Part shown: positions 1 through 64,000 of the stretch, piece by piece
Position numbering within the stretch: position 1 is the first letter of the stretch
Layout of the letters: the number at the start of each line of letters is the position of its first letter
Assembly: GCA_964526745.1 (NCBI GenBank)
Contig: CAZGMQ010000009.1
Coordinates: 929-64,928, forward strand
Length of the DNA: 64,000 nucleotides
Origin: an uncultured Verrucomicrobiota bacterium
GTDB taxonomy: Bacteria; Verrucomicrobiota; Kiritimatiellia; CAIQIC01; Lenti-01
Reading direction: 5' to 3'
Notes under the pieces: generated by a model
Seen by the model: the letters and a program-made list of their open reading frames with translations, nothing else
Told to the model about the DNA's origin: nothing
Database searches by the model: none
Made by a program: the position numbers and the translations under genes

Positions 1-3000
1 ATATTGGGTCAATGCATTGGTGTTGACCTGAACATTGAAGTTGACGAAGGGCTCAATGATGTCATTGCCATCCGTATGGAAGATCCACGAGGTGGCATTG
101 GTGCTCATATTGGTGATGTAGATGCTGGAGCGGATGGTATAAGTGAAGACGAATGGCATGGCCTGGGCCTCGCTCAGGGTTTCAAACAGCTCAAAATCAT
201 TTGTTGTGTCCAGACCGATATAGGCTGTGGAAATGCCAGTTTCATTCGGGTTGGCCTGAATGACATATTCAATTGTGGTGCCGCGTGTGAAGGCCCGGAT
301 GGGGATAGTGGCGGCCACATAGGCATCGTTGTTTGAATCGATTGATCCCTGCCGGATGCTCATGGGTAGAGAGCTCCAGGAGGGATATCCGGATTGGCGA
401 TAGTAGAGGGTGCCGTTGGGGAAGTCATAGTTGGTGGTAGAATAGCCATAGTGGATCCCGAGAGAATCATGGTTCTGGGCTCCGAGAGGGTCCAGCATGG
501 TAAAGGGAGGGACGACATTGGTATTCAACGGGGTGATCAGGAGCGAAGGGATATGCCACACCATGGCCAGTTCAATGGAGCCTGTCGGAATCAGCGTCTG
601 ACCATAATTAATTTCGCCGATGGAGAAACCCTCCAGGCTCCAGCTTGTGAATTGCTCATAGATGGAGCCCTCAACGCCGAGGTTGACTGAGTTGGTGTCG
701 TAACTTAACTGCTTTGTGGGAATGCTTTCAGATCCAGAGGCAGAGCCGGCATAGGAAATGGAATAGACCAAATTGCCATATTCGTTCAGCAGGCGGATCA
801 CGCCGCGGTTGTCGGCAACATGGTTGAAGCCCCAATTTTCTGCAATCGGTGGGACGAGAACGGTCAGAACCTCATCAATGGGTTCGCCTGCATCCAGAAG
901 CTGCTGGTCTCCCAGAACATAGAAACTGAATCCGTTGGTCTGGTTGGTGAAGGTGTGGCTGGAGATGGGGTAGGTCGCATACACCGGCTGATTGGAATTG
1001 GCAGCGATGTCGGCATCGGCACCAAAGGCGAGTTCAATGCTCCATCCGGAGATGTCGGAACCCGCGACTCCGCATAACTCGATAAATTCATGGTCTTCTT
1101 CGAAGAATTCCACATTGTAGGCGAGATAGGCAATTTCATTGATCCATACATCCCCCTGCTGGACGCTGGAGATCTGGTAGGAGTTGGTTAAGGAGGGGGT
1201 CAGGTTGGTGGAGAATCCGGTGGAGGCCGGAGCCGCGCCGATGCCGGTATACTGGACCGTGACATAGTATTGGACCGTGACACTTGGAGGCAGGGCCGGA
1301 ATGGAAGAAATGGAGGCGTAGGATCCATAGGCCACCGGAGTCATGGCCACCGGAGTAAACGACAGACTCGATGCAATTTTGTAGTGCCCAGTGACGCTGA
1401 GGATGGAGGCCCCGTATCGGGTCACGATATCAGCGGTGATCTGGACCGTATCATTCGTGGAGGGTGTTGCCGGATCTGTGTTGGGAGATATAGAGACTTC
1501 AGGCCGGGGTTGTGGACTTCCGATCTGGATGTCATCAATGGGGACCGCGGCGCCGCCGGCACTGTGAACAAACCGGACAAAGTGGTTGGTGGTGTCTTCG
1601 CGGTAGAGCTGGAACTGAACAGAATCGGAGGAGGTGGCGGTGAAGGTATCAATTGTGTTCCAGCTGACACCCTTAGCGGATACTTGGACTTGCAGTGAAA
1701 TATTGGCACTCGAACTGTTTGTCAGTCTCATGCGAAAAGAGATAGAGCCGATACCATCGGGGAGATAAGGGCTCCCGATCCAGGCAGAGCCATCGGTGGT
1801 TTGGTTCAGAAGTGCGGCCATTCCGGAATAGGCGTACGGGGCATCTACTATGCAATTGCTGAGGCCCCAACCTTGATGAGAAGCAGTGCCGCTGCTGTAG
1901 TAGCGCTTTAAGGGCCATCCGTCGAAGTCCTGATCCCGATAAAGGGCCGGGACCCGGACTTCAATGCTGTCCAGCAGGGTATCGCCGGACTCCTTTGCAG
2001 GATCAAAAATAATACGGGCTTGAGAGGGGTTGTTCGTGAGATAAAGCCAGGTCGTATAGGTCGTGGCGTTACCGGCGGTGAAGGACCCCTGTGTGAACCA
2101 GTTCGTTCCGCCATCGATACTCGTTTGCAGCAACAGATAGGCGGGATCCTCTGGATCATATGATTTTGTCCAGAAAATCAATTCGCCCACCCCTAGTGCG
2201 TAAGCAGGGGAAAGCACTGATCCGTCGGGGGGGGTGATGAGGGCGGCTTGGGTTCCGTAGAGGCCGCTGGTAGGGGCAATTTTGCCTTGGAGAGACCAGC
2301 TATAACGCGAATAGTTTCCGAGGGTTTGGTAGGCGGGATCGGTCCAGCCGGAGAAATCTTCCAGTCGCTTCACATCCGAGAGTTCAGTGACGGTGATTTC
2401 ATCGATGCGGAAGCGGTTGGTTCCGGCGTCCGTCTGACGAAAGCGTACCCACATATGGTCACTCCGATTCACCGCAACAACATAATAGGTAAAGTCGCTG
2501 GTGGAATCTGTCAAGGTGACGACATTGCTCCACGGACCGGAATCCGAAATGGCGGTTTCCATTACCAGGGTCACAGCGGGGGTCATGGACTCAGTCCGGT
2601 ACCAGAAGCTGACATCGCCAATACCGCCGGAAAGTTCCCCGCTCATCAGCGTGGCACCGGTATCCATGATGAGGCTGTAGCCGCCAGGGTTATACACCTC
2701 ATAATGAATTTCATGGGACCCCAGATCCGTGAATGTGTCCTGATTGGAAATCTCCCATTCGTCCAGTAATGGAAATTCTTCAGTGGCAGAAGTGACGGTA
2801 CCGGTTTCGATGGTGGACTTGCGTGTGAGGGTGTGGTCCGTAGTGTTGCGGCTCCAGAGGGACCCGGTGGCTTTGGAGCTCACTTGTCCGACACGATCTT
2901 TGATCGTGCCATCTTGGCGTAGAACGATGACATCGTCGCCGTTAAACGTAAGATTTTTATTTGTAAAGAGGTTGTCCAGATCGCTGATGGCGGCATCTGG

Positions 3001-4905
3001 AGCATAGTTGGTGGGCGTGTCCTGGCGTCCAATTACAAGGCAGTCCCGGGATGCAATCGTTCCAGAAAGGGCGATGTCTACAGAAGCGGTGAGAGAGCTG
3101 TTGTTATATTGCTGGAGCACGTAGTTTTGTGCAGACAAGTCGAGATTGGAAAGGGTGCCGTTGAAGATTTCAATAGCCTTATTGTTTCCGGTGCCTTCGA
3201 TATATTGGGAGATGAATACACCGGCAGGGGGAAGGGGGGGGGGAGCGTTTGAAACGGTCTTTCCACTGGTGATGGACCAGTCCGGAGCAAACGTGGCAAA
3301 GTCGGTCAATTCCCCCCAGGTGTCAAAGTTCTGGGAGCGACTCGCGACTGAGCGCATCTCTGCGTCGTCCACCTGCATCGAACCGGTTGTTCCTGCGCCG
3401 GAGCACAGGAAGAGGACATGGGCTTGGGTTGCCTCTTCGGGGGCAATTCCTTCGGCGGCATATTGCACCCAGGCAGCGGAAAGGGATGGGATGTTCTCGA
3501 TGACGGTGCCGCCCAGCGGTCCATTCGTGGCATTCAGCCATTCGATTTTGATCTGCATGACGGAAGCCGTCCAGTCCGGCGTGGCTTTAAACCAGGCGGC
3601 AGCGCGATAGTTGAGGCCGGGTGTCACCGGCACATCCTGCGCAAAAGAACCATAGTCAGTGCGTTCTGGATACCACTGTCCCTCAATACTTCCGCACCAG
3701 TTGCCGGAATGCGGGAGATAGGTGTCGGCCACACTCTTGGGCCAGGCCTGCCAGGTGCCCCAGTCCACGGCATCGCCGCCATCGGGCAGTGTGGTTTCTT
3801 CAAAGCCGGGATTCGACAACAGGTTGATGCCTGAGGCTTCCGTATAGAGTTCCCGGAAGCTGAAGGCCCCGGTTTGATGATCGAATTGGATTCGATACCG
3901 TCCCGGCACCACGCCGGTCATTTCCACATAGGTCGTCAAACCAGTTTCCATTGTTCCCGAGACCGGCAAGGCAATGGACGTCCCGTTGGTGGCACCCCAG
4001 ATCCGGAGGGCATCGTTGGCGGCAAAGCGCAGGGTCACGGTGCCGCTGTTAGTCACGTAATGCTCCGACTGCCACAGGGTTTCCCCAATCTGCATCATGT
4101 TGGTCGGCGGGGTTTCGGTGGCCACAAAACTGCCCTGGGCGGTCATGGTGCTGATGGTGAATTCCTGCGTGGCGGTCTGGGTGATGCTGAAGGTAGCATT
4201 GCTGGTGTCCAGCTGGAACAGGAAGGTTCCGGGATTCGTAGAGATGTCGGCCAGAGTGAAATCGGACAGTCCGCAAGCATTGGCGTCGGTGACCGGGAGG
4301 CTGCTGTAAGTGGTCGGGGTGGAAGCACCCCATTGTGCATTCTCATCCTCATTAGGGCGAAATTGAAATGTGGTACCCGTTTGCAGATCAACAGATCCAC
4401 TCCATAGATTGGTGTTGTCGATGCTGTTGGTTAGAATGCTGTTTCCAGAGGGGGTTCCGCTGTTGAAGCCGCCTACCAGCGCCATGTTCGTGATGGACGG
4501 CAGCGGAAGCGGCGAAGCACCCGCCCAATCCATTTGGAATTCAAGCGTCTCATCATTGAAGGTGAACTGATAGAGGCCGGGCGTTAGACCGGAAAAGTTG
4601 AGATTAGCAAGTGTTTGAGGAGTAGTGGGTCCGCTGCCTGGCACGCGGGCGACCGTTACGCTGCCTCCCCAGCTGATTTCCCAGGTTCCGTTGGCGGCAA
4701 ATTTGAATTCGCCGCCGGCCGATGTGATTTCCTGAGTGCACTGCCAGGTGTTGTCTGCAATGAGGGTCATGTTGGGGGTCGTGTCCCATGAATTAGTGAA
4801 CGCCCCGCCCGCCACCGCCATAGAGGAATAGGGAGACGACTGGGCGTGGGCGTTTAACGCGCATCCCAGCAAGACCCATCCAATGATTCCAGCTCTACTC
4901 CTCAT
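1..4905 (-). CDS. Giant secreted surface protein, partial; at least 1635 aa within the window and open through position 1. Signal peptide, at least two lamin-tail-domain (LTD)-like segments and CBM4/9-like modules.
   Basis: Manual minus-strand translation from the ATG at 4905 (MRSRAGIIGWVLLGCALNAHAQ...) is open to position 1 in the frame with end mod 3 = 0. LTD-like motifs: ISQYIEGTGNNKAIEIFNGT...LSGTI and VWINEIAY...EFIELCG..DISGWSIEL. A CBM-like NLLSNPGFEE motif is present. The supplied ORF track has no minus ORF in this frame; it appears to drop ORFs that run off the window edge. Confidence 0.75.
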   Translation of the reverse strand, partial: MRSRAGIIGWVLLGCALNAHAQSSPYSSMAVAGGAFTNSWDTTPNMTLIADNTWQCTQEITSAGGEFKFAANGTWEISWGGSVTVARVPGSGPTTPQTLANLNFSGLTPGLYQFTFNDETLEFQMDWAGASPLPLPSITNMALVGGFNSGTPSGNSILTNSIDNTNLWSGSVDLQTGTTFQFRPNEDENAQWGASTPTTYSSLPVTDANACGLSDFTLADISTNPGTFLFQLDTSNATFSITQTATQEFTISTMTAQGSFVATETPPTNMMQIGETLWQSEHYVTNSGTVTLRFAANDALRIWGATNGTSIALPVSGTMETGLTTYVEMTGVVPGRYRIQFDHQTGAFSFRELYTEASGINLLSNPGFEETTLPDGGDAVDWGTWQAWPKSVADTYLPHSGNWCGSIEGQWYPERTDYGSFAQDVPVTPGLNYRAAAWFKATPDWTASVMQIKIEWLNATNGPLGGTVIENIPSLSAAWVQYAAEGIAPEEATQAHVLFLCSGAGTTGSMQVDDAEMRSVASRSQNFDTWGELTDFATFAPDWSITSGKTVSNAPPPLPPAGVFISQYIEGTGNNKAIEIFNGTLSNLDLSAQNYVLQQYNNSSLTASVDIALSGTIASRDCLVIGRQDTPTNYAPDAAISDLDNLFTNKNLTFNGDDVIVLRQDGTIKDRVGQVSSKATGSLWSRNTTDHTLTRKSTIETGTVTSATEEFPLLDEWEISNQDTFTDLGSHEIHYEVYNPGGYSLIMDTGATLMSGELSGGIGDVSFWYRTESMTPAVTLVMETAISDSGPWSNVVTLTDSTSDFTYYVVAVNRSDHMWVRFRQTDAGTNRFRIDEITVTELSDVKRLEDFSGWTDPAYQTLGNYSRYSWSLQGKIAPTSGLYGTQAALITPPDGSVLSPAYALGVGELIFWTKSYDPEDPAYLLLQTSIDGGTNWFTQGSFTAGNATTYTTWLYLTNNPSQARIIFDPAKESGDTLLDSIEVRVPALYRDQDFDGWPLKRYYSSGTASHQGWGLSNCIVDAPYAYSGMAALLNQTTDGSAWIGSPYLPDGIGSISFRMRLTNSSSANISLQVQVSAKGVSWNTIDTFTATSSDSVQFQLYREDTTNHFVRFVHSAGGAAVPIDDIQIGSPQPRPEVSISPNTDPATPSTNDTVQITADIVTRYGASILSVTGHYKIASSLSFTPVAMTPVAYGSYASISSIPALPPSVTVQYYVTVQYTGIGAAPASTGFSTNLTPSLTNSYQISSVQQGDVWINEIAYLAYNVEFFEEDHEFIELCGVAGSDISGWSIELAFGADADIAANSNQPVYATYPISSHTFTNQTNGFSFYVLGDQQLLDAGEPIDEVLTVLVPPIAENWGFNHVADNRGVIRLLNEYGNLVYSISYAGSASGSESIPTKQLSYDTNSVNLGVEGSIYEQFTSWSLEGFSIGEINYGQTLIPTGSIELAMVWHIPSLLITPLNTNVVPPFTMLDPLGAQNHDSLGIHYGYSTTNYDFPNGTLYYRQSGYPSWSSLPMSIRQGSIDSNNDAYVAATIPIRAFTRGTTIEYVIQANPNETGISTAYIGLDTTNDFELFETLSEAQAMPFVFTYTIRSSIYITNMSTNATSWIFHTDGNDIIEPFVNFNVQVNTNALTQY

Positions 4906-5399
4906 GGCCACCTCTATTGTTAGGGAGAAGTTTCGTTTCTTCCCATCTCAACCATACTTCTTTTGAATAGCGCTGGCAAGGGGTTGCAGGCTCTCAGTGG
5001 CCTCTTTTTCACCCTGAATCGGCGAAAGGAAAGGGAAAGTCCTTAACTATTAATATTTATACTTATCCATATTTACTGCAATGAATTATATGAATTTTAA
5101 TCCAAATGGCCTGAAATCATTAAAATCCGCATTTTAGTGCTGCAATGGCTTAAAATAGATCAAAAGAGGCCTGGAAAGCGTCGAAAATGCCAAAAATCAG
5201 ATCAAAACGCCTCTTTTTTGTTTTTTTGGCACTTTTGAGGGGGCTGACGCAGCAAAGGGCGCTCCAGGGGCGTTTTGGCAGGCGGAACTGCCTGCACCTC
5301 TTGTGGAAGTGAACGTTTCTTTATTCAACAATTCGACTGGTTTAGAGGAGGCAGGAAGTGTAGATTCATGGTGATGAATACCGCATTGGGAGCTACGTC

Positions 5400-6791
5400 A
5401 TGAAGAAATTGTTACTACTAAGTCTGATTTTCCTTTTTTGCGTAGGCACAATTGCTTTTGCACAGGCCACGCTGCCAACCAGTCATTCCGGACCGTGGAA
5501 GGTGGGGCCGTTACCGTCGGGATGGACCCAGAACGGCTTGGGGAATGATTATAGCTCGGACTATGACAAGAGTGGGGAGAATGCGGCAAAATTCGACGGG
5601 TCGGGCGATACCCTTCAAATCAATTTTAGCGGTGCGGCAAGCGCAGTGTCCTATTGGACTAAGGGGAATAGCTTATCGGGGGCTTATACCTATAAAATCC
5701 AGGAGTCGGTTGATGGTTCAACTTGGACGGATGTGGTCACCTATAATAGTGGGAACCCTATATCAGGAACGGCAACCCAGTACGAACAGGACTTGCTGTC
5801 ATCCTCTCGCTACCTCAAGTTTCTTTATGTGAACAAGGACAACGGTAACGTGGGCCTTGATGGGGTTACGATTGCAGGATCTGGAGTTTCGTTTATTCCA
5901 TCTGGCGCCCAAAGCATTCCGGTGAGTTATACGCTGTCGCTGGGGATTTCGATTACACCGGCAGGTAGCACGATGCAGAGCTGGACTTTCCTGCCTTCGA
6001 ACTATGCCGGGACGGTAAGCATGTCTGCTGATACCTTCAACTTCACGCCCGCCGAAGCCGATGATGGAAACGTTTATACGCTACAGGTCATTTCGATGAA
6101 CCCGGTCAGCACGGGATCGGTGGACGTTACGGTGACCTCCTATGTGCTGCCTGATCCATATATATGTACCTTTGAAGATGGTAGTAAATCAGGTTATGCC
6201 GCTGATATTGTGGAGTTAAACGACAAGTGGTGGAATCTGGACGGGATTTTGATTGGGACGACTGAAGATGACAAAAAAATTGGAAACAAGTCGGCTCGCT
6301 TAAAATACACGCCGGAGGATGGGGTAGACGCGATGACAGTCCAGTCGAAGGTCCTTGCTAACGGTATTGGAAATATTTCGATGTGGTATGGCCCCTATGG
6401 CGAGCACGGAAGCAATGCCCCCACCCTTGCCATCGAAATCAGCGAGAATTTGGTATCCGGCTGGATTGAAGTGGGTCAAGTGGACGCAGGGGCAGTGACG
6501 AATCTGACCGAATATTCGACGGATGTTGATGTGAATGTACCCGTTTATGTTCGAATTCGCGGAGTCGGTGGTACGGAGGATAATAGTGCCAACTTTGATA
6601 ATATCACCATCACCCCTTATCAGGCAGCAACGGGTTATGAGGCCTTCCTTCTGGAGTACAATGTGACGCCGGGGGATCCGGGAACGGCGACGGGCGATGA
6701 TCTGGATGACGACGGGTGGACGAACCAGCAGGAGTTCGATGATTATCCTACCAATTCCTACAATCCGTACGACAAAGCGATTCATCCGTAA
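5400..6791 (+). CDS. Secreted hypothetical protein with a signal peptide and an acidic Ca-binding-like C-terminus (DDLDDDGW...); low-GC gene.
   Basis: ORF track. N-terminus MKKLLLLSLIFLFCVGTIAFAQA. A GGGAG Shine-Dalgarno lies upstream. Coding GC is visibly lower than its neighbours. AT-rich repeat regions flank it on both sides. Confidence 0.6.
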   Translation: MKKLLLLSLIFLFCVGTIAFAQATLPTSHSGPWKVGPLPSGWTQNGLGNDYSSDYDKSGENAAKFDGSGDTLQINFSGAASAVSYWTKGNSLSGAYTYKIQESVDGSTWTDVVTYNSGNPISGTATQYEQDLLSSSRYLKFLYVNKDNGNVGLDGVTIAGSGVSFIPSGAQSIPVSYTLSLGISITPAGSTMQSWTFLPSNYAGTVSMSADTFNFTPAEADDGNVYTLQVISMNPVSTGSVDVTVTSYVLPDPYICTFEDGSKSGYAADIVELNDKWWNLDGILIGTTEDDKKIGNKSARLKYTPEDGVDAMTVQSKVLANGIGNISMWYGPYGEHGSNAPTLAIEISENLVSGWIEVGQVDAGAVTNLTEYSTDVDVNVPVYVRIRGVGGTEDNSANFDNITITPYQAATGYEAFLLEYNVTPGDPGTATGDDLDDDGWTNQQEFDDYPTNSYNPYDKAIHP

Positions 6792-7213
6792 TCGCCCCAA
6801 AATTTCCAAAAAATAGCCAAAAATAGGCAAAATGTGCCTTAAAATGGCCAAAAATAGCTGAAAATAGCCAAAATTGGCCCCCAAGCGCCTGAAAAGCATC
6901 CAATAGGATGGATTTTCACCACAGAGCGCAGAGAACACAAAAACAGAGATTAGCTCAACGGATTCATATGAGTGGGCCGCCAGTGCTTTTCTATGTGATT
7001 TTTGTGATTTTTGTGCCAATTTAAGGAATTGGGAGGCCAAAATGGTCATTTTGACGCCAAAAACAGCTAAATTTGAGGATTTCGGCCTGTTTTAGCTCAT
7101 GCAGCGAGAGTATGGACTGAAGTTTCGGAAGATGTGGCGGCGCAATAAGTCTGGTTTAGCTTAAACCCGGTCTACCGGTTGATTTTCCGTTAAACTTTGG
7201 TATCCTAAACAGG

Positions 7214-8491
7214 ATGTCAGCCGTAAACCCTCATTCGGAACCCACCGTTTCGCTGAAACCACAGCCTCCGGGCCAGGCCCACCGCTTCCATGCGATGATC
7301 AAGCCAATCGGGTCGGTCTGCAATCTGGACTGCACCTATTGCTATTATCTGCATAAAGAGGGGCTGTTGCATCAGCCCAAAGCTCCCCGCATGTCTGATG
7401 AGATGGTGGAGCGCCATATCCGGCAGTATATCGAGGCGCAGACTGGATCCGAGGTGGTCTTTTCCTGGCAGGGTGGGGAACCGACGCTGCTGGGCATCCC
7501 GTTTTTTGAGCGGGTGGTGGAGCTGCAGGCGAAATACAAGAAGCCGCACCAGCTGATTGAGAATGACCTGCAGACGAACGGGACCCTCCTGAATGAGGAC
7601 TGGGCCAAATTCCTCAAAAAGAACCATTTCCTCGTTGGGCTCAGCTGCGATGGTCCCAAGCGCTTGCATGACAAATATCGCGTGACCAAGGGCGGGGAAC
7701 CGACGCACAGCAAAGTGGTCGCGGCGGCACGGCTGCTGCAGAAGCACGGGATCCCGTATAATGCCCTCTGTGTGGTGAATCGCGACAACGCGACCCTTCC
7801 GCTGGATGTGTATCGTTTCCTGACCCGGGAGCTGGGGGCAAAACGCGTCCAGTTTATTGCCTGCGTGGAGCCGAAGGTTTTCGGCGATACGGCCCCGCAG
7901 CACTGGGATCCGGAATCCCTGCCCGTGGTTGGCACCCCGCAGGCCAAACCGGGCGCGCCGGATTCTATCGTGACCGATTGGTCCGTGGACCCGGATGACT
8001 GGGGCGCCTTCCTCTGCAAAATCTGGGATGAGTGGTACAAGCGCGACTACGGCAAAGTGCATATCGATCTGTTCGAGACCGCGGTCGCACAGTCGATGGG
8101 AATGCCGTCGCAGCGCTGCGTCACGGCGGAGTTCTGTGGCAAGGGCATGGTGGTGGAGCACAACGGCGATGTGTTCAGCTGTGATCATTATGTCTATCCC
8201 GAGTATCGTGTCGGCAATCTGACGGAAACCCATTGGGGCGACATGGCCTATTCCGAGGCGCAGAAGCATTTTGGCTTTGCCAAACGGAATTCCCTCCCTA
8301 TGACCTGCCAAGAGTGCTCATTCTTGAAGCTGTGCTGGGGTGAGTGTCCGAAGAACCGGTTAGTCCGCACCCCGGCGGGAGAGGTGGGGCTGAATTATCT
8401 CTGTGCCGGCATGAAAACATTTTATGCGCATATTCAACAGGACATGCCGGCGATTTTGAAAGATGTGGAGGGGCAGCGCCCCCGGATGTAG
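7214..8491 (+). CDS. Anaerobic sulfatase-maturating enzyme (radical SAM, SPASM).
   Basis: CNLDCTYCYY radical-SAM cysteine motif, C-terminal Cys-rich SPASM-like region, and an arylsulfatase immediately downstream. Confidence 0.8.
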   Translation: MSAVNPHSEPTVSLKPQPPGQAHRFHAMIKPIGSVCNLDCTYCYYLHKEGLLHQPKAPRMSDEMVERHIRQYIEAQTGSEVVFSWQGGEPTLLGIPFFERVVELQAKYKKPHQLIENDLQTNGTLLNEDWAKFLKKNHFLVGLSCDGPKRLHDKYRVTKGGEPTHSKVVAAARLLQKHGIPYNALCVVNRDNATLPLDVYRFLTRELGAKRVQFIACVEPKVFGDTAPQHWDPESLPVVGTPQAKPGAPDSIVTDWSVDPDDWGAFLCKIWDEWYKRDYGKVHIDLFETAVAQSMGMPSQRCVTAEFCGKGMVVEHNGDVFSCDHYVYPEYRVGNLTETHWGDMAYSEAQKHFGFAKRNSLPMTCQECSFLKLCWGECPKNRLVRTPAGEVGLNYLCAGMKTFYAHIQQDMPAILKDVEGQRPRM

Positions 8492-8523
8492 AAAAGAAAA
8501 ATGCAATCCTAAGGAGAAAACAG

Positions 8524-10176
8524 ATGAACGAGACACAAAAATCCCCGCTGCGTCTGATTAAGACGCTCGGTCTGGCCGGTGGTGTGGTCCTCGCGGCCCA
8601 ACTACTCCCGGCCTGGGCACAGGATGCCCCCCCCGCTGAGAATCCCGCCAAGCCCAATATCCTTGTGATCTGGGGCGATGATATCGGCACGTGGAACATC
8701 AGCCACAACAGCCGCGGCATGATGGGCTATCAAACGCCCAATATCGATCGCATTGCAGATGAAGGCGTGTCCTTCACCGACTATTATGCGCAGCAGAGCT
8801 GTACCGCTGGCCGCGCGGCATTTATCAGCGGTTCCGTGCCCGTCCGCAGCGGCATGACCAAGGTGGGTATTCCCGGCGCGATGGAAGGGTGGCAGAAGAC
8901 GGATGTGACCATGGCGACCGTGCTCAAGAGCGAAGGCTATGCCACCGGGCAGTTCGGCAAGAATCATGAAGGCGATCGGAATGAACATCTGCCGACCATT
9001 CACGGGTTCGATGAATTTTTTGGCAACCTCTACCATTTGAATGCCGAGGAGGAGCCGGAGAACGAGGATTATCCCCGGGATTTGGTGCTGAAAAACGGGA
9101 AGACCTTCCTGGAGACCTTTGGCCCGCGCGGCGTCATGAAGTGTCAGGCAACCGATGTGGATGATCCCACAGAGGATGCTCGTTTCGGTCGGGTTGGGAA
9201 GCAGATCATTGAAGATACAGGTCCGCTGACCAAGAAACGCATGGAGACCATCGATGATGAAACCGTGGCCGCGGCCAAGGATTTCATCAAACGCCAGGTA
9301 GAGGCCGGGACCCCGTTCTTCTGCTGGTGGAATGGCACGCGCATGCATTTCCGCACGCATGTGAAGGAGGAGAATCGGGGCATCTCCGGTCAGGATGAAT
9401 ACGGCGACGGCATGGTTGAGCACGACCTGCACGTCGGCGAACTGCTCGACCTTCTCGATGAACTGGGCATCGCTGACAACACCATTGTCCAGTACTCGAC
9501 CGACAACGGCCCGCACTTCAACACCTGGCCCGATGCCGCCACCACGCCCTTCCGCAGCGAAAAGAATTCAAACTGGGAAGGCGCCTATCGCGTGCCGGCT
9601 TTTGTCCGCTGGCCTGGACACTTCCCGGCGGGTGTTACGCTGAACGGGATTGTCGCCCACGAAGATTGGCTGCCGACCTTTGCGGCCGCAGCTGGAAATC
9701 TGGACGTCAAGGAAGAGCTCCTGGAAGGCCTTGAACTGAATGGCCGTTCCTATCGGAATCATATCGATGGTTACAACCAGCTCGATTATCTGACGGGGAA
9801 GGCCGAAGCCTCTCCCCGCCACGAATTCTGGTATGTGAACGATGACGGCCAGATTGTGGCGGCCCGCATTGATGATTGGAAGGTGGTCTTCCTGGAGAAT
9901 CGCGGTCAGGGCTTTGGTGTCTGGCGCGAGCCGTTCACTGAACTGCGCCTTCCGCTGCTGTTCAACCTGCGCCGCGATCCCTTCGAGAAGGCCCAGCACA
10001 ACTCGAACACCTATGACGACTGGTTCCTGGACCGGCCCTTTGTCATTGTCCCGGTTCAGGCTTTGGCCGCCGAATTCCTGAAGTCCATGAAGGACTACCC
10101 GCCGAGTCAGTCCCCGGGATCCTTCAATCTGACCAAGATTGAAGAACAGCTCAAAGAGAGCCTGGGCAGTCACTGA
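8524..10176 (+). CDS. Arylsulfatase (Cys-type sulfatase).
   Basis: Sulfatase signature SCTAGRAAFISG (C-x-x-x-R). N-terminal signal peptide. ATG at 8524 follows an AAGGAGAAAA Shine-Dalgarno. The ORF-track start at 8344 overlaps the maturase gene and is probably too long. Confidence 0.8.
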   Translation: MNETQKSPLRLIKTLGLAGGVVLAAQLLPAWAQDAPPAENPAKPNILVIWGDDIGTWNISHNSRGMMGYQTPNIDRIADEGVSFTDYYAQQSCTAGRAAFISGSVPVRSGMTKVGIPGAMEGWQKTDVTMATVLKSEGYATGQFGKNHEGDRNEHLPTIHGFDEFFGNLYHLNAEEEPENEDYPRDLVLKNGKTFLETFGPRGVMKCQATDVDDPTEDARFGRVGKQIIEDTGPLTKKRMETIDDETVAAAKDFIKRQVEAGTPFFCWWNGTRMHFRTHVKEENRGISGQDEYGDGMVEHDLHVGELLDLLDELGIADNTIVQYSTDNGPHFNTWPDAATTPFRSEKNSNWEGAYRVPAFVRWPGHFPAGVTLNGIVAHEDWLPTFAAAAGNLDVKEELLEGLELNGRSYRNHIDGYNQLDYLTGKAEASPRHEFWYVNDDGQIVAARIDDWKVVFLENRGQGFGVWREPFTELRLPLLFNLRRDPFEKAQHNSNTYDDWFLDRPFVIVPVQALAAEFLKSMKDYPPSQSPGSFNLTKIEEQLKESLGSH

Positions 10177-10200
10177 TCCGGTCTTTATCGTGAAGTGTGC

Positions 10201-10232
10201 GGGCCGCTCGAAAGAGCGGCCCGTGTCAAATT
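10201..10232 (+). terminator. Intrinsic terminator-like hairpin after the sulfatase gene.
   Basis: GGGCCGCTC-GAAA-GAGCGGCCC stem-loop followed by a T-containing tail (GTGTCAAATTTC). Confidence 0.45.
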
Positions 10233-10250
10233 TCAGTCAGGAGAATAATT

Positions 10251-10496
10251 ATGAAAGCAGCAGGATGGATTCGTTGGTTGGGTTGTTTCGTTGTGTTGGC
10301 TGCCCTGGCATGTGCCGCGGGATGCGCCACTCCCGTGAGATCGGCGGCCAAGGTGCCCATTAAAGCGGCGAAGGCCAGTGCGAAAGCCACCGTGGCAGGT
10401 GCCAAGGCAGCGGGTGGAGCCGTGGTCGGGGCGGCAGGCGCCGTGGTGGGCCGTGACGACGATGACAAGGATGAGAAAAAGATTCGAAAAGAGTAG
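10251..10496 (+). CDS. Small Ala/Lys-rich lipoprotein.
   Basis: Internal ATG after a GGAGAATAATT Shine-Dalgarno. Lipobox LAALACAAGC. Confidence 0.5.
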   Translation: MKAAGWIRWLGCFVVLAALACAAGCATPVRSAAKVPIKAAKASAKATVAGAKAAGGAVVGAAGAVVGRDDDDKDEKKIRKE

Positions 10497-10498
10497 GA

Positions 10499-11833
10499 GT
10501 GAATCAGACTATGAAAAAATTATGTATTCTCGCCGCCAGCATGATGTTGGCCAGCATGGCATGTGCCGCTGATCCGCTTCCGTCGTGGAACGATTCGGCA
10601 TCCAAACAGGCCATTCTTAATTTTGTAGATACCGTGACCCGTCCGGGGTCGCCAAACTATGTCCCGCCGGCGGAACGTATCGCGACCTTCGACAATGACG
10701 GCACCCTGTGGGCGGAGCAGCCCCTGTACTTTCAGTCCTTCTTCATTTTTGACCGCATCAAGACCTTGGCACCGCAGCATCCGGAGTGGGAAACCCAGGA
10801 GCCGTTTGCCTCGGTGCTGAAGGGGGACACAGAGGCCGCTTTGGCGGGTGGGGAGCATGCGGCGATGGAAATGGGCATGGCCACGCACGCGGGCATGACC
10901 ACCGAGGAGTTTGAACAGATTGTGTCGGACTGGCTTGTTACGGCGACCCATCCGGAGACCGGCCGGCCGCTGACGGAAATGATCTATCAGCCCATGCTCG
11001 AACTGCTGACCTATCTGCGGGCGAACGGTTTCAAAAACTTCATTGTCTCCGGCGGCGGTATCGAATTTATGCGGCCATGGACAGAAGAGGTCTACGGCAT
11101 TCCGCCGGAGCAGATCATTGGATCGAGCATTGTGACGGAGTTCCAGATGCAGGACGGGATCCCCGTGCTGGTTCGTCCGCCGAAAATAAACTTCAACAAT
11201 GACAAGAAAGACAAGCCGGTCGGGATTAACTCCCATATCGGACGCCGGCCGATTGCCGCGTTCGGGAATTCCGATGGAGACCTGCAGATGCTGCAGTGGA
11301 CGGATGCGGGCGAGGGCGCTCGTTTCTGCCTCTATGTGCATCATACGGATGCCGATCGCGAGTGGGCGTATGATCGCGGTTCGCATGTCGGCAGTCTGGA
11401 CAAAGGCCTGGACGAAGCCGCTGAAAAGGGCTGGACGGTTGTCGATATGAAAGAGGATTGGAAAACGATTTTTCCGCCACAACCAAACCCGCTCCTGAAA
11501 ACCGAATGGCTTGTGGAAGATATCGGCGGGGAGGGTGTGATCGATATCGCTCAGACAACAGTGGAATTCGGTGAAGAAAATCGCGTGTCCGGCAGCACGG
11601 CCTGCAATCGATATAACGCGTCCGTAGAAGTGGAGGGCGATCGTATTTCCTTTGGCCCCATGGCTTCCACGAAGATGGCCTGTTCATTGGCTGTGATAAA
11701 TCAGGAGGTGCGGTTCTTTAACGCCATGCCTTCTGTGCGTTCCTATGCGTTCGATCAGGACGGATCCATTCTGGTTTTCCTCGATGAGAACGGTGAAAAG
11801 ATTCTCCGGATGTCGAAAAAGAGTGAAGAATGA
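10499..11833 (+). CDS. Secreted HAD-like phosphatase fused to a C-terminal META/HslJ domain.
   Basis: FDNDGTLW HAD motif I. C-terminal DUF306/META-like segment (GSTACNRYNASVEVEGDRISFGPMASTKMAC). Confidence 0.55.
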   Translation: MNQTMKKLCILAASMMLASMACAADPLPSWNDSASKQAILNFVDTVTRPGSPNYVPPAERIATFDNDGTLWAEQPLYFQSFFIFDRIKTLAPQHPEWETQEPFASVLKGDTEAALAGGEHAAMEMGMATHAGMTTEEFEQIVSDWLVTATHPETGRPLTEMIYQPMLELLTYLRANGFKNFIVSGGGIEFMRPWTEEVYGIPPEQIIGSSIVTEFQMQDGIPVLVRPPKINFNNDKKDKPVGINSHIGRRPIAAFGNSDGDLQMLQWTDAGEGARFCLYVHHTDADREWAYDRGSHVGSLDKGLDEAAEKGWTVVDMKEDWKTIFPPQPNPLLKTEWLVEDIGGEGVIDIAQTTVEFGEENRVSGSTACNRYNASVEVEGDRISFGPMASTKMACSLAVINQEVRFFNAMPSVRSYAFDQDGSILVFLDENGEKILRMSKKSEE

Positions 11834-12258
11834 AAATAGGCAAACAGGTGTTGATGGGGGCGATGGGAGTAATCGTCCTGCTGTCATTTTGTTCTGCGGG
11901 GTTTGCTGAACCGGATGGGTCTGAGGCTTCGTCCCCAGCTGTGAATTCGCCTCCCTCCGTGCTGGAAGGGAAGTGGCTCCGTCCGGATGGGGGCTATGTG
12001 CTGCAGCTGAGTGCGGTCGGTGCGGCGGGAGAACTGACCGCTGCCTATTTCAACCCGCGCCCCATCCATGTGGAGCACGCGGAGTGGACTCAAAAGGGCG
12101 GGAAACTGCAGGTGTTTGTGAAGCTGCAGGCACCCAACTATCCCGGTTCGACCTATACCCTGACCTATGATTCGGACCAGGACCGATTGACCGGAATCTA
12201 TTTCCAGGCGGTCCTGCGGCAGTCCTTTGATGTAGAGTTTAAGCGCCAACTCCAATAG
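11830..12258 (+). CDS. Small secreted protein (DUF2147-like).
   Basis: ORF track with a signal peptide; start overlaps the upstream stop. Confidence 0.45.
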   Translation: MKIGKQVLMGAMGVIVLLSFCSAGFAEPDGSEASSPAVNSPPSVLEGKWLRPDGGYVLQLSAVGAAGELTAAYFNPRPIHVEHAEWTQKGGKLQVFVKLQAPNYPGSTYTLTYDSDQDRLTGIYFQAVLRQSFDVEFKRQLQ

Positions 12259-12367
12259 ATCGTATCTTTTTTCTGTTGTGTTGAGTTTTTGATGCGACAT
12301 TTATCTATGGGGACTCTATACTGCACAGATTGAGCGGTTCGGAATCTGAAAGGTTCACGCGAACGAT

Positions 12368-13501
12368 ATGGCAGAAGCAGAAACAGCCAGGATCAGCACG
12401 GCACAGCAGGGGGATGCCACGCTGGAAGTCTCCTTTTCGGGGGCTTTTGTTTTAGCCGCTTCAGCCCCTCAGCAGATTCAGGCATTACAGGAACTTCCGG
12501 CATCTATTCATAAGCTGGTTCTGAAGGATGAGGGCATCACCGAATGGGACAGCGCTCTGCTGATTCTGCTGATGGAAATCAAGCAGCGCTGCGAGAAGCA
12601 GGAGGTCGAGTTGGATTTCTCCGGTTTGCCTAAAGGCGCGCAGCAGATGATCCAGCTGGCGTCTGAAGTTCCCGAGCGCAAAGGCGCCGCCCATGACGGG
12701 AAGCGGGATTCCTTTCTGGTTCGCATCGGAAAAAAGAGTCAGAGCACCTGGGGGGAGGTCACGGGGTTTGTGACGTTTCTCGGGGCAGCGACCATCAGTG
12801 TGGGGCGGATGCTGACCGGTCGGGCGCAATACCGGCATTCTGAATTCTGGGCCATCATTCAGGAATGCGGCCCGAAGGCGTTGGGGATTGTGACCATCAT
12901 CAGCGTGCTGGTCGGGGCGATTCTGGCCTTTGTCGGCGCGATGCAGCTGCAGATGTTTGGGGCTCAGATTCTGGTGGCGAACCTCGTCGGGATGGGCATG
13001 GTGGTGGAAATGGGAGCCCTGATGACCGGCATTATCCTGGCCGGACGGACAGGGGCATCTTTTGCGGCCCAGATCGGCACCATGCAGGTCAATGAAGAGA
13101 TTGATGCGCTGCGAACCATGGGGATTCCTCCGATGGACTATCTGGTCCTTCCCCGACTGGTCGCCTTGGTGATCATGACGCCGCTTCTGGTGATCTATGC
13201 CGATGTGCTGGGCATTCTGGGTGGAGCCATCATCGGTATTTTCGCGCTGGATATCCCGCCGGTTCTCTTTTTCAACCAGACTTTTTCCTCGATTTCGCTC
13301 TGGCATTGCGCCCAGGGCCTGATTAAGGGCAGCACCTTCGGCCTGCTGGTGGCCATTATGGGATGCCTGCGGGGCATGCAGTGCGGACGCAGCGCTTCCG
13401 CAGTGGGAGAAGCCACCACATCGGCGGTGGTCTCCGGCATCGTGATGATCGTTGTGGCCGATGCCATCTGGACCTATATCTTTATGACGGTGGGTATGTG
13501 A
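12368..13501 (+). CDS. mlaE: Mla-type ABC permease (MlaE family) with an N-terminal STAS domain.
   Basis: An N-terminal roughly 100 aa STAS-like domain is followed by multi-TM MlaE-like permease sequence. It is first in a 4-gene operon. Confidence 0.7.
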   Translation: MAEAETARISTAQQGDATLEVSFSGAFVLAASAPQQIQALQELPASIHKLVLKDEGITEWDSALLILLMEIKQRCEKQEVELDFSGLPKGAQQMIQLASEVPERKGAAHDGKRDSFLVRIGKKSQSTWGEVTGFVTFLGAATISVGRMLTGRAQYRHSEFWAIIQECGPKALGIVTIISVLVGAILAFVGAMQLQMFGAQILVANLVGMGMVVEMGALMTGIILAGRTGASFAAQIGTMQVNEEIDALRTMGIPPMDYLVLPRLVALVIMTPLLVIYADVLGILGGAIIGIFALDIPPVLFFNQTFSSISLWHCAQGLIKGSTFGLLVAIMGCLRGMQCGRSASAVGEATTSAVVSGIVMIVVADAIWTYIFMTVGM

Positions 13502-14331
13502 TGACCGCGACACCCTCCAATCCTGCCTCGGAACCGATTCCGGATGCCGTACGCATGCATGTGGATGGGCTGGAGATGCGGTACGGAGACTTTCTGATTC
13601 AGAAAGACCTGACCTTTGATATTCGGAAAGGGGAGGTCTTTATCATCATGGGCGGCAGCGGTTGCGGAAAGAGCACGCTGCTGAAACATATGATCGGGCT
13701 GATTCGTCCCGCCGCCGGAGAAATTTATTATGGGGACACCCCGTTCTGGGCCCAGGAGGAGGATGTCCGCCAGCAGATGATGCAGAAGGTGGGCGTTTTG
13801 TATCAGCAGGGAGCCCTGTGGAGTTCCATGACACTCGCGGAGAATATTGCCGTTCCGCTCGAGGAATATTCCGATCTCTCGGCCAAAACTATCCGGGAGG
13901 TGGCCTCCCTGAAGCTGGCGCTGGTCGGTCTGGCCGGGTTTGAGGATTTCTATCCTTCCGAAATCAGCGGCGGGATGTGCAAGCGCGCGGGTTTGGCCCG
14001 CGCCATGGCTTTGGATCCGGATATCCTCTTTTTTGATGAGCCCTCGGCCGGGTTGGATCCCATCAGCTCCAAGCTGCTGGATGATCTGATTCTGGAACTG
14101 CGCGACAGCCTGGGCACGACGATTGTCATCGTCACTCATGAACTGGACAGTATTTTTTCGATTGGCGACAACTGTGTTTTCCTCGATGCGGAAACCAAAA
14201 CCATGATTGCCACGGGGAATCCCCGTGAGTTGCGAGACCACTCGCCCGATCCACGTGTCCGGCTTTTCCTGACGCGAGGTCAGACCGACGGCCATGAGGA
14301 TCAAAGAGAAAGTGAACAGGTGAAGAGATGA
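13502..14331 (+). CDS. mlaF: ABC transporter ATP-binding protein (MlaF-like).
   Basis: Walker A GGSGCGKST, LSGGM signature, Walker B ILFFDEP. Confidence 0.8.
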
Positions 14332-15332
14332 GCAAAAAAGCAAATCCGGCGGTCATCGGAGCCTTCGTGCTGGGAGCGGCCTTGCTGGGTGTGGTGGCGA
14401 TTCTGACTCTCGGGGCCGGCAAACTGTTCGAGAAAACCGAGACCTATGTGATGTTTTTTGAGGGAGATCTGGGCGGGCTCGATGTCGGGGCTCCTGTCCA
14501 ATATCGGGGGATGCGGATTGGTTCGGTGAAGAGCATGCAACTCGAACTCAATACGGACACCGGGGATTCCCAGATTCCGGTGTATATCCAGATTGAGAAC
14601 AGCCGCCTGACCTTGACCGGAAAAGTCCGCAAAGGGATGGGGATGGGGATGGCGTATCAGATCGATCAGAAAGGAATCCGAGGTCAGCTTCAGACGGACA
14701 GCCTGATTACCGGAAAGAAAAAAGTCTCCTTGATCGATGATCCGGGCAGTCCCAAACGGCTGGTGGGCGTAGATCTGTCCGTGTTGGAAATTCCGACGGT
14801 GCCGACCCTGCAGGAAACTCTTCTGAAGAAACTGGAAGACTTGCCTTTCCAAAATATTGTATCCAATTTGAACGCCACACTGTTGTCGGTCGCTTCCCTC
14901 GCTGGCTCCCCTGAAGTTAAAGAGGCTGTGGTATCCATCAGTCAGTCATCCGGTAAGTTGGAGTCGCTGTTGGCCAAACTGGAAGAAACCGTTCCTGCCC
15001 TGGTGAAGAGCACGACGGCGACCGCCGAGGAGACCCGAGGTCTGCTGCTGGGGATCAGACCGGCCATGACCAATCTGGAACCGTTGATGGTGACGGCTCA
15101 GGCCAACCTGGAAGCGCTCCATGAGGTGGAGAAGGAGCTGACGGCGACCCTGTCTGAAGCCAGGAAGATGATGAGCGAACAGTCTCCAATCCGATATGAT
15201 TTGAACGTGGCCCTGGAACGGGTCGGCGGAGCGGCGGATTCCATCCGTCAGTTCATGGATTATCTGCAGCGGCATCCCGAAGCTTTTCTGGCCGGAAAAG
15301 GAAAAATGAACAACGATCGGAGCAACCCATGA
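14328..15332 (+). CDS. mlaD: MCE-domain substrate-binding protein (MlaD-like).
   Basis: N-terminal TM then an MCE domain; coupled to mlaF through an ATGA overlap. Confidence 0.7.
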   Translation: MSKKANPAVIGAFVLGAALLGVVAILTLGAGKLFEKTETYVMFFEGDLGGLDVGAPVQYRGMRIGSVKSMQLELNTDTGDSQIPVYIQIENSRLTLTGKVRKGMGMGMAYQIDQKGIRGQLQTDSLITGKKKVSLIDDPGSPKRLVGVDLSVLEIPTVPTLQETLLKKLEDLPFQNIVSNLNATLLSVASLAGSPEVKEAVVSISQSSGKLESLLAKLEETVPALVKSTTATAEETRGLLLGIRPAMTNLEPLMVTAQANLEALHEVEKELTATLSEARKMMSEQSPIRYDLNVALERVGGAADSIRQFMDYLQRHPEAFLAGKGKMNNDRSNP

Positions 15333-15949
15333 ATAAATTGATACCCCTCTGTCTGTCCTGCACCCTGCTGATCGGCCTGATCGGCTGTATCACCCCGGCT
15401 CCGGGCCCCCGGTCTCAGTTCTACCAGCTTCAGCCCATTGTGAAAGAAGTGCCGGCCGGAGCCGAGTCCCTTGACGGGCCGGTGGTCCACATTGGCCCGG
15501 TGGAGGTGTCGGAATATCTGAACCGCCCGCAGATGGTGTCCCGGATTGGGAACCATCAGGTGGCCTATAATGAACTGAAGCGATGGGCGGAGCCCCTCCA
15601 GGCCAACATTCTTTGGGTCTTGACCAAAAACATTCATGATGAGCTTCCGGCGGTGCGTGTCGTTCCCTACACGGGGATGCCGAATCTGTACAATGTCACC
15701 ACCCTGTCAGTTCCGGTCCAGATCTCCCGGATGGAAACCCGGCCGGATGGAACCGTTCTGCTGCAGGCCGGCTGGATCGTGATTCCGCAGAAGACAGACG
15801 TCGGCGCCACTCCCGTCAGTATGACCTTTACCAAAGCCGTGGCATCCGACACGACGGAGGATCTCGTGGCGGCGCAGAGCGAACTGATTAAGGAACTGAG
15901 CGAAAAGATCGCAGGCGATATTCAGGCGGCACTGAAAGAGGCGCCTTAG
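15329..15949 (+). CDS. ABC-transport auxiliary lipoprotein (PqiC/YmbA-like).
   Basis: Lipobox LIGLIGC; sits after the MCE gene with an overlapping stop/start. Confidence 0.55.
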   Translation: MNKLIPLCLSCTLLIGLIGCITPAPGPRSQFYQLQPIVKEVPAGAESLDGPVVHIGPVEVSEYLNRPQMVSRIGNHQVAYNELKRWAEPLQANILWVLTKNIHDELPAVRVVPYTGMPNLYNVTTLSVPVQISRMETRPDGTVLLQAGWIVIPQKTDVGATPVSMTFTKAVASDTTEDLVAAQSELIKELSEKIAGDIQAALKEAP

Positions 15950-15979
15950 GGCTCTCTTAAGGGCTGAAGGACAGCGGGG

Positions 15980-16816
15980 ATGAATATCGGAGTGGCATTA
16001 GGCGGCGGCGGTGTCCGTGGGCTGGCGCACATTCTGGCGCTGGAGGTGATCGATGACCTCGGGATCAAGCCGGTTGCCCTCTCTGGAACCAGCATGGGGT
16101 CCATCATCGGTGCGTTGTATGCGTCCGGCCTGTCCGGAAAAGACATACGGGAGCTCCTCAATCAGCACATCATTACCTCGAACGACAATGCCTCCAGCAT
16201 CTATAAGAAAAAAGCAAATCTGTTCAAGTGGCTGAAGGCCGTTCGTCCGACGGTGACCGGATCCGGTCTATTCAAAGTGGATGGATTCATGCGTCTGTTG
16301 CTCGAATCGCTCCAGGCGGAAACCTTTGAAGACCTGGAAATTCCGCTGCAAGTCATCGCGACAGATTATCATCTGGGAGAAGCGGTGGTTTTCAGCAAGG
16401 GCCCGCTGCTGCCGGCCATCCGTGCCAGCATGTCCATTCCAGGCGTCTTTGTCCCTGTGGAGCATGAAGGTCGCATTTTGGTGGATGGGGGACTGACCGA
16501 TCAGGTGCCCTATGATGTTCTGCTGGAAACCTGTGAGGTCACCGTGGCGGTCGATGTCGGCCCCACTCGGGAAAGCGAGGAGGCCGGGTTGCCAAGTGTG
16601 CTGGATGCTACACTCGGTATGTTTGACATCCTGGTGGATCAGGTCGTGGCCGCCCAGCTGCGGGAAGGCCCACCTACCATTTATGTCCGCCCGACCCTGA
16701 CGGGAATCAAGGTGCTGGATTTTGACAAGATTGAATCCGTGTATGAGCAGGCCGCTCCTTCCATGGATGAGCTGAGAACCGCTCTGACAAAATTGCGGGA
16801 GAAGGAAGAAGGATGA
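15980..16816 (+). CDS. Patatin-like phospholipase.
   Basis: GGGVRG oxyanion motif, GTSMGS nucleophile elbow, DGG catalytic Asp motif. Confidence 0.8.
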   Translation: MNIGVALGGGGVRGLAHILALEVIDDLGIKPVALSGTSMGSIIGALYASGLSGKDIRELLNQHIITSNDNASSIYKKKANLFKWLKAVRPTVTGSGLFKVDGFMRLLLESLQAETFEDLEIPLQVIATDYHLGEAVVFSKGPLLPAIRASMSIPGVFVPVEHEGRILVDGGLTDQVPYDVLLETCEVTVAVDVGPTRESEEAGLPSVLDATLGMFDILVDQVVAAQLREGPPTIYVRPTLTGIKVLDFDKIESVYEQAAPSMDELRTALTKLREKEEG

Positions 16817-16817
16817 A

Positions 16818-18245
16818 ATGATAGAGATTGTTTTGGCAATTGGCATTCCACTTTTCCATCTCATGGGTCTGTTCTCGGCATTTCATGCCGTGATGAATGC
16901 GCGGACCTCTCAGGGATCAATTGCGTGGACCGTGTCCCTGCTCCTGATGCCCTACATCGCGGTACCGGCTTATTGGATTCTCGGACGCAGCCGATTTAAC
17001 GGGTATGTGACCGCTCGCCGGTCAGGGGATGTGACCATCCAGGAAAAGCTGGGCCAGGTGATGGAACAAGTCGCTCCGTACCGCATGCCGGACACGGAAA
17101 TTGGGGCTTCCGGAGATGCAGCACGTCGGCTGGCGGACCTCCCATATTTGATGGGGAACGATGTTCAGTTGCTGGTGGATGGCGATGCGACCTTTGACAG
17201 TATTCTGAAGGGCATCGATGCCGCCACTACCTATATTCTCTTCCAGTTTTTCATTGTGAAGGATGATGAGATTGGCCGGCTGGTGAAGGACCATTTGATC
17301 GCCAAGGCGGCAGCGGGGGTGAAGATCTACTTCCTGTACGATGAAGTCGGGAGCCATGATCTGCCGGACGCCTACAAAGAGGATCTTCGGGCCGCTGGAG
17401 TCAAAATCTATGACTTTCACACCCAGAAAGGGCCCCGCAACCGGTTCCAAATCAACTTCCGGAATCACCGGAAAGTCGTGGTGGTGGACGGCAAGGTGTC
17501 GTGGATCGGCGGCAGCAATGTAGGCGATGAGTATCTGGGCCGGGATCCGAAATTCGGCCACTGGCGCGATACGCACATCCGCATCGAAGGGCCGGCAACC
17601 CTGTCCGTTCAGATCTCTTTTGCGGAGGATTGGAACTGGGCGGCGGGAACACCCATCCCGGAGCTGGTCTGGACCCCAGTACCGAGTGCGGCCGGGAACC
17701 TCCCAGTGTTGATTGTTCCCTCCGGGCCTGCGGATAAACTCGAGACCGCAACCTTGATGTTTCTCCACGCGATCAATTCAGCGCAGAAGCGCCTGTGGAT
17801 CGCCAGCCCATACTTCGTGCCGGATGATTCGATTTTATCAGCTCTGCAACTGGCGGGACTGCGGGGGGTGGATGTCCGGATCCTTATCCCGGACATGGCG
17901 GACCATCTGCTGGTCTATATGGCGGCCTTTTCCTTCTTTGACGATGCCAGCCAGACCGGCGTCCGCTTCTTCCGGTATACCGATGGCTTCCTGCATCAGA
18001 AGGTCATGTTGATTGATGACCATACGGCCACCGTAGGGACCGCTAATTTCGACAACCGCTCCTTTCGCTTGAACTTTGAAATCACAGGCGTGATTGCGGA
18101 CGCAGCGTTTGCGAAGGAGGTCGAACAGATGCTGGAGCAGGATTTCTCCCGGTCGCGGGAAATGACGCGCGCCGATGTGGACAATCGCTCGTTTTGGTTT
18201 ACATTAGGGTCTCGGATGGCCCGGCTGACCTCGCCCATACAATAA
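16818..18245 (+). CDS. cls: Cardiolipin synthase (PLD superfamily).
   Basis: Two HKD motifs (HRKVVVVDG and HQKVMLIDD); N-terminal TM helices. Confidence 0.8.
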   Translation: MIEIVLAIGIPLFHLMGLFSAFHAVMNARTSQGSIAWTVSLLLMPYIAVPAYWILGRSRFNGYVTARRSGDVTIQEKLGQVMEQVAPYRMPDTEIGASGDAARRLADLPYLMGNDVQLLVDGDATFDSILKGIDAATTYILFQFFIVKDDEIGRLVKDHLIAKAAAGVKIYFLYDEVGSHDLPDAYKEDLRAAGVKIYDFHTQKGPRNRFQINFRNHRKVVVVDGKVSWIGGSNVGDEYLGRDPKFGHWRDTHIRIEGPATLSVQISFAEDWNWAAGTPIPELVWTPVPSAAGNLPVLIVPSGPADKLETATLMFLHAINSAQKRLWIASPYFVPDDSILSALQLAGLRGVDVRILIPDMADHLLVYMAAFSFFDDASQTGVRFFRYTDGFLHQKVMLIDDHTATVGTANFDNRSFRLNFEITGVIADAAFAKEVEQMLEQDFSRSREMTRADVDNRSFWFTLGSRMARLTSPIQ

Positions 18246-18279
18246 AGAATTTGAAAAGACAGAACCCTGAACCAAAGGA

Positions 18280-18837
18280 ATGAACATGAGTGAACAACAA
18301 GCAGTACAGAGCGGTCGCGGGTGCATGACGGCCCTGGGCATCTTGAGTATTTTCGCGGGAATGGCCGCCATCGGAAGCCCCTTTCTCATTAGCGCCTATG
18401 CCGCAATCATTATCGGTGTATCGCTGATCATGGGTGGCATCATGGAACTGATGATGGCTTTCACTGCCGGTGATGGGAAATCGAGGTCTTTCATCTTCTT
18501 GGCGGGTATTTTGGCCATCGCTCTGGGTGGCTATGTGGTGACCAATCCTGAGTTTGCTGTCGCTCTGTTTGGCTACATATTGATTGTCTTCTTTTTGTTG
18601 GATGGGTTTATCCGTAGTGCTCATGCCATCTCTTTTAGACCGATTAAAGGGTGGGGTTGGCAGCTGTTCTCAGGTCTCATCTCCATTGCCTTGGGTATTG
18701 GAGTCTGGGTGAAAATGCCACTGTCAGCCTGGTGGGTGATTGGCACGGTCATTGGTATCCGCCTCCTGTTCGCCGGATTCGGCATCCTGTTCCTGACCGG
18801 CGCCGTCGCCGCCGCGGAGAAATCCATCGAGGCATAG
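18280..18837 (+). CDS. HdeD/DUF308-family membrane protein.
   Basis: Multi-TM small protein with an HdeD-like repeat pattern. Confidence 0.5.
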   Translation: MNMSEQQAVQSGRGCMTALGILSIFAGMAAIGSPFLISAYAAIIIGVSLIMGGIMELMMAFTAGDGKSRSFIFLAGILAIALGGYVVTNPEFAVALFGYILIVFFLLDGFIRSAHAISFRPIKGWGWQLFSGLISIALGIGVWVKMPLSAWWVIGTVIGIRLLFAGFGILFLTGAVAAAEKSIEA

Positions 18838-18930
18838 CCTCACCGGATTTAGGGCGCTCATCCCCGCGGTCGCCGGTCCGGCAGCCGCGGGGGACTTGAG
18901 AGAGAGATTGTTCATCATGCGAGGGCGGAG

Positions 18931-20652
18931 ATGAAATACACCGGTGTAAAAAGTGAAATATGGTTGTTGTGGATAACTCTGGGGGTGGCCAGCATGGCGA
19001 TGGACGCCTCTGCCCGCGCTACAGAGTCCGCGGTTCCGGCGGAAGAAATCATCGAAACGGCAGCGACCTTCCCTTTGGCCGATGAAACCGCTTCCGCACC
19101 GGTCAGGTCCGGAAGTTTTGAAGAGAAGATTTCCCCGTCCATTCCCGAAACATCAGCATCAAGAAAAAGGCCTCCCCAAAGAAGAGCTCCAAAAAAGATT
19201 CAGACGATTCCGATGCCGGAAGGCCGGATGCCCCAGCCTTTGCCGCCGCCAAAACCTTCCTGGGGGAAGCGGATCCTTTGGTATGTGCCGAACCGGGTCA
19301 TGGATCTGCTGGATATCTTTCGCTTGCGGGTCCGGGCCGGCCCCGGCCTTTCGGCCAACTTCCGGATGACCGATTACGGCGCGTTCTATTGGGGAAAATA
19401 CAACACGGTCTATCTCGGTCTTCCCGGCCCCCGTTATCCATATATCCTTCGCTCTCCGGTGGGGTTTGAATCTCTGAACGGTATGATTTTGGCCGGGGTG
19501 GATGCCACAGACGACACGCGACATGGCCCTCAGTATGGGCCCTCTGAGGTGGATATTGGCTTCAATCTGCTCGTCGTGGGCGCGGAGGCAGGCATCGATC
19601 CCGTTGAAATCGGCGATTTTGTCGGTGGGCTGTTCTTCTTTGATTTCCGCGGAGATGACTATCCGCGCAAGGCCCCCGACCTGCCTGTTATGACCAGCGG
19701 ACTGGCGCTCGGGGAAGGCTCCGGCATGTTCCAGGTGGGGGATAAGCCCGAACGATTTGACTCCCTCAGCGCCCGTCTGGACTATCTGCATACGAACGTC
19801 CAACGCCGGGTGTCGGAACCCCTGCGTGCCACCGATATGTATTTCGCGGAAGACAAAGAGACGCTGATTGTGCCGCCTCAAACCCAGATGCGCCTCGGCC
19901 TCTATACGGTCTTTACAGAGGATCGGGGCCTGAACTTCGAGTTTTCTCCCGACATTCAGCTGGATGTGGAACTGCCCAATCTGGAGCAGCGCATGCGCAT
20001 TTTTGTGGAAACCGCCCGGGACAATGCCTTGCCGGGAACTTATACGACTGATCAGGAGGATCAGGGGATCAACGTGGGTGCGCGCAAACGGTTCGATAAC
20101 CTTCATCTGTCTCTCGATGCGGGTGTGCGTTCCACCTGGCTGCCCGAGGCCTTTGTCCGGCTGATCTGGTCCTACGAATGGATCGTGGGAAAATGGAGCA
20201 TCCGTCCGGATGAGCGGATCTTTTATCAGGGCGGCGATGGGCTGGGCGCGATGTCTTCGCTGTACATCAACCGATGGCTCGGTGAATCCAACATTGGCCT
20301 ACTGAATCCGACCGCCTCGGCCAAGTATACCAGTGATTCCGATACGCTTTCCTGGTCCTTGAACTTGGATGCCGTCCGCGTGCCGGAACTGCTGGATGAA
20401 AGCCGCCGCGGTAAGAGCTTTGCCTGGAAGGATGCCGCTTGGGCACAGGGCTTGCGCTACAGCGCCTTCGGCTCCCACGGCGTGGTCGACAAGCAGCGAA
20501 TCTCCCTGGGCTTTCGAGGACCGCTCTATAAGAAGTGGATCTATTGGGAACTCGATCCGGGTCTGGAGTGGAATCGGGACAGCGACTATGAAACAGGGTA
20601 TGTCATTCGGATGGGGATCGATCTTCTTTTTTGGGGAAAGGCTCACGGGTAA
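18931..20652 (+). CDS. Secreted hypothetical protein, probably outer-membrane (C-terminal aromatic residue).
   Basis: ORF track; N-terminal hydrophobic segment. Confidence 0.4.
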   Translation: MKYTGVKSEIWLLWITLGVASMAMDASARATESAVPAEEIIETAATFPLADETASAPVRSGSFEEKISPSIPETSASRKRPPQRRAPKKIQTIPMPEGRMPQPLPPPKPSWGKRILWYVPNRVMDLLDIFRLRVRAGPGLSANFRMTDYGAFYWGKYNTVYLGLPGPRYPYILRSPVGFESLNGMILAGVDATDDTRHGPQYGPSEVDIGFNLLVVGAEAGIDPVEIGDFVGGLFFFDFRGDDYPRKAPDLPVMTSGLALGEGSGMFQVGDKPERFDSLSARLDYLHTNVQRRVSEPLRATDMYFAEDKETLIVPPQTQMRLGLYTVFTEDRGLNFEFSPDIQLDVELPNLEQRMRIFVETARDNALPGTYTTDQEDQGINVGARKRFDNLHLSLDAGVRSTWLPEAFVRLIWSYEWIVGKWSIRPDERIFYQGGDGLGAMSSLYINRWLGESNIGLLNPTASAKYTSDSDTLSWSLNLDAVRVPELLDESRRGKSFAWKDAAWAQGLRYSAFGSHGVVDKQRISLGFRGPLYKKWIYWELDPGLEWNRDSDYETGYVIRMGIDLLFWGKAHG

Positions 20653-20700
20653 AGACTCTTACCGCGTTGGCTGAAATACAGGAATTACAGGAGTAGGAAT

Positions 20701-22923
20701 ATGATGAAAATGCTGCGTACGGGTTGGCTGGTTGGATTGGTGTTGCTGTTGGCTTTCCCCATGGGAGCACAGGCAAAAAAGAAGAAAGCCTCTGGCCCGA
20801 GCCGTCCAAAGATCGGTCTGGCACTGGGTGGCGGTGGAGCCCTTGGCCTGTCGCACGTGGGCGTGTTACGCGAGCTGGAGAAGATGCGCATTCCCATCGA
20901 CTATATCGCCGGTGCCAGCATGGGGGCCATTGTGGGTGGGGTATATGCTTCAGGAGTGAGCACCCGCCAGATGGACAGTACGTTTTCTGATATGGACTGG
21001 TGGGATGTCCTGAATGACAGCACCGCTCGTGAAGATATGCAGTTCCGTCGCAAGCGGGATGATGGGCGATACCTGATGGATTTGGAAATGGGGTTGCAGG
21101 GGCTGGGACTGATTTTCCCCTATGGCCTGTCGTCGGGGCAAAAGCTCAATAATGTGATTCAAACCTGGACCGTGAATGCAGCGGGAGCAGCCGATTTCGA
21201 CCAGTTGAATATTCCATTCCGTGCAACATCAACCGATATCCGATCCGGCGAACTGGTCCTCCTGAAAGATGGAAATCTGGCCACGGCATTGCGTGCAAGC
21301 ATGGCGGTCCCCGGGGCCTTCACCCCGGTGCTGATGGGGGATCACCTGCTGATTGATGGAGGAATCGTGAACAACCTGCCGGTGGATATCGTCCGCGCGA
21401 TGGGCGCGGACGTTGTGATCGCGGTGGATGTCACCAAGATGGATGCGGTGGGTACGGCTCAATCCTCTTTTGATTCGCTGGGGGCCATTCTGGGCCGAAC
21501 CTATGACATCATGCGCCGTCCGGATCAAGATCGTCTGGGTCGGGAAGCCGATGTGTTGATTGCTCCGGACACCCGTGGATTCAGTGCCTCCGATTTTCAG
21601 ATGGCCGCCGAGATCATCCCCCTCGGCGATCCGGCGGTCCAGGCGGTGGCGGATCAGTTAAAAACGTATTCTGTCGATGAGGAAACCTATCGGGCCTTCA
21701 CCGAGCGGCAGAAGAAGCAGCATCATCAAAAGGCCAATCTGACCCAGATTGATGTGGTGGATAATGAACGCGTGGCCACACGGGTCATTCAGGCTCAGAT
21801 GCGGAGCCAGGTGGATGAGCCGGTAGACCTGGAACAGATTGAGGGCGATGTGGCCCGTATTTACGGAATGGGGAACTTCCAGTCTGTCAGCTATCAATTG
21901 AAGCCGGAGGAAGAGGGCGTGCACCTGGAGGTCAGTGCCCAGGAGAAATACTGGGGACCCGCCTTTGTTCATCTGGGGATGCGTCTGGAAAGCGATATGG
22001 ACCACAGTGCCAACTGGAGCGTGCTGCTGAACTACTCCCGCCGGAGTCTGAATCAACTGGGGGGAGAGATTGATCTGGATCTAGAGGGCGGATCTAATCA
22101 GGGCATCGCATTGGAATGGTTTCAGCCGCTCAACTACTCCAGTACGCTCTTTCTGGCACCGTCTGTCTGGTATCGCTCTGAAAACATAAATTTCTTTTCG
22201 AATGAGACGCAGGTGGCTCGATACGAACGCACCGAGCAGGCCATGGCCATGGACATCGGGTCCCAGCTTTTCGATTGGGGGGAAATCCGGGCGGGGATTG
22301 TGTATGGGAAATTGGAGGGGAGCCGCAAGACCGGCTCGGAAGACCTGCCCAGCGTAGACGAGACGCTGGCCGGCTGGAGGGCAAGCGCCACCATCGATCG
22401 CCTGGACGACAGTTTTTTCTTCACGAAAGGATTTCGCCTGAATGTGTCCGGCTGGTTCCCTAATGAAAACCTGGGAGGGGATCAAACCTATGAAAAGCTG
22501 GAAGGCGATGCCCTATTTGTGAAGAGTTTCGGCAAGCACACGTTTTCTCTCGCCGGGAGCATGGGGCACAGTCTGGGCAGCGAAGTGCCGACCTATGACC
22601 AGTTCACGCTGGGTGGCTTCGGGACGCTGCCCGGATTGGCGCCAAACCAGCTGCGTGGTCCCTATTACATCTTTTCGGAAGTGGGATACCGCTATCAGCT
22701 GGGTCGCCTGTCTCCCTCCATGGGCAATGGCATCTATTGGATTGTGAAGGGGGCGAGGGGCAATGTCTTCCAGACCGAGGACGACATCGATTGGGAGAGC
22801 CAAATCGGCAGTTTCGCAACGGGACTGGGAATCGACACCATTTTCGGCCCAGTCGTTCTGGCGGCGGGTATCGCGGAACGCGAACAGGTCAGCTATTACT
22901 TCTCCGTCGGCAATTTTTTCTAG
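20701..22923 (+). CDS. PlpD-like type Vd autotransporter: patatin-like phospholipase passenger + POTRA + Omp85-type beta-barrel.
   Basis: Signal peptide; GGGALG, GASMGA and DGG patatin motifs. The C-terminal roughly 350 aa has alternating beta-strand patterning and ends YYFSVGNFF. Confidence 0.7.
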   Translation: MMKMLRTGWLVGLVLLLAFPMGAQAKKKKASGPSRPKIGLALGGGGALGLSHVGVLRELEKMRIPIDYIAGASMGAIVGGVYASGVSTRQMDSTFSDMDWWDVLNDSTAREDMQFRRKRDDGRYLMDLEMGLQGLGLIFPYGLSSGQKLNNVIQTWTVNAAGAADFDQLNIPFRATSTDIRSGELVLLKDGNLATALRASMAVPGAFTPVLMGDHLLIDGGIVNNLPVDIVRAMGADVVIAVDVTKMDAVGTAQSSFDSLGAILGRTYDIMRRPDQDRLGREADVLIAPDTRGFSASDFQMAAEIIPLGDPAVQAVADQLKTYSVDEETYRAFTERQKKQHHQKANLTQIDVVDNERVATRVIQAQMRSQVDEPVDLEQIEGDVARIYGMGNFQSVSYQLKPEEEGVHLEVSAQEKYWGPAFVHLGMRLESDMDHSANWSVLLNYSRRSLNQLGGEIDLDLEGGSNQGIALEWFQPLNYSSTLFLAPSVWYRSENINFFSNETQVARYERTEQAMAMDIGSQLFDWGEIRAGIVYGKLEGSRKTGSEDLPSVDETLAGWRASATIDRLDDSFFFTKGFRLNVSGWFPNENLGGDQTYEKLEGDALFVKSFGKHTFSLAGSMGHSLGSEVPTYDQFTLGGFGTLPGLAPNQLRGPYYIFSEVGYRYQLGRLSPSMGNGIYWIVKGARGNVFQTEDDIDWESQIGSFATGLGIDTIFGPVVLAAGIAEREQVSYYFSVGNFF

Positions 22924-22950
22924 AACCCCAGCAACAGGAAGGCGCAGCAG

Positions 22951-23646
22951 ATGAAAAATCGACATCGATCCAGCCATGGAGGCCTGCGTCTATGGGCCTG
23001 CCTGTTGGCGGCCCTGTGCGGATGGGCCTCCACAGGCGTTGCCGAGGACTTCGCCACGATTGAACCCGCGAGCTCAACCTCCGGCTATCTGGCCCGACTC
23101 TTGATCAATGAGGTTCCATTCCCCGGTGAGCATGGCTACGAAAGTGTAGCGGATACCGAGGCGGCGATGCTGTCCATCCTCTGGGTGCTGCACGGCCGCA
23201 TGAAGCATGTTCCCGCCGGGTATACTCAGATGCAGATTGCCTCCACCCGCTCTCAGAACATCATTGATCTCATCACGGCCAAAAACCAGTGTGAAGGCTT
23301 TTCCATGGGGGCAGACGGCAAGCCGACCTTTGCCTCCCGAGTAGAGGAACGCCTGACGTATCTGACAAAGATCGCCAACAGCGGTGGAGCGCCCGGTAAA
23401 TTTGCCGGTCTGCTGAACTATGGTCAGGGTCTTGCCAGCGCCTATATGAAAGATGGAATTCAAGGAGCCGATAAATTTGCAGGTCTGGAGACAGTGAACC
23501 GGGTTGCGGTGACGGGACGTGCGTATTCCTGGATGACCGACCGCGACATCTATAATCCCGGCGGCAACTTTGTAACGATTCCCGACTCCCAGAACGGTTC
23601 AGTCGGCGGCAACCGTTTCTTTACCCTACGAAAGGATCCCAAATGA
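22951..23646 (+). CDS. Secreted hypothetical protein.
   Basis: ORF track; signal-peptide-like N-terminus. Confidence 0.4.
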   Translation: MKNRHRSSHGGLRLWACLLAALCGWASTGVAEDFATIEPASSTSGYLARLLINEVPFPGEHGYESVADTEAAMLSILWVLHGRMKHVPAGYTQMQIASTRSQNIIDLITAKNQCEGFSMGADGKPTFASRVEERLTYLTKIANSGGAPGKFAGLLNYGQGLASAYMKDGIQGADKFAGLETVNRVAVTGRAYSWMTDRDIYNPGGNFVTIPDSQNGSVGGNRFFTLRKDPK

Positions 23647-24572
23647 AAAAAATCATCACACTCGCATTATTGTGTTCCGTCATCGGTGTCTACGCTCAAG
23701 AAGCCGCACCGCCACCGGCCACGCTCGCCCCTGAGGCTCCCTCGGAAGTGATTATAGAAGATGCTGCTGCTCCGGCGCCGAATCCGGAAGTGTTGGATCC
23801 GGCCTACTTGTCTGAAGTGGTCCGCCACCTGTACCGCTGGTATATGGACGAGGCTGATGTGGAACAGAGCGAAGGAGTCGAAGACTTTCCTTTCTGGGTC
23901 CGGATGCTGGATAAGGAACTGGATGAAGGCGACAGCAGCCAGTTTGCTGAAATCGTTCTTCCCCTGGTCGGTATCAGCGCTAAGGTGAAGAAGACAGATT
24001 ACATTATTGAGGAATTAGGAACAGAGGCGAAAAGCGATACGTTCCGTATTCTCAGTGTCGGCCGCATTTCCATTCCGGAAGAGATGCCGGAGGACTTCAC
24101 AGTGGTGGATCTGAACTACAAAAAGATGAAAAAATATCTTTTTGAGACGCGATCCCAAGCTCGGTTCCCGGATCAGGCCATGATCGATTACTTGCGTCCG
24201 GCGCTCCGTGCCCATATGGGCGTCAATCCCAATGGGCGTGAAGCTGGCGAACAGATTATATTTATGGCCCCGCTTTCCCCGGTTGCGAACGAACTGTATG
24301 TCTTCTGGGAGACCCAGAAGATGCTCTTCCGTTTTGCTTCCGATATGGATTTGGAAAATCCCGACATGTGGGAGAATCAAACCCTGCGGATCAGGACCTT
24401 TGACATCGAAAAGCAGACGGTGGTTTCGACCCACGAAGCTCCTGGAAGCAATGAATTCCTAACACGGGATCAGGTCGGCCGTGCGCTCTTTAACTGCATT
24501 ATTTTGGGGCAGAAAATGAGTGTCAATAATCCGCCTGCCGCCGCGGCTCCAGCGCCCGCAGTCGTAGAATAA
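23643..24572 (+). CDS. Secreted hypothetical protein.
   Basis: ORF track; signal peptide MKKIITLALLCSVIGVYAQ; overlapping stop/start with the upstream gene. Confidence 0.45.
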   Translation: MKKIITLALLCSVIGVYAQEAAPPPATLAPEAPSEVIIEDAAAPAPNPEVLDPAYLSEVVRHLYRWYMDEADVEQSEGVEDFPFWVRMLDKELDEGDSSQFAEIVLPLVGISAKVKKTDYIIEELGTEAKSDTFRILSVGRISIPEEMPEDFTVVDLNYKKMKKYLFETRSQARFPDQAMIDYLRPALRAHMGVNPNGREAGEQIIFMAPLSPVANELYVFWETQKMLFRFASDMDLENPDMWENQTLRIRTFDIEKQTVVSTHEAPGSNEFLTRDQVGRALFNCIILGQKMSVNNPPAAAAPAPAVVE

Positions 24573-24603
24573 CTCTCAAGTCGCTAAGTGGCGGCTTGCA
24601 GAC

Positions 24604-24640
24604 CGGCCCGTGCTCTCCCGAGTGTGGGCCTGTTTTTTCC
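24604..24640 (+). terminator. Rho-independent terminator-like hairpin.
   Basis: GGCCCGUGCUC-UCCC-GAGUGUGGGCC stem (with G-U pairs) followed by UGUUUUUU. Confidence 0.5.
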
Positions 24641-24708
24641 ATAGTGTGGAAACATTTTTTCCATACCATGGAAAAACTGCGAAAATAGTTTCCATACCAT
24701 GGAAACTT
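24634..24708. repeat. Three-box palindromic repeat element, copy A (about 75 bp).
   Basis: Three boxes: TTTTCCATAGTGTGGAAA, TTTTCCATACCATGGAAAA and TTTCCATACCATGGAAA, separated by an ACATTTTT-like spacer and a CTGCGAAAATAG-like spacer. Inverted copy at 41229-41303; direct copy at 61326-61400. Confidence 0.85.
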
Positions 24709-24904
24709 TTGGGCTCGGGCTTATGCCGCCACTGGGCCTCGAGCAGTTTGTGTTATTCTGTAGCCGTTGTGGGTTGTAGGCCGTCCCGACCTCTTGGAGA
24801 GTCGGGATGCGTCCGGCGGAATTCGCGCCCGCTACAGAGGGCGGGCCTGCAATCGGACTGTCCTTGCATCCGAAAAATGCGGCTGCAGAATATCAAGATC
24901 CACT

Positions 24905-26260
24905 TTAGGTCAGCTTGCGGGTGACAAACAGCAGGACGCCCCAGATCAGAAGGGCAACGCAGGCGATGATGAAGATGGGAAGCCCGCCCCAGACGGCAAT
25001 CAGGGGGATGGCCATGCCGGTCCACAATCCGCCGCCCATGAAGGGTTCATGCATCAGCTGCTTGCAGGCGAAGGCTTCGGCGGCGGGTGTCTTGTAATCA
25101 GGATCGACCACGCGCAGGAGTAGGAGTCCGGTGGCCGTCACGCCCATGGACTGGCCCATCTCGGCGATGGCCCGTTCAAACCAGGCGCTGTTCTGGAAGG
25201 CGCGCCGCGCCAGAAATAGAACGCAGAACACATTCCAGACGATGCCAGCGGCAATCAGGATGACAAGTGGAATCCAGCTCTGTGCAATCACATCGATGCG
25301 AATCGTGGCAATGGCGGCGACGACCAGAAAATCGAGCGCGGTATTTTGAATGCGCATGGTGAGGCCATGGTCGATATGGTCGTTGGGGTCGAAGCGATCG
25401 GCAAACAGCTGCACCAGTAGACCGCCCAGCATGCACAGAGGAAAGAGGGGAAAGCTGCTCAGTAGCCTGTGTTTTGCCAGGACGGGGATATGCCCCTCCA
25501 GCAAAACCAGAAGTTCTTTGAAACCATAGCCAATCAGGATAGCGACCGCTACAATGACCAGATGCAGGCTCAGGGATTCGATGACATCGCTGGAGACCGT
25601 CAGCCGTCCGCATGCCTGCCGCTGATCCACCGGGATGCTGCCGGTCCAGTCTTCTTCTTCAATATTTTCATGCGGTGGCTTTTTCTCGACCACATAGCCT
25701 TTTCGGACCGCCCAGTTGATGAGGGCCATGCCGACCAGGATGGCGCTGATGATGCCTCCTGTCGCGCTGGCGAGCGCAAAGTCTTTTCCTTCGGACCAGT
25801 TTAGCTGTTCAAAGACCGGCCCCAGCCCGCCGGCGGTTCCGTGCCCTCCTTCAAAACCGACCGGGAGAATGGCACCAAAGAGGTCATTCAGATGAAAAAT
25901 CGGCCCGAGGAGGAAAATCACTAGGCCAATGCCAACGACATACTGCCCCCAGGCCACCATCTGCCCATAGGCAAGCTGTCGCCCCGCACTTTTGAAGATT
26001 TTGGAGAAACCCGGAATGGCCACGCCGAGAAACAGGCAGGCGAAAACCACATTGATCAGGATGCCCGGCAGCTTGCTCCAGCCCAGCGTCCATTCGGCGG
26101 GGAGGGGCGCGCCAAAGCCCTTAAAGGATTGAAGGAGGGCCAGCCCCAAGAGTCCGGCAATGATGGAAGCGGGAAGATAGAGGTGCTGAAGAAAGACGAG
26201 TTTCCGGCGGAGCCAATACCCCAGACCCAGTAATACCGCGAGACAGACAAATGAAAGCAT
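24905..26260 (-). CDS. gltS: Sodium/glutamate symporter (GltS family).
   Basis: 451 aa multi-TM protein whose N-terminus (LGLGYWLRRKLVFLQHLYLPASIIAGLLGL) matches the GltS family. Confidence 0.65.
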   Translation of the reverse strand: MLSFVCLAVLLGLGYWLRRKLVFLQHLYLPASIIAGLLGLALLQSFKGFGAPLPAEWTLGWSKLPGILINVVFACLFLGVAIPGFSKIFKSAGRQLAYGQMVAWGQYVVGIGLVIFLLGPIFHLNDLFGAILPVGFEGGHGTAGGLGPVFEQLNWSEGKDFALASATGGIISAILVGMALINWAVRKGYVVEKKPPHENIEEEDWTGSIPVDQRQACGRLTVSSDVIESLSLHLVIVAVAILIGYGFKELLVLLEGHIPVLAKHRLLSSFPLFPLCMLGGLLVQLFADRFDPNDHIDHGLTMRIQNTALDFLVVAAIATIRIDVIAQSWIPLVILIAAGIVWNVFCVLFLARRAFQNSAWFERAIAEMGQSMGVTATGLLLLRVVDPDYKTPAAEAFACKQLMHEPFMGGGLWTGMAIPLIAVWGGLPIFIIACVALLIWGVLLFVTRKLT

Positions 26261-26272
26261 GCGTTCTCCTCC

Positions 26273-26479
26273 TTATTCGACGGTGATCTGTTCCCCATGA
26301 TAGGCGATGTGCTGGCCGCGTACAATCTTGCAGCGCTTCCGGGTCTCCATTTTTCCATCCACGGTCACGAGCCCTTCGGCGATGACAATCTTGGCTTCGC
26401 CACCGGACGAACAGAGGTTCGTTAGCTGAAGCAGGTTGCACAGCGGGATAAATTCGCTGGAGAGGGTGAAGGTCAGCAT
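26273..26479 (-). CDS. S4-domain RNA-binding protein (YbcJ-like).
   Basis: Internal ATG gives a roughly 68 aa protein (MLTFTLSSEFIPLCNLLQLT...IAEGLVTVDG) typical of S4-like YbcJ. Confidence 0.5.
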   Translation of the reverse strand: MLTFTLSSEFIPLCNLLQLTNLCSSGGEAKIVIAEGLVTVDGKMETRKRCKIVRGQHIAYHGEQITVE

Positions 26480-26480
26480 C

Positions 26481-28205
26481 CTAGATCCGGTCCGGAGTAT
26501 CGATGCCCAGCAGGGAAAGCCCGTTGCGCAGGACTTTCGCGGTGAGATCGCATAGGCGGACCCGGCTTTCACGGATGCCGGCTTCGGCTTTCAGGAAAGG
26601 CACATTCTGATAGAAGGAGGAGTACACCTGAGACAGTTCATAGAGCGCATCAGCGAGGAGGGAGGGCTTTTCCTGCGTGGCGGCATCGAGGACAGCATCC
26701 GGGAACCGCGCCAGGCGGATCCCCAGGCGTCGGGCAAAAGGATTATCGAGGGCAATCGATTCGCTCATGAAATCGAAGTCGGGGAAGCGTTCGGCGTGTT
26801 TGTCGCGGACCGAGGCGATGCGGGCGTGGGCATATTGGAGATAGGGGGCGGAGTTGCCATCCATCGCCAGGGCCTTTTCCCAGGTGAAGCTAACCGCCGA
26901 TTGTGGATTTTGTGACAGGTCGGCATATTTGACAGCGCCGATTCCGATGGCCCGGGCTACAGCCTGCTGCTGCTCTTCGGGCATGTCGCCGGAGGTTTTC
27001 TGAACCAGTTCCAAGGCATGTTTCTCCGCTTCATCCAACAGCAGGTCGAGTTTGATGGCCGTACCTTTTCGGCTGGAGAGCAACCCCTCGGGCAGGCGCA
27101 TCAGGCCGAACCAGATATGACGCAGCGGGGTGGTGGCGCCGGCTTGCTTCGCCAAGGTAAAGAACTGGCGGAAGTGGAGCTGCTGGCGCTCGTCGGTGAC
27201 ATAGATGATGGCGTCCGGGTTGAATTCTTTTTCGCGGGAGAATACCGTCGCGATATCGGTTGTGGCGTAGTTGAACCCGCCGTCCGACTTGCGGATAATA
27301 CAAGGCGGGAGCTTTTCTTCCTCATCCAGGAAGGCGACGAGGGCACCTTCGCTTTCCCGAATGAGCCCCAGAGATTGGAGTTTATCGACGACGCCGGGCA
27401 GCGCGTCGTTATAGAAGGACTCACCGCGAACGAGCTCAAAGGAAACGCCCAGCCGGCCATAGACGCGGTTGAACTCCGTCATGGAAAGATCGATGAAGGT
27501 CTGCCAGAGGGCGCGGTTTTCCGGGTCGCCAGCCTGCAGTTTGACCAGTTCAGCGCGGGCCTGATCCTTCCATTCCGGGTCTTCTTCGCATTTTTGGTGC
27601 GACAGGACATAGATGCGTTGCAGTTCATCAACCGGGGAGGCTTCCAACAGGGCTGGGTCCATGAAGTTGCGGTAGCCCATGATCAGGATGCCGAACTGGG
27701 TGCCCCAGTCCCCGAGATGGTTATCGCCCAGCACGGTATAGCCGAGGGCGGCATGGATGCGTTTAAGGGCATCGCCGATCACGGTGGAGCGGATGTGGGC
27801 GATATGCATCGGTTTCGCGACATTGGGAGAAGAGTAATCGACCAGCAGGGTTTTTCCGGTGCCGACTTGTGGGATGCCCAGATGGGCATCCGCCTGCTCG
27901 GCTTCCAGCTGGCGGGCCAGGGCCTCTTCGGAAAGGGTCAGGTTGATGAATCCGGGACCGGCAATCTCCACCTTGCTCAGCAGCCCGCCGGTCGACAGCT
28001 GTGCGACTACTTTTTCAGCGATGGTCCGCGGTGCACTGCGGAGCGCTTTGGCGGCGGCCATGGCCGCGTTGCACTGATAGTCACCGAAGGATTCATCCAC
28101 GGAAGGGGTCACCGTCAGATTCAATGTCGACAGGTCGGCTTCTGGAAAGGCCGCAGCAAAAGCGGTGTGAATCTGGGCGGATAGGATTTCTTTAATCGTT
28201 TGCAT
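26481..28205 (-). CDS. argS: Arginine--tRNA ligase.
   Basis: 574 aa class I synthetase with an HIGH-type motif (PNVAKPMHIAHIRS) and an ArgS-like N-terminal additional domain and C-terminal DALR-like domain. Confidence 0.85.
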   Translation of the reverse strand: MQTIKEILSAQIHTAFAAAFPEADLSTLNLTVTPSVDESFGDYQCNAAMAAAKALRSAPRTIAEKVVAQLSTGGLLSKVEIAGPGFINLTLSEEALARQLEAEQADAHLGIPQVGTGKTLLVDYSSPNVAKPMHIAHIRSTVIGDALKRIHAALGYTVLGDNHLGDWGTQFGILIMGYRNFMDPALLEASPVDELQRIYVLSHQKCEEDPEWKDQARAELVKLQAGDPENRALWQTFIDLSMTEFNRVYGRLGVSFELVRGESFYNDALPGVVDKLQSLGLIRESEGALVAFLDEEEKLPPCIIRKSDGGFNYATTDIATVFSREKEFNPDAIIYVTDERQQLHFRQFFTLAKQAGATTPLRHIWFGLMRLPEGLLSSRKGTAIKLDLLLDEAEKHALELVQKTSGDMPEEQQQAVARAIGIGAVKYADLSQNPQSAVSFTWEKALAMDGNSAPYLQYAHARIASVRDKHAERFPDFDFMSESIALDNPFARRLGIRLARFPDAVLDAATQEKPSLLADALYELSQVYSSFYQNVPFLKAEAGIRESRVRLCDLTAKVLRNGLSLLGIDTPDRI

Positions 28206-28216
28206 AGCAACCTTAA

Positions 28217-28627
28217 CTACGAATCACGCGAATGACACGAATCGGGATCATTTACGAAGCGTTCGTATTCGAGTTTTTTATTATGTCCAAAGTTAACCAA
28301 AAGGGCGAGTTTTCGGTCAGTGGCCTTCAGGTAATTGATGGTTTGGGCGCGGTGTTCATCTGCCAAATTCCTTACTGCTTTGATCTCAATAATAATATTA
28401 TCAAAGCATAGAAAATCAGGAACGTAACCTTGTTTTAAAGACTTTCCTTTATAGATCAGATGAACAGGTGGCTGTTCTCTAAAGGGAATATTCTGCTCGG
28501 AGAACTCCATGGAAAGGCATTCTTGATAAACGGCTTCAAGAAAACCACAGCCCATCTGATTATAGACTTCAAAACAGGCCCCGATAATCTTATAGCTTTC
28601 GTCTTTGAAAATGAGATTAGATTTCAT
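28217..28627 (-). CDS. GxxExxY-family protein.
   Basis: GACFEVYNQMGCGFLEAVYQECL motif. Its last 9 codons lie inside the left flanking inverted repeat. Confidence 0.7.
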   Translation of the reverse strand: MKSNLIFKDESYKIIGACFEVYNQMGCGFLEAVYQECLSMEFSEQNIPFREQPPVHLIYKGKSLKQGYVPDFLCFDNIIIEIKAVRNLADEHRAQTINYLKATDRKLALLVNFGHNKKLEYERFVNDPDSCHSRDS

Positions 28628-28652
28628 TTCGTGTTATTCGCATTATTCGTAG
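28218..28652. mobile_element. Possible mini-element: the GxxExxY ORF bounded by imperfect 25-27 bp terminal inverted repeats.
   Basis: Left repeat CTACGAATCACGCGAATGACACGAATC (28218-28244). Reverse complement of the right repeat: CTACGAATAATGCGAATAACACGAA (28628-28652). Confidence 0.45.
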
Positions 28653-28658
28653 TTTTTT

Positions 28659-29450
28659 TCAGCAGTCGGCGAATTCGCTGACGCGGTCCGGATGGGTCGC
28701 CAGAATGCGAATATGGTCCAGTCCGACAGAGGCCAAGTGGCTGCGAACTGTGTGGAGGGCAAGGTCGATCCGGTTGCAGTCCTTGCTGAGATGAGCCAGG
28801 AAGACCTGTTGGAGGGAGTCGCCGGCAATCTCCGCAAGGAGTGCGGCCGCCGTTTCATTGGACAAATGACCCTGCCGGCCGGTAATCCGCTGCTTGAGCG
28901 ACCAGGGGCGCGGTGAATTCTGCACCATGTCCTCATCATGGTTGGCTTCCAGGACAATCAGCTGACAGCCCCGGAGTCGTTCCCGGATCAGCTGAGTGGG
29001 CATGCCGAGATCGGTGGCAATGCCCAAACGGGCTGGACCGCAGGATAGAATGAATCCAACGGGATCATAGGCATCATGCGGCAGCGGAAAGGGAAGCAGT
29101 TCAATATCGCCGATTTGAAATGGAGAGCCATTGCTAAAGAGATTCCATTCCAGGGCTTCAGTGCCGCGTACCGCTCGTGCCGTATCGCCGTTGGCATAGA
29201 GTTTCAGTTTTAGATTTTTGCACAACACCCGAATCCCGGCGGTGTGGTCGCTGTGCTCGTGGGACACACAGATGGCGCTGAGTTTGGCTGGATCGAGACC
29301 GGCTTCTGTCATTCGGCGCAGCGTCTCCTTGGCGGAGATGCCGGCATCAATCAGGAGGGCGGTATCGGCACTCTCGATATGGATGCAGTTTCCGCTGCTG
29401 CCGGAGGCAAGCACGCAGATGCGCAATGGACTGGCAAGAGAATCGGGCAC
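28659..29450 (-). CDS. MBL-fold metallo-hydrolase.
   Basis: ICVLASGSSGNC...HEHSDHTAG beta-lactamase-fold motifs. Start uncertain (a GTG near 29450); the ORF-track 5' extension overlaps parA. Confidence 0.6.
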   Translation of the reverse strand: MPDSLASPLRICVLASGSSGNCIHIESADTALLIDAGISAKETLRRMTEAGLDPAKLSAICVSHEHSDHTAGIRVLCKNLKLKLYANGDTARAVRGTEALEWNLFSNGSPFQIGDIELLPFPLPHDAYDPVGFILSCGPARLGIATDLGMPTQLIRERLRGCQLIVLEANHDEDMVQNSPRPWSLKQRITGRQGHLSNETAAALLAEIAGDSLQQVFLAHLSKDCNRIDLALHTVRSHLASVGLDHIRILATHPDRVSEFADC

Positions 29451-29457
29451 GAAAGGC

Positions 29458-30378
<921 letters not shown>

Positions 30379-30494
30379 GGTCTAATCCTTTACACAGGGG
30401 TTGGAGGCATTATAGCGGTTGAAGGCGTCGCGAAAACCTTTTTCGGCAGCCGGGGTGCATGTTGGTCCAGCCCAGCCCGATGCGGTCAGGCCGT

Positions 30495-31334
30495 TCAGCG
30501 GACCAGCAGGACAGCGGTGGCTCCGCTGGAGACCACATGGGCGGCCGCGCTTCCGATCAGGTGGTCATAGATCCACCCATGTCCATGAGACCCCAAGGCG
30601 ATCAGGTCACAGTCCTTGTCACGGGCGGTTTTCAGGATCTGGACGGCTGGCGCCCCCACGGCGGTGATGCCGGCCGCGGCGCAATCGTGCGCCCGCGCCA
30701 GCGTGTGGGCCTCCATGTTGGCTTTTTCAGCCAGAGGCAGGTCGCTTTCGCGTTCAGCCACCGTCAAGATTAGGAGGGGGGTGTCGATGGCGTTAGCCAG
30801 TTCGATGGCCTCTTTCAGCGCCCGGGCGGAGGAAGGGGATCCGTCTGCTCCGACCAGAATCTTGCGTATGGGGCGGGTTTCAGAGGAGGTGATCAGGCAG
30901 GGACGGTTGGCCCGGCGGATGAACCGTTCCATGGTCGATCCTGTCAGGTCCGGTGCCATTTTTGAGTTTTCGCCCTGCCGACCCAGCACCACCAGTTCGG
31001 TGCGGGATTGCACATCGACGAAGACCTGGGCGGGATGACCAAACTCCAGCGTGGTCACAATGGGAATGCCGGCTTCTTCTCCGCGGGCGGCCGTTTGCCG
31101 GAGCAGCTCTTCTCCGCGTGTGCGCAGGGCTTCTTGCAGACCATTGACGGTCCCTGGATTCCAGGTGATGCAGCCCGTCTGCGGGGCCATAATCGGTATT
31201 TCCAGCATTCGGGAATCGACGACATGGATGGCTTCGAGGCGGGCATCGAGCCGCCGGGCCAGATTGATGGCGCTGTCACGGGCTACCTCGCTGCCGGGGG
31301 AACCATCAACACCAAAAAGTATGTTTTTGATCAT
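30495..31334 (-). CDS. Tandem universal stress protein (UspA) domains.
   Basis: Two Usp-like halves, each with a G-x2-G-x9-G-S ATP-binding-type motif (ALGSHGHG, VGADGSP). Confidence 0.65.
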   Translation of the reverse strand: MIKNILFGVDGSPGSEVARDSAINLARRLDARLEAIHVVDSRMLEIPIMAPQTGCITWNPGTVNGLQEALRTRGEELLRQTAARGEEAGIPIVTTLEFGHPAQVFVDVQSRTELVVLGRQGENSKMAPDLTGSTMERFIRRANRPCLITSSETRPIRKILVGADGSPSSARALKEAIELANAIDTPLLILTVAERESDLPLAEKANMEAHTLARAHDCAAAGITAVGAPAVQILKTARDKDCDLIALGSHGHGWIYDHLIGSAAAHVVSSGATAVLLVR

Positions 31335-31419
31335 GGGCGCTTCCTCTCAAATCCTGATCGACGGTTCTTATGATGACGCGCTGGCGCGCACTTGGCAAGG
31401 CTGGAGCCCTAGACAAGGA

Positions 31420-33798
31420 CTAGAGTTGATGAAGCAGAACCTGCTGGAGAATCTTCGGATGCCAGGAGCGGATCAGAAAGTCCAGACGGGGCAGGACGGG
31501 GAGTCCGGCCGGAACGGGCAGGATTTGTGGCTTGTCCAGCAGCGTGAAAATGCGGCAGTTGCGGTTGACGGTCCGGACGGCTTCTCCGGCCTTGGAGGTG
31601 TAGGCCTGTTCGGTGAAATCACAGGTTTTGGGTCCGGGGCAGTGTCCCAGTCGTGCCGCATGAGGGCAGGATTCGGAGATGAACAGCGGGGGATCGCGAT
31701 GGACCGGCCAGACCATCTGATAGGGGTGGCGGGTCGCGAGTTCCGTGAGGTTGTGTGTGGTGTCTTCGGGGGACAGGGTGAATCGCGAGATCCCCTTCTC
31801 CTTCAGCGCGGCGATGGCTTCCGAGTTGAGCGTATAGAGCGCCCAGTCCGCCGAGAGGTCGAGATCATCCGCCTGTGGAATAAATTCCAGCGCAGACAGA
31901 TTGGCGGCTTCCCAGGAGCGGATACCGGCATCGAAGAAATGGCGGATCTGTTCGCCGAGGGGCTCGCGGTCCCAGGCGCGGGTGATGATCGGCAGCGCCA
32001 GGCGCAGGGCGATGTGCGGCGGCAGCGCGGCACGGAAGGCTTCCACCTGTTCGATGGACTCGCGCCCCAGCTCCACGATGACTTCGCTGATGTTGGGCAG
32101 CTCGGCGTTGGGGAAGGCGGCCAGCAGCGCGGAGGGTTGATCGGTTTTAAGCAGGCGGGTGATCGACTCGGGAGCGGGTGCGGGTTCCGCCGGCGCTTCA
32201 GACAGGGACAGGATAATCTCGTCGAGTGCCTGGTCCCGCGCGGTGCGGTGGAGGACTTCGAGGGCCTGGGTCAGTTCACGCCGGAGGGAATTCAGCTGGG
32301 AAACCGGAATGAACAGGGCCGGGCCGTTATACTCGAAGGTATTCAGCTCAAAGGGGGTGTCGCCCAGTTTGGCAAAGGCCTTTTTCGCACCGGCTTGCAT
32401 GGCCTCGGCCTGACGTGCGGCCTCGAATGGGCCTTCGAGCACGGAGGAAGCCGTCAGGGGACCGGCCTCTCCGTCTAGAATGGCCGTCGCTTCCACGCGG
32501 GTGTCGGACAGGGTTAGTGTCACATTAATCGGGAGTCGGATGCGCAGGTCGCGCGGATTGGGAATTTCAAAGCGGTAGCGCTGTTTGACCGCTTGCGAGG
32601 AGGAGAGGAAGAGGCGGGTACCTTTTGGGATTTCACGCGGGGCTTGAGCAGGAAGCGGTACTTCAATGATTTGGTCGGCGGGCACCTCGAAGGCGCGCCG
32701 TCCATTGATCAGACGGATTTCTTCGACTGCGAAACCAAAGGGGCGTGTTTCCCCTTCCAGTTCAAACTGAAGGCCATCATGGACTTGCAGCGGTAGCGTA
32801 TTTTTAAACTGGATAAAGTCCGGTCCGGTCTCATACACACGTCCGATTGGAGCGCCGCGATGGCCTGTGGTTTCGGGATCGATGACCCGGTGGTTGGTTC
32901 GATTACGCAGATAGAGCGGTGTCCAGGGGCGGGAGAAAATCGAGCGAAGATCGTTGGCGCAGGCTTCCTGCTCCCCGGTCTGAAAGGAGCGGTCCAGCAG
33001 TTTGCGGTGATAGTGGACGGCGGCCGCGACATACAGCGGCGTTTTTTTCCGGCCTTCGATCTTAAGGGAGGCCACTCCCGCCTTTGCCAGGTCTTGAATG
33101 GCATTTCCTCCGGCCAGATCCTTCATGGAAAAGACCAGTCCGCTGCCGCCGGGCGCCGCTCCGGCCGAATGCGAGGGACAGAAGGAATCCCGGCAGGGAT
33201 AGGCGCAGGCACCCCGGTTGCCGGATCGGCCTCGCAGCAGCGCGGAATAGAGGCAGAGGCCCGAATACGAGTAGCACAGGGCGCCATGCAGGAAGGCTTC
33301 CACCTGAACCGGGGACTGCTTGGCGATGGACTTGATTTCGTCCAGCGTCAATTCGCGGGCCAGCGTGACGCGTCGGAATCCCAGGCGTGCGGCCGCGCGT
33401 ACCCCTTCCAGATTATGGATGGCCAGCTGGGTGGAGGCGTGCAGGCGCAGAGAGGGGAAATGTTTCCGGGCCAGTCTCGCCACACCCAGATCCTGCACGA
33501 TGACGGCATCGACGCCGCATTCTGCGCAGAGCCCCAGTGAGCGGATCAGGTCCGGCAGCTCGGGTTCGCGGAGCAGCGTGTTCAGCGTGACATAGACGCT
33601 GCGCGCCCTCGGCAGGCTGTGCGCATAGGTGACGATCTCCTCCAGTTCACCTGGAGACAGGTTGACGGCTCCAGCCCGTGCGGAAAATCGAGACAGGCCG
33701 GTGTAGATGGCATCGGCGCCAAACGCAAAGGCCGCATAGGCGGAGGCCCGTTCCCCGGCGGGGGCGAGCAGTTCAGTGGCGCGGGAATTTCGCTTCAT
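31420..33798 (-). CDS. Large peptidase-U32-family protein with a DUF3656-like C-terminus.
   Basis: 792 aa; conserved U32 N-terminal region (GADAIYTG..., Cys-rich CAYPCR segment). Confidence 0.6.
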   Translation of the reverse strand: MKRNSRATELLAPAGERASAYAAFAFGADAIYTGLSRFSARAGAVNLSPGELEEIVTYAHSLPRARSVYVTLNTLLREPELPDLIRSLGLCAECGVDAVIVQDLGVARLARKHFPSLRLHASTQLAIHNLEGVRAAARLGFRRVTLARELTLDEIKSIAKQSPVQVEAFLHGALCYSYSGLCLYSALLRGRSGNRGACAYPCRDSFCPSHSAGAAPGGSGLVFSMKDLAGGNAIQDLAKAGVASLKIEGRKKTPLYVAAAVHYHRKLLDRSFQTGEQEACANDLRSIFSRPWTPLYLRNRTNHRVIDPETTGHRGAPIGRVYETGPDFIQFKNTLPLQVHDGLQFELEGETRPFGFAVEEIRLINGRRAFEVPADQIIEVPLPAQAPREIPKGTRLFLSSSQAVKQRYRFEIPNPRDLRIRLPINVTLTLSDTRVEATAILDGEAGPLTASSVLEGPFEAARQAEAMQAGAKKAFAKLGDTPFELNTFEYNGPALFIPVSQLNSLRRELTQALEVLHRTARDQALDEIILSLSEAPAEPAPAPESITRLLKTDQPSALLAAFPNAELPNISEVIVELGRESIEQVEAFRAALPPHIALRLALPIITRAWDREPLGEQIRHFFDAGIRSWEAANLSALEFIPQADDLDLSADWALYTLNSEAIAALKEKGISRFTLSPEDTTHNLTELATRHPYQMVWPVHRDPPLFISESCPHAARLGHCPGPKTCDFTEQAYTSKAGEAVRTVNRNCRIFTLLDKPQILPVPAGLPVLPRLDFLIRSWHPKILQQVLLHQL

Positions 33799-34739
33799 CC
33801 GTTGGATCTTTCGTTGGCCTTCAAGGCTTCTGCGGTATCGAGGGCGATTTGGGCAGCGGCGGCTTCGGGCGTGGGGAAGGGCATATGCCCTCGCAGGCGG
33901 AGGGTGAAGGAAATCTCCACCTCCTGATGATAGAGATCTCGATCCAGGCCCGGGATATGGATTTCAACCACGGAGCCGAAGTGGGTCTGGGCGGAATCGG
34001 CTGGATTCGGCACAAAGGCTGCGCCCGGATGGATTCCGTCTTCGAGGTGCAGCCGTGCGGCATACACGCCGGGGGCCGGCCGGATCGGCAGGTCTGGCTG
34101 GATGTTGGCGGTGGGGAATCCGAGGGTGCGGCCGACGGCGCGCCCGCGGACAACGGGTCCGGTCAGAGAGAAGAGGCGGCCCAGCATGGCGGCGGCCATC
34201 GGCATGTCCCCGGCCTGGACAGCGGTCCGGGTCCGGGTGCTGGAAATGGTTTGGCCTTCCCATTCAATATGAGGGACGATCCGGGCACGGAGCCCCAGCG
34301 ACCGGGCCAGAGTGGGCAGGGTCTTCTGGTTTCCTGCGCGGTCTTTGCCGAAGGTGAAGTTTTCGCCCACGACCACTTCGACCAGCGTCGGAAATTCGAG
34401 TTTCAAGAGAGAGAGAAAATCCTCAGGGCCCATTGCGGCCAGCTCGTGCGTGAAGGGGAGGGCATGGATCTGCTGGATGCCGCTGGAGAGAATCAGCCCG
34501 CGGTTCTGGTTGGGCGTGGCCAGCAGCAGGGGGGCATGACCCGGATTGAGCAGTTCTGCCACATGCGGCGTGAACGTGAGACAGCCGGCAATGCCGTCGG
34601 GGGCGGCGGCCTCTGCCGCGGCCTGGAAGACCGCCTGATGTCCGCGGTGCACACCATCGAACTGGCCGATCGCCAGCACGAGCGGGGCGGCGGAAACAGA
34701 ATGGGGGGTGGGTTCTTGCATATCGGGAAAATATAGCAC
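33795..34739 (-). CDS. ribF: Bifunctional riboflavin kinase / FMN adenylyltransferase.
   Basis: 314 aa with a GQFDGVHRGHQ nucleotidyltransferase motif; operon with truB. Confidence 0.8.
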   Translation of the reverse strand: MLYFPDMQEPTPHSVSAAPLVLAIGQFDGVHRGHQAVFQAAAEAAAPDGIAGCLTFTPHVAELLNPGHAPLLLATPNQNRGLILSSGIQQIHALPFTHELAAMGPEDFLSLLKLEFPTLVEVVVGENFTFGKDRAGNQKTLPTLARSLGLRARIVPHIEWEGQTISSTRTRTAVQAGDMPMAAAMLGRLFSLTGPVVRGRAVGRTLGFPTANIQPDLPIRPAPGVYAARLHLEDGIHPGAAFVPNPADSAQTHFGSVVEIHIPGLDRDLYHQEVEISFTLRLRGHMPFPTPEAAAAQIALDTAEALKANERSNG

Positions 34740-34778
34740 GCTCTCCGTGCGGGGGAAAGGGGCGCAGATGAATTTGGA

Positions 34779-35507
34779 CTAGGCCAGCAGCGGGAGGGCG
34801 GCGGCCAAGGGGATGATGTTGTTTTCGAGCGATGGAAGAGCCATCAGTTCCTCCAGCGTGAAGGAATTGGCCACATCGAATTTGCCGATCTTCGTCCTCC
34901 GCAGCTGCGACAGGTGGGCTCCGACCCCCAGCGACTGGCCGATGTCATGCGCCAGCGTCCGCACGTAGGTCCCCTTGGTGCATTCGACAACAAACCGGGC
35001 CTCGGGCGGAGTGAAGTCGAGTAGATCAAATCGGTAGATGTGGACCAGTTTCGGAGGGCGCTCGATCGTCTGGCCTTGGCGGGCCAGCTTATAGAGGGGA
35101 ACCCCCTTGATTTTGATCGCCGAGACCATCGGGGGGATCTGCATCTGATCGCCGATCCGCTTCGTCATCTGCTCCATCACCTGTTCACGGGTGATGGCGG
35201 ATGGATCCGCTTCTGCCACTGGTTTCCCCTGGGCATCCTGCGAATCGGTTTCCAGGCCCAGGCGAAGCGTTCCTGTATAGGTCTTATCATGTCCCATCAC
35301 GCGTTCGGAAATCTTGGTTCCCTTGCCCAGCATCAAAATGAGAAGTCCTGTCGCCATGGGGTCCAGGGTGCCGCCGTGTCCCACTTTCTTGATCCGGAAC
35401 TGCCGCCGGATGGCAGCCACAATATCGTGAGAGGTGGGGCCGGAGGGCTTGTCCACCAGAAGGAGGCCGTCATTCGGCCCGAGAGAGGGAAGGGAGGGCG
35501 TGTTCAT
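34779..35507 (-). CDS. truB: tRNA pseudouridine(55) synthase.
   Basis: LLVDKPSGPTSHD catalytic-Asp motif. Confidence 0.85.
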   Translation of the reverse strand: MNTPSLPSLGPNDGLLLVDKPSGPTSHDIVAAIRRQFRIKKVGHGGTLDPMATGLLILMLGKGTKISERVMGHDKTYTGTLRLGLETDSQDAQGKPVAEADPSAITREQVMEQMTKRIGDQMQIPPMVSAIKIKGVPLYKLARQGQTIERPPKLVHIYRFDLLDFTPPEARFVVECTKGTYVRTLAHDIGQSLGVGAHLSQLRRTKIGKFDVANSFTLEELMALPSLENNIIPLAAALPLLA

Positions 35508-35517
35508 AGAAAAACCG

Positions 35518-35925
35518 TTATTCGGTGGGTGGGGTGCCGTCTTCGACCTGGAAATCTTCAGCGGAATTCACTTCTCCGGTGGCTTCCATCTGCTGCAGAA
35601 GCTGAAGAACCTGATCTCCCTCTTCAATGGAGTGGTCGATCACAAAACGGAGCTGCGGGGTATAGCGGAGAACGATGTTTTTATTGAGGGTGGCCTGGAA
35701 CTCGGTCCGGTGCCGCTTCAGAATGGAAAGCACACGCTCCTGCTCGGTCTCATCGCCGCGGATGGAGACCAGCACGCGGCAGCTGCGCAGATCCACCGAC
35801 GTCTGCGGATGCGTGATGGTGACGGCGGCCGGATCAAAATCGGGCTGATTGATCACATGGTAGAGCTGGGTCCCCAGCTCGCGCTTGATCAGTTCGTTGA
35901 CGCGGGTGATTCGATTGGCTTTCAT
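35518..35925 (-). CDS. rbfA: Ribosome-binding factor A.
   Basis: 135 aa; conserved position after infB. Confidence 0.8.
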   Translation of the reverse strand: MKANRITRVNELIKRELGTQLYHVINQPDFDPAAVTITHPQTSVDLRSCRVLVSIRGDETEQERVLSILKRHRTEFQATLNKNIVLRYTPQLRFVIDHSIEEGDQVLQLLQQMEATGEVNSAEDFQVEDGTPPTE

Positions 35926-35957
35926 GGTTCGGCCTGTCCAGACCGCCCGGGAGCAGC

Positions 35958-38105
35958 TTACAGCTGCTGGGCGACCTTCTCGATTTCGTAGGATTCGATG
36001 ATATCGCCTTCAACAAAATTCGTGAAGTGGTCGAGAACAATGCCGCACTCCTGGCCTTCGCGAACGTCATTGGCTTCATTCTGGAAGCGACGGAGAGTGG
36101 CAATCTTGCCTTCGTAGATGATTTCGTCCTTACGGCGTACGCGGGCACGGCCCTTGAGCGTGACTTTGCCTTTCTGGCACATTCCACCGGCGACCTTGCC
36201 CCGTTTACCCATATCGAAGATCTGACGAATGACCACGTTGCCGTTGATGTGTTCCTTGATGATCGGTTCTAATAGACCGGTCAACAGGGCCCGCACTTCA
36301 TCCAGCATTTCATAGATGATGGAGTAGAGGCGAATTTCAACGCCCTTGCGTTTCGCTTCGGCTCCACTGCCAGTGTCCTTGGCCACATGGAAGCCCAGAA
36401 TGACGGCCTTGGAGGCGGAGGCCAGCAGCACATCGTTTACGGTCACACTGCCTGCTCCGGTGCCGATGATCGCGAGATCGACCTTGTCGCTCTCGATGCC
36501 TTCCAGCGAGCTGCGGATGGCTTCGAGAGAGCCCAGCACATCGGTTTTCAGGATGATGTTCAGGGTGCGCTTGTCGCTGCCCGATTTTTCCTGCAGCAGT
36601 TCATCCAGCGTCAGCGGCACTTTGGTCTCCGGATCCCCTGCGAGGGTTTGGATGCGTGCTTCGGCGGCGCGTTCATCTGCGACTTGTCGTGCTTCGCGGT
36701 CATTCTTGTAAATATGGAAGTCATTTCCAGGGTCCGGCACACTGGTCATCCCCAGAATCTTGACAGCCGAGGAGGGCCCGGCCGTGCGGATTTTTTTGCC
36801 CTGATCGTTGATCATCGCTTTGACACGGCCCCAAGAGGCCCCTGAGACGATGGCATCGTTCAATTGAAGCGTTCCGTTTGTTACCAAGAGATTGGCGGTG
36901 GGTCCCATGCCGGCTTCGAGGCGCGACTCGATCACAAAGCCCTGCGCCTTGCGGTGCGGGTTCGCTTTCAGTTCCAGCACTTCCGACTGCAGCAGGATCA
37001 TCTCAAGCAGATGGTCCATGCCATCGCCGGTGGTGGCGCTGACCTGGCAGCAGATGAGCTCTCCGCCCCAGTCTTCCGGTGCCAGCCCCATTTGCTGGAG
37101 TTGACGTTTCACCCGGTCCGGATTGGCCGAGCGCAGGTCGCACTTATTGATGGCAATGATCATGGCCACTTCAGCCGCCTGTGCGTGCTGAATGGCTTCT
37201 TTGGTTTGCGGCATGAGACCGTCTTCGGCAGCGATCACGATGACGGCGATATCCGTTAGATTCGCTCCGCGGGCCCGCATGGCCGTGAAGGCTTCATGGC
37301 CGGGGGTATCCAGGAAGGTGATGGCCCGTCCCTCATGCTCGACCTGATAGGCGCCGATATGCTGCGTGATGCCTCCATCTTCTCCGGCCGCGACCTTCGC
37401 CTTGCGGATGTAGTCCAGCAGGGAGGTTTTGCCATGATCGACATGGCCCATAAAGGTGACGACAGGCGGACGGGGCAGCAGATCGTCCTTCGTGTCCTCG
37501 ACGCCTTCCTGAACCGGCTCCGGCATGGGCTGTGGGGGAGGGGTCGTGGCTTTCTTCTCATGTTCGAGCACAAAGCCGAGTTCCCTGGCGATCGGTTCCG
37601 CCGTCTTGAAATCGATTTTCATGCTAATGGAGGCGAAGATGCCCTGTTTCATCAGTTTGGCAATCAGCACATTGGGTTTGATGCCGAGCATGTCGGCATA
37701 ATCCTTGACCGCCACATGGCCTTTGATGGCAACGGTCTTGGGCGGTTCCGGTTCTTCCGCTTCTTCCGGTGCCGCTTCGCCTTCTGCGGCCGGGGCGGCT
37801 TCAGTTTCAGCCTGCGGCGCCTCTACGGCTTCCGGCGTGGCGGTGGCGGCGGGGGCCTCGACGGCAGGAACGTCAGCTCCGGCCGCAGGGACTTCAGCTG
37901 CAGGGGCTTCGGCGGCGGTCTCTTCGGTCTGAACCGGCTCGGCGGGGGTGTAATAGATGCGCTGAATCTCGTCACGCAGGAACTGCTCCAGTTCAGGAGT
38001 TAGTTTGGCCTGTGTGCTTCGTACGCTACAGCCACGGGTCTGCAGAAGCCCGAGGAGCTCCTTCCCCGTGGTCATCAATTCTTTGGCTAGATCACAGATT
38101 CTCAT
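35958..38105 (-). CDS. infB: Translation initiation factor IF-2.
   Basis: GTPase motifs [12 protein letters not shown] and DTPGH; Ala/Glu/Pro-rich N-terminal linker. Confidence 0.9.
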
Positions 38106-39379
38106 GCTTCTTCAGCTGCCTTTCCGTTTTCGCTCTCGAACGCAGCTTCCGCCGCTACCCGCACCTTATCGGCAATCTCGGCATCGAAGCCTTCGATATC
38201 TACCAGATCCTGGCTTTCCGCCGCCAGAATACCCTCCAGAGTGAGGAATCCGGCACCCACCAGCGCTGCGGCATATTCTGCCCCAATGCCGTCGAAGGCT
38301 GCCAACTGGTCGGTCGCACGCGAAATTCGTTCTTCGAAGGTGATGTCGTTCTCATCCTTCTGCACATCAATCTTCCAACCCGTCAGTTTGGCGGTCAGAC
38401 GCGCATTCTGGCCCTTTTTGCCAATCGCCAGCGAGAGCTGATCCGCTTCCACGATGACCGTCACGGCGTTCTCCAGCTCATTGATTTCGAGACGAAGCAG
38501 CTTGGCCGGGGCCAGCGAGTTGGTCACGAACGTCTTGGTGTCCAGGCTCCACTTGACGATGTCGACCTTTTCGCCTGACAGTTCACGGACGATATTCTTG
38601 ACGCGCTGGCCGCGCAGACCGACACAGGCACCGACCGGATCGACCTTTTCGTCGTTGGAGTGCACCGCAATCTTGGTGCGGAAGCCCGCCTCGCGGGCGA
38701 TTCCCTTGATTTCGACGGTGCCGTCGGCAATTTCGGATACTTCGAGCTCGAAGAGCTTCTTGATAAAGTCGGGATTGCTGCGCGACAGGGTCAGCTGGGT
38801 GCCCTGGGTCATGGAATCGAGATTGACCAGAAGGAACCGAATCCGGTCGCCCATCTGGTATTCTTCGTTTGAGACGCGTTCCTTGCTGGGCATGACGCCT
38901 TCGGCATCGCCCAGGTCCACAATCACGTCGCTCCGGTCGAAATGCCGGACGGAGCCGGTGACGATATCGCCCACATGATCCTTATAGGCGGCAAAGACCT
39001 TGTCCTTCTCCGCCATCCGCAGCTTCTGGATAATGGCCTGTTTGGCCGTCTGGGCCGCGATCCGCCCGAAATTGCGGGGGGTGACTTCGATTTCAATCAG
39101 ATCGCCGAGTTGGTAGTTCTTGCTGGGATATTGGGCCGCGGCTTCGCCCACCGAGATCTCTTCGGAACGATTTCGGACAAAATCCACAACCTCGATACTC
39201 GCAAAAGCCTTGATTTCCAGTGTTTTACGATCAACTTCGACGCGCAGATCCCGGACGCGGCCGATGCTCTTTCGGCCCGCCACCTGCAGGGAAGATTCCA
39301 CCAGTTCCACGAGGGTCTCGCGGTCCAGCTTGCGCTCACGCTCCATATACTCAAATACAGCTAATAATTCGTTGTTCAT
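38102..39379 (-). CDS. nusA: Transcription termination/antitermination factor NusA.
   Basis: S1 + KH domain pattern. Real start probably MNNELLAVFEYMERE... (ATG near 39379), not the ORF-track start. No rimP upstream. Confidence 0.85.
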   Translation of the reverse strand: MNNELLAVFEYMERERKLDRETLVELVESSLQVAGRKSIGRVRDLRVEVDRKTLEIKAFASIEVVDFVRNRSEEISVGEAAAQYPSKNYQLGDLIEIEVTPRNFGRIAAQTAKQAIIQKLRMAEKDKVFAAYKDHVGDIVTGSVRHFDRSDVIVDLGDAEGVMPSKERVSNEEYQMGDRIRFLLVNLDSMTQGTQLTLSRSNPDFIKKLFELEVSEIADGTVEIKGIAREAGFRTKIAVHSNDEKVDPVGACVGLRGQRVKNIVRELSGEKVDIVKWSLDTKTFVTNSLAPAKLLRLEINELENAVTVIVEADQLSLAIGKKGQNARLTAKLTGWKIDVQKDENDITFEERISRATDQLAAFDGIGAEYAAALVGAGFLTLEGILAAESQDLVDIEGFDAEIADKVRVAAEAAFESENGKAAEEA

Positions 39380-39630
39380 ATTCCAACCCTCCTCCCCACA
39401 CGGGGAAAAAGCACAGTACACCGCAACTCCCGATACGCAAAAGAGTGGGAAGAACCCACTCTCACGACCAGCCAGAGTTGTATTGACGGGGCAGAGACTA
39501 CTCTAGAGCCTCCTGTGCCGTCAACCCCCAAGTCCGGCTGTTTCCCAGCTCGCTTTCCGGGGGGGGGCAGATGGCGGAAGGGGGCATTTATCTTGTATTT
39601 TGGCAGGGGCTTGGCATCGTTTGAGTCCCG

Positions 39631-40452
39631 ATGAGCACACAGGACATCCAACCGGTCACCATCCTGATCCCGCACTACCAGACGCTGGACTCGATCCGCC
39701 TGTGTCTGCGGTCGATCCGCAAGTATACCCAGCAGCCCGTGACCGTCCGGGTGCTGGACAACGGCTCCACAGATGAATCTCTGGCCTATCTCCAGTCGCT
39801 TTCCTGGATCGAGCTGGTCCACACAGGGTGTGCCAATCACATCTGGAAAGCCCATTATAGGGCCCTGAATCAGGCTGTTTTGGATGTCACCACGCCCACG
39901 TTCCTGCTGCTGCACTCCGATACCTATGTGCATCACCCCGATTGGCTGGGCTATCTGTTCCGCCAGATGCAGGGCGGCATGGCCGCTGTGGGCCCCCGTC
40001 ACCAGCGGATTCCCGTCCGGACCCCGCTCTGGGGCGTCTCGGCGGCTGTACAGAGCCTGCGCTCGCGCGAGTTGAAGTCCGGATTGCCTACCTTACGCTC
40101 CTTCTGTGCGCTCTATGACACGGAACTCTTCCGGAAACTGGATTGCGGGTTTGTGACCCATGAGGGCGAAGACATCACCTTGGTCGCCAACGAAAAGCTG
40201 GTGGAGAACGGCTATCCTATCAAGGGGCTCTCCGCCTTCCACCTCTCGAAGGTTCTATTTCATGCTAGTGCCATTACGCTGATTGAGCAAGGGGTCGAGC
40301 CGGTCAAGCGGCAGAATATGGCCGAGGCCTGCCAGACCGGGGAAAGCTATGTCGACCGCCGCACCTATCGCCGCACCCGCCGGATGCTGGACCGGTTTGT
40401 GGCACTCCCGGCCACGCAGGCCATCCTCTCCGACAGCTCGCTCGACGCCTAA
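39631..40452 (+). CDS. Family-2 glycosyltransferase.
   Basis: ILIPHYQ...VRVLDNGSTDESL GT-A N-terminal motif. Confidence 0.6.
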   Translation: MSTQDIQPVTILIPHYQTLDSIRLCLRSIRKYTQQPVTVRVLDNGSTDESLAYLQSLSWIELVHTGCANHIWKAHYRALNQAVLDVTTPTFLLLHSDTYVHHPDWLGYLFRQMQGGMAAVGPRHQRIPVRTPLWGVSAAVQSLRSRELKSGLPTLRSFCALYDTELFRKLDCGFVTHEGEDITLVANEKLVENGYPIKGLSAFHLSKVLFHASAITLIEQGVEPVKRQNMAEACQTGESYVDRRTYRRTRRMLDRFVALPATQAILSDSSLDA

Positions 40453-41225
40453 AACGGGTCAAACAGCTCATTATCGTCCGGCCCGAACCATCCAATGGCG
40501 TGGCTTTCCGACCGCGCGTCGGAGCGTTCGATGCTCTCTGCCGTGACATGCCCGTCGCACCAGGCCACATTCGCTTTGCCCCGGTGCCGGAAATGGATGG
40601 ACGGCCACGGTGTGCCCCCGCTGGCAAACCGCGGCGGTTCAGCGAACGAATACTCAATCAGCCGGGCCTTTTTGCCGCTTCCCGTCAAAAATGCCGCATC
40701 GGCGAACATCACCGTGGTCGCGGGGGAGGCAATCGCCTGCGGACGCATCCCGACGCGGGTCCCGTCGCCGCCGTTCGGCAGACACACCTCCGAGCCCACG
40801 CCCAGCGCATTATAGCCATAGCCGCCGCAGGAGGCCTCAAATCCATCGGCATCGGGGCGGAATCCCGGGCACCGGCGCACCCATTCGCTGGCCCCGCCGC
40901 CGCCCAGATACTCCGCCAGCGGGCCTTTGGAACCATCGAACGCGTTGCCGTCGCGCACGCCGTGCCAGCGGATGGTGTTGGCGCCCTCGATATCGCTCGC
41001 CGCCGCCACGAATCGCCCGTGGTCCACCGCATACGCCAGGTTCGCCGCCACCAGCTGCCGCAGATTCGAGCGGCAGGTTGCGCCGCCCGCCGCCGCCAGC
41101 GCCGCCGTCATCGCCCCGGCCAGAATCGCCGCCAGCAAGCCGATCACCGTCATCACCACTATCAGCTCAATCAGCGTGAAGCCGGCGCCTCCAGCGCGTT
41201 TGCTCGCAACATGCCGTTTCCCCAT
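40449..41225 (-). CDS. Prepilin-type N-terminal cleavage/methylation domain protein of the H-X9-DG (DUF1559) family.
   Basis: MGKRHVASKRAGGAGFTLIELIVVMTVIGLLAAIL pseudopilin leader + helix. C-terminal HFRHRGKANVAWCDGHV = H-x9-DG. Start at 41225 sits directly beside repeat copy B. Confidence 0.8.
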   Translation of the reverse strand: MGKRHVASKRAGGAGFTLIELIVVMTVIGLLAAILAGAMTAALAAAGGATCRSNLRQLVAANLAYAVDHGRFVAAASDIEGANTIRWHGVRDGNAFDGSKGPLAEYLGGGGASEWVRRCPGFRPDADGFEASCGGYGYNALGVGSEVCLPNGGDGTRVGMRPQAIASPATTVMFADAAFLTGSGKKARLIEYSFAEPPRFASGGTPWPSIHFRHRGKANVAWCDGHVTAESIERSDARSESHAIGWFGPDDNELFDPF

Positions 41226-41228
41226 CCG

Positions 41229-41303
41229 TTTTTCCACACTATGGAAAAAGTTTTCGCCGATTTTCCATGGTATGGAAAAAATGTTTCCATAGTGTGGAAA
41301 AAT
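41229..41303. repeat. Three-box palindromic repeat element, copy B (inverted relative to copy A).
   Basis: TTTTTCCACACTATGGAAAAA / TTTTCCATGGTATGGAAAAA / TTTCCATAGTGTGGAAAAA. Lies immediately 5' of the H-X9-DG gene start. Confidence 0.85.
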
Positions 41304-41319
41304 ATTGGAATGGAGGTAG

Positions 41320-41377
41320 GGACGGCACACCGTGCCGTCCGAAAACCAACAGCCCGGACGCCTCGGCGAGGCGTCCC
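41320..41377 (-). terminator. Two perfect 9-bp hairpins downstream of the DUF4465-like gene (terminator-like).
   Basis: GGACGGCAC-ACC-GTGCCGTCC and GGACGCCTC-GGC-GAGGCGTCC. The minus-strand tail after the second is TTGGTTTTC. Confidence 0.4.
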
Positions 41378-41560
41378 TACCTGAAGGAGAAGGCTGGAAT
41401 AGAATGGGGGTCAGTCTTTTCATTCTTCTGACTTCTGAATTGGCACTCTGTTCGCTTCGCTCTCTCGTTCGCCACGCTTCGCATGGCGCTATAGAATTCG
41501 CGTTCACCCTGCGCCTTCCGGCTTGGGTTCTGCACTCATCTATTCTGACTCCTGTTGTTT

Positions 41561-43015
41561 TCATCTGTTCAGTTTGTAGCGGAAGAATCCGGCCGTGCCC
41601 TGTACCGGCGCATTCGGGGTCCATGCCACTGGAAACAGATTCGGCGTGTATTCCTTCACGGTCGTGAAGCCGGGCAGAGCGGGGGAGGGGGAGGCTGGGT
41701 CGGTCGAAATCTCAATGAGCGGATGCAGGACACCCACCGCATCCAGATCGAAGCCGCCGGAGCCCCAGGTCGGGGTCGGATCATAGATCGGATTGCTATA
41801 GCTGTCCGTCACCGAACCGTCGCCGAACACATCGGCCAGCCGCACGTGAGTCACACGAAGCGTGTCCAGTCCGGGGGTCCCGGCCAGTTCCCGCAGATCG
41901 AACGGCGTGCCATTCCCCTGCAGATGTTTGCCGGCGAATCCACCATAGGAGGTTGGATCGGAAGTATTCATCGCGCCATAGGTGTCGATGGGGTCGGGCT
42001 CCAAGCTGTGGTTCGCAAAACGGATAAAGTTCGTGCCGTCGGAGGAAACTTCGACAAAGGCCAGCTCCAGAAAATCCTCCGTGAAGGAATTCTCGAACAC
42101 GGCGAAGTCCGGTCCCGGTCCGTCCGTGATGGGCAGAGGGAAGGTCAGCGTGATCGTGCCGCTGTCGCCAAGACTGACCACATTGGTCGAGCCGTTAAAT
42201 CTATCGCCGAGTTCCGCCGCGCCCAGCGCGTTGCTGGCATGCATGAACGGATTGGTCACATTCAGGCCCGGCACATAGGCGGCTACGCCGCTTGCCCAGC
42301 ACAGAATGGCAGGATTCGTCGACGCGATCCCGTCGGAGCTGTCCGCATAGGCATAGGTCAGGTCTGCCGCCGCAAAATACATTGGCGTGTTGGCACCCCA
42401 TTCACCCATATCGGTGGTCACCAGTGTCCCGACGATCGAGACCACCTCCGGCGGCATCCAGGAGAGGTCCAGCGTGGACCAGTTCGTCTGGATGAACGAT
42501 TTTCCATCGCGGAAGTCGGCGAGATAATGATTGGTGACCGCCATGACAGAACCTTCGATATCGCTGGCGGCTAGTGTCAGCACAAAGAAATCGCCGTTGG
42601 TGAAGGCGCGGGCCGGGAAGGAGCCGTTCCGGACCGCTTCGGCTGCCCAGGCCGTATTGTTGATGCGAACCGATTTCGGCGCAGCGGGCAGGTCGAAGCT
42701 GATTTCCGGGGCGGGGTCCCAACTGCTGTGATAGGCTACCGCATAGGCATTCGATAGCGATTCCGCCGCCCCGTATTGATTTGCATAGGTACCGTTGGTC
42801 GTGTTGTTCACTGTGGAGAAGGCAAACCCCGCCCACGAATCATACAGAGCGGAATGGAAATAGGTATTGAGAAAGGTGACCGCTTCATCCGTGGACGGCT
42901 GACTGTTCACAACGCTGTCCGGTGTGGGCACCAGCGCATCGAACGACACGACGGTTTGCGCCGCCCACAAAGGTGGAGAGAAAACGAGCATCAACAGGAT
43001 TAAAAAACGCCGCAT
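41561..43015 (-). CDS. Secreted DUF4465-like protein; candidate cobalamin-binding/acquisition protein.
   Basis: Signal peptide [21 protein letters not shown]-terminal [21 protein letters not shown]...NAYAVAY pattern recalled for DUF4465. Preceded by a cobalamin riboswitch. Confidence 0.55.
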
Positions 43016-43039
43016 GGCGGCTGCCTTTCTACCCTTTCT

Positions 43040-43250
43040 GCGAGGGCATTCAGTTACAGTTTCTCCGACGTCTCGTCTTCTGGCTTACGGCAATCTACTC
43101 TTCCACCTTCTCCCGCCCGCGAGGGGGCGAAATGGCTTTGCTGGAATTTCGGAACCGATTACAGCGGCGCGACCGCGCGGGATTCTCACCCGCTTCCGTT
43201 AGTCGCCGGAGGGGTCTCCAACAAGGAGACACTTCCGCACCCTAGCACCC
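43040..43250 (-). promoter_or_regulatory. Cobalamin (B12) riboswitch in the 5' leader of the 41561-43015 gene.
   Basis: Minus-strand RNA contains GGAAGCGGGUGAGAAUCCCGCGCGGUCGCGCCGCUGUAAUCGGUUCC (matches the conserved GGUGxxAAUCC...GCCxCUGUAA core). A B12-box-like UAAGCCAGAAGACGAGAC lies about 60 nt before the AUG. A CCCU..AGGG hairpin overlaps the ribosome-binding site. Confidence 0.72.
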
Positions 43251-43516
43251 CGCTTTGCCCTCCTTCAAGCCGCGATTCTTTTGGTCGGCATTTTGGATCC
43301 AAAACAGCCCAAAATCCCTCCATAAATAGTTCCACACCCCTCCGCCGGTTTTGCCGCGAAAAATCGAAAAAACGGCCGAAAAAAGTCCTTGTTGATCAAA
43401 AAAGCAACGGAGGGAAATGATTGAAGGACGTGGAATCAGGTTGAATTAGGTTGAATGTGCCTTTAAACAGGGGCTTTTCCTAGCGTGGCGCCTCGATTGT
43501 CATCGATCAGAATGAA

Positions 43517-43574
43517 AAGGGTCTGAATGGGATATTCGTAAGGGTCTGGATACTGGCGTCTAAGGGTCAGAAAT
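43517..43574. repeat. Three direct AAGGGTC(T/A)G(A/G)AT repeats spaced 22-23 bp, at the left border of the phage-derived block. More copies lie inside the next 1.6 kb.
   Basis: aagggtctgaat (43517), aagggtctggat (43540), aagggtcagaaat (43562, overlapping the dam stop). Further AAGGGTC copies near 43661, 44051, 44195, 44527 (doubled), 45085. Confidence 0.6.
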
Positions 43575-44331
43575 TCTGGATGATCAGCTCTGATCTCTGG
43601 ACCTTTCGGCTTGCTGCTGATGACCCGACGGAATACCCCAGCTTGACCTCTGTCTGCTGGAAGGGTCTAAAAATTGACCGCACCTCTTTGCAGTTCCCCA
43701 GGGACAGAAGGAACCTTCCCTTGATGCCGGCCAGCAAATCCGCCAGGGCCTGGAACCGATCGAATGAGACCGCGTAGTCATCTGTTGAGTGAAAGTATGG
43801 CGGATCGATGAAGAACAGCGTGTGAGGCCGATCGTAGCGCGTCAGGCAGTCAAAGGCATCCAGATGCTCGATGTTGACCTTCTCCAAACGCCAGTGAACA
43901 GCCAGAAGGGTTTCTGCAATAGAACTCAGGTTCAGGGCCGGTGACCCGAGCGTTTTCATCCCATAGACCCGGCCTTTCGGTTTTCCACCAAAGCAGAGGC
44001 GTTGTAGATAGAAATACCGAACAGCTCTCTGAATATCCGTAAGGGTCTCCGGCCGCTTCATTTTCTCGATTTCGAATATCTCTCGGGACACTACGGCCCA
44101 CTTGTAATACTCTATGAAGGGTTCCAGATGATTCTGAATGACTCTCCAGAATGTGACCAGCTCGGAGTCTGCGTCATTGATCACTTCTGCCTTGGAAGGG
44201 TCCTTTTGGAATAGGACCCAGGCGGCTCCACAGAAGGGTTCGCAGTAGCAGACGTGATCCTCGGGGATCCGGGCAATGATTCTTTTGGCGAGGCGGCTCT
44301 TCCCGCCGAGGTAGGCAAAGGGACTATTCAT
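43567..44331 (-). CDS. dam: DNA adenine methyltransferase (Dam / D12 class).
   Basis: FAYLGGKSRL, CEPFCGAAWV (motif I) and FIDPPY (motif IV). Confidence 0.8.
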   Translation of the reverse strand: MNSPFAYLGGKSRLAKRIIARIPEDHVCYCEPFCGAAWVLFQKDPSKAEVINDADSELVTFWRVIQNHLEPFIEYYKWAVVSREIFEIEKMKRPETLTDIQRAVRYFYLQRLCFGGKPKGRVYGMKTLGSPALNLSSIAETLLAVHWRLEKVNIEHLDAFDCLTRYDRPHTLFFIDPPYFHSTDDYAVSFDRFQALADLLAGIKGRFLLSLGNCKEVRSIFRPFQQTEVKLGYSVGSSAASRKVQRSELIIQNF

Positions 44332-44487
44332 CAGAACGAACTTCCTATACCGTGCTTCCTGACTTCGGGCCAGTCTGGAGGGACCGTCATTGGCACGGAC
44401 TGCCGGGAATTAATCTTCCGGTGGATTGAGTGGTTGCACCCACTGAATCGGTTCCCCGGACACTCTCACACGAGAGGCCGGAAATGG

Positions 44488-46003
44488 TTATATCAGGCCG
44501 TTGATGGCATTGGCTAAAAGGGTCTGTTCGATTGGGTCTGTGTCCGGAGGCTGGAGCAGCTGGTCCTGGATGGCGGATAGTGCTGCTTCTGGATTTGTGC
44601 TTTCGCGGAGGATCCGCGGGATGTTGGCGTAGCGTTCGCGGAAGTGCCGCGCGACGGCCGCGGTGCCGGCGTCTGCAATGGCATCGGCCTGGTCAGCATT
44701 ATCGGTGTTCGCGGCGAAAATAGGGGCTGCCGCCGACCTCCCGGTCGGCGGCGAGGACTGTCTGCGGGAGATGCTGTATGCGCTGGACGGGGATGCCGAG
44801 GCGTTCGGAGGCCGTTGAAAGACCATCATCGGTTGGTTCAAGGCCTGCCTCATACAGATTGGAGAGGAGTTCGGAGGTGCGCTTCACCTCTTCGGTCGTG
44901 TCGCCGGCGAAGCTGATTGTGGGAGCCCGGCCAGGATAGCCATTGAGTTGCAGCCAGGGTGCCACCACCTGATGTCGGAGCGTATTTCCAAGGTTGCGAG
45001 AATCAAACTTCCGAATGTCATCCCGGACATCCCCCTGGAGATCCGCAGTCCCGGACCCCATTCCGGTCGGTGATGTTTCGGATGAAAGGGTCTGCCCCAG
45101 GATCAGCCTGGAGATCTCCCGCCGGCAACTGGTCTTAAACTTCTCGAAACCCTCCCCTGAGTCGCGGGCCGCTTCTTTCAGCTCGATCGAAGAGTCACCC
45201 GAAAGGACCAGGCCGCCCAGCTGCGTGGCATATGAAATGGCCGACTCAAGGATCCGGCGATCATGGTTGTCATTTGAATCCGTTTTCCCGACCATGAACG
45301 GCGAGCCGTAGCGGCCGAGGAATCGTGCCCACCAGGTCGTGGCCATGGCGGAGAGCAGCCAGAGGAAGAAGATTGCCCGCATGGGTCCACCGAACCGGTC
45401 CGGGGATGTCAGGGTATGGCCTCGATGCAGGATGTATCGTGTGGAGTCCAGAGGCTCCGCATCGATGAATCCACAAGTTTCTTTCTCTGTGACAATGGCC
45501 TGTCCATTCTTATCCCATCCGATGAGGCGATACGGAACCGGAACCAGTTCGGAGATCATATAGCGCCGGCCCAGCTCCGGACATGCCGGATCCGCAGGGG
45601 CAAACACCTTTTCGGCGATTGAAAGCGGGAAAATCACGGCATCCAGAAGATGATTGCAGCACAGATCTAGAGTATCGGATTGACGAAGCATCAGTTCTGC
45701 CGCATCGGCAGCCTCGACATCCTTCGGGTTGTCTTTGTCCCATGGCGCTACCATGATGGCATCGCCAATGACGGCATTCTTTCGCTGGAAAAGGGTTGCC
45801 TGAATATGGGTATCTTGCAGGACTACATCCCGGCAGAGTTGCCACAGCTGGCTGGAATTGCCCTGTTCCGACATCCGGATGATAGCCGCGACGCGATCGA
45901 CATCCAAATTGGTGGTGCGGAGCGACTGTTCATCGCGGGTTGAAACCGGGGTCAGACGACCCTGGCTGGGTGCTTTGGTTTTCTTTTTCGGTTTTTTAGA
46001 CAT
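44488..46003 (-). pseudogene. Mu-gp29-like portal protein (DUF935), apparently split by a frameshift near 44700-44760.
   Basis: 434 aa ORF 44699-46003. A roughly 70 aa continuation in another frame (ORF 44488-44853) overlaps the same DNA. Together they give about 505 aa, the expected portal length. Confidence 0.5.
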
Positions 46004-46012
46004 GCCGTTCTC

Positions 46013-47524
46013 CTATGACAAAAGGTTTCCGCTGAATGGGGTGCCGATGTTCACGGCCTTTGCTTCGATCTTCCCGCCCCGCTTGTTCAGGGCGTAGAGG
46101 GCGAGCTTCCCGCCATCGAATGTGTCCGCGTGATTGCCGGCGTTATCCAATTCGTTATCAAATCCGCCCTTTACCTTTTTAGCCAGGCGCCGATCCTCTT
46201 TGACCCACCTATCCGGTGGCATGGCGATTTGAGAATCTTCGTAGACCTCGACATACCGCTGGCCGGTATATGTTTTCATATTCATCGATTGACCTTGATA
46301 GTCGATCGTTTCGGATGAAGAGCACAGCATCACACGGGTGTATTTCCGGAACTCTTTCCGCACATTTGCGGCATAGTATTTTTCATTCGATGAATCCACA
46401 GCCAGACCGGAAGCCCGTCGTCCCGTCGCATCTTGACATGATTCAAGGATTTCACGCAGAAGGGCTTTTGCCTCATCCGGGTTTGCCTCTTTGAAGCGGA
46501 ATACCAGCCGTTCCACATATAGGTACTGCGACACCTTCTGCGTCACGACGATGCTGGAAGGGTTAGACATCTTGTTGGTGGTGGTTGCGACATCATACCC
46601 GATGGCATATGGATCGCTGGTCATCGATATGGCCCAATCCGCCGGCAGATCATTTTCGGCTGCCACGCAGCTCATGCGGTAACCGAGTTCCTGTGCCGCT
46701 CCGATAGCGGACAGCGGAATGGCTGCGGTGCCGCCGACGATGAATTTGAGCGCATAGGAGCGGTCCCAGGTGTCCCTGTTGAAATAGTTCTTGCGATGTT
46801 CATCCGGAGAAATTTGAGCACCGGATTTCATATCGTACAGGTGAATGCCAGCCAGATCGGCATCCCAAGCATCGACGCGATGGACAGGGATACCTAGCTG
46901 GGATGTGTAGGTGTTCCCGCTTGGATTATTTTCAAACTCTGTTCCGGGTTCTGGGGCGGCCAGCTCGTAGGAGAAGTGGGCGTCATCTGACGGTGGCGTG
47001 GTAGCCATGATGAGATGGAATGTTGGATCCCTAGAGATGATAGGTTCCATTTCACCGAAGAGAGCGCGGAAATCCTTGATGAATCCGATTTCATCCATGA
47101 AAACCCAGCCAGAGTATCCGCGCGCCGTCGCGATATTTGGTGCGATGACCTTCATTCGAGAAACAACGTGTTCAGAATGGCGGAAGGTGACTTCGAGGCG
47201 GCCCTGATCGAACAGATCCATTAGATCACTATCTTCGAGTCCTTCCCCATTCGATTCAATGATGACCCCATTGTCTATCGAGACATCACGGAGCGTTTGT
47301 AACAGTTCGCCAAAGATCTGCGTGGCTTTGAACGGAAGTTCAGATCCGACAGATAACGATGCCGATACGAATGTACAAAGGATGCCAGGATTCTCCAGCA
47401 TGACCTGAAGGATCTTGAAAGCAAAAAGGGTGGATTTTCCGGCCTGGCGCCGCCAGAGAAGCAGGCACACGCGCAGGGGTTTCATCCAGCGCGAAGCAAA
47501 CTTCTGATAGCGGGTGAGTTCCAT
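46013..47524 (-). CDS. Terminase large subunit.
   Basis: Walker A WRRQAGKST, Walker B VFMDEIGF, C-terminal nuclease-like acidic motifs; 503 aa. Confidence 0.75.
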   Translation of the reverse strand: MELTRYQKFASRWMKPLRVCLLLWRRQAGKSTLFAFKILQVMLENPGILCTFVSASLSVGSELPFKATQIFGELLQTLRDVSIDNGVIIESNGEGLEDSDLMDLFDQGRLEVTFRHSEHVVSRMKVIAPNIATARGYSGWVFMDEIGFIKDFRALFGEMEPIISRDPTFHLIMATTPPSDDAHFSYELAAPEPGTEFENNPSGNTYTSQLGIPVHRVDAWDADLAGIHLYDMKSGAQISPDEHRKNYFNRDTWDRSYALKFIVGGTAAIPLSAIGAAQELGYRMSCVAAENDLPADWAISMTSDPYAIGYDVATTTNKMSNPSSIVVTQKVSQYLYVERLVFRFKEANPDEAKALLREILESCQDATGRRASGLAVDSSNEKYYAANVRKEFRKYTRVMLCSSSETIDYQGQSMNMKTYTGQRYVEVYEDSQIAMPPDRWVKEDRRLAKKVKGGFDNELDNAGNHADTFDGGKLALYALNKRGGKIEAKAVNIGTPFSGNLLS

Positions 47525-48087
47525 TAATCCTTTTCCATGTCAGCCATGAGGTCGATGAGCTGCTGAACCTGGATTGACCTCTCAGCGCCGGAAGTGGCGA
47601 TCTTCTGAGCGCGTTCATCCTTAAACCAGGAGAGGAATTGGTTTGCGACCTGGAAGCGGAACTTGTCGCGATCCAGCTCTGCTGCATCCTGGGCGAGTTC
47701 GAGGCGCTGCTTGTCGAGCTCCAGGCTTTTGGAGCGGGTGACGGCCTGTTTGACGGAAGCCAGAACCTTGGCGGCCTTGATGGGATCCAGATCTGGATCC
47801 GAAAGGCTGTCGACCAGGTCGAGCATCGTGCGGTCGACCATATCGAACCCATCGGCCTCGATCTCCCGGCGGATGGATTCCGCGCGGGTCCGACGCTCTT
47901 CCAAATTCCGCTGCTGTTTCAGCCAGGCTTGATAATGACGGGGAGACTTCTTGAATGAAGAGTAGTTCTGAGGCTTGTAGGGTCCATAGCCGTGACCCTT
48001 CAGCCAGGCATTGAGCTGCTTCCAGTTCTTACGGTCCCGGATCATGAAACAGAGTTCTTCCCGGACTTCGTACGGGAGGCGCGTCAT
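47524..48087 (-). CDS. Mu-gp27-like DUF3486 protein (small terminase-like).
   Basis: Internal start MTRLPYEVREELCFMIRDRKNWKQLNAWLKGHGY... resembles Mu gp27 (ITRLPQELRDEL...). The ORF-track 5' extension is out of character. Confidence 0.6.
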   Translation of the reverse strand: MTRLPYEVREELCFMIRDRKNWKQLNAWLKGHGYGPYKPQNYSSFKKSPRHYQAWLKQQRNLEERRTRAESIRREIEADGFDMVDRTMLDLVDSLSDPDLDPIKAAKVLASVKQAVTRSKSLELDKQRLELAQDAAELDRDKFRFQVANQFLSWFKDERAQKIATSGAERSIQVQQLIDLMADMEKD

Positions 48088-48100
48088 CGGGATATAAGGG

Positions 48101-48382
48101 TTAAGGGTACTGGCGCTCACGGAACGTGACTCCTTCTGAGGTGGCCTTATAGTCGACCAGGCCGGACAAGGGACGATTGACGCGCTTGACCAGGCCGAAG
48201 CCTTCCAGGACCGCAAGGGCGTCGGCCACATGCGATTCATCAAACTCGCCATCCACGGCACCCGCGCGCCGGATCCGGTTGGTCAATGTTTCAATGGAGA
48301 ACTTATGCGCTGCCCGATCGGCCAGATGGCAGATCAGCGCTTCGCGGAGCTGTTCTTTTCGCTGTGTGTCTTGATCCTTCAT
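48101..48382 (-). CDS. Hypothetical small protein.
   Basis: ORF track; probable start MKDQDTQRKEQL. Confidence 0.35.
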   Translation of the reverse strand: MKDQDTQRKEQLREALICHLADRAAHKFSIETLTNRIRRAGAVDGEFDESHVADALAVLEGFGLVKRVNRPLSGLVDYKATSEGVTFRERQYP

Positions 48383-48386
48383 TGAA

Positions 48387-48731
48387 TCAGCCTTTCGTGT
48401 CCTTGGAGATATGAGTCTCAAGCATGCCTTCGATTCGTCCCAGTCGATTAGCCGTGTCGATCCCGTTTCGGTTACTTGTTGTAATAAGGGTGTCGATTTT
48501 CCCCTTCAGATCTCTTGTTTCCTGGCGCATAGGAGCGAATTCGCGATCGATGCGGGCGTGTACCCCATTGATCTCCGAAGTCAGCTCCGTTTTGCGCACA
48601 TATTTCTTCGCCATTTCTTCCGGGACCGGCGGGGATCGCTTTTTGAATCCGAGGGCTGCTGCGATCGATGCCAACGATGCGCAGAGCACGGTGATGGGCC
48701 AAATGACATCTCCTGGTGTGATATCGCTCAT
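48387..48731 (-). CDS. i-spanin (Rz)-like protein: N-terminal TM helix plus periplasmic coiled coil.
   Basis: Internal ATG at 48731 gives MSDITPGDVIWPITVLCASLASIAAALGFKK... followed by heptad-rich sequence. It starts 2 nt after the upstream gene's stop. Confidence 0.5.
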   Translation of the reverse strand: MSDITPGDVIWPITVLCASLASIAAALGFKKRSPPVPEEMAKKYVRKTELTSEINGVHARIDREFAPMRQETRDLKGKIDTLITTSNRNGIDTANRLGRIEGMLETHISKDTKG

Positions 48732-48733
48732 TT

Positions 48734-49972
48734 CTATTCCTCTGAAAAAGATGCCGACGCTGGCCGGCCGCTGGGCATGGCAGCAGCCGGGGCGACGGCA
48801 AGATTGGTTGATGTGTTTCGAGTGGAAATGGGCGGGACGGCCGAGCCGATGGCTTGGATGGTGGCGACATCGGACGGCCCGGCCCATTTGAAGTGATAGA
48901 AGATCCTGGCGACTTCGCCGCGGTCGGCTCCCTCTTTGATCCAGGCATAGGCCACATCCGGCTTTCCGGGACCTTCCAGGCCGGAACACAGCTGCTGAAT
49001 GATCATTCCTGTGTCACTGACATTCAGGCGGTTGACCGGGAAGGTGTCGGTAATCTTGAAAGGATGGACGGCCGCCCAGTCAAATGGTGCCGGGCAGGAG
49101 GACGGGCGGGATCCGTGATTGTAGATCAGTTTGAACCCGAGCGCATCGAATTCGGAAGCCATTTGCTTTTCGAGCTGAGTCCCGTAGCTGGTGCGGCCGG
49201 ATTCGGCCACGGGCTGCAGCAAGACGTTGGCCGGCCCACCGGCTTTGACTACACCAATGGCCCAGCTGACCATCTCCGGGGAGTGCTGCAGATCCACGCC
49301 GGCATCGCCATACTTCCGCGGTCCGCCACGGCTTCCCTGGTTGTCGTTGAAGACGCTGTTGAAAACCCACATGCCATTTGCACGGCAATGGCGCAGCAGC
49401 AGAGCATAGGCCGCCTCGGTCCATGCTCGGAATTCTGTTTTGTTGGCGGCGTAACGGCCCCAGGATGAAAACTCAATGTCATAGATTCGGACGCCCCATA
49501 ATGTGCAGGCGTCGAGATCCGCCTGGAGAATAGCCAGGGACTCTTCCAGAGTGGCGCCGCCATTGGCCCAGCGGTTTGCCCTCCCATAGCCAGCGAGGGT
49601 CCGGCCGACCTGCAGCGGAGGCAGCGCGGCGGATGGCGCCGGCGGGTCAACATTCGGGTCTATGACTGGATCTGGGTCCGCTTCATCCTGGTTGACCACC
49701 TCGGCAAAATTCGCGGCGATCCCGTTCAGTTGCTCCATCAGGGCATCGTTCGACATGACGGCCTCCGCGAGGGCCACGACATTCGGGTTTCCGGCGATGG
49801 CGGAAGCGATGGCAACAGCATCAGCCGGATCGATGGAGGCCGCAACGGACCCGATCTGGCCGACCAGGGCATTCGGATTGAGATCCAGCTGGTTTGTCGA
49901 TGTGCAGCCAACGCCGCTCCACCCGATCAGAGCAAGCAGCAACGCGATGACTATAAATTTCATGTCCTTCAT
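48734..49972 (-). CDS. Secreted lipoprotein, glycoside-hydrolase-like (possible cell-wall hydrolase).
   Basis: Lipobox LIGWSGVGC; 412 aa; start overlaps the caspase-like gene's stop. Confidence 0.4.
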   Translation of the reverse strand: MKDMKFIVIALLLALIGWSGVGCTSTNQLDLNPNALVGQIGSVAASIDPADAVAIASAIAGNPNVVALAEAVMSNDALMEQLNGIAANFAEVVNQDEADPDPVIDPNVDPPAPSAALPPLQVGRTLAGYGRANRWANGGATLEESLAILQADLDACTLWGVRIYDIEFSSWGRYAANKTEFRAWTEAAYALLLRHCRANGMWVFNSVFNDNQGSRGGPRKYGDAGVDLQHSPEMVSWAIGVVKAGGPANVLLQPVAESGRTSYGTQLEKQMASEFDALGFKLIYNHGSRPSSCPAPFDWAAVHPFKITDTFPVNRLNVSDTGMIIQQLCSGLEGPGKPDVAYAWIKEGADRGEVARIFYHFKWAGPSDVATIQAIGSAVPPISTRNTSTNLAVAPAAAMPSGRPASASFSEE

Positions 49973-50691
49973 TCTTGATCCTCTTTGGGTTGGAGCTTCA
50001 TTGCCGGGAGATCCCGGAAAGTGGTGGCGCCGTATTCCTCATAGTGCGGAACCTGGTTGCGCGGCATGATGGCCGCAGCGGCATCGAACCATTCCTTATA
50101 AGAGAGCTTTCCGTCGAAAGTGTTGAGCAGCGCTTGAGTGAAGACGCCGCCCGAGTCATCGCCATAGGAGGATTCACCATCTCCGGATCCGCCGAAGTGG
50201 ATCAGAGAGGCCCGGAAGCTGCGAGGCATGGATCCGGAAATAGATCGGGCCCGAAAATTGGTGCCGGAATTGCAGGTGTCAGAAATGAACAGGATCCGGA
50301 TGCCGGCCGGCGCCTCTTTCCAGAGCTTCCGGAGGATGTCATCCGAGAGCTGGCCATCCCATAGGCAAAGGGTCTCATCGAGGCCGTCTTCCTCATCGCC
50401 GTCGGTGTCCGGGATCTGTCCGCCGTGTCCGCTTATATATAGGATAAAGAGATCGCCAGCCTTCATCTGCTTCCAGGCCTTCCGCGTGGCGCGGATCAGA
50501 GCCTCTGATGTGGCCTCCCTATTGTGGAAGAGATCCGTCTGGATTCCCCCCCCCGAGCAGAGCAGTCCGAACATCTGGGCATCCACATCGCATCCGGGGC
50601 AGTTGCCATTCCATCCATCATAGGCATTTGGATCCACATTGGTGAGGCCGGCCACAACGGCATGGGCATTCTTCGGAAGGTTTTTACGCAT
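49969..50691 (-). CDS. Standalone caspase-like peptidase C14 domain protein.
   Basis: LFILYISGHGGQ (catalytic His) and ILFISDTCNSG (catalytic Cys, D-x-C-x-SG). N-terminal HAVVAGLTNVDPNAYDGWNGNCPGCDVDAQMF caspase-fold start. 240 aa with no signal peptide. Confidence 0.7.
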   Translation of the reverse strand: MRKNLPKNAHAVVAGLTNVDPNAYDGWNGNCPGCDVDAQMFGLLCSGGGIQTDLFHNREATSEALIRATRKAWKQMKAGDLFILYISGHGGQIPDTDGDEEDGLDETLCLWDGQLSDDILRKLWKEAPAGIRILFISDTCNSGTNFRARSISGSMPRSFRASLIHFGGSGDGESSYGDDSGGVFTQALLNTFDGKLSYKEWFDAAAAIMPRNQVPHYEEYGATTFRDLPAMKLQPKEDQE

Positions 50692-51295
50692 GATATGGGC
50701 CTTTCAGATCGAGACGGTATTGAAGGCCCTCAGCGGTCAACGCCAGCGCGGAGATGTCATGAAGGCGCCCAGACTCCACCCGCTTCTCCGTGGTTCGGGG
50801 CGTGGGGTTATTTTTGTTCCAGGCATCATGATTGGCGCTCATGCCCGGTTTGCTCCAGGCGCCGCGGACGGCCTCGGTGCAATACCAGGCCCATTCCGCT
50901 CCGGCCTGGCTCTTGAACCAATCGCCCAGGAGGGCCTTTGCGATGAGGCGCGGATAGGCGTACCAATCATAGGGCATTCCTTTGGCGTGCTCCAGGAACC
51001 ATTCGTTGGCCATCTTCCGGTCCAGATCCGTAGCGCCCGGCATGCGAAGGACGGCGATCTTGACGCCGCGATCGCGCATGTGGTTTTCGTAGGTTTCGAT
51101 CGGCGTGAGAACGCCGCCCTTCAACATGAGTGCTTCGCCAATGAACAGCTCGCCGCGATAGCGGCAGACCATGGCGTCGTGGCTTCCGCGGGATCCGATG
51201 GCGCGCTGGATGAACCAGCTCGTGACGCCGGGGGAATAGCGATGGATGATGTCGCCCGGAAGAAGTGCCTCCCTATTAATCAGAGGAATCGTCAC
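50684..51295 (-). CDS. Permuted-papain-fold NlpC/P60 (YiiX/DUF830-like) peptidase; candidate endolysin.
   Basis: N-terminal GDIIHRYS...GSHDAMVC and C-terminal WYCTEAV Cys motif. GTG start after a GGAGAT Shine-Dalgarno. No signal peptide. Confidence 0.5.
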   Translation of the reverse strand: MTIPLINREALLPGDIIHRYSPGVTSWFIQRAIGSRGSHDAMVCRYRGELFIGEALMLKGGVLTPIETYENHMRDRGVKIAVLRMPGATDLDRKMANEWFLEHAKGMPYDWYAYPRLIAKALLGDWFKSQAGAEWAWYCTEAVRGAWSKPGMSANHDAWNKNNPTPRTTEKRVESGRLHDISALALTAEGLQYRLDLKGPYHA

Positions 51296-51504
51296 GCGGG
51301 ATCTCCAAATGAAATGACGCCGGGCCTATCTAAGGAGGAAGGTTGACCCGGCGTCTGGTGTATATATGATCCGCGAAGAGATTTACCGCATGGCATGCCT
51401 CCTGTTCCTGGAACTGAAATGTGACTGTGCACAATCATTACAGGCCTCACGATGCACGGGATTGCTCATCACGGAAACGAGCAGTGGGACTCGTGGGGAA
51501 GGCA

Positions 51505-51540
51505 TAAAAAAGGCCGCCGGCGAGTGCCGGCGGCGTGTAT
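51505..51540 (-). terminator. Rho-independent terminator (minus strand) after the 51556-52515 gene.
   Basis: On the minus strand: GCCGCCGGCACUCGCCGGCGGC hairpin followed by CUUUUUUAU. Confidence 0.6.
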
Positions 51541-51555
51541 TAGCGGTTGTTTGAA

Positions 51556-52515
51556 CTATCTTGCTGTGTGTAGAACCTTAAGAGAAACCATAAAGGGCTT
51601 CTTTCGATTGGCTGATGGATCAAATCGATCCGTGATATCCACATCGCCGCGCAGGTATGTTTTGCCGGCCAGAGCATCTGGAGAGATTGACGGATCCAGT
51701 ACCATCTTGATTCGATTCTGCGCATTCGCAAGGATTACGCTCCAGCCCTTGCTGCCGTCATCATAGTCGGCTGCCCGGATATCCATCGCCTGATTGTCGA
51801 CGGAGCGAACGGTTTCCTGCCTGTCCACTGGCGGCATATCAAGAGGAACTTCTGATATGGATTCTTTGGGGATTGTGGCAGATTCACCACCCGTCATGCC
51901 AATTTGGATATTGTCGCCACCTGAACGCTGAGCAGGATGAAGCAGCTTGACCGTGTCCTCTGCCATTCTACGTTCATCAAACCGAGCGGCCTCAATGATG
52001 CTGACTACATCCCCGGCTTTGATTGCTGCAGAATCTCCGATGTTGATGATCGTATTATTGTTAAAACCCATCGGAGCACTTTTGGCGGTAAACTGATCTC
52101 GAAGACAGCCTCCGAAATAGCCGCTGCCCACAATGATTCCTCCAATCACAACCCATGGAACAATAGGATGAATATCCGCAAGCGATTTCACATGGAGCCT
52201 CTTTCTAATCTCCGCAATATTTCTGTCCATGGCCTTTTTGGATCCAAAAAACAGTTTGACCAGGATGTCTTCCGTAAATGGGCTTTGGTGGGTGATTTCA
52301 TTGAGAACCGGAACTGCGTATGCTTTTCTCATACCCGTTGAAAGCGAGTCAAGGACAATTGGAACTCTGTTAATAAAGCGCTCCAAGGCAACAAGCGAAT
52401 CCGCTGCATCTTGTAAAGAGAGCAGCGGAACATCATATCGGATTGAAATTGGCCACTCCGTTGCAATCACGCCACGACCACCGGACAGAAGGGCTTTTCT
52501 TGTCGATTTTCTCAT
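51556..52515 (-). CDS. Hypothetical single-TM protein.
   Basis: ORF track; TM segment IHPIVPWVVIGGIIVGSGYFGG. Confidence 0.4.
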   Translation of the reverse strand: MRKSTRKALLSGGRGVIATEWPISIRYDVPLLSLQDAADSLVALERFINRVPIVLDSLSTGMRKAYAVPVLNEITHQSPFTEDILVKLFFGSKKAMDRNIAEIRKRLHVKSLADIHPIVPWVVIGGIIVGSGYFGGCLRDQFTAKSAPMGFNNNTIINIGDSAAIKAGDVVSIIEAARFDERRMAEDTVKLLHPAQRSGGDNIQIGMTGGESATIPKESISEVPLDMPPVDRQETVRSVDNQAMDIRAADYDDGSKGWSVILANAQNRIKMVLDPSISPDALAGKTYLRGDVDITDRFDPSANRKKPFMVSLKVLHTAR

Positions 52516-52691
52516 CTATTTCCTTTCGCTAATCTACTGGCCATCGCTCTATACTCCGGCACTGCTGGCCTTTTGGCCGGGTGGGTCCTTCCATCCCGCT
52601 ATTCAACCTTCGACGTTGAAGATGCCATTGCAATAGGGGCAGATGTTTTCGCCGCTGTGGAGAATGGTTCTCCTGATAGGTTTCGATTCCG

Positions 52692-53345
52692 TTATCGGTG
52701 CCATGTGACCGGATAGGCCTTCTCTTTGCCATTAACGATTACAAACACTTCCGGATATTCTTCATCTCCTGAAATTTCTTCCTTTTCTTTTCTCCCGCCA
52801 GAAGCGAGGTAAATTTCCTTTTGGAAATCCCCGAATCGAACAATGGCGCGCAAATTTGATGCGGTTTTGTTTTTGATGCTAAATGAAATTCTATATACTC
52901 CGCCGGCAACCCGCCGAAGGTTCGAAAACCCCTGGCCTGTGATGCTGGAGTCGGTGAGGTATGCGCTAACCCCACTGATATTCTTCACGGACCTGTCTTT
53001 TACGCCGAGGATGTTAAATACATAAACCGGGAATTCCTGTTTGGATTGTGCCGCCCGTCGGGACGAAATAGATTTATTGTACCGCGATCGCGCCTGTTGC
53101 ACAGAGGCCCGATATTGGGTTGCTTTTGCAGGATCGTATCCGAAACGTTGTTGCATATCCGATGGGAGTTCCTGGAAAAATAGTTTGGCTATGCCGCCAG
53201 AGTGCATGACGGTTATTCCGTCTGGCTCTGCCCTGGTTATTTTAACGTTTTTGTAAACCGTGCCGAGCATGTTGGTTATATTGTCGGCCATCGCCAATGA
53301 CAGGCAAATGACGATAGCGAATATGGTGCAAAGCATGAGTTTCAT
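52692..53345 (-). CDS. Secreted hypothetical protein.
   Basis: Signal peptide MKLMLCTIFAIVICLSLAMA. Confidence 0.45.
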   Translation of the reverse strand: MKLMLCTIFAIVICLSLAMADNITNMLGTVYKNVKITRAEPDGITVMHSGGIAKLFFQELPSDMQQRFGYDPAKATQYRASVQQARSRYNKSISSRRAAQSKQEFPVYVFNILGVKDRSVKNISGVSAYLTDSSITGQGFSNLRRVAGGVYRISFSIKNKTASNLRAIVRFGDFQKEIYLASGGRKEKEEISGDEEYPEVFVIVNGKEKAYPVTWHR

Positions 53346-53384
53346 TGTGTTTCTCCTTTTATCAAAAAGTTCCTATCAGGTCCC

Positions 53385-53726
53385 CTATTTCCTCAGTTTC
53401 TTCTCCACCGCAGCCACGCGCAACAGGATTTCATCCAGCTTGGCCATTATGGCGCTGGCACCAGGCAAATAGTCCGCCGGATACTCGCGGGTGACCAGCG
53501 GAGGCGTGTCGATTAACTGTTGAACCTTGGGCTTCTCGGGCGGTGCAATCCCGGATTCTCTCTCAGCTTCATCAATTTTAATGAGCATACGGCGGCTAGG
53601 AGATGTCTTGCCAGACTTCCATTGGGACATAGCTGGCGTAGAACAGCCGAGCCGTGTCGCTGTCTTTTGCCAAGTCCAGCCATTGGTATCCATTAACCGG
53701 ACGATTCTGTCCCATGAAAAGGCCAT
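53385..53726 (-). CDS. Phage repressor-like HTH (XRE-type) DNA-binding protein.
   Basis: HTH WTWQKTATRLGCSTPAMSQWKSG. Transcribed divergently from the Ner-like gene. Confidence 0.6.
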   Translation of the reverse strand: MAFSWDRIVRLMDTNGWTWQKTATRLGCSTPAMSQWKSGKTSPSRRMLIKIDEAERESGIAPPEKPKVQQLIDTPPLVTREYPADYLPGASAIMAKLDEILLRVAAVEKKLRK

Positions 53727-53786
53727 GTAAGTATATGTAAGTTTTCCTTGACTGTTTTCTTATACGTTCTTATATTGCCTTACATG
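53724..53786. promoter_or_regulatory. Divergent promoter/operator region between the repressor and the Ner-like gene.
   Basis: Inverted repeat CATGTAAG (53724-31) ... CTTACATG (53779-86); each arm overlaps one of the two start codons. Direct repeat ATGTAAG at 53735. TTGACT (-35) at 53748 and TATATT (-10) at 53771. Confidence 0.55.
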
Positions 53787-54002
53787 ATGCGGCAACCTAT
53801 AGAGAAAAACAAGGGCAAACGCCCATTCGTCATAAGCGGCATCTGCGCGGCTGCTGTCGAACTCGGAGTAACACGTACACACCTTTACCGCGTCCTTCAG
53901 GGAGAGCGGAAAAGCCCGAGAATTGAATCCAGTGAGTTTTATAGGCAGTCCATGGCCGCAAAGCGCCAGTTTGAAAACCAACCGAAAGGGCACGAACAAT
54001 GA
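53784..54002 (+). CDS. Ner-like small HTH DNA-binding protein.
   Basis: HTH AAAVELGVTRTHLYRVLQGERKS. The ORF-track start at 53748 is the TTG of the -35 hexamer; the true start is probably the ATG at 53784. Confidence 0.55.
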   Translation: MMRQPIEKNKGKRPFVISGICAAAVELGVTRTHLYRVLQGERKSPRIESSEFYRQSMAAKRQFENQPKGHEQ

Positions 54003-54892
54003 GTCGAAAATACAAGATCATCGGGTTCGAGTGGATTGAAAAGACCAGCCTGAAGCCGCATCCGGATGCGCAGTTGCCGATGGCGCCGACGGACCAGGCA
54101 TTCCTGAAGAACAGCATCCAGAGCGGAGGTCTGATCCAGCCGCTGCTGGTGCTGGAGAAGGCCGACAAGCTGGATGGGATGTTTCAGGTGGTGGATGGCT
54201 GCAACCGATTCGACAGCGATCCAATCGACGGAAAATTCCCCTGCGTCCTGATCCAGTGCGACAATGTGCGCGAAGTGGCCCTGGAATGCCTTGGCACCGG
54301 TCGCCAGCGGTCGGCCGGGAACCGGATTCTGTCCTACATGGAATTGCATCGGGCAGAGGTGGTCAAGGCGGCTGAATTTGGGGCGATTGCGGCGGCCGGA
54401 AATTCGTTTGGGGTGTCACGTGACACCCCAAAAATACAGGGGAATTTGTCCAATTTTACCTCCGAAGCTATCGCAGCGACCCTTTCAGTCAGCAAAAAAG
54501 ACGTTCTCCTTGCCATCGATTTGCTGATGTGTTTGGAGCGGAAATGCACGGCGCCGGTGAAGGCCGGGGCGCTGATGACACCACCGCGGAAACTGGACCT
54601 GAAAAAGAAGGAAGACCAGGTCTATTTCGAGCTGCTGAAGCAGACACATGCGGGCGTGATGGGCGGGGGCTCGCCAATCCGTCGCTGGAAGGCCGGCCTG
54701 GCGGGCAAGCATTCGCAGGCCGAAGGGCGGACGGCCATCGATTACGCGATGCTGTTCAAGGAAGGGCTGCACCATCTGCGGTCGGCAGCGAAGCACTGGG
54801 AGGACATCACGTTCGAGGACCGCGCAACGCTGGTGGAACTGGCATCGCAAGTCGGCGTGCTGCTGCCGTCTGACATCAAGCGGGTGCTGTGA
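53999..54892 (+). CDS. ParB-like nuclease-domain protein.
   Basis: N-terminal ParB/Srx fold pattern (PLLVLEKADKLDGMFQVVDGCNRF); high GC3. Confidence 0.55.
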   Translation: MSRKYKIIGFEWIEKTSLKPHPDAQLPMAPTDQAFLKNSIQSGGLIQPLLVLEKADKLDGMFQVVDGCNRFDSDPIDGKFPCVLIQCDNVREVALECLGTGRQRSAGNRILSYMELHRAEVVKAAEFGAIAAAGNSFGVSRDTPKIQGNLSNFTSEAIAATLSVSKKDVLLAIDLLMCLERKCTAPVKAGALMTPPRKLDLKKKEDQVYFELLKQTHAGVMGGGSPIRRWKAGLAGKHSQAEGRTAIDYAMLFKEGLHHLRSAAKHWEDITFEDRATLVELASQVGVLLPSDIKRVL

Positions 54893-55428
54893 TGAAGCGG
54901 GCAACCAAGGTTATTTCTTCCAGAGGAAAGGGAAAAGAGGAATTGGCTTCCACCCGCGCGGATAGGGCTCTCCAAACGGCCAGCGGACCAAAGCGCGGCC
55001 AATTTCCCAATAAGCCAAACAGGCGCGGCCAATCTCTTCGGAAAGGCCCGTCAGCGAATCTGGTTTCGGCTGAAGGCTCGAAAAAGCCTCGTGTACGGGC
55101 TTTGCGGAAGTCAAAAGCTGAAGGGCAAGGAAGCGAATACGAAACACTTTGCTTGGCGGCCAAATCTGTTGCCAGCGGTCTCTCATTTCTTGAGTTCCTG
55201 CGATGTAGTCAAGGGCGGCATCCATGTGTTTCTCGGACCATTCGCACCAGGAAGGAAGCCCAATTCTTTGCAGGATTAGTCGAAGACGCTTTATATCTTC
55301 TTCCCGAAACGTGCGGCGCAGTTCTGCTTCGGATCGCTCGGCAAATGAAGACGGAATTTCGGGGATTGAAGTTACCACGGGACAAAATCTATCAAACCGC
55401 GCGGCGCGGTGGAAGCCGAAAGGGTTAA
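54889..55428 (+). CDS. Highly basic hypothetical protein (uncertain; low GC3).
   Basis: ATGA overlap with the ParB-like stop; its stop lies 2 nt before the downstream ATG after an AAGGG Shine-Dalgarno. GC3 is about 50%, against about 75% in the neighbouring genes. An alternative antisense ORF exists at 54911-55483. Confidence 0.35.
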   Translation: MMKRATKVISSRGKGKEELASTRADRALQTASGPKRGQFPNKPNRRGQSLRKGPSANLVSAEGSKKPRVRALRKSKAEGQGSEYETLCLAAKSVASGLSFLEFLRCSQGRHPCVSRTIRTRKEAQFFAGLVEDALYLLPETCGAVLLRIARQMKTEFRGLKLPRDKIYQTARRGGSRKG

Positions 55429-55430
55429 GA

Positions 55431-57302
55431 ATGTCCACCCGCCCGTACAACGACCGCGAACAGGCCCGGATTGCCGTATGCAAGAAGGCGCAGGCGCTGA
55501 TTGCCGACGGGGCGACAATGAAACGGGCGGCAAAGGCGGCGGGAACCTCCCAGGGCTCGCTGGAGCGGTGGATGCGGGCATGGCGTAGTGAAGGGCCGGA
55601 CGGCCTGCGGGACGACTACGGTGCGGTGGGGCGGCCGGCGGTGGCGGATTGCCTGGACCAAACATCCATCGATTTCATCCGTCGCAAAGCGGCGAAGTGC
55701 GGCAGCATGGCGCTAACCTATCAGTTCTTCGTTGACGATCCGGCCTGTCCCCAGGAACTCCGGGATTATCTGATTCCCAGGCTAACCAGTGGCAAACCCC
55801 TTTCCCTTCCTCTTTCCCTGCGCCGCGCGGCGAATGTGATTCCCGATCTGGCCGCGCGGCATCGAAGCGATGTCGCCTTCGGGCACATCGGCTTCAAGAC
55901 ACGTCACAGCGATATGGTGATTGATCCGCGCACGGGCCAGGAGCGCCGTCTGATGGCCGGCGACATTTACCTTTCTGACGATATGTCCACCAATCATCCC
56001 TTCTGGTTCGAGCTGCCCGATGGCGAGATCAAGACGCGGGCCGATCGGGGGAGCAAGCTTGCGGAGCGCTTTGGCGTGGCCGTGGGCCGCCAAGGTCTCT
56101 ATACCATTGATGCTCGCGGCAAGTGGCTCGGGTGCGAACTGATCGCCCGCCCGACGGATGCCTATACCTCCGCGGATGTCCTGCGGCACTTCCGCCGGAT
56201 CCTGGCGGAGTTCGGCTTGCCGCGCATTGCCTGGATCCTCGAAAAGGGCGTCTGGATGGCCCGGACGGTCGATGGCCGCATGAAGGTGCTCATTGACGAC
56301 GATGCTCGTGAAGAGACCGTCGCCGGTCTTTCCACGCTTGGATTCAGCGTCAATCATGTCCACACCTCCGAGGGCAAGGCCCTGATTGAGGGGGCGTTCC
56401 ACCACTTCCAGGATATCTGCGACCTGATGGAGCTTCCGAACGTGGGCCGCAAGCGTGGCGAGATGGAGCGGGTTGAAAAGGTGATGACCCGCATCCGCAG
56501 CGGCGTGATCCATCCGCGCGATGCCGGGATCCCGCATGTCACCGCCCAGGTCCTGAATCTGAACAAGGCCCAGGTGTTCTTCAATGGCAAGCACAAGAAT
56601 GGCCGCATCCAGCACGGCGTTCCCGACGAGGTCTGGCTGCGCGACACCACCACTCATCCGCTCCGAAAACTTGAACCTGGCCACATGGGAGTCTTCATGC
56701 CCGCAAAATACGCAACGATGATTCGCCAGGGGCATGCTGACAAGACACTGGAGGGAACGACCTATCGCTTCCACAACGAGGTGTTCGGACGGCTGGGCGC
56801 GGGATACCGCCTCGCAATAGCATTCGATCCAGGCGAACCGCAGGCCGGCGCCGAGGTCTACAATCTGGAGACCGGCAGCCGGAACATCGACCGCCATTCC
56901 CCCAACGCGTGGATCTGCCACGCGGAACTGGAGATCGACTCGCCACTATATGGCTACTCGCCGGAAGTGGCCGAGGCCACCCGCCGGAAGAAGAAGCACA
57001 CCCGCGCCTTCCAGAGCGCGTATGCGGGCACCGGCCTCTTCGGCAAGGGCGCGGGCCGAGCCATCGAGCGGCGCGAGGCCGACGGCCGCCTGATCCGCAT
57101 GGAAACCAATATCGGGGATGCTGGAGGAACGGATCGACCCGGTTCGTGTCGTGCCCTACCGGTCGGAACAGAATCCAGCATCCCCACCAATCGAACGGTC
57201 CGCAGGAAAGAACTCACAGCTAAGCAAGTCATCAATGCAGAGGCCAAGGCCGATGCCCTGGAGGCTCGCCTGCGAGATCGAGGAATGTTGCTGCCGCAAT
57301 GA
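55431..57302 (+). CDS. Mu A-like protein (putative transposase) with an N-terminal HTH. The DDE core is not confidently recognised.
   Basis: 623 aa. N-terminal HTH (GATMKRAAKAAGTSQGSLERWMRAW). Lies upstream of a MuB-like ATPase. The ORF-track start at 55224 is an out-of-character extension. Confidence 0.5.
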   Translation: MSTRPYNDREQARIAVCKKAQALIADGATMKRAAKAAGTSQGSLERWMRAWRSEGPDGLRDDYGAVGRPAVADCLDQTSIDFIRRKAAKCGSMALTYQFFVDDPACPQELRDYLIPRLTSGKPLSLPLSLRRAANVIPDLAARHRSDVAFGHIGFKTRHSDMVIDPRTGQERRLMAGDIYLSDDMSTNHPFWFELPDGEIKTRADRGSKLAERFGVAVGRQGLYTIDARGKWLGCELIARPTDAYTSADVLRHFRRILAEFGLPRIAWILEKGVWMARTVDGRMKVLIDDDAREETVAGLSTLGFSVNHVHTSEGKALIEGAFHHFQDICDLMELPNVGRKRGEMERVEKVMTRIRSGVIHPRDAGIPHVTAQVLNLNKAQVFFNGKHKNGRIQHGVPDEVWLRDTTTHPLRKLEPGHMGVFMPAKYATMIRQGHADKTLEGTTYRFHNEVFGRLGAGYRLAIAFDPGEPQAGAEVYNLETGSRNIDRHSPNAWICHAELEIDSPLYGYSPEVAEATRRKKKHTRAFQSAYAGTGLFGKGAGRAIERREADGRLIRMETNIGDAGGTDRPGSCRALPVGTESSIPTNRTVRRKELTAKQVINAEAKADALEARLRDRGMLLPQ

Positions 57303-57334
57303 CGCGGCAGCCAAATAAATAGGAGAGCACCGGC

Positions 57335-58330
57335 ATGGCAACGCTCAAAAATAAAGACAAGAAAAAGACCCCAGCGGAAGAGCTGGTGGCACTCGCCCAG
57401 GTCATTCGCGAATGGCAGATAGGCAAAGGGTATTCCATCGCAGCGCTGCTGCGGAAATACGCAGGCCTCGGCTCCGACCGGACCTATAACCGGCTCGTGA
57501 CCGGCGATACGTCCGACCTGAATGTCGAGAAACAGCTGCTAAACTATCAGACCGTCTGGTCACTCATTGAAGCCGTCGGCGACAAAGATCGCGATCGGGA
57601 AGAGTTCTATGATGATTTCTCCTCTGCCGTTCAGTTGCGCCGGGCCGCCATGGAAGTTTTTGTTGAAACTGGGATCAACCGGTTTCTCCTGGTCCAGGGC
57701 GACACCGGATCCGGCAAAACCACCGCTGCCCTGCTGCTCCAGAAGCGCTATGGCGCCCATCGTGTGCGGAGGATTGAGCTCTCGCCGTGGCTGAATGACA
57801 GCCCGCTGGCCTTTCTGGTTATGATTATTGAAGCCTTCGGCCAGGAAGCCCCTCACGGCAGTCAACAATGCTGGAAAAAGGCTGTTGAACTGCTTGGCGC
57901 CGGCCGCTGCTGCCTTGTCTTTGATGAGCTGCACCACGCCGGACCACGGGTCCTCAACACCATCAAGAGCCTGATCAACGCCACACCAGGCGAATTCATC
58001 GGCCTCACGATGAAAACCCTGTGGTATCGCCTCGAAAAGAAGAGTTATGAAGAAGTCCGGCAGCTGACCGGCAACCGCCTCGCCGAGCGGATCCAGCTCG
58101 ATCGGATGAATCAATCCGACCTGGTCAAGTATTTGAGCCGGCGCCTTCCGAAGCTGGAAAAGGGAGCCGACTTCGGCGCCGCCACCATGCTCGCGGAAAA
58201 CTCCAGAGGCAAAGGAAACATGGCCTTTGCTCGAGCCGTCTGCCGCGCCGCTGTCGAGCGATACGAAGACAAACCCATCACCATTCAGGATTTCGCGGCC
58301 GTCGTGGCCTCGGAACGCCAGCGCAGATAG
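57335..58330 (+). CDS. MuB-like AAA+ ATPase (transposition helper).
   Basis: N-terminal HTH-like segment, Walker A GDTGSGKTT, Walker B CLVFDELHH. C-terminal AENSRGKGNMAFARAVCRAA resembles the MuB C-terminal region. Confidence 0.6.
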   Translation: MATLKNKDKKKTPAEELVALAQVIREWQIGKGYSIAALLRKYAGLGSDRTYNRLVTGDTSDLNVEKQLLNYQTVWSLIEAVGDKDRDREEFYDDFSSAVQLRRAAMEVFVETGINRFLLVQGDTGSGKTTAALLLQKRYGAHRVRRIELSPWLNDSPLAFLVMIIEAFGQEAPHGSQQCWKKAVELLGAGRCCLVFDELHHAGPRVLNTIKSLINATPGEFIGLTMKTLWYRLEKKSYEEVRQLTGNRLAERIQLDRMNQSDLVKYLSRRLPKLEKGADFGAATMLAENSRGKGNMAFARAVCRAAVERYEDKPITIQDFAAVVASERQRR

Positions 58331-58341
58331 AGGAAAACATC

Positions 58342-58968
58342 ATGGCAAAGAAAATATATATCGATCCCGAAGGCAGAGCGATTCCCCCCAAATACGTGTC
58401 GCCCTATGACAAGGCCCGCGACCGCATTGCGCGCCAGATCCACGCGGACTGGGAGAAAGAGGAAGATCGCCTGCGCAAATTGAAGGCCCGGACCCAAGCC
58501 AGGATTCAAGCGCTGCGGGAGCTGGCGGCAAACGACAGCGACGTCAAGCTCGGCGGATCCGCCGGTTATCTCCAGTTCCGGAGCTTCGATGGCAAGACCA
58601 TCATCCGCCTGGAGAACGTCAAACAGTACGAATTCGACGAAAAGATGGAGATGGCCCTGCAGCTGATCAACGAGGCCATCGACGATATGTCCGGCAAGGC
58701 CAAGCGGTCCAGGAGCGTCAATGTGGCCCAGCTGCGGAAGATTGCAACGGCCGCCTTCCAGCCGCGCGGGAAGAACGGGAAGCTCGATCGTCAGCGCGTG
58801 CTCGATATTACCCGCCTCGACATCGACCACCCCAAGTGGCGCCGCGCCTGCGAGCTGATCCGCGAAGCCGAGCGCGTCACCGGCCATCGGCAATACATCC
58901 GCGTGGCCACCATGGAAGGACTGCCCCCGAAGCAGCTTCCCATCATTCTCGACATCTCGAAAGTTTAG
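58342..58968 (+). CDS. DUF3164-like Mu-type early protein.
   Basis: 208 aa in the position and size typical of DUF3164 in Mu-like early regions. Confidence 0.4.
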   Translation: MAKKIYIDPEGRAIPPKYVSPYDKARDRIARQIHADWEKEEDRLRKLKARTQARIQALRELAANDSDVKLGGSAGYLQFRSFDGKTIIRLENVKQYEFDEKMEMALQLINEAIDDMSGKAKRSRSVNVAQLRKIATAAFQPRGKNGKLDRQRVLDITRLDIDHPKWRRACELIREAERVTGHRQYIRVATMEGLPPKQLPIILDISKV

Positions 58969-58982
58969 GAAAGGAGCCAGGC

Positions 58983-59210
58983 ATGGAAGTCAAAGAAGTC
59001 ACACTGAACGGGAAGACATACCGCGGACCGCAGCTGAATTCGGCCAAGGGCCGTCCATACAAAATCAACGTGTATAGGGAAAGCTCCAGAATTGGAACCA
59101 GTGGAGGTCCGGTCGGGATGTCGTGGCAGACGTGGATGACCTACACCTCCGCCCCGGCCGCCGTGGCGGCCATGGAAGAACTCATTGAGCAGGCAGAAAG
59201 GGAAGGATAA
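58983..59210 (+). CDS. Small hypothetical protein.
   Basis: ATG after an AAGGAG Shine-Dalgarno; 75 aa. Confidence 0.4.
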   Translation: MEVKEVTLNGKTYRGPQLNSAKGRPYKINVYRESSRIGTSGGPVGMSWQTWMTYTSAPAAVAAMEELIEQAEREG

Positions 59211-59463
59211 CGGCATGGAAACAGCAGCAAGAACGATTGAAGCGCCTCGAATTGAACTGCGGAAGAAGCGGATGCCGCGGACGCGGGCGGACTTCCGCCT
59301 GGCCGCGATCTGGCTGGCCCAGCACGCCGCCAAGGCCGGCAACGCCCTGTCGGCCTGCCTGGCCGGCCCCTGCGCCGACGACGAAGACAACGGAATCTGC
59401 CTGGGCTATCGCGATGGTCGCGACCAGCCCTGGCCGAAAAAGAAAGAAGAGGAACGGGCATGA
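59185..59463 (+). CDS. Small hypothetical protein.
   Basis: ORF track (TTG start; an internal ATG near 59215 is preferable). Confidence 0.3.
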   Translation: MSRQKGKDNGMETAARTIEAPRIELRKKRMPRTRADFRLAAIWLAQHAAKAGNALSACLAGPCADDEDNGICLGYRDGRDQPWPKKKEEERA

Positions 59464-59654
59464 TTATGATTATTGCAGCGATCGCGATTCTGGTGTGGGC
59501 AGGCATCTGCCGAAACATCCACCTCGATCTTGTCACCGAGATCAACAAGCGGACGGGAGATCTGTTGATTCCCCGTTCATTCACCATGCGTTTCTTCACC
59601 TGGGGCTGCGCGGGGATCCTCGCTGTGGCCCTGGCGTCCATCGCGCGGCTCTAG
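59460..59654 (+). CDS. Small two-TM membrane protein.
   Basis: ATGA overlap with the upstream gene; hydrophobic MIMIIAAIAILVWAG. Confidence 0.4.
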   Translation: MIMIIAAIAILVWAGICRNIHLDLVTEINKRTGDLLIPRSFTMRFFTWGCAGILAVALASIARL

Positions 59655-59839
59655 GAGAACACCATGGGCGATGGAACATACAAACGGACGCGACGGGACA
59701 ATCGGAAGACAGTCTATCGCCCCGGCAAGCTAGGGAAAGGGCTGATCGTGCAGGCGGACAAAACCGTCTATCGCAAGATGCCGAACGGGTCTCTTGTCCG
59801 CATGGGCAAGCTGGAAGAGCGCACCGGAGAAGTGATGTA

Positions 59840-60388
59840 ATGAGCGACACCCGTCAACAGAAAGCCATGGCCGGCGCCGCTTGCGCCCCCCTCAGCCGGA
59901 TCCAGAAGCGGAACATCTGCATGCTGGCTGCCGAGGCGTGGGAGCGCGCCGGCCGTCCCTTCTTCGATCCGAACATGGATCCGGCCTTTGCCCTGTGCAA
60001 AACCTCAGCCCTCGAGCTGTGGCGGCATGAGCAGCAGGAACGCCTGACCGGCCGCAAGCATCTGACCCGCTGCGGACAGGCCGACTATCTTCTGTTGAAG
60101 TCCCACTTTGAACGCCTTGCCGGCAAGGCCCGCCAGGCAGAGGCAGACGAACGGCGCATGCCCGGCGATGACAACCGCCAGGCTCAAGCCGTGCTGCGCC
60201 GGGAGATATCGGTGGCACGCCGGCAGATCGCGGATCCGCGACGCTATGCTGCGACTATTGCCCAGGCCAAATACAAAACCGGCCTCGACAACCTCTCTTC
60301 GAAACAGACATGGACCATCATTTTTGACCTGCGCCGCGCGGCGTCGGGTCGCAAGAAAAAAGCCAATCAACCCAACACCCCATTTTGA
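59840..60388 (+). CDS. Hypothetical early protein.
   Basis: ATG at 59840 overlaps the upstream stop (TAATGA); it is the C-terminal part of ORF-track 59237-60388. Confidence 0.35.
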   Translation: MSDTRQQKAMAGAACAPLSRIQKRNICMLAAEAWERAGRPFFDPNMDPAFALCKTSALELWRHEQQERLTGRKHLTRCGQADYLLLKSHFERLAGKARQAEADERRMPGDDNRQAQAVLRREISVARRQIADPRRYAATIAQAKYKTGLDNLSSKQTWTIIFDLRRAASGRKKKANQPNTPF

Positions 60389-60401
60389 GAGGAGACCAGG
60401 C

Positions 60402-60623
60402 ATGGAACTCAAATTGAATAATGGATCGACAATTCGCCCCGCTGAAGGGGATGTAATCTGCCACCGCGGCAGCAGCATCACCGCCCAGCTTCTAGCCCGC
60501 AGTTGCGCCGGTAAGCCGCTAGACGGCTCCCGCGCCCATGGACAGGCACAATTCCCTCTCTCCAGTTCGCGGGCCTTCGCGGGGGGTATAAAGCGCTATT
60601 TAATCGGACGGGGGACAAAATGA
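60402..60623 (+). CDS. Small hypothetical protein.
   Basis: ATG after a GAGGAGACC Shine-Dalgarno. Confidence 0.35.
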   Translation: MELKLNNGSTIRPAEGDVICHRGSSITAQLLARSCAGKPLDGSRAHGQAQFPLSSSRAFAGGIKRYLIGRGTK

Positions 60624-60898
60624 GCCAGCCCAAACGAATCGTTGCCATTCTCTTCGAAGAAAACGCAGACGAACGCGGCAACATCACCCTCAAAAAGTTG
60701 ACGACTGCTCAATGGGTCACCGTCGCCTATATTGCCAATGCCATGACCGTCTCCGAGCAGACCATGTATCGCCTGATTGTGGATGGCCAGGTCATGCCCT
60801 ACCACCGCGTCGGCATCCAGATCCGCGTGGATGTCGCTGATTTCTATGAATACTACAAGAAATGCGAGCACGTTGAATACGAAAGGCCAGGTGCGTGA
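60620..60898 (+). CDS. HTH DNA-binding protein (excisionase/Mor-like).
   Basis: VAYIANAMTVSEQTMYRLIVDGQVMPYHRVG helix-turn-helix. Confidence 0.45.
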   Translation: MSQPKRIVAILFEENADERGNITLKKLTTAQWVTVAYIANAMTVSEQTMYRLIVDGQVMPYHRVGIQIRVDVADFYEYYKKCEHVEYERPGA

Positions 60899-61233
60899 TG
60901 ATGGAACAAATGACACTGGTCCCTCGCAAAGAGACTTCCGCCGAGGCCGATGCCCCGGTCCTGTCCCGGCATCTGTATCTGGCAATGGAATGGCGCAAGC
61001 GCAAGGAGCTGATGGAGGCTCTCGGCTGGCCTGACTGGCGGATCCGCCATGCGGCCGAAGCCGCCGGGGGCGATATCATTTTTGGGCAGCGTGGAATGAA
61101 GCACATCCGCCATGCCACCCAGGAGGAATACTGCGCCTTCTGCAACACATTCAAGAGCCAGATCGCGGCCAACAGTCTCCGCCTGGTAACCACGCAGCAG
61201 AAATGGCACAAATTCAACGCAGGCCCGGCATGA
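60895..61233 (+). CDS. Hypothetical protein.
   Basis: ORF track; ATGA-type overlap with the upstream gene. Confidence 0.35.
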   Translation: MMMEQMTLVPRKETSAEADAPVLSRHLYLAMEWRKRKELMEALGWPDWRIRHAAEAAGGDIIFGQRGMKHIRHATQEEYCAFCNTFKSQIAANSLRLVTTQQKWHKFNAGPA

Positions 61234-61541
61234 ATGAATCCAAAGCCGATCAAGAAGTCGAAGAGGCCATCCGGATGATTGGCGCGGCGCCAGGTGTTCA
61301 ACCAAAACTGTATTTCCGGACAAGAAATCTTCCATGGTATGGAAAAATGTTTCGCGGATTTTCCACAGTATGGAAGAAATGTTTCCATAGTGTGGAAAGT
61401 GATCAGCCGCGGGAACACTGCGCAGATATAATGAAACGCGCCTTTGCAGCGTATGGCTATGCCGACGCTTCGCCTTGGAACCCGACACCGCGCGCCACTC
61501 TCCGCAAACTCCGCTCCGGATCCATGGAGGAAGTGTCATGA
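61203..61541 (+). CDS. Hypothetical protein carrying an in-frame 78-bp insertion of the palindromic repeat (copy C).
   Basis: The ORF reads through 61326-61400 as ...NLPWYGKMFRGFSTVWKKCFHSVES... Confidence 0.3.
   Translation: MAQIQRRPGMNESKADQEVEEAIRMIGAAPGVQPKLYFRTRNLPWYGKMFRGFSTVWKKCFHSVESDQPREHCADIMKRAFAAYGYADASPWNPTPRATLRKLRSGSMEEVS
61326..61400. repeat. Three-box palindromic repeat element, copy C.
   Basis: TCTTCCATGGTATGGAAAAA / TTTTCCACAGTATGGAAGAAA / TTTCCATAGTGTGGAAAG; same orientation as copy B. Confidence 0.85.
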
Positions 61542-62112
61542 AAGACCGGTGCAGGAAATCCAGGATCGATAGGCGTCAGTTCATTCGGATGCGGAATGGG
61601 AGCTTAATTGTTGTATTGGGCACCGTGAGGTGTGAAATCGCACGTGGATTCACCCCGCCGGGCCTGACGGAATATATCCGAATGCTTGATCTGGATCTGC
61701 CTGTGAACTCCTTATTTGATTTCATGGCTCCGAAGGTGTCGGCATCCAACCCGTGGATTGGGAGAACGTCATGCTGAAGGTACTAGGGACATTGTTATTT
61801 ATTGGAATCGTCGTCGGCTTGATGGCGTGGTGGCCGTCGCGTGAGAAAACGCTGGGTGAGTTGAAAGATGAGCTGGAGGCCAGGGATGAGGCATGAGCGT
61901 CCAACAGCAGGCGGATGCGATGCAATGTCGTGGTCATACGGTGAGCCAGAACCATGCAGTCGAAAGGCACTATGGAGAATTGACGGCCACGATCTTTGTC
62001 TGCGTCACGCTCAAATTGTAGCGATGGGTCAGGCGGTTAAAAGCAATTCGGCTGTTCCAATAAACAGGCCGTGTAAAAGCGATGGAATTCTATTCATTCA
62101 GAAGAAAAGAGG

Positions 62113-62508
62113 TTGAGGATGTTCTACGAGGAAAGAATTATCGAAGGTCAGTTGTGCTATCGCACATCTCCGAAGCACGGATTTCAACCCTGTACGCTGG
62201 AGCAGCTCACAAAAAAGCTGACCAAATCCCGCGAAGAAATCGAAAAGCTGAAATCCGATGTGGAATTCCACGCATGGGAAGTACCAGGCTTCTGGCAGGG
62301 CGAACTCGACAAGGCAAACGGGAGGGCCGCCAAATATCGAACAAAGTGGGCAGAGGTGAGTCGGATTCTCATGGGGCTACAGGCTGAGCTTGTGGCTTCT
62401 TCCAACCCCGCCGTCAGGGGCGGCGCACCTTGTGTGCCGTACTCTGGACGTGCTTGTGTACGCCCAGCATGGGCGCGAACTAATGGGGTTAAAGTCCCCT
62501 GTATGTGA
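62113..62508 (+). CDS. Hypothetical protein whose 3' part is probably interrupted by the group II intron.
   Basis: The ORF continues into intron-like sequence after about 62432-62456. Confidence 0.3.
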   Translation: MRMFYEERIIEGQLCYRTSPKHGFQPCTLEQLTKKLTKSREEIEKLKSDVEFHAWEVPGFWQGELDKANGRAAKYRTKWAEVSRILMGLQAELVASSNPAVRGGAPCVPYSGRACVRPAWARTNGVKVPCM

Positions 62509-64000
62509 ACCACTCATCGCTATAGAGCGTAGAGAAAATACTAGATGAAGGCAACTGCGGAAGGGTAACCGACCGTGGAGAGGAAGCCGGAGTTCAACAT
62601 TGTGAGCCTACGAACAGAAACAGCATATCAGGCCGACGAGCCGGGCAAGGTGGCACAACACACCGACGCCCATGGTTCAGGCTCGCAGGTAAATGCTGAG
62701 GTTGCACAGTTGCAGTTCGCGTTCTTATCTGGGGAGGTCCCGATGCCGCAAGGCGGTCGGGAAGTCAGCCGAAGGCATAGTACCCCACAGGCCCGTGGGG
62801 GAAGGCCCGAACCGGACAGGTGCATCTCGACCACCGACCCGCAGCCGACCGCGCAGAGTCCGAAGGGGCTAGCGATCGTGCTGGAGGAGTCGAATGGGAA
62901 GCATGGAGGGGCACAGGTCAACCAACTGGAACAGATCCTATCTCGGGAGAACATGCAGATGGCATGGAAACGGGTAAAGGCCAACAAAGGGGCGGCAGGT
63001 ATGGACGGCATGTCCATTGATGCCTTTCCCACGTTTGCCCGTCAACACTGGGAGCGGATCCGTTCAGCGCTTGAAAGGGGCGCCTATCGCCCGGCAGCGG
63101 TGCTGCGGGTGATGATTCCAAAAGCCACCGGAGGGCAGCGCCCTCTGGGAATCCCCACCGTGTTGGATCGAGTGATTCAACAAGCCATCGCCCAGGTCAT
63201 CGGACCTCTCTTCGACCCGCACTTCAGCACTCACAGCTACGGCTTTCGGCCGAAGCGGAGCGCGAGAATGGCACTGGAGGAGATGGAACGAGCCCATGGC
63301 GAGGGTCTACGCTTTGCCGTAGACTGCGACTTGAAGAGCTTCTTCGACACGGTGAACCATGGCTTGCTGATGAACAGGCTGGGGAGGAAGATACACGACA
63401 AGCGGGTGCTACGGCTGATCAGTCGCTACCTCAATGCCGGTGTCATCCTGCCAGATGGAGAGAGAGAGCCTACGCCATGCGGCGTGCCTCAGGGCGGCCC
63501 GCTCTCTCCGCTGCTGGCCAACGTCATGCTCGACGATCTGGATAAGGAGTTGGAAAAGCGAGAACTGCGGTTTACGCGCTATGCCGACGACTTTCTGATC
63601 TTCGTGCGCAGCCGGTCTGCCGCACAGCGTGTGCTGCGGTCGGTTGGACGGTTCATTGAAGGCAAGCTGGACCTGGTCATCAATCAGACAAAGAGCAAGG
63701 CGGCGCGCTTAGGCGAATGCACCTTCCTTGGGTTCACGATGAGCAGGGGGAAGCTGAAATGGACCGATGCCGCCGTGCAGCGGTTCAAGGAGCGCGTCAG
63801 AGAAATCACCAACCGAAGCAACGGGAAGAGTATGCGCCAGCGCATTCCCATCCTGCGCAGATATGTGATTGGCTGGTTGAACTACTACGGCCACAGCCAC
63901 AGCTATACGCAACTGCTCAAACTCGACCAATGGCTGCGCCGCCGTGTGCGGCTTTGCTATTGGAAACAGTGGAAGCGACCGCGAACCCGAAGGCGGCATC
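62432..64000 (+). mobile_element. Group II intron, 5' portion: domains I-III and the start of domain IV with its reverse-transcriptase ORF.
   Basis: GUGUG at 62432 or GUGUA at 62456, followed by CGCCCAGCAUGGGCG (like the Ll.LtrB 5' end GUGCGCCCAGAUAGGGUG). Structured RNA with GGUUAAAGUCCCCUG-type motifs, then the RT ORF. Confidence 0.75.
62878..64000 (+). CDS. Group II intron reverse transcriptase/maturase (partial, runs off the window).
   Basis: Open frame from 62524 to the window end. LEQILSRENMQMAWKRVKANKGAAGMDGMS (RT0/1), RPLGIPTVLDRVIQQA (RT2), GFRPKRSA (RT3), YADDFLIFV (RT5). Start is ambiguous: GTG at 62878 or ATG at 62743. Absent from the ORF track because it has no stop in the window. 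Confidence 0.85.
   Translation, partial: MLEESNGKHGGAQVNQLEQILSRENMQMAWKRVKANKGAAGMDGMSIDAFPTFARQHWERIRSALERGAYRPAAVLRVMIPKATGGQRPLGIPTVLDRVIQQAIAQVIGPLFDPHFSTHSYGFRPKRSARMALEEMERAHGEGLRFAVDCDLKSFFDTVNHGLLMNRLGRKIHDKRVLRLISRYLNAGVILPDGEREPTPCGVPQGGPLSPLLANVMLDDLDKELEKRELRFTRYADDFLIFVRSRSAAQRVLRSVGRFIEGKLDLVINQTKSKAARLGECTFLGFTMSRGKLKWTDAAVQRFKERVREITNRSNGKSMRQRIPILRRYVIGWLNYYGHSHSYTQLLKLDQWLRRRVRLCYWKQWKRPRTRRRH

What the first reader, a model, noticed from the sequence alone, without database searches (positions are those of the whole stretch)
24634..61400. A roughly 75-bp three-box palindromic repeat family present three times (24.6 kb, 41.2 kb, 61.3 kb)
Each copy holds three AT-rich palindromic boxes, TTTCCA-N5-TGGAAA and TTCCAT-N3-ATGGAA, in a conserved order with GC-containing spacers. 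The boxes are highly similar between copies but in differing order and orientation. Copy B abuts the start codon of the H-X9-DG prepilin-like gene. Copy A sits in a convergent intergenic region just after a terminator. Copy C is an exact-length (78 bp, in-frame) insertion inside a phage early ORF. This dyad-symmetric, multi-box structure suits an operator array for a dimeric regulator, or a REP/MITE-like mobile repeat. Its presence in both host and phage-derived DNA points to something mobile or widely recruited.
Basis: seen in the sequence. Interest (0 to 1): 0.55.

Follow-up and report, generated by a model that had tools for sequence, protein, structure and literature searches.

The report
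Phased palindrome arrays in Kiritimatiellia genomes
The three copies are real members of a previously undescribed family of short intergenic DNA arrays found across Kiritimatiellia bacteria; their symmetry, fixed helical spacing and conservation suggest docking sites for an unidentified DNA-binding protein rather than a jumping element or an RNA.

Summary
The window has nine copies of a 17-19 bp dyad box (wTTTTCCA-YRSYR-TGGAAAAw) and no others. They form three arrays, box1-31 bp-box2-22 bp-box3, at 24.6, 41.2 and 61.3 kb; chance expectation is 0.01.

The same unit occurs in 14 contigs of Kiritimatiellia/Verrucomicrobiota MAGs and in at least 120 metagenome contigs. It occurs in none of 2.9 million viral contigs.

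Across about 560 boxes, start-to-start spacing is quantised at 22, 30-32, 41-44, 51, 61-62 and 72-73 bp, which are whole helical turns. Spacer sequences are free. Arrays hold 2-10 boxes and often repeat an 83-bp three-box module.

Arrays are intergenic, in every gene-orientation class, next to unrelated genes. Some sit at orthologous sites in genomes whose flanking proteins are only 60-73% identical (ftsH-folP; DUF4465-prepilin, which is copy B). Copy A is absent from relatives.

Inner box positions keep a symmetric identity without base-pair covariation. A second half-site type (TTTTACGT) forms hybrid boxes. No terminal repeats, target duplications or linked transposase were found.

Best reading: cooperative binding arrays for an unidentified dimeric, probably genome-wide, DNA-binding protein. 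The "in-frame insertion" claim for copy C cannot be shown.

The parts
24635..24706 (.). Array A: three 19-bp boxes (24635-24653, 24657-24675, 24688-24706) with spacings 22 then 31 on the + strand, which is inverted relative to B and C.
   Evidence: It lies between convergent genes 23643-24572(+) and the Glt symporter 24905-26260(-). It is absent from the orthologous spot in relatives L146-L149.
24605..24640 (+). Intrinsic-terminator-like hairpin and T-run of the upstream gene. The T-run merges into the first box of array A.
41230..41301 (.). Array B: boxes at 41230-41248, 41261-41279 and 41283-41301 (spacings 31, 22 on the + strand).
   Evidence: The position is conserved between the DUF4465 and prepilin-like genes in L141-L144, and is held by a variant box in L145.
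40449..41225 (-). Prepilin-type (N_methyl, weak DUF1559) gene whose ATG lies 5 nt from array B.
   Evidence: The N-terminus reads MGKRHVASKRAGGAGFTLIELIVVM.
41561..43015 (-). DUF4465 gene upstream of array B in the same operon.
43075..43197 (-). Cobalamin riboswitch heading the DUF4465-[array B]-prepilin operon.
   Evidence: 69.7 bits, gathering score 31.5.
61328..61399 (.). Array C: boxes at 61328-61346 (first base C instead of T), 61359-61377 and 61381-61399 (spacings 31, 22).
   Evidence: It is identical in contigs L136-L140. Its closest relative is the host array in L114.
61230..61541 (+). 103-codon open frame running through array C, with ATGA start/stop overlaps to both neighbouring ORFs. 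It is called as a gene by public pipelines and has no homologues.

Best explanation
The three copies belong to a Kiritimatiellia-wide family of intergenic arrays of a 19-bp palindromic box, wTTTTCCA-Y-R-S-Y-R-TGGAAAAw. Box centres are set a whole number of helical turns apart: 22 or 31 bp, and rarely 41, 51, 62 or 73 bp. All dyads therefore face one side of the DNA.

I propose that each box binds a homodimeric sequence-specific DNA-binding protein, with each monomer reading TTTTCCAY(R). Neighbouring dimers would contact each other along one face and form a cooperative nucleoprotein array of 2-10 dimers. The common unit is three boxes (31+22, repeating every 83 bp).

Arrays occur about once per 20-60 kb, in every kind of intergenic context and beside unrelated genes. 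The binder is therefore more likely a genome-wide factor (nucleoid-associated, insulator or roadblock type) than a regulator of particular genes. Arrays inside operons (ftsH-folP; riboswitch-DUF4465-[array B]-prepilin) would locally modulate read-through or expression of the downstream gene.

The prophage copy C is a host-type array carried, and probably acquired by recombination, by a Mu-like prophage.

Shown: the family, its symmetry, phasing, distribution, conservation and turnover. Inferred: that a protein binds, that binding is cooperative, and what it is for. The binder is not identified.
For: (1) Non-random and lineage-wide.
- The window holds 9 boxes against 0.01 expected.
- The two-box pattern occurs in 14 contigs of Kiritimatiellia/Verrucomicrobiota MAGs and at least 120 metagenome contigs.

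(2) Phasing.
- Spacing counts are 22 bp x181, 30-32 x193, 41-44 x14, 51 x6, 61-62 x3 and 72-73 x3, with almost nothing in between.
- Among 149 31-bp pairs the commonest spacer sequence occurs only 3 times. Central spacer positions carry 0.2-0.8 bits.
- Orthologous arrays interconvert 22 and 31 bp by 9-bp indels.

(3) Symmetric identity without pairing.
- Positions 5, 6 and the centre are Y (C .68/T .32), R (.89) and S (.98).
- Y..R combinations (CG 232, CA 152, TG 137, TA 31) show no excess of pairing combinations; CA and TG run somewhat above the independence expectation and TA below it.
- Position 6/8 combinations (AT 51, GT 42, GC 41, AC 38) are independent.

(4) Purifying selection.
- In the ftsH-folP spacer of L002/L063/L101, and in L013/L131 (flanks 67-69% identical), boxes are kept while spacers and flanks diverge.
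- Array B's site is occupied in five relatives with DUF4465 60-73% identical. The forms are 3 boxes, an inverted 3, at least 4, 6 (a duplicated 83-bp unit), or two boxes with a different core.

(5) Modular half-sites. TTTTACGT half-sites form homotypic and hybrid boxes in phase with ordinary ones, as expected if each monomer of a dimer reads one half-site.

(6) No gene specificity.
- Context classes are tandem 63, convergent 16, divergent 11, against background 384/91/72.
- There is no shared neighbouring gene family.
Against: - No binding protein is identified, and no candidate gene is enriched near arrays.
- All evidence is comparative sequence analysis.
- Palindromes also fold as RNA or DNA hairpins (z -5.7 to -7.7 on both strands).
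- Some arrays sit at breakpoints of homology (L097/L116, L135/L114, the 1.1-kb element set), and copy A is not conserved in relatives. Turnover or mobility therefore also plays a part.
- The metagenome sample was selected by requiring one 22-bp pair, so the count of 22-bp spacings is inflated.
- Gene calls used for context classes came from my own crude caller.
Confidence: 0.55

Rival explanations
1. A selfish, REP/BIME- or MITE-like mobile repeat that spreads through intergenic DNA, mobilised in trans by a transposase that recognises the palindromes. Conservation would be a by-product of recent spread or homogenisation. This is not exclusive of protein binding.
For: - The family is multi-copy and dispersed, and arrays often lie at contig ends, so they break assemblies.
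- Gain and loss occur: copy A is absent in relatives that carry a DUF5916 gene there instead, and there is a 3-kb indel beside an array in L116 versus L097.
- An array is present in a prophage.
- About 13 contigs share homology on one side of the array only.
- Hybrid contig L135 joins the phage flank to the L114 host flank across the array.
- Arrays grow by duplication of an 83-bp unit.
Against: - There are no conserved termini, terminal inverted repeats or target duplications; flanks turn generic within 3-4 nt.
- Box number and order vary freely.
- No transposase is linked. The only RAYT-like ORF (L018) is 12 kb from that locus' array.
- Orthologous arrays persist across 60-73% protein identity, with boxes conserved and spacers diverged. 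Recent insertion does not predict this.
- Spacer length is conserved without spacer sequence, unlike BIME linkers.
- The boxes are AT-rich, with no GTAG head. A separate GC-rich GTAGG-type REP-like family exists in the same genomes.
Confidence: 0.2
2. The arrays act as RNA. They would form tandem hairpins in polycistronic mRNAs or 3' ends that stabilise, terminate or direct processing of transcripts, as REP hairpins do in E. coli.
For: - Predicted folding is strong (z -5.7 to -7.7).
- Most arrays lie within operons or after 3' ends, often filling the whole spacer.
- Array A follows a terminator.
Against: - The inner stem positions show no covariation (AT/GC/GT/AC about equal; CA as frequent as TG). 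On the sense strand the mismatching C..A (65) outnumbers U.G (31).
- The would-be loop shows symmetric conservation (YRSYR with a C/G centre), which a loop does not need.
- Array orientation is unbiased relative to transcription (8 versus 6).
- Arrays occur as often as expected between divergent genes.
- Helical-turn spacing has no meaning for RNA.
- No Rfam family matches.
Confidence: 0.1
3. The arrays are DnaA-box clusters (datA/DBC-like) that titrate or regulate the replication initiator. The half-site TTTTCCACA fits the stringent DnaA box TTWTNCACA and equals the cyanobacterial DnaA box.
For: - About 35% of half-sites are exactly TTTTCCACA.
- TTTTCCACA is used as a DnaA box in cyanobacteria (PMC4674748).
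- DnaA prefers closely spaced box pairs (PMC11317965).
Against: - In L045, the spacers around dnaA-dnaN carry single boxes TTGTTCACA, TTATTCACA, TGTCCACA and one TTTTCCACA. None is a palindromic box.
- DnaA boxes keep CACA and vary at positions 3 and 5. Array half-sites keep TTTTCCA and vary at positions 8 and 9.
- The two-fold symmetry and the ACGT-core variant do not fit a monomeric, head-to-tail DnaA oligomer.
- The largest arrays flank ordinary genes, not ori genes.
Confidence: 0.07
4. The arrays are a tripartite operator set (lambda OL/OR-like) for the repressor of the Mu-like prophage, with host copies as relics of prophages.
For: - There are three 17-bp dyad sites per array, as in lambda operators (sequence).
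- Copy C lies in the early region of a Mu-like prophage.
Against: - There are 0 hits in 2.9 million viral contigs with two patterns.
- Copies lie in housekeeping spacers conserved across genera.
- No repressor gene or divergent promoters lie beside any copy.
- Copy C is about 7 kb downstream of the transposase operon start.
Confidence: 0.03

Closest known systems
E. coli REP/BIME elements (including IHF-binding RIP and gyrase-binding BIME-2)
   Same: Both are dispersed, strictly extragenic, modular mosaics of palindromic units with variable copy number per site. Both occur within operons and at 3' ends, and both have been proposed as protein-binding platforms.
   Different: REPs are GC-rich imperfect palindromes with a GTAG head, alternate in orientation with conserved linker motifs, and are tied to RAYT transposases. 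Here the boxes are perfect AT-flanked dyads and the linkers are conserved in length only. No RAYT link was found, and a separate GTAGG-type REP-like family coexists in these genomes.
Genome-wide palindromic sites of nucleoid organisers: ParB-parS, Noc-NBS, SlmA-SBS, MatP-matS
   Same: These are short palindromes scattered at tens of sites per chromosome, bound by a dimer, with specificity that can drift between paralogues. By eye the half-site TTTTCCAC shares 6 of 8 bases with the parS half TGTTTCAC and resembles the NBS half ATTTCCC. This comparison comes from my memory of the consensus sequences and was not tested.
   Different: Those sites are single, 12-16 bp, often inside genes and not arranged in phased arrays. 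Here the half-sites are 3 bp further apart and always clustered in intergenic DNA. No canonical parS is present in the window.
Lrp/AsnC-type (e.g. Ss-LrpB, pap, ilvIH) and ArgR-type phased operator arrays
   Same: Both have several 15-19 bp dyad boxes spaced by 2-3 helical turns and bound cooperatively on one DNA face. Three-box arrangements are common.
   Different: Those arrays sit at the promoters of a defined regulon. Here there is no promoter or regulon association, and the box sequence is unrelated.
Phage lambda OL/OR tripartite operators
   Same: Three 17-bp dyad-symmetric sites lie side by side.
   Different: Lambda operators flank the repressor gene and overlap promoters. These arrays are mainly chromosomal, number in the tens per genome (extrapolated from the sampled contigs), and are absent from viral databases.
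DnaA-box clusters (datA, B. subtilis DBCs)
   Same: Both are intergenic clusters of a 9-mer that fits TTWTNCACA, located away from oriC.
   Different: The conservation pattern and two-fold symmetry do not match DnaA recognition. oriC-side boxes in a related contig are of another form.
Streptococcus pneumoniae BOX elements and mycobacterial MIRUs
   Same: These are modular intergenic repeats with a variable number of internal units, located inside operons, and sometimes translatable in frame.
   Different: BOX and MIRU units are 40-100 bp, conserved in sequence and not built from a short phased palindrome.

Membership tests
REP/BIME | A GC-rich imperfect palindrome of 20-40 nt with a conserved 5' GTAG/GGAG head. 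| tested here: not met
   The box profile from 558 boxes is wTTTTCCAYRSYRTGGAAAAw, with AT-rich arms and no GTAG.
REP/BIME | Association with a RAYT (Y1 transposase) gene flanked by the repeats. | tested here: inconclusive
Whole genomes were not available.
REP/BIME | Extragenic, multi-copy, modular clusters. | tested here: met
REP/BIME | Linkers between units are conserved sequence motifs. | tested here: not met
   Among 149 31-bp pairs the commonest spacer sequence occurs only 3 times; only the length is conserved.
MITE | Terminal inverted repeats and target-site duplication around a unit of fixed length. | tested here: not met
   In 275 outward flanks there is no conserved sequence beyond 3-4 nt and no duplication. 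Unit length varies from 2 to 10 boxes.
DnaA-box cluster | 9-mers matching TTWTNCACA, with the CACA core the most conserved part. | tested here: not met
   About 35% of half-sites match. However, positions 8 and 9 are the variable ones (C .68/T .32; A .51/G .38), while TTTTCCA is fixed (positions -2..-1 87-89% T; TTCCA fixed by the search). oriC-side boxes in L045 differ in form.
Phage tripartite operator (lambda-like) | Sites flank a repressor gene, overlap divergent promoters and occur in phage genomes. | tested here: not met
   There are no hits in viral contigs, no repressor adjacent, and host housekeeping contexts.
Intrinsic terminator | A GC-rich stem followed by a U-run. | tested here: not met
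   The scan finds the separate hairpin at 24605-24630, not the boxes. The boxes have AT-rich stems, and arrays also occur between divergent genes.
Any Rfam RNA family | A match to a curated covariance model. | tested here: not met
   The window at gathering threshold gave only a cobalamin riboswitch and a group II intron. An array-bearing stretch at E<=1 gave only chance miRNA/snoRNA hits.
ParB/Noc-type site (parS/NBS) | A single 14-16 bp palindrome bound by a ParB-family CTPase. | not testable with these tools
   The half-site resemblance is by eye only. Geometry differs (19 bp, arrays), and no canonical parS is in the window.

The most novel reading that the evidence does not exclude
The arrays are the chromosomal sites of a new, lineage-specific nucleoid-organising or insulating protein system. 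It would compare in rank with ParB-parS, Noc-NBS, SlmA-SBS or MatP-matS, but would use cooperative, helically phased multi-dimer platforms placed only between genes. Specificity would co-evolve with the sites (CCAC-type versus ACGT-type half-sites, with hybrid boxes implying heterodimers of two paralogues). Arrays would double as recombination substrates that shape gene content and prophage decay.
Probability: 0.25. Interest if true: 0.7.

Novelty: new variant of a known kind. Interest (0 to 1): 0.5.

Why it matters
Kiritimatiellia are an abundant but barely studied lineage in anoxic sediments, digesters and guts. Almost nothing is known about how their genes and chromosomes are organised.

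A conserved, genome-wide, precisely phased binding-site array implies an abundant sequence-specific DNA-binding protein that nobody has described. It also gives a ready bait (a 72-bp three-box unit) to fish that protein out.

The existence of two half-site types and hybrid boxes offers a natural experiment in co-evolution of a protein and its sites.

Practically, the arrays break metagenome assemblies and mislead gene callers, which extend ORFs through them. Knowing the motif therefore improves annotation of these genomes.

Tried and rejected
- Common neighbour gene or candidate binder. All-against-all comparison of flanking ORFs (at least 80 aa and at least 45 aa) found only generic families: ABC ATPases in 8 loci, Ser/Thr kinases in 6 and FtsH in 4.
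- Enrichment upstream of prepilin genes. Only the window's copy B qualifies.
- Origin of replication. The largest arrays flank GluRS, AlaRS, T2SS-K and similar genes.
- Stop-codon avoidance. Three-box arrays are open in 78% of frames against 21% in shuffles, and spacers looked depleted of stop triplets. The cause is general TA avoidance and the A...T layout: GTA and TAC are as rare as TAG and CTA. This is not a special property, but it makes "in frame" uninformative.
- Synteny of L009 with copy A. The same gene family is nearby but not at the same position.
- rRNA/tRNA as the conserved flank of about 13 loci. There were no Rfam hits.
- Literature searches for the motif and for repeats in Kiritimatiellia found nothing relevant.
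- L038/L056/L105 turned out to be an unrelated two-box operator (TTCCATAAAATGGAA) caught by the pattern.
- A sigma-70 or sigma-54 promoter reading of the boxes was considered by eye and dropped: hexamer spacing does not fit, and there is no GC at -12.
- Organism name via cluster look-up returned no names.

Full report
**1. The observation**

Reading the three sites and scanning the window shows exactly nine boxes of the form TTCCA-N5-TGGAA. They are grouped in three arrays: A at 24635-24706, B at 41230-41301 and C at 61328-61399. For the 17-mer with up to two mismatches there are 17 strand-hits against 0.01 expected. The looser 15-mer finds nothing else beyond chance.

All three arrays share one architecture: box, a 14-nt spacer containing TTTCGCnG, box, the 5-nt spacer AAATG, box. 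Start-to-start spacings are 31 and 22 bp.

**2. Context in the window**

Positions 1-43 kb are ordinary chromosome. They carry:
- Mla transport genes and patatin/Omp85;
- a Glt symporter and ArgRS;
- a ParA-like ATPase;
- nusA-infB-rbfA-truB-ribF.

Array A lies between convergent genes, straight after a terminator-like hairpin.

Array B lies inside an operon: a cobalamin riboswitch (43075-43197), then DUF4465, then the array, then a prepilin-type gene whose ATG is 5 nt from the last box.

Positions 43.5-64 kb hold Mu-like prophage material:
- a D12 methylase, a Mu portal and a large terminase on the minus strand;
- a transposase, a MuB-like ATPase, DUF3164 and an excisionase-like HTH on the plus strand.

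A group II intron sits at 62.56 kb. Array C lies in the run of small early ORFs.

**3. The family outside the window**

A strict two-box pattern hits 14 contigs in the one-genome-per-species collection. All are Kiritimatiellia or "Verrucomicrobiota" MAGs, several with 2-3 contigs each. Most carry the same three-box unit, including the spacer.

They come mostly from digesters, bioreactors and sludge. Neither pattern hits any of 2.9 million viral contigs.

Homologues of the window's flanking proteins are annotated Kiritimatiellia, Verrucomicrobia or Lentisphaerae. Full-text searches found no paper that mentions the motif.

**4. Anatomy from about 560 boxes**

The box is really 19 bp: wTTTTCCA-Y-R-S-Y-R-TGGAAAAw. 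Position by position:
- Position 5 is C .68 / T .32 and never a purine.
- Position 6 is a purine in 89%.
- The centre is C or G in 98%.

Start-to-start spacings are quantised: 22 (181), 30-32 (193), 41-44 (14), 51 (6), 61-62 (3) and 72-73 (3). Almost nothing falls in between. These are multiples of about 10.3 bp. The 22 class is inflated by the search pattern; the other classes are not.

Arrays hold 2-10 boxes. Three is as common as two among arrays of two or more, and (31,22,30)n repeats with an 83-bp period recur.

Spacers of the 31-bp class are nearly all different in sequence but fixed in length. Beyond the outermost box the sequence becomes generic within 3-4 nt. There are no terminal repeats and no target duplications.

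**5. DNA site or RNA stem**

The arrays fold well as RNA on both strands (z -5.7 to -7.7), as any palindrome does. The inner positions, however, do not covary:
- Y..R combinations are CG 232, CA 152, TG 137 and TA 31, showing no excess of pairing combinations; CA and TG run somewhat above the independence expectation and TA below it.
- Position 6/8 combinations are AT 51, GT 42, GC 41 and AC 38.

On the sense strand of co-directional gene pairs the non-pairing C..A (65) outnumbers U.G (31). Array orientation is unbiased (8 versus 6). What is conserved is a symmetric identity (Y, R, then a central C:G). A two-fold symmetric protein reading double-stranded DNA would impose this; a hairpin loop would not. 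Helical-turn spacing points the same way.

**6. Where arrays sit**

Using a crude gene caller with arrays masked, arrays lie between genes. They are often 3-60 bp from both neighbours. The context classes are tandem 63, convergent 16 and divergent 11. That matches the background of adjacent gene pairs (384/91/72). Arrays are therefore neither promoter-specific nor 3'-end-specific.

Flanking genes are unrelated across loci. There is no enrichment at prepilin genes. Extra arrays within the fetched loci suggest roughly one per 20-60 kb.

**7. Conservation and turnover**

- *ftsH-folP spacer.* Three taxa (L002, L063, L101; flanks 76-91% identical) keep 4-5 boxes, while spacers and flanks are unalignable.
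- *L013 and L131.* Flanks are 67-69% identical. The pair shows the same pattern, with 22-to-31 switches by 9-bp indels and one decayed box.
- *Array B's site.* The synteny DUF4465, prepilin, nusA, infB holds in L141-L145, where DUF4465 is 60-73% identical. The spacer carries different forms in different relatives. It holds 3 boxes in the window and L141, and 3 boxes in the inverted order in L142. L143 has at least 4 boxes and L144 has 6, a duplicated unit. L145 has two palindromes, TTTTACGTRCTACGTAAAA, 22 bp apart.
- *The ACGT-core half-site.* It recurs, homotypic or as hybrid boxes (TTTTACGT-N3-GTGGAAAA), in phase with ordinary boxes in L031, L045, L097 and L109. Half-sites thus behave as independent modules.
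- *Array A.* By contrast, it is absent from four relatives. The closest relative has a DUF5916 gene at that spot.
- *L116 versus L097.* L116 has 3 kb of extra DNA beside its array.

**8. Copy C**

The 103-codon frame through the array has ATGA overlaps with both neighbours, and public pipelines call it as a gene. It has no homologues among 5.8 billion proteins apart from near-identical copies of the same prophage ORF from other contigs (one of them the L135 junction). An array-free ancestor therefore cannot be shown. Three-box arrays are stop-free in 78% of frames because of their composition and TA avoidance, so "in frame" carries little weight.

Array C's nearest relative is a host array in L114, which comes from the same sample series as phage contig L136. 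A 626-bp contig (L135) joins the phage left flank to L114's array and right flank. This is either recombination across two near-identical arrays or an assembly chimera. Either way the phage copy looks borrowed from the host family.

**9. Rivals**

- *Mobile REP/MITE-like repeat.* The dispersal, turnover and breakpoint associations fit. The defining features were tested and not met: head motif, conserved linkers, terminal repeats, target duplications and a linked transposase. Long-term orthologous conservation of boxes argues for function. A separate GC-rich GTAGG-type REP-like family exists beside arrays A and B.
- *DnaA boxes.* TTTTCCACA fits TTWTNCACA and is the cyanobacterial box (PMC4674748). 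However, in L045 the dnaA-dnaN spacers use single TTGTTCACA, TTATTCACA and TGTCCACA boxes. The array's conservation pattern is also the reverse of DnaA's.
- *Prophage operator.* This is excluded by the distribution.
- *Known RNA.* No Rfam match was found.

**10. Verdict**

It is a lineage-wide, undescribed family of helically phased palindrome arrays. The best-supported mechanism is cooperative binding of an unidentified dimeric protein along one DNA face, acting genome-wide rather than at particular genes (confidence about 0.55). A selfish-repeat component comes second (about 0.2). Function beyond binding is inferred, not shown.

Noticed in passing
window 43075-43197 (-): A cobalamin riboswitch (Rfam 69.7 bits) heads the DUF4465-[array B]-prepilin-like operon. 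The DUF4465-prepilin-nusA-infB order is conserved in relatives.
   Followed up: partly
window 62559-62807 (+), ORF 62575-63999: Group II intron domains D1-D4 (104.6 and 43.8 bits), with a long ORF running off the window. The intron is inserted in the Mu-like prophage region about 1.2 kb past array C.
   Followed up: no
window 43567-58968: Mu-like modules face opposite ways: portal and terminase (44699-47524) on the minus strand, transposase, MuB-like ATPase and DUF3164 (55224-58968) on the plus strand. This suggests two prophage remnants or a rearranged one. A caspase-domain gene lies at 49969-50691.
   Followed up: no
window 41314-41382 and 24776-24814; also L141 about 5050-5110: GC-rich hairpin pairs starting GTAGG (for example AGGTAGGGACGGCACACCGTGCCGTCCG / CGGACGCCTCGGCGAGGCGTCCCTACCT) lie beside arrays A and B. 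They look like a classical REP/REPIN family distinct from the AT-flanked boxes. A RAYT-like ORF lies in L018 215-595 (-).
   Followed up: partly
window 43291-43304 and 52236-52249: Two copies of the palindrome TTTTGGATCCAAAA, with similar left flanks, lie 8.9 kb apart near the left edge of and inside the prophage region.
   Followed up: no
L007 4757-5849; also L043, L060, L084, L113, L133, L020, L024, L041, L042, L088, L123: A conserved GC-rich region of about 1.1 kb with no coding signal ends at an array.

RNAalifold on six sequences predicts 201 pairs, 24 of them with compensatory double changes, and no Rfam family matches.

On the other side of the array the DNA is variable (type III and MmeI-like restriction systems, subtilases, an M78 peptidase). 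A part of about 300 bp recurs inverted 5-8.5 kb away.

This may be a new large structured RNA or the end of a mobile or defence island.
   Followed up: partly
L145 4973-5013; L097 593-642; L031 395; L045 8137; L109 13665: A second half-site type, TTTTACGT, forms homotypic and hybrid 19-bp boxes in phase with the ordinary TTTTCCAC boxes. In L145 it replaces them at the site orthologous to array B.
   Followed up: partly
L135 1-626 versus window 60984-61400 and L114 137-385: A short contig is identical to the phage left of array C, and identical to host contig L114 from the array rightwards. It is either a recombinant across two near-identical arrays or an assembly chimera.
   Followed up: partly
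L001 about 375-400; L013 about 6295-6320; L144 about 5112-5135: AT-rich palindromes with TATAAT-like cores lie next to arrays (CTATCACTTATAATTATAAGTGATAG; TCTCGGTTATAATTATAACCGAGA; CTATACTATTTGCAAATACTATAG). They may be bidirectional promoters or another binding site.
   Followed up: no
L038 877-913, L056 3017-3053, L105 3059-3095: An unrelated two-box operator-like motif (TTCCATAAAATGGAA-N7-TTCCATTTTATGGAA) lies just upstream of a conserved gene start. It was caught by the search pattern but is not part of the family.
   Followed up: partly
L045 3970-4250 and 5622-5958: These are putative oriC-side spacers around dnaA-dnaN in a related contig. They carry DnaA-type boxes TTGTTCACA/G, TTATTCACA, TGTCCACA (x2) and TTTTCCACA. 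A partly decayed array lies 2.4 kb upstream.
   Followed up: partly

Follow-up and report, generated by a model that had tools for sequence, protein, structure and literature searches.

REPtrons and TIRtrons are elements in which a gene for a RAYT or TIRYT tyrosine transposase is flanked by REPs or TIRs, and these repeats also form multi-copy REPIN or TIR families (PMC3733652; PMC3116915). RAYTs have been described as vertically inherited single-copy genes. A second type of compact element is the intervening sequence (IVS) in the 23S rRNA of Coxiella burnetii, which is 428 nt long, carries an S23p ORF in its loop and is closed at its ends by a stem of 28 bp that contains a mismatch and a bulge; the ATG is preceded by three heptamers in tandem, the RNA is cleaved by RNase III, and the element has been described as selfish and vertically retained (PMC4990558). 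The REPtrons and TIRtrons are the closest functional analogue of the cassette described here. Absence of a target-site duplication is typical of REP/RAYT-type elements. Small selfish PD-(D/E)XK nucleases occur among the free-standing or intron-borne homing endonucleases of the I-Ssp6803I type; conserved flanking repeats are, to our knowledge, no feature of homing endonuclease genes, and we know of no PD-(D/E)XK protein that acts as sole transposase.

Here we describe a small nuclease gene that fills the loop of a palindrome between two protein-coding genes. It was found in a 64-kb window, by which we mean the whole stretch of DNA that was analysed (64,000 nucleotides). The features of the locus are as follows.

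28215-28654, minus strand: whole cassette, arm to arm, between the MBL-fold gene and argS
28217-28627, minus strand: ORF of a GxxExxY-family PD-(D/E)XK nuclease, 136 aa, with the final 7-8 codons and the TAG stop inside the 3′ arm
28628-28654, minus strand: 5′ arm, preceding the ATG as read on the gene strand, AACTACGAAT-AATGCGAAT-AACACGAA, three 9-nt units
28215-28241, minus strand: 3′ arm, TTCGTGTCATTCGCGTGATTCGTAGTT, reverse complement of the 5′ arm at 24/27 bases, encoding the tail DSCHSRDS and the stop
28559-28597, minus strand: helix 1 positions S11, I15 and N23, at which the residue varies with the type of repeat unit among members of the close subfamily
28526-28546, minus strand: name-giving GxxExxY motif, G28-F-L-E31-A-V-Y34
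28379-28420, minus strand: predicted catalytic PD...ExK signature, with P70-D71 at 28415-28420, E81 at 28385-28387 and K83 at 28379-28381
28659-29450/29555, minus strand: MBL-fold hydrolase gene, upstream neighbour, its stop 31 nt before the cassette ATG
26481-28205, minus strand: argS, downstream neighbour, its ATG 11 nt past the cassette stop

A first-pass annotation had described a 136-aa GxxExxY ORF between argS and an MBL hydrolase gene, bracketed by inverted repeats of CGAAT triplets that abut the ends of the ORF, and this description is borne out. The arms are 27 nt long, each made of three 9-nt CGAAT units, 89% complementary and 386 nt apart. The last base of the 5′ arm directly precedes the ATG, and its outer end lies only 4 nt from the stop of the MBL-fold gene. 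At the other end the ORF reads through the 3′ arm, so that its gene-strand 3′ end is GAT TCG TGT CAT TCG CGT GAT TCG TAG TT. The pattern CTACGAAT-N3-GCGAAT-N3-ACGAA has exactly two matches in the window, which are the two arms, against 0.04 expected by chance; the repeats are not common local sequence. None of 100 shuffles of the window gave two matches of the three-unit arm pattern, and a looser three-unit pattern adds just three matches elsewhere in the window, each with two mismatches. The GC content drops across the cassette from about 0.60 to 0.39-0.41. The MBL-fold gene, the cassette and argS share a strand and are separated by spacers of 31 and 11 nt, and no promoter- or terminator-like matches were found. 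It had also been proposed that further GxxExxY genes or CGAAT repeats be sought; the window holds no second copy, no further arm and no solo hairpin. The identical protein is encoded on 14 metagenome contigs, with the same gene context in all 10 contigs among the matches listed. By its named argS relatives the source organism belongs to Kiritimatiellia.

The ORF matches Pfam PF13366 (PDDEXK_3; E=4.9e-42, 143.4 bits against a cut-off of 22) and NCBIfam TIGR04256 ('GxxExxY protein'; E=5.7e-43, 146 bits against a cut-off of 35); these are its sole matches in Pfam and NCBIfam, with no HUH/Y1 transposase domain. G28-F-L-E-A-V-Y34, P70-D71, E81 and K83 are all present in columns that are invariant or nearly so in an alignment of 27 homologs, D71, E81 and K83 being invariant. 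An AF2 model (mean pLDDT 65) has a helix at residues 9-25. Foldseek comparison of this model with the PDB ranked lambda exonuclease, Cas4 SSO0001, EndA and Hjc at the top, which are PD-(D/E)XK-fold proteins, all at E>0.03; these matches are weak and generic, and therefore no specific functional analogue can be named. A PDB sequence search gave no match, no PADLOC defence-protein family matched at E<=0.1, and PHROGs gave a single marginal 'endonuclease' match (E=9e-4). Among orthologous cassettes dN/dS is 0.05-0.07, which indicates strong purifying selection on the ORF. The PF13366/TIGR04256 family is large, with 14,220 50%-identity representatives at E<=1e-3. A survey of PD-(D/E)XK proteins lists PF13366 as 'Unknown ... 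multiple transfers' (PMC3424549). The incomplete part of the literature that we covered, outside which an earlier description may exist, mentions GxxExxY, PF13366 or TIGR04256 rarely and nowhere links the family to REP, REPIN, MITE or other repeats. The cassette type is thus apparently undescribed, a variant akin to REPtron and MITE elements.

The same architecture recurs across the gene family. In 71 homolog loci taken from one-genome-per-species contigs, with hosts that include Verrucomicrobiota, Planctomycetota, Acidobacteriota, Latescibacterota, Gemmatimonadota, Chloroflexi and Desulfobacterota, a flanking inverted repeat scoring at or above the cut-off of 14 is found at 55, against 1/71 when the maximum of 20 shuffles is taken. 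The ORF lies inside R...rcR in 40 of the 68 evaluable loci and between two complete hairpins in 7, and only 2 have no array. More distant examples, with 37-40% protein identity, also have three-unit arms, here with CACAGAG units; these are a Bacteroides finegoldii locus (radA-GxxExxY-FAD protein) and a Bernardetia locus (ade-GxxExxY-manC). The gene contexts of cassettes in different phyla are unrelated to one another, the neighbours being housekeeping genes. Close homologs (64-75% identical) share the C-terminal tail xS[RC]xS[RC]xS, because the ORF reads into the 3′ arm. The GC content of the ORF is more than 0.05 below that of its flanks in 65/71 loci (median difference -0.117). We regard it as very probable that this is a discrete nuclease-in-palindrome cassette found family-wide. 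An association typical of phages was considered and rejected, as only 2 homolog loci lie on viral contigs. Two copies are decayed with recognisable arms: one has an in-frame stop (L045, 40-426), and the other, on a viral contig, has several frameshifts or stops (L224, 1501-1811). In two further loci (L024, 2205-5156; L064, 2998-5961) the GxxExxY region continues into an ORF of about 985 aa despite the presence of a 5′ arm, which may mean that genes have fused or that a stop codon was lost, or may be an artefact of the way in which the ORFs were extended.

The anatomy of the arms is informative about what is conserved in them. The family consensus is AC[T/C]ACGAAA-NAC[G/A]CGAAA-NNC[A/G]CGAAA, that is, three 9-nt units of the form yACrCGAAA, the window locus being of the CGAAT type. 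Units differ between loci (CGAAA, CGAAT, CGGAA, GCAGA or CACAGAG), the variant is uniform over all six units of one locus, and the inter-unit base is free. At the variable unit positions (CGAAA/CGAAT/CGGAA, and T or C in the head) the two arms agree in 85-100% of loci, compared with 44-79% between loci, and at the inter-unit base, the first base of the unit, they agree in just 31-42%, which is approximately random. Direct units within one arm also covary, the fifth base being T/T in 8 cases, A/A in 42 and discordant in 2, and the third base G/G in 6, A/A in 45 and discordant in 1. As the units covary between direct repeats, base pairing cannot explain the covariation. An enrichment of sense-strand G.U pairs among arm mismatches was looked for and is absent (35 sense-strand G.U, 50 antisense, 69 of other types). 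Covariation in cis, a free inter-unit base and no G.U excess together make the arms look like arrays of recognition sites for a single sequence-specific factor, and the complementarity of the arms would then follow from their inverted arrangement.

The outer boundary of the arms is sharp, lying 5-7 nt past the first unit core, with an agreement of 0.79-0.97 up to 5 nt outside and random agreement beyond 8 nt. A locus-specific extension of the stem past the arm, apparent in a few loci, has no statistical support beyond -7. Structure prediction, which had been suggested for the arm pair, placed a terminal stem of 25 bp in the 461-nt RNA, in the MFE and centroid folds alike (z=-4.2), and juxtaposed arms folded as DNA are predicted to have single mismatches at the unit boundaries. 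Neither arms nor solo hairpins matched an Rfam family at the gathering score, the only hits being sub-threshold, generic miRNA-precursor hairpins. A target-site duplication was found in 0-1 of 33 loci for k>=3 at offsets of -2 to +2.

The identity of the units is correlated with that of the protein. Within the close subfamily, in raw counts that ignore kinship, residue 23 is N in 12/12 CGAAT loci and K or R in 44/45 CGAAA loci; the exceptions to this rule inside the subfamily are L050 and P0026. By the tail code, the best 120 homologs comprise 26 of the N/T type (26/27) and 54 of the K/A type (54/54), with one exception. Residue 11 is T in 9/9 loci with CGG or GCAG units, kinship again being ignored. 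The most informative positions, 11, 15 and 23, all lie in predicted helix 1 (residues 9-25 of the AF2 model, pLDDT 65). N-type proteins are distributed over at least 5 distinct NJ clades, and the distances among them are no shorter than those to K-types. A universal rule pairing N23 with T is rejected, since 4/4 more distant homologs (46-49% identical) with CGAAT-type units (CTAAT in one) carry K or R at position 23. The correlation is suggestive, and would fit a direct read-out of the units by the protein.

Repeats of the same kind also occur without the gene. In other genomes short hairpins (R, a gap of 6-46 nt, then rcR) are found beside the gene or in tandem, for example in L022, L030, L055, L056 and L062. 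A metagenome scan for the exact 19-base arm pattern of the window returned at least 120 stretches, and among the matches listed most are solo hairpins. A GxxExxY gene is present in only 6 of 120 hairpin-selected stretches among those listed (4 of the first 80). The gaps between adjacent plus and minus arrays are bimodal among the matches listed, with 113 below 50 nt and 45 at 350-450 nt. Again among the matches listed, 53 of 74 array pairs 150-1500 nt apart hold a GxxExxY gene, and no other recognisable cargo gene was found in any of the 74. Only 1 of 84 solo hairpins among those listed lies inside an ORF of at least 150 aa, though such ORFs make up 69% of the bases. Near-identical hairpins have unrelated flanks in 121 of 260 pairs among the matches listed, and the copies have therefore been dispersed.

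Hairpins with the exact 19-base arm pattern of the window were also found in Prevotella-like contigs, and thus in another phylum; one hairpin-rich contig of this kind encodes a sulfatase 79% identical to a Prevotella sp. protein. The Prevotella-like solo hairpins keep the C[GT]AAT motif and have lost complementarity. A search of PLSDB plasmids with the Prevotella-type hairpin gave no match. In five such contigs (L094, L102, L131, L157 and L210) one hairpin arm has CTAAT rather than CGAAT, so that complementarity is incomplete, and short AACTTTATG / CATAAAGTT and AAAGTTCAAAGTT motifs frequently border the solo hairpins. Tandem arrangements were seen elsewhere. At L056 (3430-4260) the last approximately 42 nt of a GxxExxY ORF and a complete GCAGA-type solo hairpin are repeated in about 5 tandem copies with a period of about 165 nt. 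At L109 (6313-7481), on a contig of 31% GC, 18 arms lie within 1.2 kb with a hairpin period of about 108 nt, adjoining a partial GxxExxY gene at the contig end.

Comparison of the argS-MBL junction in relatives, as had been proposed, revealed empty, swapped and occupied sites. The order Usp-ParA-MBL-GxxExxY-argS is common to L011, L013, L015 and L020, whose argS is 81-83% identical to that of the window, and ParA-MBL-GxxExxY-argS is also found in L213/214 and L217/218. At least 7 related lineages have the cassette at this MBL-argS site. The possibility that relatives carry the same gene without repeats had been raised against the first reading; the related genomes carry it with repeats. Since the position is shared across related lineages, the window copy is an old, vertically inherited resident rather than a recent insertion. 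In L211/L212 (argS 79% identical) the MBL gene runs straight into argS without a cassette, and this lineage nests among cassette-bearing ones in the argS tree. In the most distant relative examined (L215, 2580-3000; argS 74% identical), acpP is followed by 420 nt without a called gene, cassette or arms, and then by argS.

The site of L013 has a different history. Its argS is 94-95% identical to those of L015, L020 and L218, whereas its cassette is only 71% identical to theirs (71% against 94.6% in the comparison with L015); with L213 it shares 84% identity in the cassette and 82% in argS. Nucleotide identity between L013 and L015 is 0.91 in the left flank, 0.70 in the interior and 0.93 in the right flank, with the transitions at the arms, compared with 0.92, 0.93 and 0.92 in the control pair L015 and L020. 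This swap could have arisen by ordinary homologous recombination in the flanking genes, or could reflect an ancient polymorphism. In no genome were two non-orthologous sites seen to carry identical cassettes with the ORF. The cassette has been gained, lost and replaced, and its hairpins have been dispersed. The earlier proposal of a small selfish or mobile cassette is thus supported: the empty site, the swap, the architecture in other phyla and the dispersed hairpins mark out a discrete unit. The copy is not a recent insertion, however, and without a target-site duplication a classical TIR transposon is unsupported.

Like a REPtron, the cassette has a single nuclease-type gene between inverted copies of a short repeat, and in other genomes, with none in the 64-kb window, that repeat is also gene-less, intergenic, paired (hairpin-forming), clustered and multi-copy. 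The gene persists vertically at a fixed locus, the repeats sometimes overlap the gene ends, and target-site duplications are missing, as in REP/RAYT-type elements. The enzyme, however, is a PD-(D/E)XK nuclease of about 125 aa rather than an HUH/Y1 (IS200/IS605-like) tyrosine transposase. Each arm consists of three 9-nt direct units, whereas a REP is a 6-13-bp stem with an unpaired GTAG tag, and the GxxExxY gene usually lies inside one hairpin instead of between separate REPs. As in pairs of MITEs and autonomous TIR transposons, there are long ORF-bearing and short ORF-less forms with the same inverted termini, the short forms are dispersed, and presence is polymorphic (L211/L212 empty; L213/214, L217/218, L011, L013, L015 and L020 occupied). 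The termini are unlike those of TIR transposons and MITEs in being internally repetitive, and there is no DDE or other known transposase; without a target-site duplication (0-1/33 loci) the classical label of 'TIR transposon' is therefore unsupported. Homing, as by I-Ssp6803I, would be compatible with a single site that has occupied, empty and replaced alleles, but the cassette has no intron or intein context and its insertion sites differ between lineages.

Taken together, we think it rather probable that the window holds a resident copy of a widespread, compact selfish cassette, in which a nuclease gene occupies the loop of a palindrome and the nuclease recognises and mobilises the arms. The six units would be cis recognition sites of the encoded nuclease, as the covariation suggests, the ORF-bearing form would be the autonomous element, and the short hairpins would derive from it as non-autonomous forms, in the manner of REPtron and REPIN or of transposon and MITE. 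Spread may begin with cleavage by the nuclease, either at juxtaposed arms or between them, and proceed by repair or by copying from a template that bears the ORF; no staggered-cut integration would be involved, which would explain the missing target-site duplication. Alternatively, the element may be excised and inserted, again without a staggered cut. Both routes are conjectural. For the specific step in which the nuclease itself would read and mobilise the arms, we put the chances as even. The scarcity of the gene in the hairpin-selected stretches (6/120 among those listed) means that a host factor could maintain the hairpins. The window copy is old and would be co-transcribed with the MBL gene and argS; once transcribed, its arms would form a 25-bp stem around the ORF, directly next to the start codon. 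Because the ATG abuts the stem and no SD is present, the stem may damp translation, and on this structural model it probably keeps cassette expression low.

It has to be asked whether the system might instead be domesticated by its hosts, the hairpins serving as REP-like elements with a structural or regulatory role and GxxExxY being a nuclease or DNA-binding protein of benefit to the host, for example for hairpin or cruciform processing, with its own arms as autoregulatory operators and a cassette that is not mobile at present. Persistence at the same MBL-argS site in at least 7 lineages, strong purifying selection, and solo hairpins that among the matches listed are strictly intergenic and REP-like all agree with this, as does the vertical, single-copy inheritance described for RAYTs, the closest analogue; the covariation of units and residues would suit any model of cognate binding. 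It is harder to reconcile with an ORF whose GC content is systematically below that of the host, with the incongruence of cassette and host trees at L013 and the clean empty site in L211/L212, with the decayed copies L045 and L224, with cassettes in unrelated contexts between housekeeping genes of different phyla, or with the exact arm pattern of the window in another phylum, in Prevotella-like contigs. We therefore consider host domestication unlikely. An ordinary gene whose inverted repeat arose by chance or by some local event would fit the single copy in the window, but two arm matches against 0.04 expected and the same architecture in 55/71 homolog loci across phyla refute this, and we give it practically no weight.

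The element might also act at the RNA level, like the intervening sequences of 23S rRNA, with the stem of about 25 bp being cut by RNase III and the ORF excised from, or insulated in, the MBL-argS operon RNA. The resemblance to the Coxiella IVS is close, the architecture being almost identical (PMC4990558): a unit of about 430-440 nt, a small ORF that fills the loop, terminal inverted repeats of 25-28 bp with 1-3 imperfections, short tandem repeats immediately 5′ of the ATG and an SD that is poor or absent. The predicted terminal stem (z=-4.2) and the position of the cassette on the same strand as its neighbours, with short spacers and no promoter or terminator matches, point the same way. However, the cassette lies between the protein-coding genes MBL and argS and not in helix 45 of 23S rRNA, and its cargo is a predicted nuclease rather than the four-helix bundle of S23p. 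The sequence statistics of the cassette favour recognition of a motif over pairing: inter-unit positions are unconstrained, so pairing is not the conserved feature, units covary in cis in a way that a stem cannot explain, mismatches show no sense-strand G.U bias, and the Prevotella-like solo hairpins keep C[GT]AAT yet lose complementarity. No Rfam family was matched either. An RNA-level element is, in our judgement, quite improbable as the main explanation, although the stem would form physically anyway and an RNA-level role can therefore coexist with the selfish-cassette reading as a side effect.

The selfish-cassette reading can be extended, more tentatively. GxxExxY proteins and three-unit palindromes could form an unrecognised, phylum-spanning class of mobile or selfish elements in which helix 1 of a minimal PD-(D/E)XK nuclease reads the units and the intergenic hairpins that abound in Prevotella-like Bacteroidota are offspring; this is a real possibility, to which we give somewhat less than even weight. 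Under such a scheme N23 would go with T and K/R23 with A at the fifth base of the unit, T11 would go with G and S11 with A at the third base, and the variant-unit hairpins of Planctomycetota, Acidobacteriota and Verrucomicrobiota would likewise be non-autonomous offspring. If true, a protein family of more than 14,000 50%-identity clusters, at present unexplained, would gain a function, as would a likewise unexplained class of repeats in bacteria. The intergenic hairpins of Bacteroidota-like and PVC genomes, and those of Acidobacteriota with their variant units, would then have an origin, and the system would amount to a second, mechanistically independent long-lived intragenomic replicator of the REPIN/RAYT type. 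The coupling of gene and repeat (a sharp boundary, covarying units and gene-less derivatives) makes the function of the family directly testable, and should the residue-to-base correspondences hold, they would provide a compact sequence-reading nuclease scaffold.

Some further observations concern the DNA around the cassette. The window has other low-GC islands at 4850-5200, 6700-7050 and 52000-53200 (GC 0.39-0.47, against a window mean of 0.57), the first two of which bracket a secreted-protein-like ORF at 5400-6791 on the plus strand; having neither a GxxExxY homolog nor CGAAT arms, the islands were ruled out as related cassettes. In L217, where the MBL-cassette-argS site is occupied, a gene for a BglII/BamHI-type restriction endonuclease (1-293) is found upstream of it at a distance of about 2.2 kb. 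Just beyond the 5′ arm, at 28668-28677, is the palindrome GCGAATTCGC, which forms part of the MBL coding sequence at its 3′ end (..SEFA..) and is kept in cassette-bearing orthologs, the empty-site ortholog having GTGAATTTGGCGA instead. The GCGAAT hexamer that this palindrome shares with the arms is probably a coincidence.

Follow-up and report, generated by a model that had tools for sequence, protein, structure and literature searches.

In Bacteroides, BtuJ, BtuH, and BtuG are proposed relay proteins in B12 scavenging. The DUF4465 proteins of Bacteroides thetaiotaomicron are BtuJ1 and BtuJ2 (PMC13398666; PMC13616437), and eight members of the DUF4465 family have been shown experimentally to bind B12, with binders from Coraliomargarita and Haloferula (Verrucomicrobia) and Mucisphaera (Planctomycetes) published in 2026 (PMC13398666). 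Features of the family include a tyrosine in the DE-loop helix and an HI-loop (G/N)TPAYF motif that carries a B12-binding tyrosine (HI-loop motif: PMC13398666). BtuJ1, BtuJ2, and D5EK51 of Coraliomargarita akajimensis (9FCT, 9I2L, 9HMU) are single-domain proteins of ~230–300 aa, mostly lipoproteins, and their genes usually lie beside TonB-dependent BtuB. BtuH domains, represented by BtuH2 (7BIZ) and BtuGH/BT1490 (8BLW chain B), have been reported, in the literature consulted, from 37 gut Bacteroidota, and where BtuH is known as a fusion, it is joined to BtuG. A third protein group that bears on the present locus, the H-X9-DG/DUF1559 superfamily of PVC bacteria, outnumbers every other paralogue group in the genome of a planctomycete, with 68 copies in Planctopirus, none of which has a known function (PMC10632474); in the literature that we searched, we found no function for any H-X9-DG protein.

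We analyzed a stretch of 64,000 nucleotides from an uncultured Verrucomicrobiota bacterium (the window), in which positions 40449–43230 of the minus strand very probably constitute a cobalamin-responsive corrinoid-capture cassette, composed of a riboswitch, a gene for a two-module binder, and a gene for an H-X9-DG partner. The proposal made in the initial annotation, a B12-riboswitch-controlled exported protein that is a candidate for B12 capture, held on every point tested. Its view that such a role is poorly described in PVC bacteria did not, since B12 binding by DUF4465 proteins of Verrucomicrobia and Planctomycetes was published in 2026 (PMC13398666), and the core finding therefore fits an established type. 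From what is known of B12 scavenging, a riboswitch ahead of a DUF4465 gene is to be expected, and the window adds one lineage, a Kiritimatiellia-like member of the PVC group. No transporter gene turned up among the other ORFs of the window, of which the ten largest were examined, or over a distance of 10 kb in one relative (L090).

The binder gene (41561–43015, minus strand) encodes a 484-aa protein with more than 100 full-length homologues at 47–73% identity. As initially annotated, its translation begins with a predicted signal peptide (residues 1–18; 42962–43015), which we read by eye as a Sec-type signal without a lipobox cysteine and which is conserved in our alignment of homologues (alignment A1); the protein has neither a lipid anchor nor a PEP-CTERM tail. 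Residues 58–218 (42362–42844) form a predicted β-jellyroll domain of the DUF4465/BtuJ type, matching positions 3–175 of the 176-position Pfam profile PF14717 (E = 4.6e-27; 95.9 bits against a gathering score of 25 bits). The family assignment of the initial annotation is thereby borne out, although its equation of DUF4465 with BtuH is not, the B. thetaiotaomicron members being BtuJ1 and BtuJ2. PDB matches of the domain are 9HMU, 4JQR, 9I2L, 9FCT, and 9QPM, of which 9HMU, from Coraliomargarita, is the best solved relative. The HI-loop motif reads NTPMYF (residues 209–214), an instance of the family pattern NTPxYF, with P211 and Y213 unchanged across 24 homologues (alignment A1). By sequence alignment, the DE-loop aromatic is Trp here (NNTAWAAE) and Tyr in most homologues (NNTTYAA), and in PDB entry 4JQR the corresponding residue is likewise Trp. 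The protein thus shares with BtuJ1, BtuJ2, and D5EK51 the PF14717 domain, the HI-loop NTPxYF, export, and a B12-riboswitch-controlled locus (PMC13398666). In contrast to them, it is not a lipoprotein, has an extra C-terminal region of ~265 aa, and is encoded in a locus without a TonB receptor.

This C-terminal region comprises a predicted β-sandwich domain (residues ~228–431; 41723–42334), which is without a Pfam family, and a conserved tail (residues 432–484, with the sequence GFFRYKL; 41564–41722) in which W465, G476, and F477 are invariant (alignment A1) and two β-strands are predicted (residues 227–233 and 253–259 of the AF2 model). The model of the domain has the fold seen in solved BtuH domains. 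Searches with its sequence were of little help: a profile of 30 such domains matched only 8blw_B, at a non-significant E of 0.082 over 39 residues; a single-sequence search returned nothing significant, with a Fab light chain (E = 0.14) as the sole PDB match; the Pfam search gave no match; and the best result in NCBIfam, the LIC_13355 lipoprotein family, reached 19.6 bits against a cut-off of 120. The ligand positions of BtuH2 are Q333, F334, N399, F401, E406, Y475, H476, Y510, D522, W577, S582, and E584, and N399, E406, D522, S582, and E584 are among those that contact the corrin or belong to its two-metal site. In the family of the present domain, Asp, Glu, and Asn are invariant at many positions. 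Where it stands alone, the domain is encoded beside a TonB-dependent receptor in 48/80 genome loci, and DUF5074/BtuG, BtuFCD, or BtuR is found in some of these as well. From its predicted fold and this operon context, the C-terminal half appears to resemble BtuH, sequence homology being unproven. Whereas BtuH has been reported from gut Bacteroidota, this family occurs in PVC bacteria, Proteobacteria, Desulfobacterota, Spirochaetota, and Bacteroidota, and its fusion partner here is a BtuJ-type domain rather than BtuG. If the resemblance is real, the relay model drawn up for Bacteroides would reach well past the gut Bacteroidota, through a module without a Pfam family that many phyla encode, either by itself or in fusion with BtuJ.

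The most unusual part of the locus is the downstream, pilin-like gene (40449–41225, minus strand), which encodes a 258-aa prepilin-type H-X9-DG protein. It scored above the cut-offs of Pfam N_methyl (24.3 bits; cut-off 21.2), TIGR02532 (26.9; 16.3), and TIGR04294 (27.1; 19), the profile matches placing a G/FTLIEL cleavage and methylation motif at residues 14–35 (41121–41186) and the H-X9-DG motif at residues 211–228 (40542–40595). With the pseudopilins GspG, GspH, and ComGC it shares the prepilin G/FTLIEL N-terminus, Glu5, and a long predicted N-terminal helix, but it lies far below the cut-offs of all three; its matches to GspG (TIGR01710; 33.7 against 88.85) and GspH (TIGR01708; 24.8 against 80) involve the N-terminal helix alone. 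With the H-X9-DG/DUF1559 superfamily it shares the C-terminal motif that defines TIGR04294. Its score against DUF1559 (PF07596, SBP_bac_10) was 17.2 bits, below the cut-off of 23.3, and some of its orthologues carry a precomputed PF07596 match. Together with its orthologues, at 55–84% identity, the protein forms a well-conserved subfamily of its own, marked by the motifs CGGYGYN, EYSFAEP, and LGWFGPDDN. An AF2 model built with 29 orthologues was too poor for use (pLDDT 57).

We found the riboswitch, the binder, and the partner to be associated well beyond the window. In 13/13 loci of full-length or two-gene relatives, which cover Kiritimatiellia, Planctomycetes, Beta- and Gammaproteobacteria, and Bacteroidales, an RF00174 match precedes the genes in the same orientation, and nine of ten further PVC loci contain RF00174 as well; where the order is DUF4465, TonB receptor, C-terminal domain, six of 12 loci have either RF00174 or its relative RF01482. 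Three-part loci have a riboswitch in 17/19 cases. Four PVC classes contribute the 14 genome loci in which the H-X9-DG partner is the neighboring gene, and in many loci the binder stop and partner start overlap or are at most 65 nt apart. When metagenomic loci were sampled from the partner side, a BtuH-like gene stood directly upstream in 43 of 48, and the remaining five all have a cobalamin riboswitch, which in one (L141) directly precedes the partner gene with no binder gene beside it. Across 80 species genomes, 20 loci had an H-X9-DG neighbor and 48 had a TonB-dependent transporter, but none had both, and the BtuH-like and BtuJ-like genes of TonB-type loci occur without the H-X9-DG partner. 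Comparative genomics thereby identifies the H-X9-DG protein as a conserved partner of BtuH-like genes in PVC bacteria, within the same predicted riboswitch regulon. The H-X9-DG neighbors in Pirellulaceae and Aquisphaera were rejected as orthologues of the 258-aa protein because only the N-terminal helix aligns with it; judged from sequence, theirs is a second, independent association, involving a separate subfamily.

In the mechanism that we propose, the binder would be exported by the Sec pathway, as its N-terminus read by eye suggests, and would join in one chain two modules of corrinoid-binding type, a DUF4465/BtuJ jellyroll recognized by sequence and a BtuH-like sandwich recognized by modeling. 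By likeness to the Bacteroides proteins, it would most likely capture free corrinoids outside the cytoplasm and hand them on. The H-X9-DG protein would act together with the binder. It may be an acceptor, carried on a pseudopilus or anchored in the membrane, that moves the corrinoid inward or, alternatively, an element that exports or displays the binder. A role for the partner in B12 acquisition is one that we infer from synteny only. In a doubtful but tenable version of the second possibility, the H-X9-DG protein is a cargo-specific type II secretion pseudopilin that exports or displays the BtuJ-BtuH binder and takes no part in B12 import. Its N-terminus carries the canonical prepilin motif for cleavage and methylation, including Glu5, it matches the GspG and GspH models in part, it closely tracks the BtuH-like domain, and the binder would need a route to the surface because it has a Sec signal with neither a lipid anchor nor a PEP-CTERM tail. 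Nevertheless, the GspG and GspH scores are far under their cut-offs, and the L141 riboswitch controls a pilin-like gene that has no binder gene beside it. TonB-type loci, moreover, manage without the partner, and this mutual exclusion fits substitution for a transport step better than a general need for export. We therefore put forward, tentatively and in the knowledge that it may well be wrong, that in Kiritimatiellota, Planctomycetota, and some Verrucomicrobiota a riboswitch-controlled H-X9-DG protein replaces TonB-dependent BtuB, cooperating with the BtuH-like binder in a pseudopilus or fibre route that takes corrinoids through the outer membrane.

What gives this BtuB-replacement proposal its interest is that a conserved prepilin-type H-X9-DG subfamily is part of the putative cobalamin riboswitch regulon and was in no sampled case found in one locus with an outer-membrane B12 transporter. 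If the proposal is true, a function would for the first time be assigned to a member of the very large H-X9-DG/DUF1559 superfamily. What these proteins do could then be tested directly, on a member whose effector (B12) is known, whose protein partner is defined, and for which growth offers a simple phenotype. The proposal would also bear on the fibre-associated uptake that has been seen in Planctomycetes (PMC5394234).

A further reading, which we consider unlikely, is that only the DUF4465 half of the binder binds B12, the C-terminal domain being a carbohydrate-binding or anchoring module of the CBM32/discoidin type that tethers the binder to the envelope or to glycans, and that the pilin-like neighbor is merely syntenic, with expression signals of its own. 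In the window, the partner gene starts 335 nt downstream of the binder gene, and the spacer (41226–41560, minus strand) contains nested GC-rich hairpins (41314–41382) and a triple palindrome array, TTTCCAYNNNNRTGGAAA (41231–41300). Given this gap, with its strong hairpins and palindromes, co-transcription of the two genes in the window is not certain.

Control of the cassette by cobalamin is indicated by the leader of the binder gene, where cmscan detected RF00174 (Cobalamin) at 43075–43197 of the minus strand (69.7 bits, E = 3.8e-15; gathering score 31.5 bits) in a local match covering model positions 47–167 of 189. This agrees with the riboswitch placed in the minus-strand leader by the initial annotation, whose quoted core strings, GGUGAGAAUCC... 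and GCCGCUGUAAUCGG, are present in the sequence, and whose B12-box-like element is AGCCAGAAGAC at 43085–43075. By eye, we identified a closing P1 helix in which CUCCGGCG (43211–43204) pairs with CGUCGGAG (43070–43063), so that the aptamer would extend from 43063 to 43211. In six relatives, 85% of P1 cells are paired, compared to ≤52% in slid registers, with two compensatory pairs; against shuffles the pairing is not significant with n = 6 sequences. Just 5′ of P1 lies a small hairpin, GUCUCC-UUGU-UGGAGAC (43214–43230), whose counterpart, CUUCCAUGGUGGAGG, sits within the full-length RF00174 matches of two relatives (L006 and L009); the hairpin probably belongs to the aptamer as well, in a 5′ portion not covered by the local Rfam match. 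An L5-L13 kissing-loop pairing was sought in the aptamer and was not identified.

Between P1 and the start codon at 43015 there are about 48 nt, and the gap from aptamer to start codon is only ~38–48 nt in the window and its relatives. The expression platform (43009–43062), as outlined by folding and conserved in 12 relatives, consists of a P13-like hairpin (GCCCU/AGGGU; 43047–43031), the Shine-Dalgarno sequence GAAAGG (43029–43024), and a hairpin (GCCGC-CAU-GCGGC; 43021–43009) that presents the start codon (43015–43013) in its 3-nt loop. Both hairpins are kept in the 12 relatives and appear in the RNAalifold consensus, with only one compensatory pair, this near-absence of covariation being due to the close similarity of the relatives. 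In the minimum-free-energy fold, the Shine-Dalgarno sequence pairs with the U6 run of codons 4–5. The hairpin that the initial annotation placed over the ribosome-binding site is thus found in part: the Shine-Dalgarno pairing and the AUG hairpin are features of this fold, and the AUG hairpin is conserved, but the z-score of the fold is only −1.7, and the platform folded alone does not exceed shuffles in stability (z −1.7 to +0.7). In the distant relatives L114, L121, and L082, the Shine-Dalgarno sequence is itself the 3′ arm of a post-P1 hairpin. As a candidate anti-sequester pairing, a CGCCGC element of the aptamer is complementary to GCGGCG at the start of the coding sequence, and both are invariant in the relatives. 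Translational cobalamin riboswitches of the E. coli btuB type (RF00174) have in common with this leader the aptamer family, the B12 box, and a short platform with the ribosome-binding region in or beside the post-P1 hairpin. Unlike them, the window subfamily has its Shine-Dalgarno sequence flanked by two small hairpins, the second of which carries the AUG in its loop.

From the short distance between aptamer and AUG and the two conserved hairpins that flank the Shine-Dalgarno sequence and AUG, we infer that the riboswitch controls translation. When cobalamin is plentiful, the class-I-type aptamer would bind it, and the short platform would hold the ribosome-binding site and start codon in hairpins, blocking translation; when B12 is scarce, the mRNA would be translated. 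Premature transcription termination, with GCCGC-CAU-GCGGC and the following UUUUUU (43021–43001) as an intrinsic terminator, is a good deal less plausible. A scan does report a site at 43021–43009, where a stem of five G-C pairs is followed by six U. However, the U-run is missing in 11/11 aligned relatives that retain the hairpin, which makes an intrinsic terminator unlikely; the stem is also short, the start codon is inside the stem-loop, and the region holds four terminator-like matches compared to 3.7 in shuffles.

Immediately upstream of the cassette (43567–47524), a Pfam profile search found genes for a Dam methylase, a Mu-type portal, and a terminase, and MuA/MuB-like genes are present further along the window. 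That the cassette is non-chromosomal cargo of an adjacent Mu-like prophage, a phage-carried B12 gene, is nonetheless highly improbable, and we rejected it because synteny contradicts it: in relatives, the cassette lies directly upstream of nusA-infB-rbfA-truB without phage genes, the other flank differing among them, and the portal and Dam matches are confined to contigs of the same organism. The palindrome array of the spacer is present in three copies in the window, one of them (24636–24705) between convergent genes, which fits a REP-like intergenic repeat better than an operator or promoter; many orthologous loci, however, have the array in the same place.

We confirmed the cobalamin riboswitch and DUF4465 gene proposed in the initial annotation, whose interpretation is correct in outline; as stated there, the pair adds one more example to a known type of system. 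What is novel at the locus is the predicted fusion of BtuJ-like and BtuH-like halves in the encoded binder protein, together with a pilin-like partner that is linked to the riboswitch and is never found in the same locus as the TonB transporter; the implication of these two features is testable and potentially important.

An Rfam scan of the whole window returned three matches above the gathering score, one being the cobalamin riboswitch RF00174 (43075-43197, minus strand; 69.7 bits against a gathering score of 31.5; E = 3.8e-15; model positions 47-167). The core strings quoted in the initial annotation and the B12 box AGCCAGAAGAC are present in the sequence. The aptamer-closing helix P1, found by eye, pairs CUCCGGCG (43211-43204) with CGUCGGAG (43070-43063). 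Across six relatives, 85% of P1 cells were paired, while shifting the register lowered this to 23-52%. Two pairs had changed on both sides; with these six sequences, pairing was no better than in shuffles. A cobalamin-family riboswitch lies upstream on the same strand in all 13 of the initially tested loci (from Kiritimatiellia, Pirellulales, Planctomycetaceae, Beta- and Gammaproteobacteria, and Bacteroidales), in 9/10 further PVC loci, and in 6 of the 12 loci in which DUF4465, a TonB receptor and a standalone version of the binder's C-terminal half (C-domain) follow in that order. Riboswitch and binder gene family have therefore been linked for a long time and across many lineages. One Aquisphaera locus (L052) has a cobalamin riboswitch on either side of the binder gene (5326-5515 and 7862-8053), both in the same orientation.

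Next, we considered the mode of control. P1 lies ~48 nt from the start codon in the window, and the aptamer 38-48 nt from it in relatives. Downstream on the minus strand follow a hairpin GCCCU/AGGGU (43047-43031), the Shine-Dalgarno GAAAGG (43029-43024), and a second hairpin GCCGC-CAU-GCGGC (43021-43009). The initial annotation had placed a hairpin over the ribosome-binding site, which is partly borne out in that the AUG sits in the second hairpin's loop and the Shine-Dalgarno is also paired, in the fold, with U6 of codons 4-5, but the stability z-scores of the platform are unremarkable. The two hairpins are conserved across 12 relatives and were recovered by RNAalifold, with compensatory change in one pair only. 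By inspection, the first hairpin covaries in more distant relatives (GCCC/GGGC, CUCUU/AAGAG, CCUCU/AGAGG), where the Shine-Dalgarno itself forms the hairpin's 3' arm, the classic arrangement of btuB-type riboswitches. The second hairpin and the U-run after it look like a terminator, but that U-run is unique to the window and absent from aligned relatives. The switch most likely acts by translational repression through a putative structural switch.

The binder ORF (41561-43015, minus strand; 484 aa) begins, as initially proposed, with a signal peptide, which by inspection is of the Sec type and lacks a lipobox. Pfam likewise bore out the suspected resemblance to DUF4465 (residues 58-218, E = 4.6e-27) and gave no other domain in the protein. 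The nearest solved relatives are 9HMU (Coraliomargarita D5EK51), 4JQR, 9I2L (BtuJ2), 9FCT (BtuJ1) and 9QPM. In a 2026 paper, eight divergent DUF4465 proteins are shown to bind B12, including those of Coraliomargarita and Haloferula (Verrucomicrobia) and Mucisphaera (Planctomycetes). The same paper describes the fold as an augmented beta-jellyroll and points to a conserved HI loop, (G/N)TPAYF, in which 97% of members retain the tyrosine (PMC13398666). The corresponding binder motif is NTPMYF (residues 209-214), with P211 and Y213 invariant in an alignment of 24 homologues. The initial annotation had equated DUF4465 with BtuH, whereas the Bacteroides family is BtuJ (PMC13616437); its idea of B12 capture was functionally right but, since binding by Verrucomicrobia and Planctomycetes proteins is published, no longer new for PVC bacteria (PMC13398666). 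The binder family is large, comprising ~480-aa proteins with 47-73% identity over their full length, in MAGs named Kiritimatiellia, Lentisphaerae, Verrucomicrobia or Opitutae.

Binder residues 225-484 matched no Pfam family and no PDB sequence. An AlphaFold2 model of this half built with 24 homologues was confident (pLDDT 90.8), and Foldseek ranked 8blw_B first (E = 2.7e-4); the BtuH B12-binding domain is the sole domain common to the two top fold-search proteins (PMC13616437). A profile of 30 C-domains gave a single PDB sequence match, again 8blw_B, at an insignificant E of 0.082. In other lineages, the C-domain is a separate protein within B12 transport operons, often near BtuFCD and BtuR. 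Verrucomicrobiae and Opitutae show the gene order DUF4465 - TonB receptor - C-domain, and Bacteroidota DUF4465 - TonB receptor - DUF5074/BtuG - C-domain; in Proteobacteria the two binder genes are adjacent, and the TonB receptor either precedes or follows them. The tails of standalone copies are of PEP-CTERM, T9SS or dockerin type, which marks these copies as surface proteins. Given the fold-search matches and B12-operon context, we read the window protein as a predicted BtuJ-like and BtuH-like fusion, and infer both homology of its C-terminal half to BtuH and ligand binding. In Pirellulaceae (L024, 5914-11955; L037; L041), ~2,013-aa proteins hold both domains. In a Phycisphaeraceae MAG (L084, 5776-8709) the two modules are separate, each with a terminal PEP-CTERM anchor, and precede the pilin-like gene; no riboswitch there reached the gathering score.

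The pilin-like gene (40449-41225, minus strand) encodes 258 aa with a G/FTLIEL prepilin cleavage/methylation motif and a C-terminal H-X9-DG motif, both scoring above NCBIfam cut-offs; the protein scored under the Pfam DUF1559 cut-off and far under those for GspG and GspH. Orthologues, 55-84% identical and thus more conserved than the binder, come immediately after the binder gene in 14 genome loci (from Kiritimatiellia, Verrucomicrobiota, Pirellulales, Planctomycetaceae and Phycisphaerae) and in five further relatives' loci (L086-L090), with binder stop and pilin-like start often overlapping or close. In Pirellulaceae and Aquisphaera a different gene, a canonical DUF1559 H-X9-DG, adjoins the binder gene; in L024, L037 and L041 the riboswitch directly precedes this gene, followed by the two-domain binder. 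Another locus (L028) has BtuF, BtuC and BtuD, then riboswitch, DUF4465, C-domain and H-X9-DG, without a TonB receptor. In a Kiritimatiellia MAG (L009, 5312-7930), binder and pilin-like gene form one 873-codon frame with no intervening stop, traversing a palindrome-rich spacer; an assembly error, loss of the stop or a genuine fusion could each account for this. In L086-L089, from one lineage, a DGC-domain protein, a thioredoxin and a DsbD-type membrane protein lie downstream of the pilin-like gene. Three cysteines of the pilin-like protein are invariant, so it may be connected to disulfide handling.

Among 80 genome loci obtained by scanning a single genome for each species, 20 had an H-X9-DG neighbor, 48 a TonB-dependent receptor and none both (Fisher's exact p = 6e-11, ignoring shared ancestry). 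Reciprocally, we used only the pilin-like protein to sample 80 metagenome loci, 48 of them with at least 1.5 kb upstream. A BtuH-like gene lay upstream on the same strand in 43/48, accompanied by DUF4465 in 30 of those 43, and no TonB receptor was found in these loci. The five exceptions all had RF00174 upstream on the same strand, directly ahead of the pilin-like gene in L141 and separated from it in L157 and L160 by genes for unknown PEP-CTERM- or dockerin-tailed proteins. A riboswitch was present in 17 of 19 three-part loci, the other two being cut off upstream. These counts place the pilin-like subfamily, by comparative genomics, in the cobalamin regulon, with the BtuH-like domain as its closest partner. 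What the partner does we infer from gene order; the literature searched gave nothing on H-X9-DG/DUF1559 protein function, and these proteins, which with 68 copies outnumber every other paralogue group in Planctopirus, have no known function (PMC10632474). Pili-like fibers to which dextran binds ahead of active uptake are on record in Planctomycetes (PMC5394234), a precedent for a fiber-based route, not evidence for one.

Binder and pilin-like genes are separated in the window by 335 nt, in which GC-rich hairpins are nested and palindromes form a triple array, so their co-transcription here is no more than likely; relatives have either a gap of 111-224 nt or overlapping genes. Just past the binder gene, nested GC-rich inverted repeats (41314-41382; 28-nt arms enclosing two perfect 9-10-bp hairpins) may act in termination or attenuation, or may stabilise the mRNA. 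The array comprises 17-nt palindromes, TTTCCA[TC]NNNN[AT]TGGAAA, at spacings of 22 and 31 nt, and occurs three times in the window (24636-24705, 41231-41300, 61329-61398), which holds 17 palindrome matches versus 0.04 expected. One copy is just upstream of the pilin-like gene, and many orthologues' gene calls in other species start with its translated trace (FSTPWK, FHTMEK). Because another copy sits between convergent genes, a REP-like repeat fits better than an operator.

Upstream of the cassette of riboswitch, binder gene and pilin-like gene lies a Mu-like mobile element or remnant (43567-58330), with a Dam-type methylase (43567-44331), Mu portal (44699-46003), terminase-like gene (46013-47524), caspase-family peptidase (49969-50691), 692-aa HTH transposase-like protein (55224-57302) and MuB-like AAA ATPase (57335-58330). 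We rejected the cassette as phage cargo: relatives lack phage genes at the equivalent position and carry the cassette directly before nusA-infB, so it is chromosomal. The ten largest ORFs in the rest of the window included no other B12-related gene. A family-2 glycosyltransferase gene (39631-40452, opposite strand) between the pilin-like gene and nusA was seen solely in contigs of the source organism; relatives have nusA directly. Group II intron domains lie on the plus strand at 62559-62807 (RF02001, 104.6 bits; RF01998, 43.8 bits).

Follow-up and report, generated by a model that had tools for sequence, protein, structure and literature searches.

A probable Mu-like transposable prophage with a non-canonical module order and a split portal gene in an uncultured Verrucomicrobiota bacterium

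We analyzed a stretch of 64,000 nucleotides (the window) from an uncultured Verrucomicrobiota bacterium and found that the region from 43.4 to 64 kb very probably represents the first 20 kb, counted from the left end, of one apparently whole Mu-like transposable prophage that continues past the window edge. Its probable host is a PVC-group bacterium of Ace Lake, either Kiritimatiellota or Verrucomicrobiota. The prophage is of a known kind with a non-canonical module order, and it is the gene order and the split portal gene that are unusual. A leftward arm runs from a control region at 53.73-53.78 kb to an element end near 43,400 and carries an HTH gene of repressor type, accessory (moron) genes, candidates for an endolysin and a spanin, a gene in the small-terminase position, TerL, portal, and Dam. 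The rightward arm holds a small HTH gene, a ParB-like gene, a transposase of MuA/TnsB fold, a MuB-like ATPase, DUF3164, and small genes. Beyond a 1.8-kb group II intron come further small genes and one that is RNA-ligase-like, and then the MuF, G, protease/scaffold, major head, and adaptor genes; in relatives, tail genes come next. Replication would proceed by MuA/MuB-type transposition and packaging by headful, using the TerL and portal encoded on the left arm.

Gene content of the two arms

Table 1. Features of the prophage region, in window coordinates.
Feature	Position	Strand	Evidence
Left prophage terminus	43400..43470 (position +/- 5 bp)	.	AAGCAACGGAGGGAAATGATTGAAGGACGTGGAATCAGGTTGAATTAGGTTGAATG with TTGAAT/TTGAAG repeats
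Three subterminal direct repeats, AAGGGTC(T/A)G	43517..43570; at 43517, 43540, 43562	+	spacing 23 and 22 bp
Dam-like D12 N6-adenine methyltransferase	43567-44331	-	PF02086 E 1e-21; PHROG 56 E 5e-77
Mu-type portal gene, two frames	44488..46003	-	PF06074 E 8e-61
TerL, terminase large subunit	46013-47524	-	PHROG 2 E 1e-14; weak Terminase_6N E 0.05
187-aa protein, gp27/small-terminase position	47524..48087	-	function suggested solely by position
106-aa conserved protein	48101..48421	-	weak PHROG 436, E 0.002
114-aa protein, N-terminal TM helix and coiled-coil-like C-terminal part	48387..48731	-	translation, by eye
412-aa predicted accessory lipoprotein, lipobox ...GVGC	48734..49972	-	translation
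Caspase-like (Peptidase_C14) accessory protein	49969..50691	-	PF00656 E 3.5e-17
203-aa permuted papain-like (YiiX/Peptidase_C92, NlpC/P60-type) cysteine peptidase	50684..51295	-	homologue P0183 with PF05708
319-aa phage protein	51556..52515	-	PHROG 4506 E 3e-36
217-aa secreted protein in low-GC stretch	52692..53345	-	signal peptide read from translation
HTH_3 repressor-like protein, first leftward gene	53385-53726	-	PF01381 E 1e-5; PHROG 2328 'transcriptional repressor'
Divergent control region, 57 bp	53727-53783	.	transcription diverges from here
72-aa small HTH protein, Ner/Cro position	53784..54002	+	translation; weak HTH matches only
297-aa protein, weak ParB_N similarity	53999..54892	+	ParB_N E 0.026; PHROG 4715 E 0.008
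MuA/TnsB-type transposase	55431-57302	+	HTH_28/HTH_23, PHROG 310, fold match
MuB-like AAA+ ATPase	57335-58330	+	AAA_22 E 7e-13; PHROG 296 'DNA transposition protein' E 4e-12
DUF3164 protein, common Mu-like early gene	58342-58968	+	PF11363 E 1e-35
About 12 small early or middle genes	58983..62456	+	gene calls on identical contig L001; PHROG scan
Group II intron, 5' part	62457..64000 (starts about 62457, runs off window)	+	Rfam group-II-D1D4-3 (105 bits), D1D4-1

A preliminary description of this DNA had proposed a divergent control region, together with a Dam methylase, TerL, a Mu-type portal, a MuB-like ATPase, and DUF3164, and all of these were borne out (Table 1). The control region contains a sigma-70-like promoter, TTGACT-17-TATATT at 53748-53776(+), as a consensus match only. 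The protein previously called A-like gave no rve or Mu-transposase Pfam match and no PDB match by sequence. In Foldseek, its AlphaFold model (pLDDT 80) matched TnsB (8rdu/7svw) and the MuA transpososome (4fcy) at E 1e-12, with the MuA core (1bco/1bcm) following at E 1e-8. The protein combines HTH domains at its N terminus with an RNase H-fold core and a beta-barrel. The candidate DDE residues D183/D184, D249, and E320, counted from 55431, are invariant acidic residues.

Other labels from that description had to be weakened. The "Ner-like" and "ParB-like" proteins have weak matches only, and the latter is conserved in relatives. The "DUF3486/gp27-like" protein, 187 aa long, had no Pfam or PHROG match, showed no similarity in BLASTP to the phage Bise small terminase, and is placed by position, lying directly upstream of TerL in all relatives examined but L015. 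The "lysis cassette" comes down to a cysteine peptidase of YiiX/C92 fold and a TM/coiled-coil protein. Modeling of the peptidase (AlphaFold pLDDT 88) gave YiiX (2if6) and peptidase 3kw0 as the best PDB matches, at E about 1e-5, and its His39 and Cys139 are invariant; we consider it a candidate endolysin with a predicted lytic role. The 114-aa TM/coiled-coil protein, for which no family match was found, may be an i-spanin.

TerL had no Pfam match above the weak one in Table 1 and no tblastn match among INPHARED phages; its relatives are 57-79% identical in IMG/VR and other public assemblies and 34-79% in PVC-group MAGs. The 106-aa gene also precedes the gp27-position gene in L033, L035, L037, L038, and L039. 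The predicted lipoprotein, which had no Pfam or PDB match, recurs paired with the caspase-like gene in L037, and the caspase-like gene is also found in L041. Dam, the last gene before the element end, is accessory: it is missing in L011/L012, and in L011 the terminus directly follows the portal. GC content falls to 0.47-0.49 at 52-54 kb vs about 0.57-0.60 on both sides, and the 217-aa secreted protein encoded there is a probable moron. On the other arm, an excisionase-like HTH gene at 60620-60898 was the only one of the ~12 small genes to receive an assignment.

Group II intron and head genes past the window edge

No capsid or tail genes had been reported for this region, which holds inside the window; the absence arises because the window edge falls within the intron, with the head genes behind it. 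A small phage ORF carries the intron at its 3' end, in sense orientation, and splicing would take place from the rightward transcript. The RT/maturase ORF of the intron begins at 62575 (RVT_1 and GIIM on the bridging contig L007), and domain V/VI on L007 matches RF00029, with the intron end at ~64278 in window-equivalent position. An intron was not seen in the uncultivated IMG/VR and PVC-group MAG relatives examined.

Assembly breaks occur at 62454 and 62580, and the source contig of the window seems to end at about 65.2 kb. The link to the head genes is made by metagenome contigs of the same population, 99.95-100% identical to the window, rather than by the window's own molecule. L007 matches window 62009-64000 at 99.95%, a span in which 448 bp are unique exon sequence upstream of the intron, and extends 350 bp past the intron. 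L020 equals window 62454-64000 at 100% identity, and L019 overlaps both at 100%, L007 over 469 bp and L020 over 2896 bp. Looking beyond 64 kb, as had been suggested, located the head genes on L019 about 2.6 kb past base 64,000: MuF-like (PHROG 220, E 1e-37), G-like (PHROG 26), protease/scaffold (PHROG 328), major head (PHROG 1005, E 5e-41), and adaptor (PHROG 195). L019 is colinear with IMGVR_UViG_3300028593_000041 and with a second relative. With head genes just past the intron, the window element is therefore neither a satellite nor a gutted remnant.

Portal split, prophage end, and alternative readings

The portal gene had been described as split by a frameshift. The split is real, and it is a clade-wide conserved +1 split, neither decay nor a private frameshift mutation. 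ORF1 (44699-46003, 434 aa) ends ...SPYFRREHR*, and the C-terminal domain follows in the +1 frame, reaching 44488, colinear with single-ORF homologues. The same break is present in the DNA of all seven lineages with a locatable C-terminal domain (the window and six others), and all 35 close portal protein clusters end 2-14 aa past an FF(R/G) motif; distant homologues are encoded by one ORF. Making a full-length portal would take +1 recoding close to the stop of ORF1. A uniform slippery motif did not emerge, with CGA, TTC, GGA, GGC, and TTG all occurring as the final sense codon ahead of the stop, and a literature search did not find a described +1 programmed frameshift in a portal gene.

By homology, the left end of the prophage lies near 43,400, about 110 bp outside the AAGGGTCTG repeats at which the block had been thought to stop. 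The terminus sequence is kept at the ends of four lineages, and in L024 and L025 an identical phage abuts different host DNA exactly at the homologous position. A suggested search for terminal TG gave a different answer, the terminus of a relative reading 5'-(A)CAGCAG vs the canonical 5'-TG. On the host side, left of the terminus, there is a cobalamin riboswitch at 43075-43197(-). The subterminal repeats are candidate binding sites for the transposase or an accessory protein. L011/L012 and contig 3300028593_000041 have a TGAAAAGGGTCTG pair at their homologous ends as well, again spaced by 23 bp. The count of the 9-mer AAGGGTC(T/A)G across the whole window is not above chance, and it is clustering and conservation, rather than the count, that carry the weight.

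The layout recurs in relatives whose terminases are 57-79% identical, and in three of these it can be followed on a single contig. The leftward genes, up to the element end, are Dam, portal, TerL, and those of the lysis side; the rightward ones are the early, head, and tail genes. A single 33.2-kb contig, IMGVR_UViG_3300028593_000041, carries Dam, portal, TerL, control region, early operon, MuF, protease, major head, tail fibre, and a tape-measure-like gene. In none of 11 relatives, down to 34% TerL identity, does MuF come after the portal, and on these gene orders the separated portal/MuF layout is a family trait. Compared over 9000-12672 (by gene calls over 1943-12672, spanning both arms), L024 and L025 differ at a single base, and immediately beyond the conserved terminus they part, at one point, into different host genes. 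Because this phage, with the same end, sits in two host contexts, both arms belong to one mobile unit.

The prophage could nevertheless be defective, as both intron splicing and a full-length portal are predicted. In this reading, which we consider unlikely but the most serious alternative, the element has a full gene set yet is fixed at one chromosomal site; an intron interrupts the early-to-late transcript, the portal depends on recoding, the tail region or the right end may be damaged, and virions are no longer made. The host flank is identical on all seven contigs bearing the window phage's Dam allele, so there is no sign of recent transposition for the window copy; tail genes and the right end were not found on the recovered contigs of the window lineage, and L023 hints that truncated portal and Dam remnants of a related phage may exist. 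However, every ORF seen is open, the portal split is no private lesion, group II introns normally splice, and a close relative occupies two different host sites.

We give very little credence to a decayed remnant in which a deletion between portal and Dam removed the capsid and tail genes, a reading also raised in the preliminary description. Within the window, Dam and then the element end do come directly after the portal, and a 2019 paper (PMC6920513) interpreted a comparable region of Kiritimatiellae, encoding a terminase and two Mu-like proteins, as a degraded prophage. Yet the other arm carries head genes, the portal split is shared by a whole clade, and the portal-(Dam)-terminus order is kept in relatives (TerL 57-79% identical) that have head and tail genes. 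Slightly less probable still are two unrelated back-to-back insertions, a packaging/lysis fragment and a Mu-like early region. Packaging genes apart from head genes are unusual, and GC dips at 52-54 kb, but lineages with 57-79% identical TerL show this juxtaposition too, as does Opitutaceae MAG L045 (45%), and in L024/L025 both arms have moved jointly to a new host site. A satellite-like or mini-Mu element with transposition, packaging, and lysis functions only and capsids from a helper, the reading that had carried the novelty, draws solely on the window's own gene content and is refuted by the contiguous late structural module on the right, and there is no short form among three IMG/VR relatives with contigs of 21-33 kb, the two longest of which (29.5 and 33.2 kb), those examined, carry head genes, so that we regard it as the least probable of all.

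Comparison with known systems

The single Mu-like prophage that we favor shares with Mu of Escherichia coli a MuA-type transposase by fold followed by a MuB-like AAA+ ATPase, a PF06074 portal, and MuF, G, I-type protease/scaffold, and T-type major head genes. In both, the early operon opens with a small HTH gene facing a repressor-like one, and a DNA-modification gene adjoins one end, mom in Mu and Dam here. The lytic genes of Mu all run in one direction: early, lysis, gp27, TerL, portal, F, G, I, T, tail. In the window prophage, the block from the lysis candidates to the portal is inverted on the repressor side, and as a result about 20 kb separate portal and MuF, which lie on opposite strands. 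Unlike Mu, its transposase lacks an rve or Mu-transposase Pfam match, the terminus of a relative lacks a TG start, and its portal would need a +1 frame change.

Known +1 programmed frameshifts include prfB, antizyme, and the capsid and tail genes of Listeria phage PSA. The portal resembles these in having a conserved +1 break near a 0-frame stop, with a conserved C-terminal extension in the downstream frame; it differs in lacking a uniform slippery motif and in being known from sequence alone.

In BcepMu of Burkholderia, the late arm reportedly carries lysis, packaging, head, and tail genes contiguously. The earlier proposal of a BcepMu-style prophage was right in that early and late genes diverge from an internal control region and structural genes lie beyond 64 kb. 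The leftward arm has lysis candidates and packaging genes only, whereas head and tail genes follow the early operon; because packaging and head genes are on opposite arms, the layout is not BcepMu-style.

The best INPHARED match to the portal is Pseudomonas phage Bise (OR683401.1; portals 29% identical), a Mu-like myovirus in which one strand encodes Ner, transposase, Mor, TerS, TerL, portal, MuF, and G, and the other strand encodes protease, capsid, tail, and Dam. In contrast to the window prophage, its packaging genes follow the early operon on the same strand, MuF and G lie beside the portal, and one ORF of 536 aa encodes the portal; sequence identity is very low, and TerL had no match. Uncultivated relatives in IMG/VR and PVC-group MAGs, such as IMGVR_UViG_3300028593_000041 and CAYTEK010000032.1 (a Verrucomicrobiota MAG), differ in the accessory genes that lie from the control region up to the small-terminase-position gene, and some lack Dam; they share the module order, terminal sequence, subterminal repeats, and +1 portal split.

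Sequence beyond the right edge of the window

We identified the element that begins at 62457 as a group II intron from its domain I-IV and V/VI matches and its RT/maturase ORF. Rfam models for domains I-IV matched at window 62559-62723 and 62741-62807 (RF02001, 105 bits; RF01998, 44 bits), and RF00029 matched with 43 bits at the 3' end on L007, one of three metagenome contigs (L007, L020 and L019) that extend past the window. The RT/maturase ORF leaves the window at its right edge and carries RVT_1 and GIIM on L007. The intron models and this ORF together indicate that the phage block is interrupted at 62.5 kb, not ended. A small phage ORF carries the intron at its 3' end, in sense orientation, and no homologue of this ORF was found in relatives. 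Contigs that encode exactly the proteins of the window derive from metagenomes of Ace Lake (Antarctica) and are broken at the intron. Metagenome assemblies break there, which explains why many contigs, the source contig among them, stop at this point.

L007 spans the intron, with 99.95% identity to window 62009-64000, of which 448 bp is unique upstream sequence; its domain V/VI match ends at window-equivalent ~64278 and is followed by two small plus-strand genes. L020 was 100% identical to window 62454-64000, and L019 overlaps L020 by 2896 bp and L007 by 469 bp, in each case at 100% identity, so that position x on L019 corresponds to window-equivalent 64159+x. This tiling places a contiguous head module ~2.6 kb past the window end. 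With the portal in the window and MuF, G, protease and major head genes on L019, the components of a Mu-type head module are present.

Of the three readings in the preliminary description, the one that placed structural genes beyond 64 kb therefore held. A decayed remnant is refuted by the same contiguous head genes, and a satellite-like element retaining only packaging, lysis and transposition functions is excluded by the head module to the right, the finding that the preliminary description itself had named as decisive against it. Overall, that description was confirmed in part. Structural genes seemed to be missing because of the window boundary and the assembly-breaking intron, and the element is no longer to be treated as a candidate Mu-type satellite.

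Gene content, ends and mobility

An ORF listing and family scans of the window upheld the core of the earlier gene list. For the small HTH gene we took 53784 as the start, since the TTG at 53748 forms the -35 box in a promoter-like match. This gene had been called Ner-like and its neighbor ParB-like; the HTH gene is present and its Ner identity weak, and the ParB_N similarity is likewise present but weak. A DUF3486/gp27-like label had to be dropped, as Pfam and PHROG were empty even at E 5 and BLASTP gave no similarity to the small terminase of phage Bise; we retain the gene solely as occupying the small-terminase position. Among the small early genes, the PHROG scan yielded a single match, an excisionase-like HTH.

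Features of the prophage in the window and on the contig that continues it (L019)
Feature	Position	Strand	Match or remark
D12 Dam methylase	43567-44331	minus	PF02086, E 1e-21
Mu-type portal	44699-46003	minus	PF06074, E 8e-61; plus 121-codon ORF in other frame
Large terminase (TerL)	46013-47524	minus	PHROG 2, E 1e-14; no Pfam match
Putative spanin, 114 aa	48387-48731		TM helix, coiled-coil-like tail
Caspase-like (Peptidase_C14) protein	49969-50691	minus	
Candidate endolysin, 203 aa	50684-51295		
PHROG 4506 protein	51556-52515	minus	
HTH_3 repressor-like gene	53385-53726	minus	
Small HTH gene, Ner/Cro position	start 53784	plus	
Protein with weak ParB_N similarity		plus	ParB_N E 0.026
Transposase, 623 aa	55431-57302	plus	
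MuB-like AAA_22 ATPase	57335-58330	plus	AAA_22 E 7e-13; PHROG 296 'DNA transposition protein'; directly after transposase
DUF3164	58342-58968	plus	~12 small genes come next
Intron-bearing small ORF	62119-62456		
Group II intron	62457-64000, to ~64278 on L007		
RNA-ligase-like gene	L019 1064-1690 (window-equivalent ~65.2-65.8 kb)		PHROG 14301, E 1.5e-68; between intron and head genes
MuF-like minor head gene	L019, window-equivalent 66.6-67.7 kb		PHROG 220, E 1e-37
Mu G-like gene	L019		
Protease/scaffold gene	L019		
Major head gene	L019		PHROG 1005, E 5e-41
Adaptor-domain protein, 741 aa	L019		

A lysis cassette had also been described. The cassette as such was unsupported, and one credible candidate stood, the 203-aa protein. 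A homologue carries PF05708, His39 and Cys139 are invariant, and the AlphaFold model (pLDDT 88) matches YiiX (2if6) and a Bacillus C92-type cysteine peptidase (3kw0), a fold consistent with a candidate endolysin. The 114-aa protein may be a spanin, judging from its predicted helix and tail. Comparison of the 203-aa protein and a 412-aa lipoprotein with PDB sequences gave no useful match. The lipoprotein gene is paired with the caspase-like gene inside the late arm (48734-50691, minus). The pair recurs in a diverged relative (L037 5754-8434), and a caspase-like gene is present in another (L041 2814-3869); lysis, defense and host manipulation are candidate roles. GC content was 0.47-0.49 across 52000-54000 and ~0.57-0.60 on the flanks. 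The low-GC stretch spans a secreted 217-aa protein, part of the PHROG 4506 gene and the control region, a pattern typical of acquired accessory genes.

By sequence, the transposase showed only HTH domains and a weak PHROG 310 match, with no rve match in Pfam and none among PDB sequences. An AlphaFold model built on 35 homologues (pLDDT 80) gave E ~1e-12 against the MuA transpososome 4fcy, type V-K TnsB and Tn7 TnsB, and E ~1e-8 against the MuA core (1bco/1bcm); IstA and retroviral integrases ranked lower. D183/D184, D249 and E320 are invariant in the 35 homologues and probably form the DDE triad, since their spacing fits. The modeled fold thus assigns the protein to the Mu type (MuA/TnsB-type DDE).

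The left end was located from two loci, L024 and L025, that carry the same relative phage, with one base differing in the compared 9000-12672 stretch. Each spans both arms. At one shared point the phage sequence gives way to host genes that differ between the two loci (YchF/SMC versus LpoB/DUF1425). Both arms therefore form one mobile unit in this relative, which contradicts the idea that the two halves are unrelated insertions. The terminal sequence in these loci, (A)CAGCAGCGGGGAGAAATGATTGAAGG...GGTTGAAT..., is kept in four lineages. Canonical Mu-like ends read 5'-TG...CA-3' and are flanked by a 5-bp target duplication; here the terminus reads 5'-(A)CAGCAGCGG in the relative and AAGCAACGG at the homologous place in the window, putting the prophage's left end at ~43,400-43,404.

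Three copies of AAGGGTCTG (43517, 43540 and 43562) lie ~110-170 bp inside this end, and a 23-bp-spaced pair is kept in relatives; they are plausible candidates for subterminal protein-binding sites. The cluster had been taken as the end of the block, and we rejected it as the exact end, since the comparison of L024 and L025 puts the terminus ~110 bp further out. In search of the right end, we looked for AAGGGTCTG or the terminal motif in inverted orientation, and every fetched locus lacked both. A viral-contig scan with AAATGATTGAAGGN{8,16}TTGAAT returned 30 loci, none with two copies; the related ones were three packaging ends already known.

The host DNA left of the prophage holds a cobalamin riboswitch (RF00174, 70 bits; 43075-43197, minus) upstream of a secreted DUF4465 gene (41561-43015). 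When we looked up the Dam of the window phage for other insertion sites, all seven contigs carrying it shared one host flank, which indicates that, in the population sampled, the window copy occupies a single fixed site. A 340-kb contig (L023, JGI 3300053716) holds the portal, Dam and terminus of an L024-type phage at 9940-12672, and shares its right flank with L024. Unrelated genes (AIRS_C, a DUF4011 helicase and an IS91-type transposase) are joined ~60 bp upstream of its portal start, and the locus may be a genuine truncated remnant or may result from chimeric assembly. Within the host regions, a 63-bp stretch is 87% identical between ~41240-41302 and 24634-24696. One copy is within a host gene (40449-41624, minus) whose product has a weak prepilin N_methyl match, and the similarity probably reflects a conserved motif.

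The split portal gene

The portal had been described as frameshift-split. The split is real, and the break, at 44488-44860 in the window, is common to seven lineages. The first ORF ends ...GGSPYFRREHR*, and the +1 frame then reads ...DQADAIADAG...RHFRERYANIPRILRES...ANAINGLI. Joined conceptually, the two frames align over their full length with the single-ORF portals of a sister clade (500-520 aa, at most 45% identity), which include Kiritimatiellia and Opitutaceae proteins. All 35 closer portal clusters (50-100% identity) are 434-473 aa long and stop 2-14 residues past an FF(R/G) motif. The C-terminal domain is in the +1 frame in the window, L036, L011, L013/L024, L035, L037 and L038, and in-frame in five distant loci, L041-L045. 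In L035 the +1 domain is fused to ~240 more residues, giving a 317-aa ORF.

Variation in frame 0 is synonymous only through the Arg-Arg-Glu codons, with the stop 2-10 codons after. This pattern and the conserved position of the break argue that the split is ancestral to the clade and maintained, and so not evidence of decay. The dN/dS of the 70-codon C-terminal ORF was 0.25-0.99, a weakly informative range because synonymous sites are saturated. Just upstream of the break, six of eight lineages have TTT TTT CGN; the window has TAT TTT CGC and L035 lacks such a run. The codons preceding the stop differ among lineages.

Two explanations fit the break: programmed +1 frameshifting, or a gene divided into two parts. 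Ribosomes might shift +1 at the stop codon, tRNA-Phe might slip +1 on the TTT TTT CGN run, or two separate polypeptides might be made. Near the junction the +1 frame offers no conserved ATG, GTG or TTG that could serve as its own start, and the last sense codon does not permit cognate +1 re-pairing in any lineage.

We tentatively propose, at somewhat less than an even chance, that this PVC-group Mu-like clade makes its portal by a programmed +1 frameshift at or just before the stop of the first ORF and represents a distinct architectural type. The portal would then exist in a short form (~435-470 aa, ...FFRRE-x2-10) and a full-length form with the C-terminal domain. A new site of recoding in a core virion gene would thereby be at work, and it might govern the proportion of the two forms. 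A literature search found no described portal frameshift. The clade-wide +1 split offers a testable case of a possible new programmed frameshift in a core virion gene, and the proposed conserved recoding is the sole lead that we judged worth an experiment.

Module order in the family and comparison with known phages

In the canonical Mu-like order, early, lysis, packaging, head and tail genes follow one another. The window element departs from it: relative to the head genes, its packaging and lysis-candidate genes lie across the control region and on the other strand. We compared IMG/VR relatives, whose TerL is 71-78% identical. A single 33.2-kb contig, IMGVR_UViG_3300028593_000041, which loci L013, L016 and L022 cover in full, holds both arms with head and tail genes. 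Its left arm runs terminus, Dam, portal, TerL, small-terminase-position gene, a few small genes and control region. Beyond this come the early operon, MuF, G, protease, major head and adaptor, then a 1672-aa tail-fiber-like protein and a tape-measure-like protein. The order is identical, minus Dam, on another contig (L011/L017), and L019 is colinear with both. MuF followed the portal in none of 11 relative loci. The placement of packaging genes opposite head genes is a family trait, not an accident of the window copy.

A TerL-alignment scan of GTDB genomes found relatives in Verrucomicrobiota, Kiritimatiellae, Lentisphaeraceae, Opitutaceae and Prosthecobacter MAGs, and one match in a MAG labeled Eubacteriales; tblastn of TerL against 50,697 deposited phage genomes gave no match. 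In L035 (1-12385, JGI 3300037455; portal 52% identical), Mu gp36-like and large tail genes lie directly upstream of the packaging genes, and tail genes, small-terminase-position gene, TerL and portal share one strand, indicating that module order varies within the wider family.

We conclude that the element is a Mu-like prophage whose module order is non-canonical and that it belongs to a poorly annotated PVC-group family. In this family of Kiritimatiellota, Verrucomicrobiota and Lentisphaerota, TerL and portal are on the arm opposite MuF and capsid genes, and most genes escape Pfam. Such regions can therefore pass for degraded prophages in automated prophage calling, and also in at least one published survey (PMC6920513). 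The family is thus easily misjudged. The opposite-arm packaging genes may mark a distinct transposable-phage architecture, easily misread as a degraded prophage in MAG surveys.

Starting from the gene identities, layout and intron established here, and from the mobility seen in a relative, we propose the following scheme. The repressor-like gene and the small Cro/Ner-position HTH gene, facing each other across 57 bp, would choose between lysogeny and lytic growth. The rightward transcript would supply transposase and MuB-like ATPase for replicative transposition and, once the intron splices, head and tail genes as well. The left arm would provide lysogeny-side accessory genes (the low-GC secreted protein, the PHROG 4506 protein and the caspase-like and lipoprotein pair) and, further along, the candidate endolysin, putative spanin and packaging machinery.

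The nearest deposited phage by portal, at 29% identity, is Pseudomonas phage Bise (OR683401.1). In its record the early-to-G block occupies the minus strand, and a CI-like repressor directly precedes plus-strand protease, capsid and tail genes; this odd order could be a real inversion, or an assembly or linearization artifact of a Mu-like genome. Phage satellites and mini-Mu elements, which have no capsid or tail genes of their own and rely on a helper phage, differ from the window element, whose contiguous head module ~2.6 kb beyond the window places it outside their definition. BcepMu-type phages carry lysis, packaging, head and tail genes together on one late arm. The preliminary suggestion of a BcepMu-style divergent prophage stands for the divergent arms but not for a single late arm with head genes: here the left arm stops at the terminus after portal and Dam, and the head genes are on the early-operon arm.
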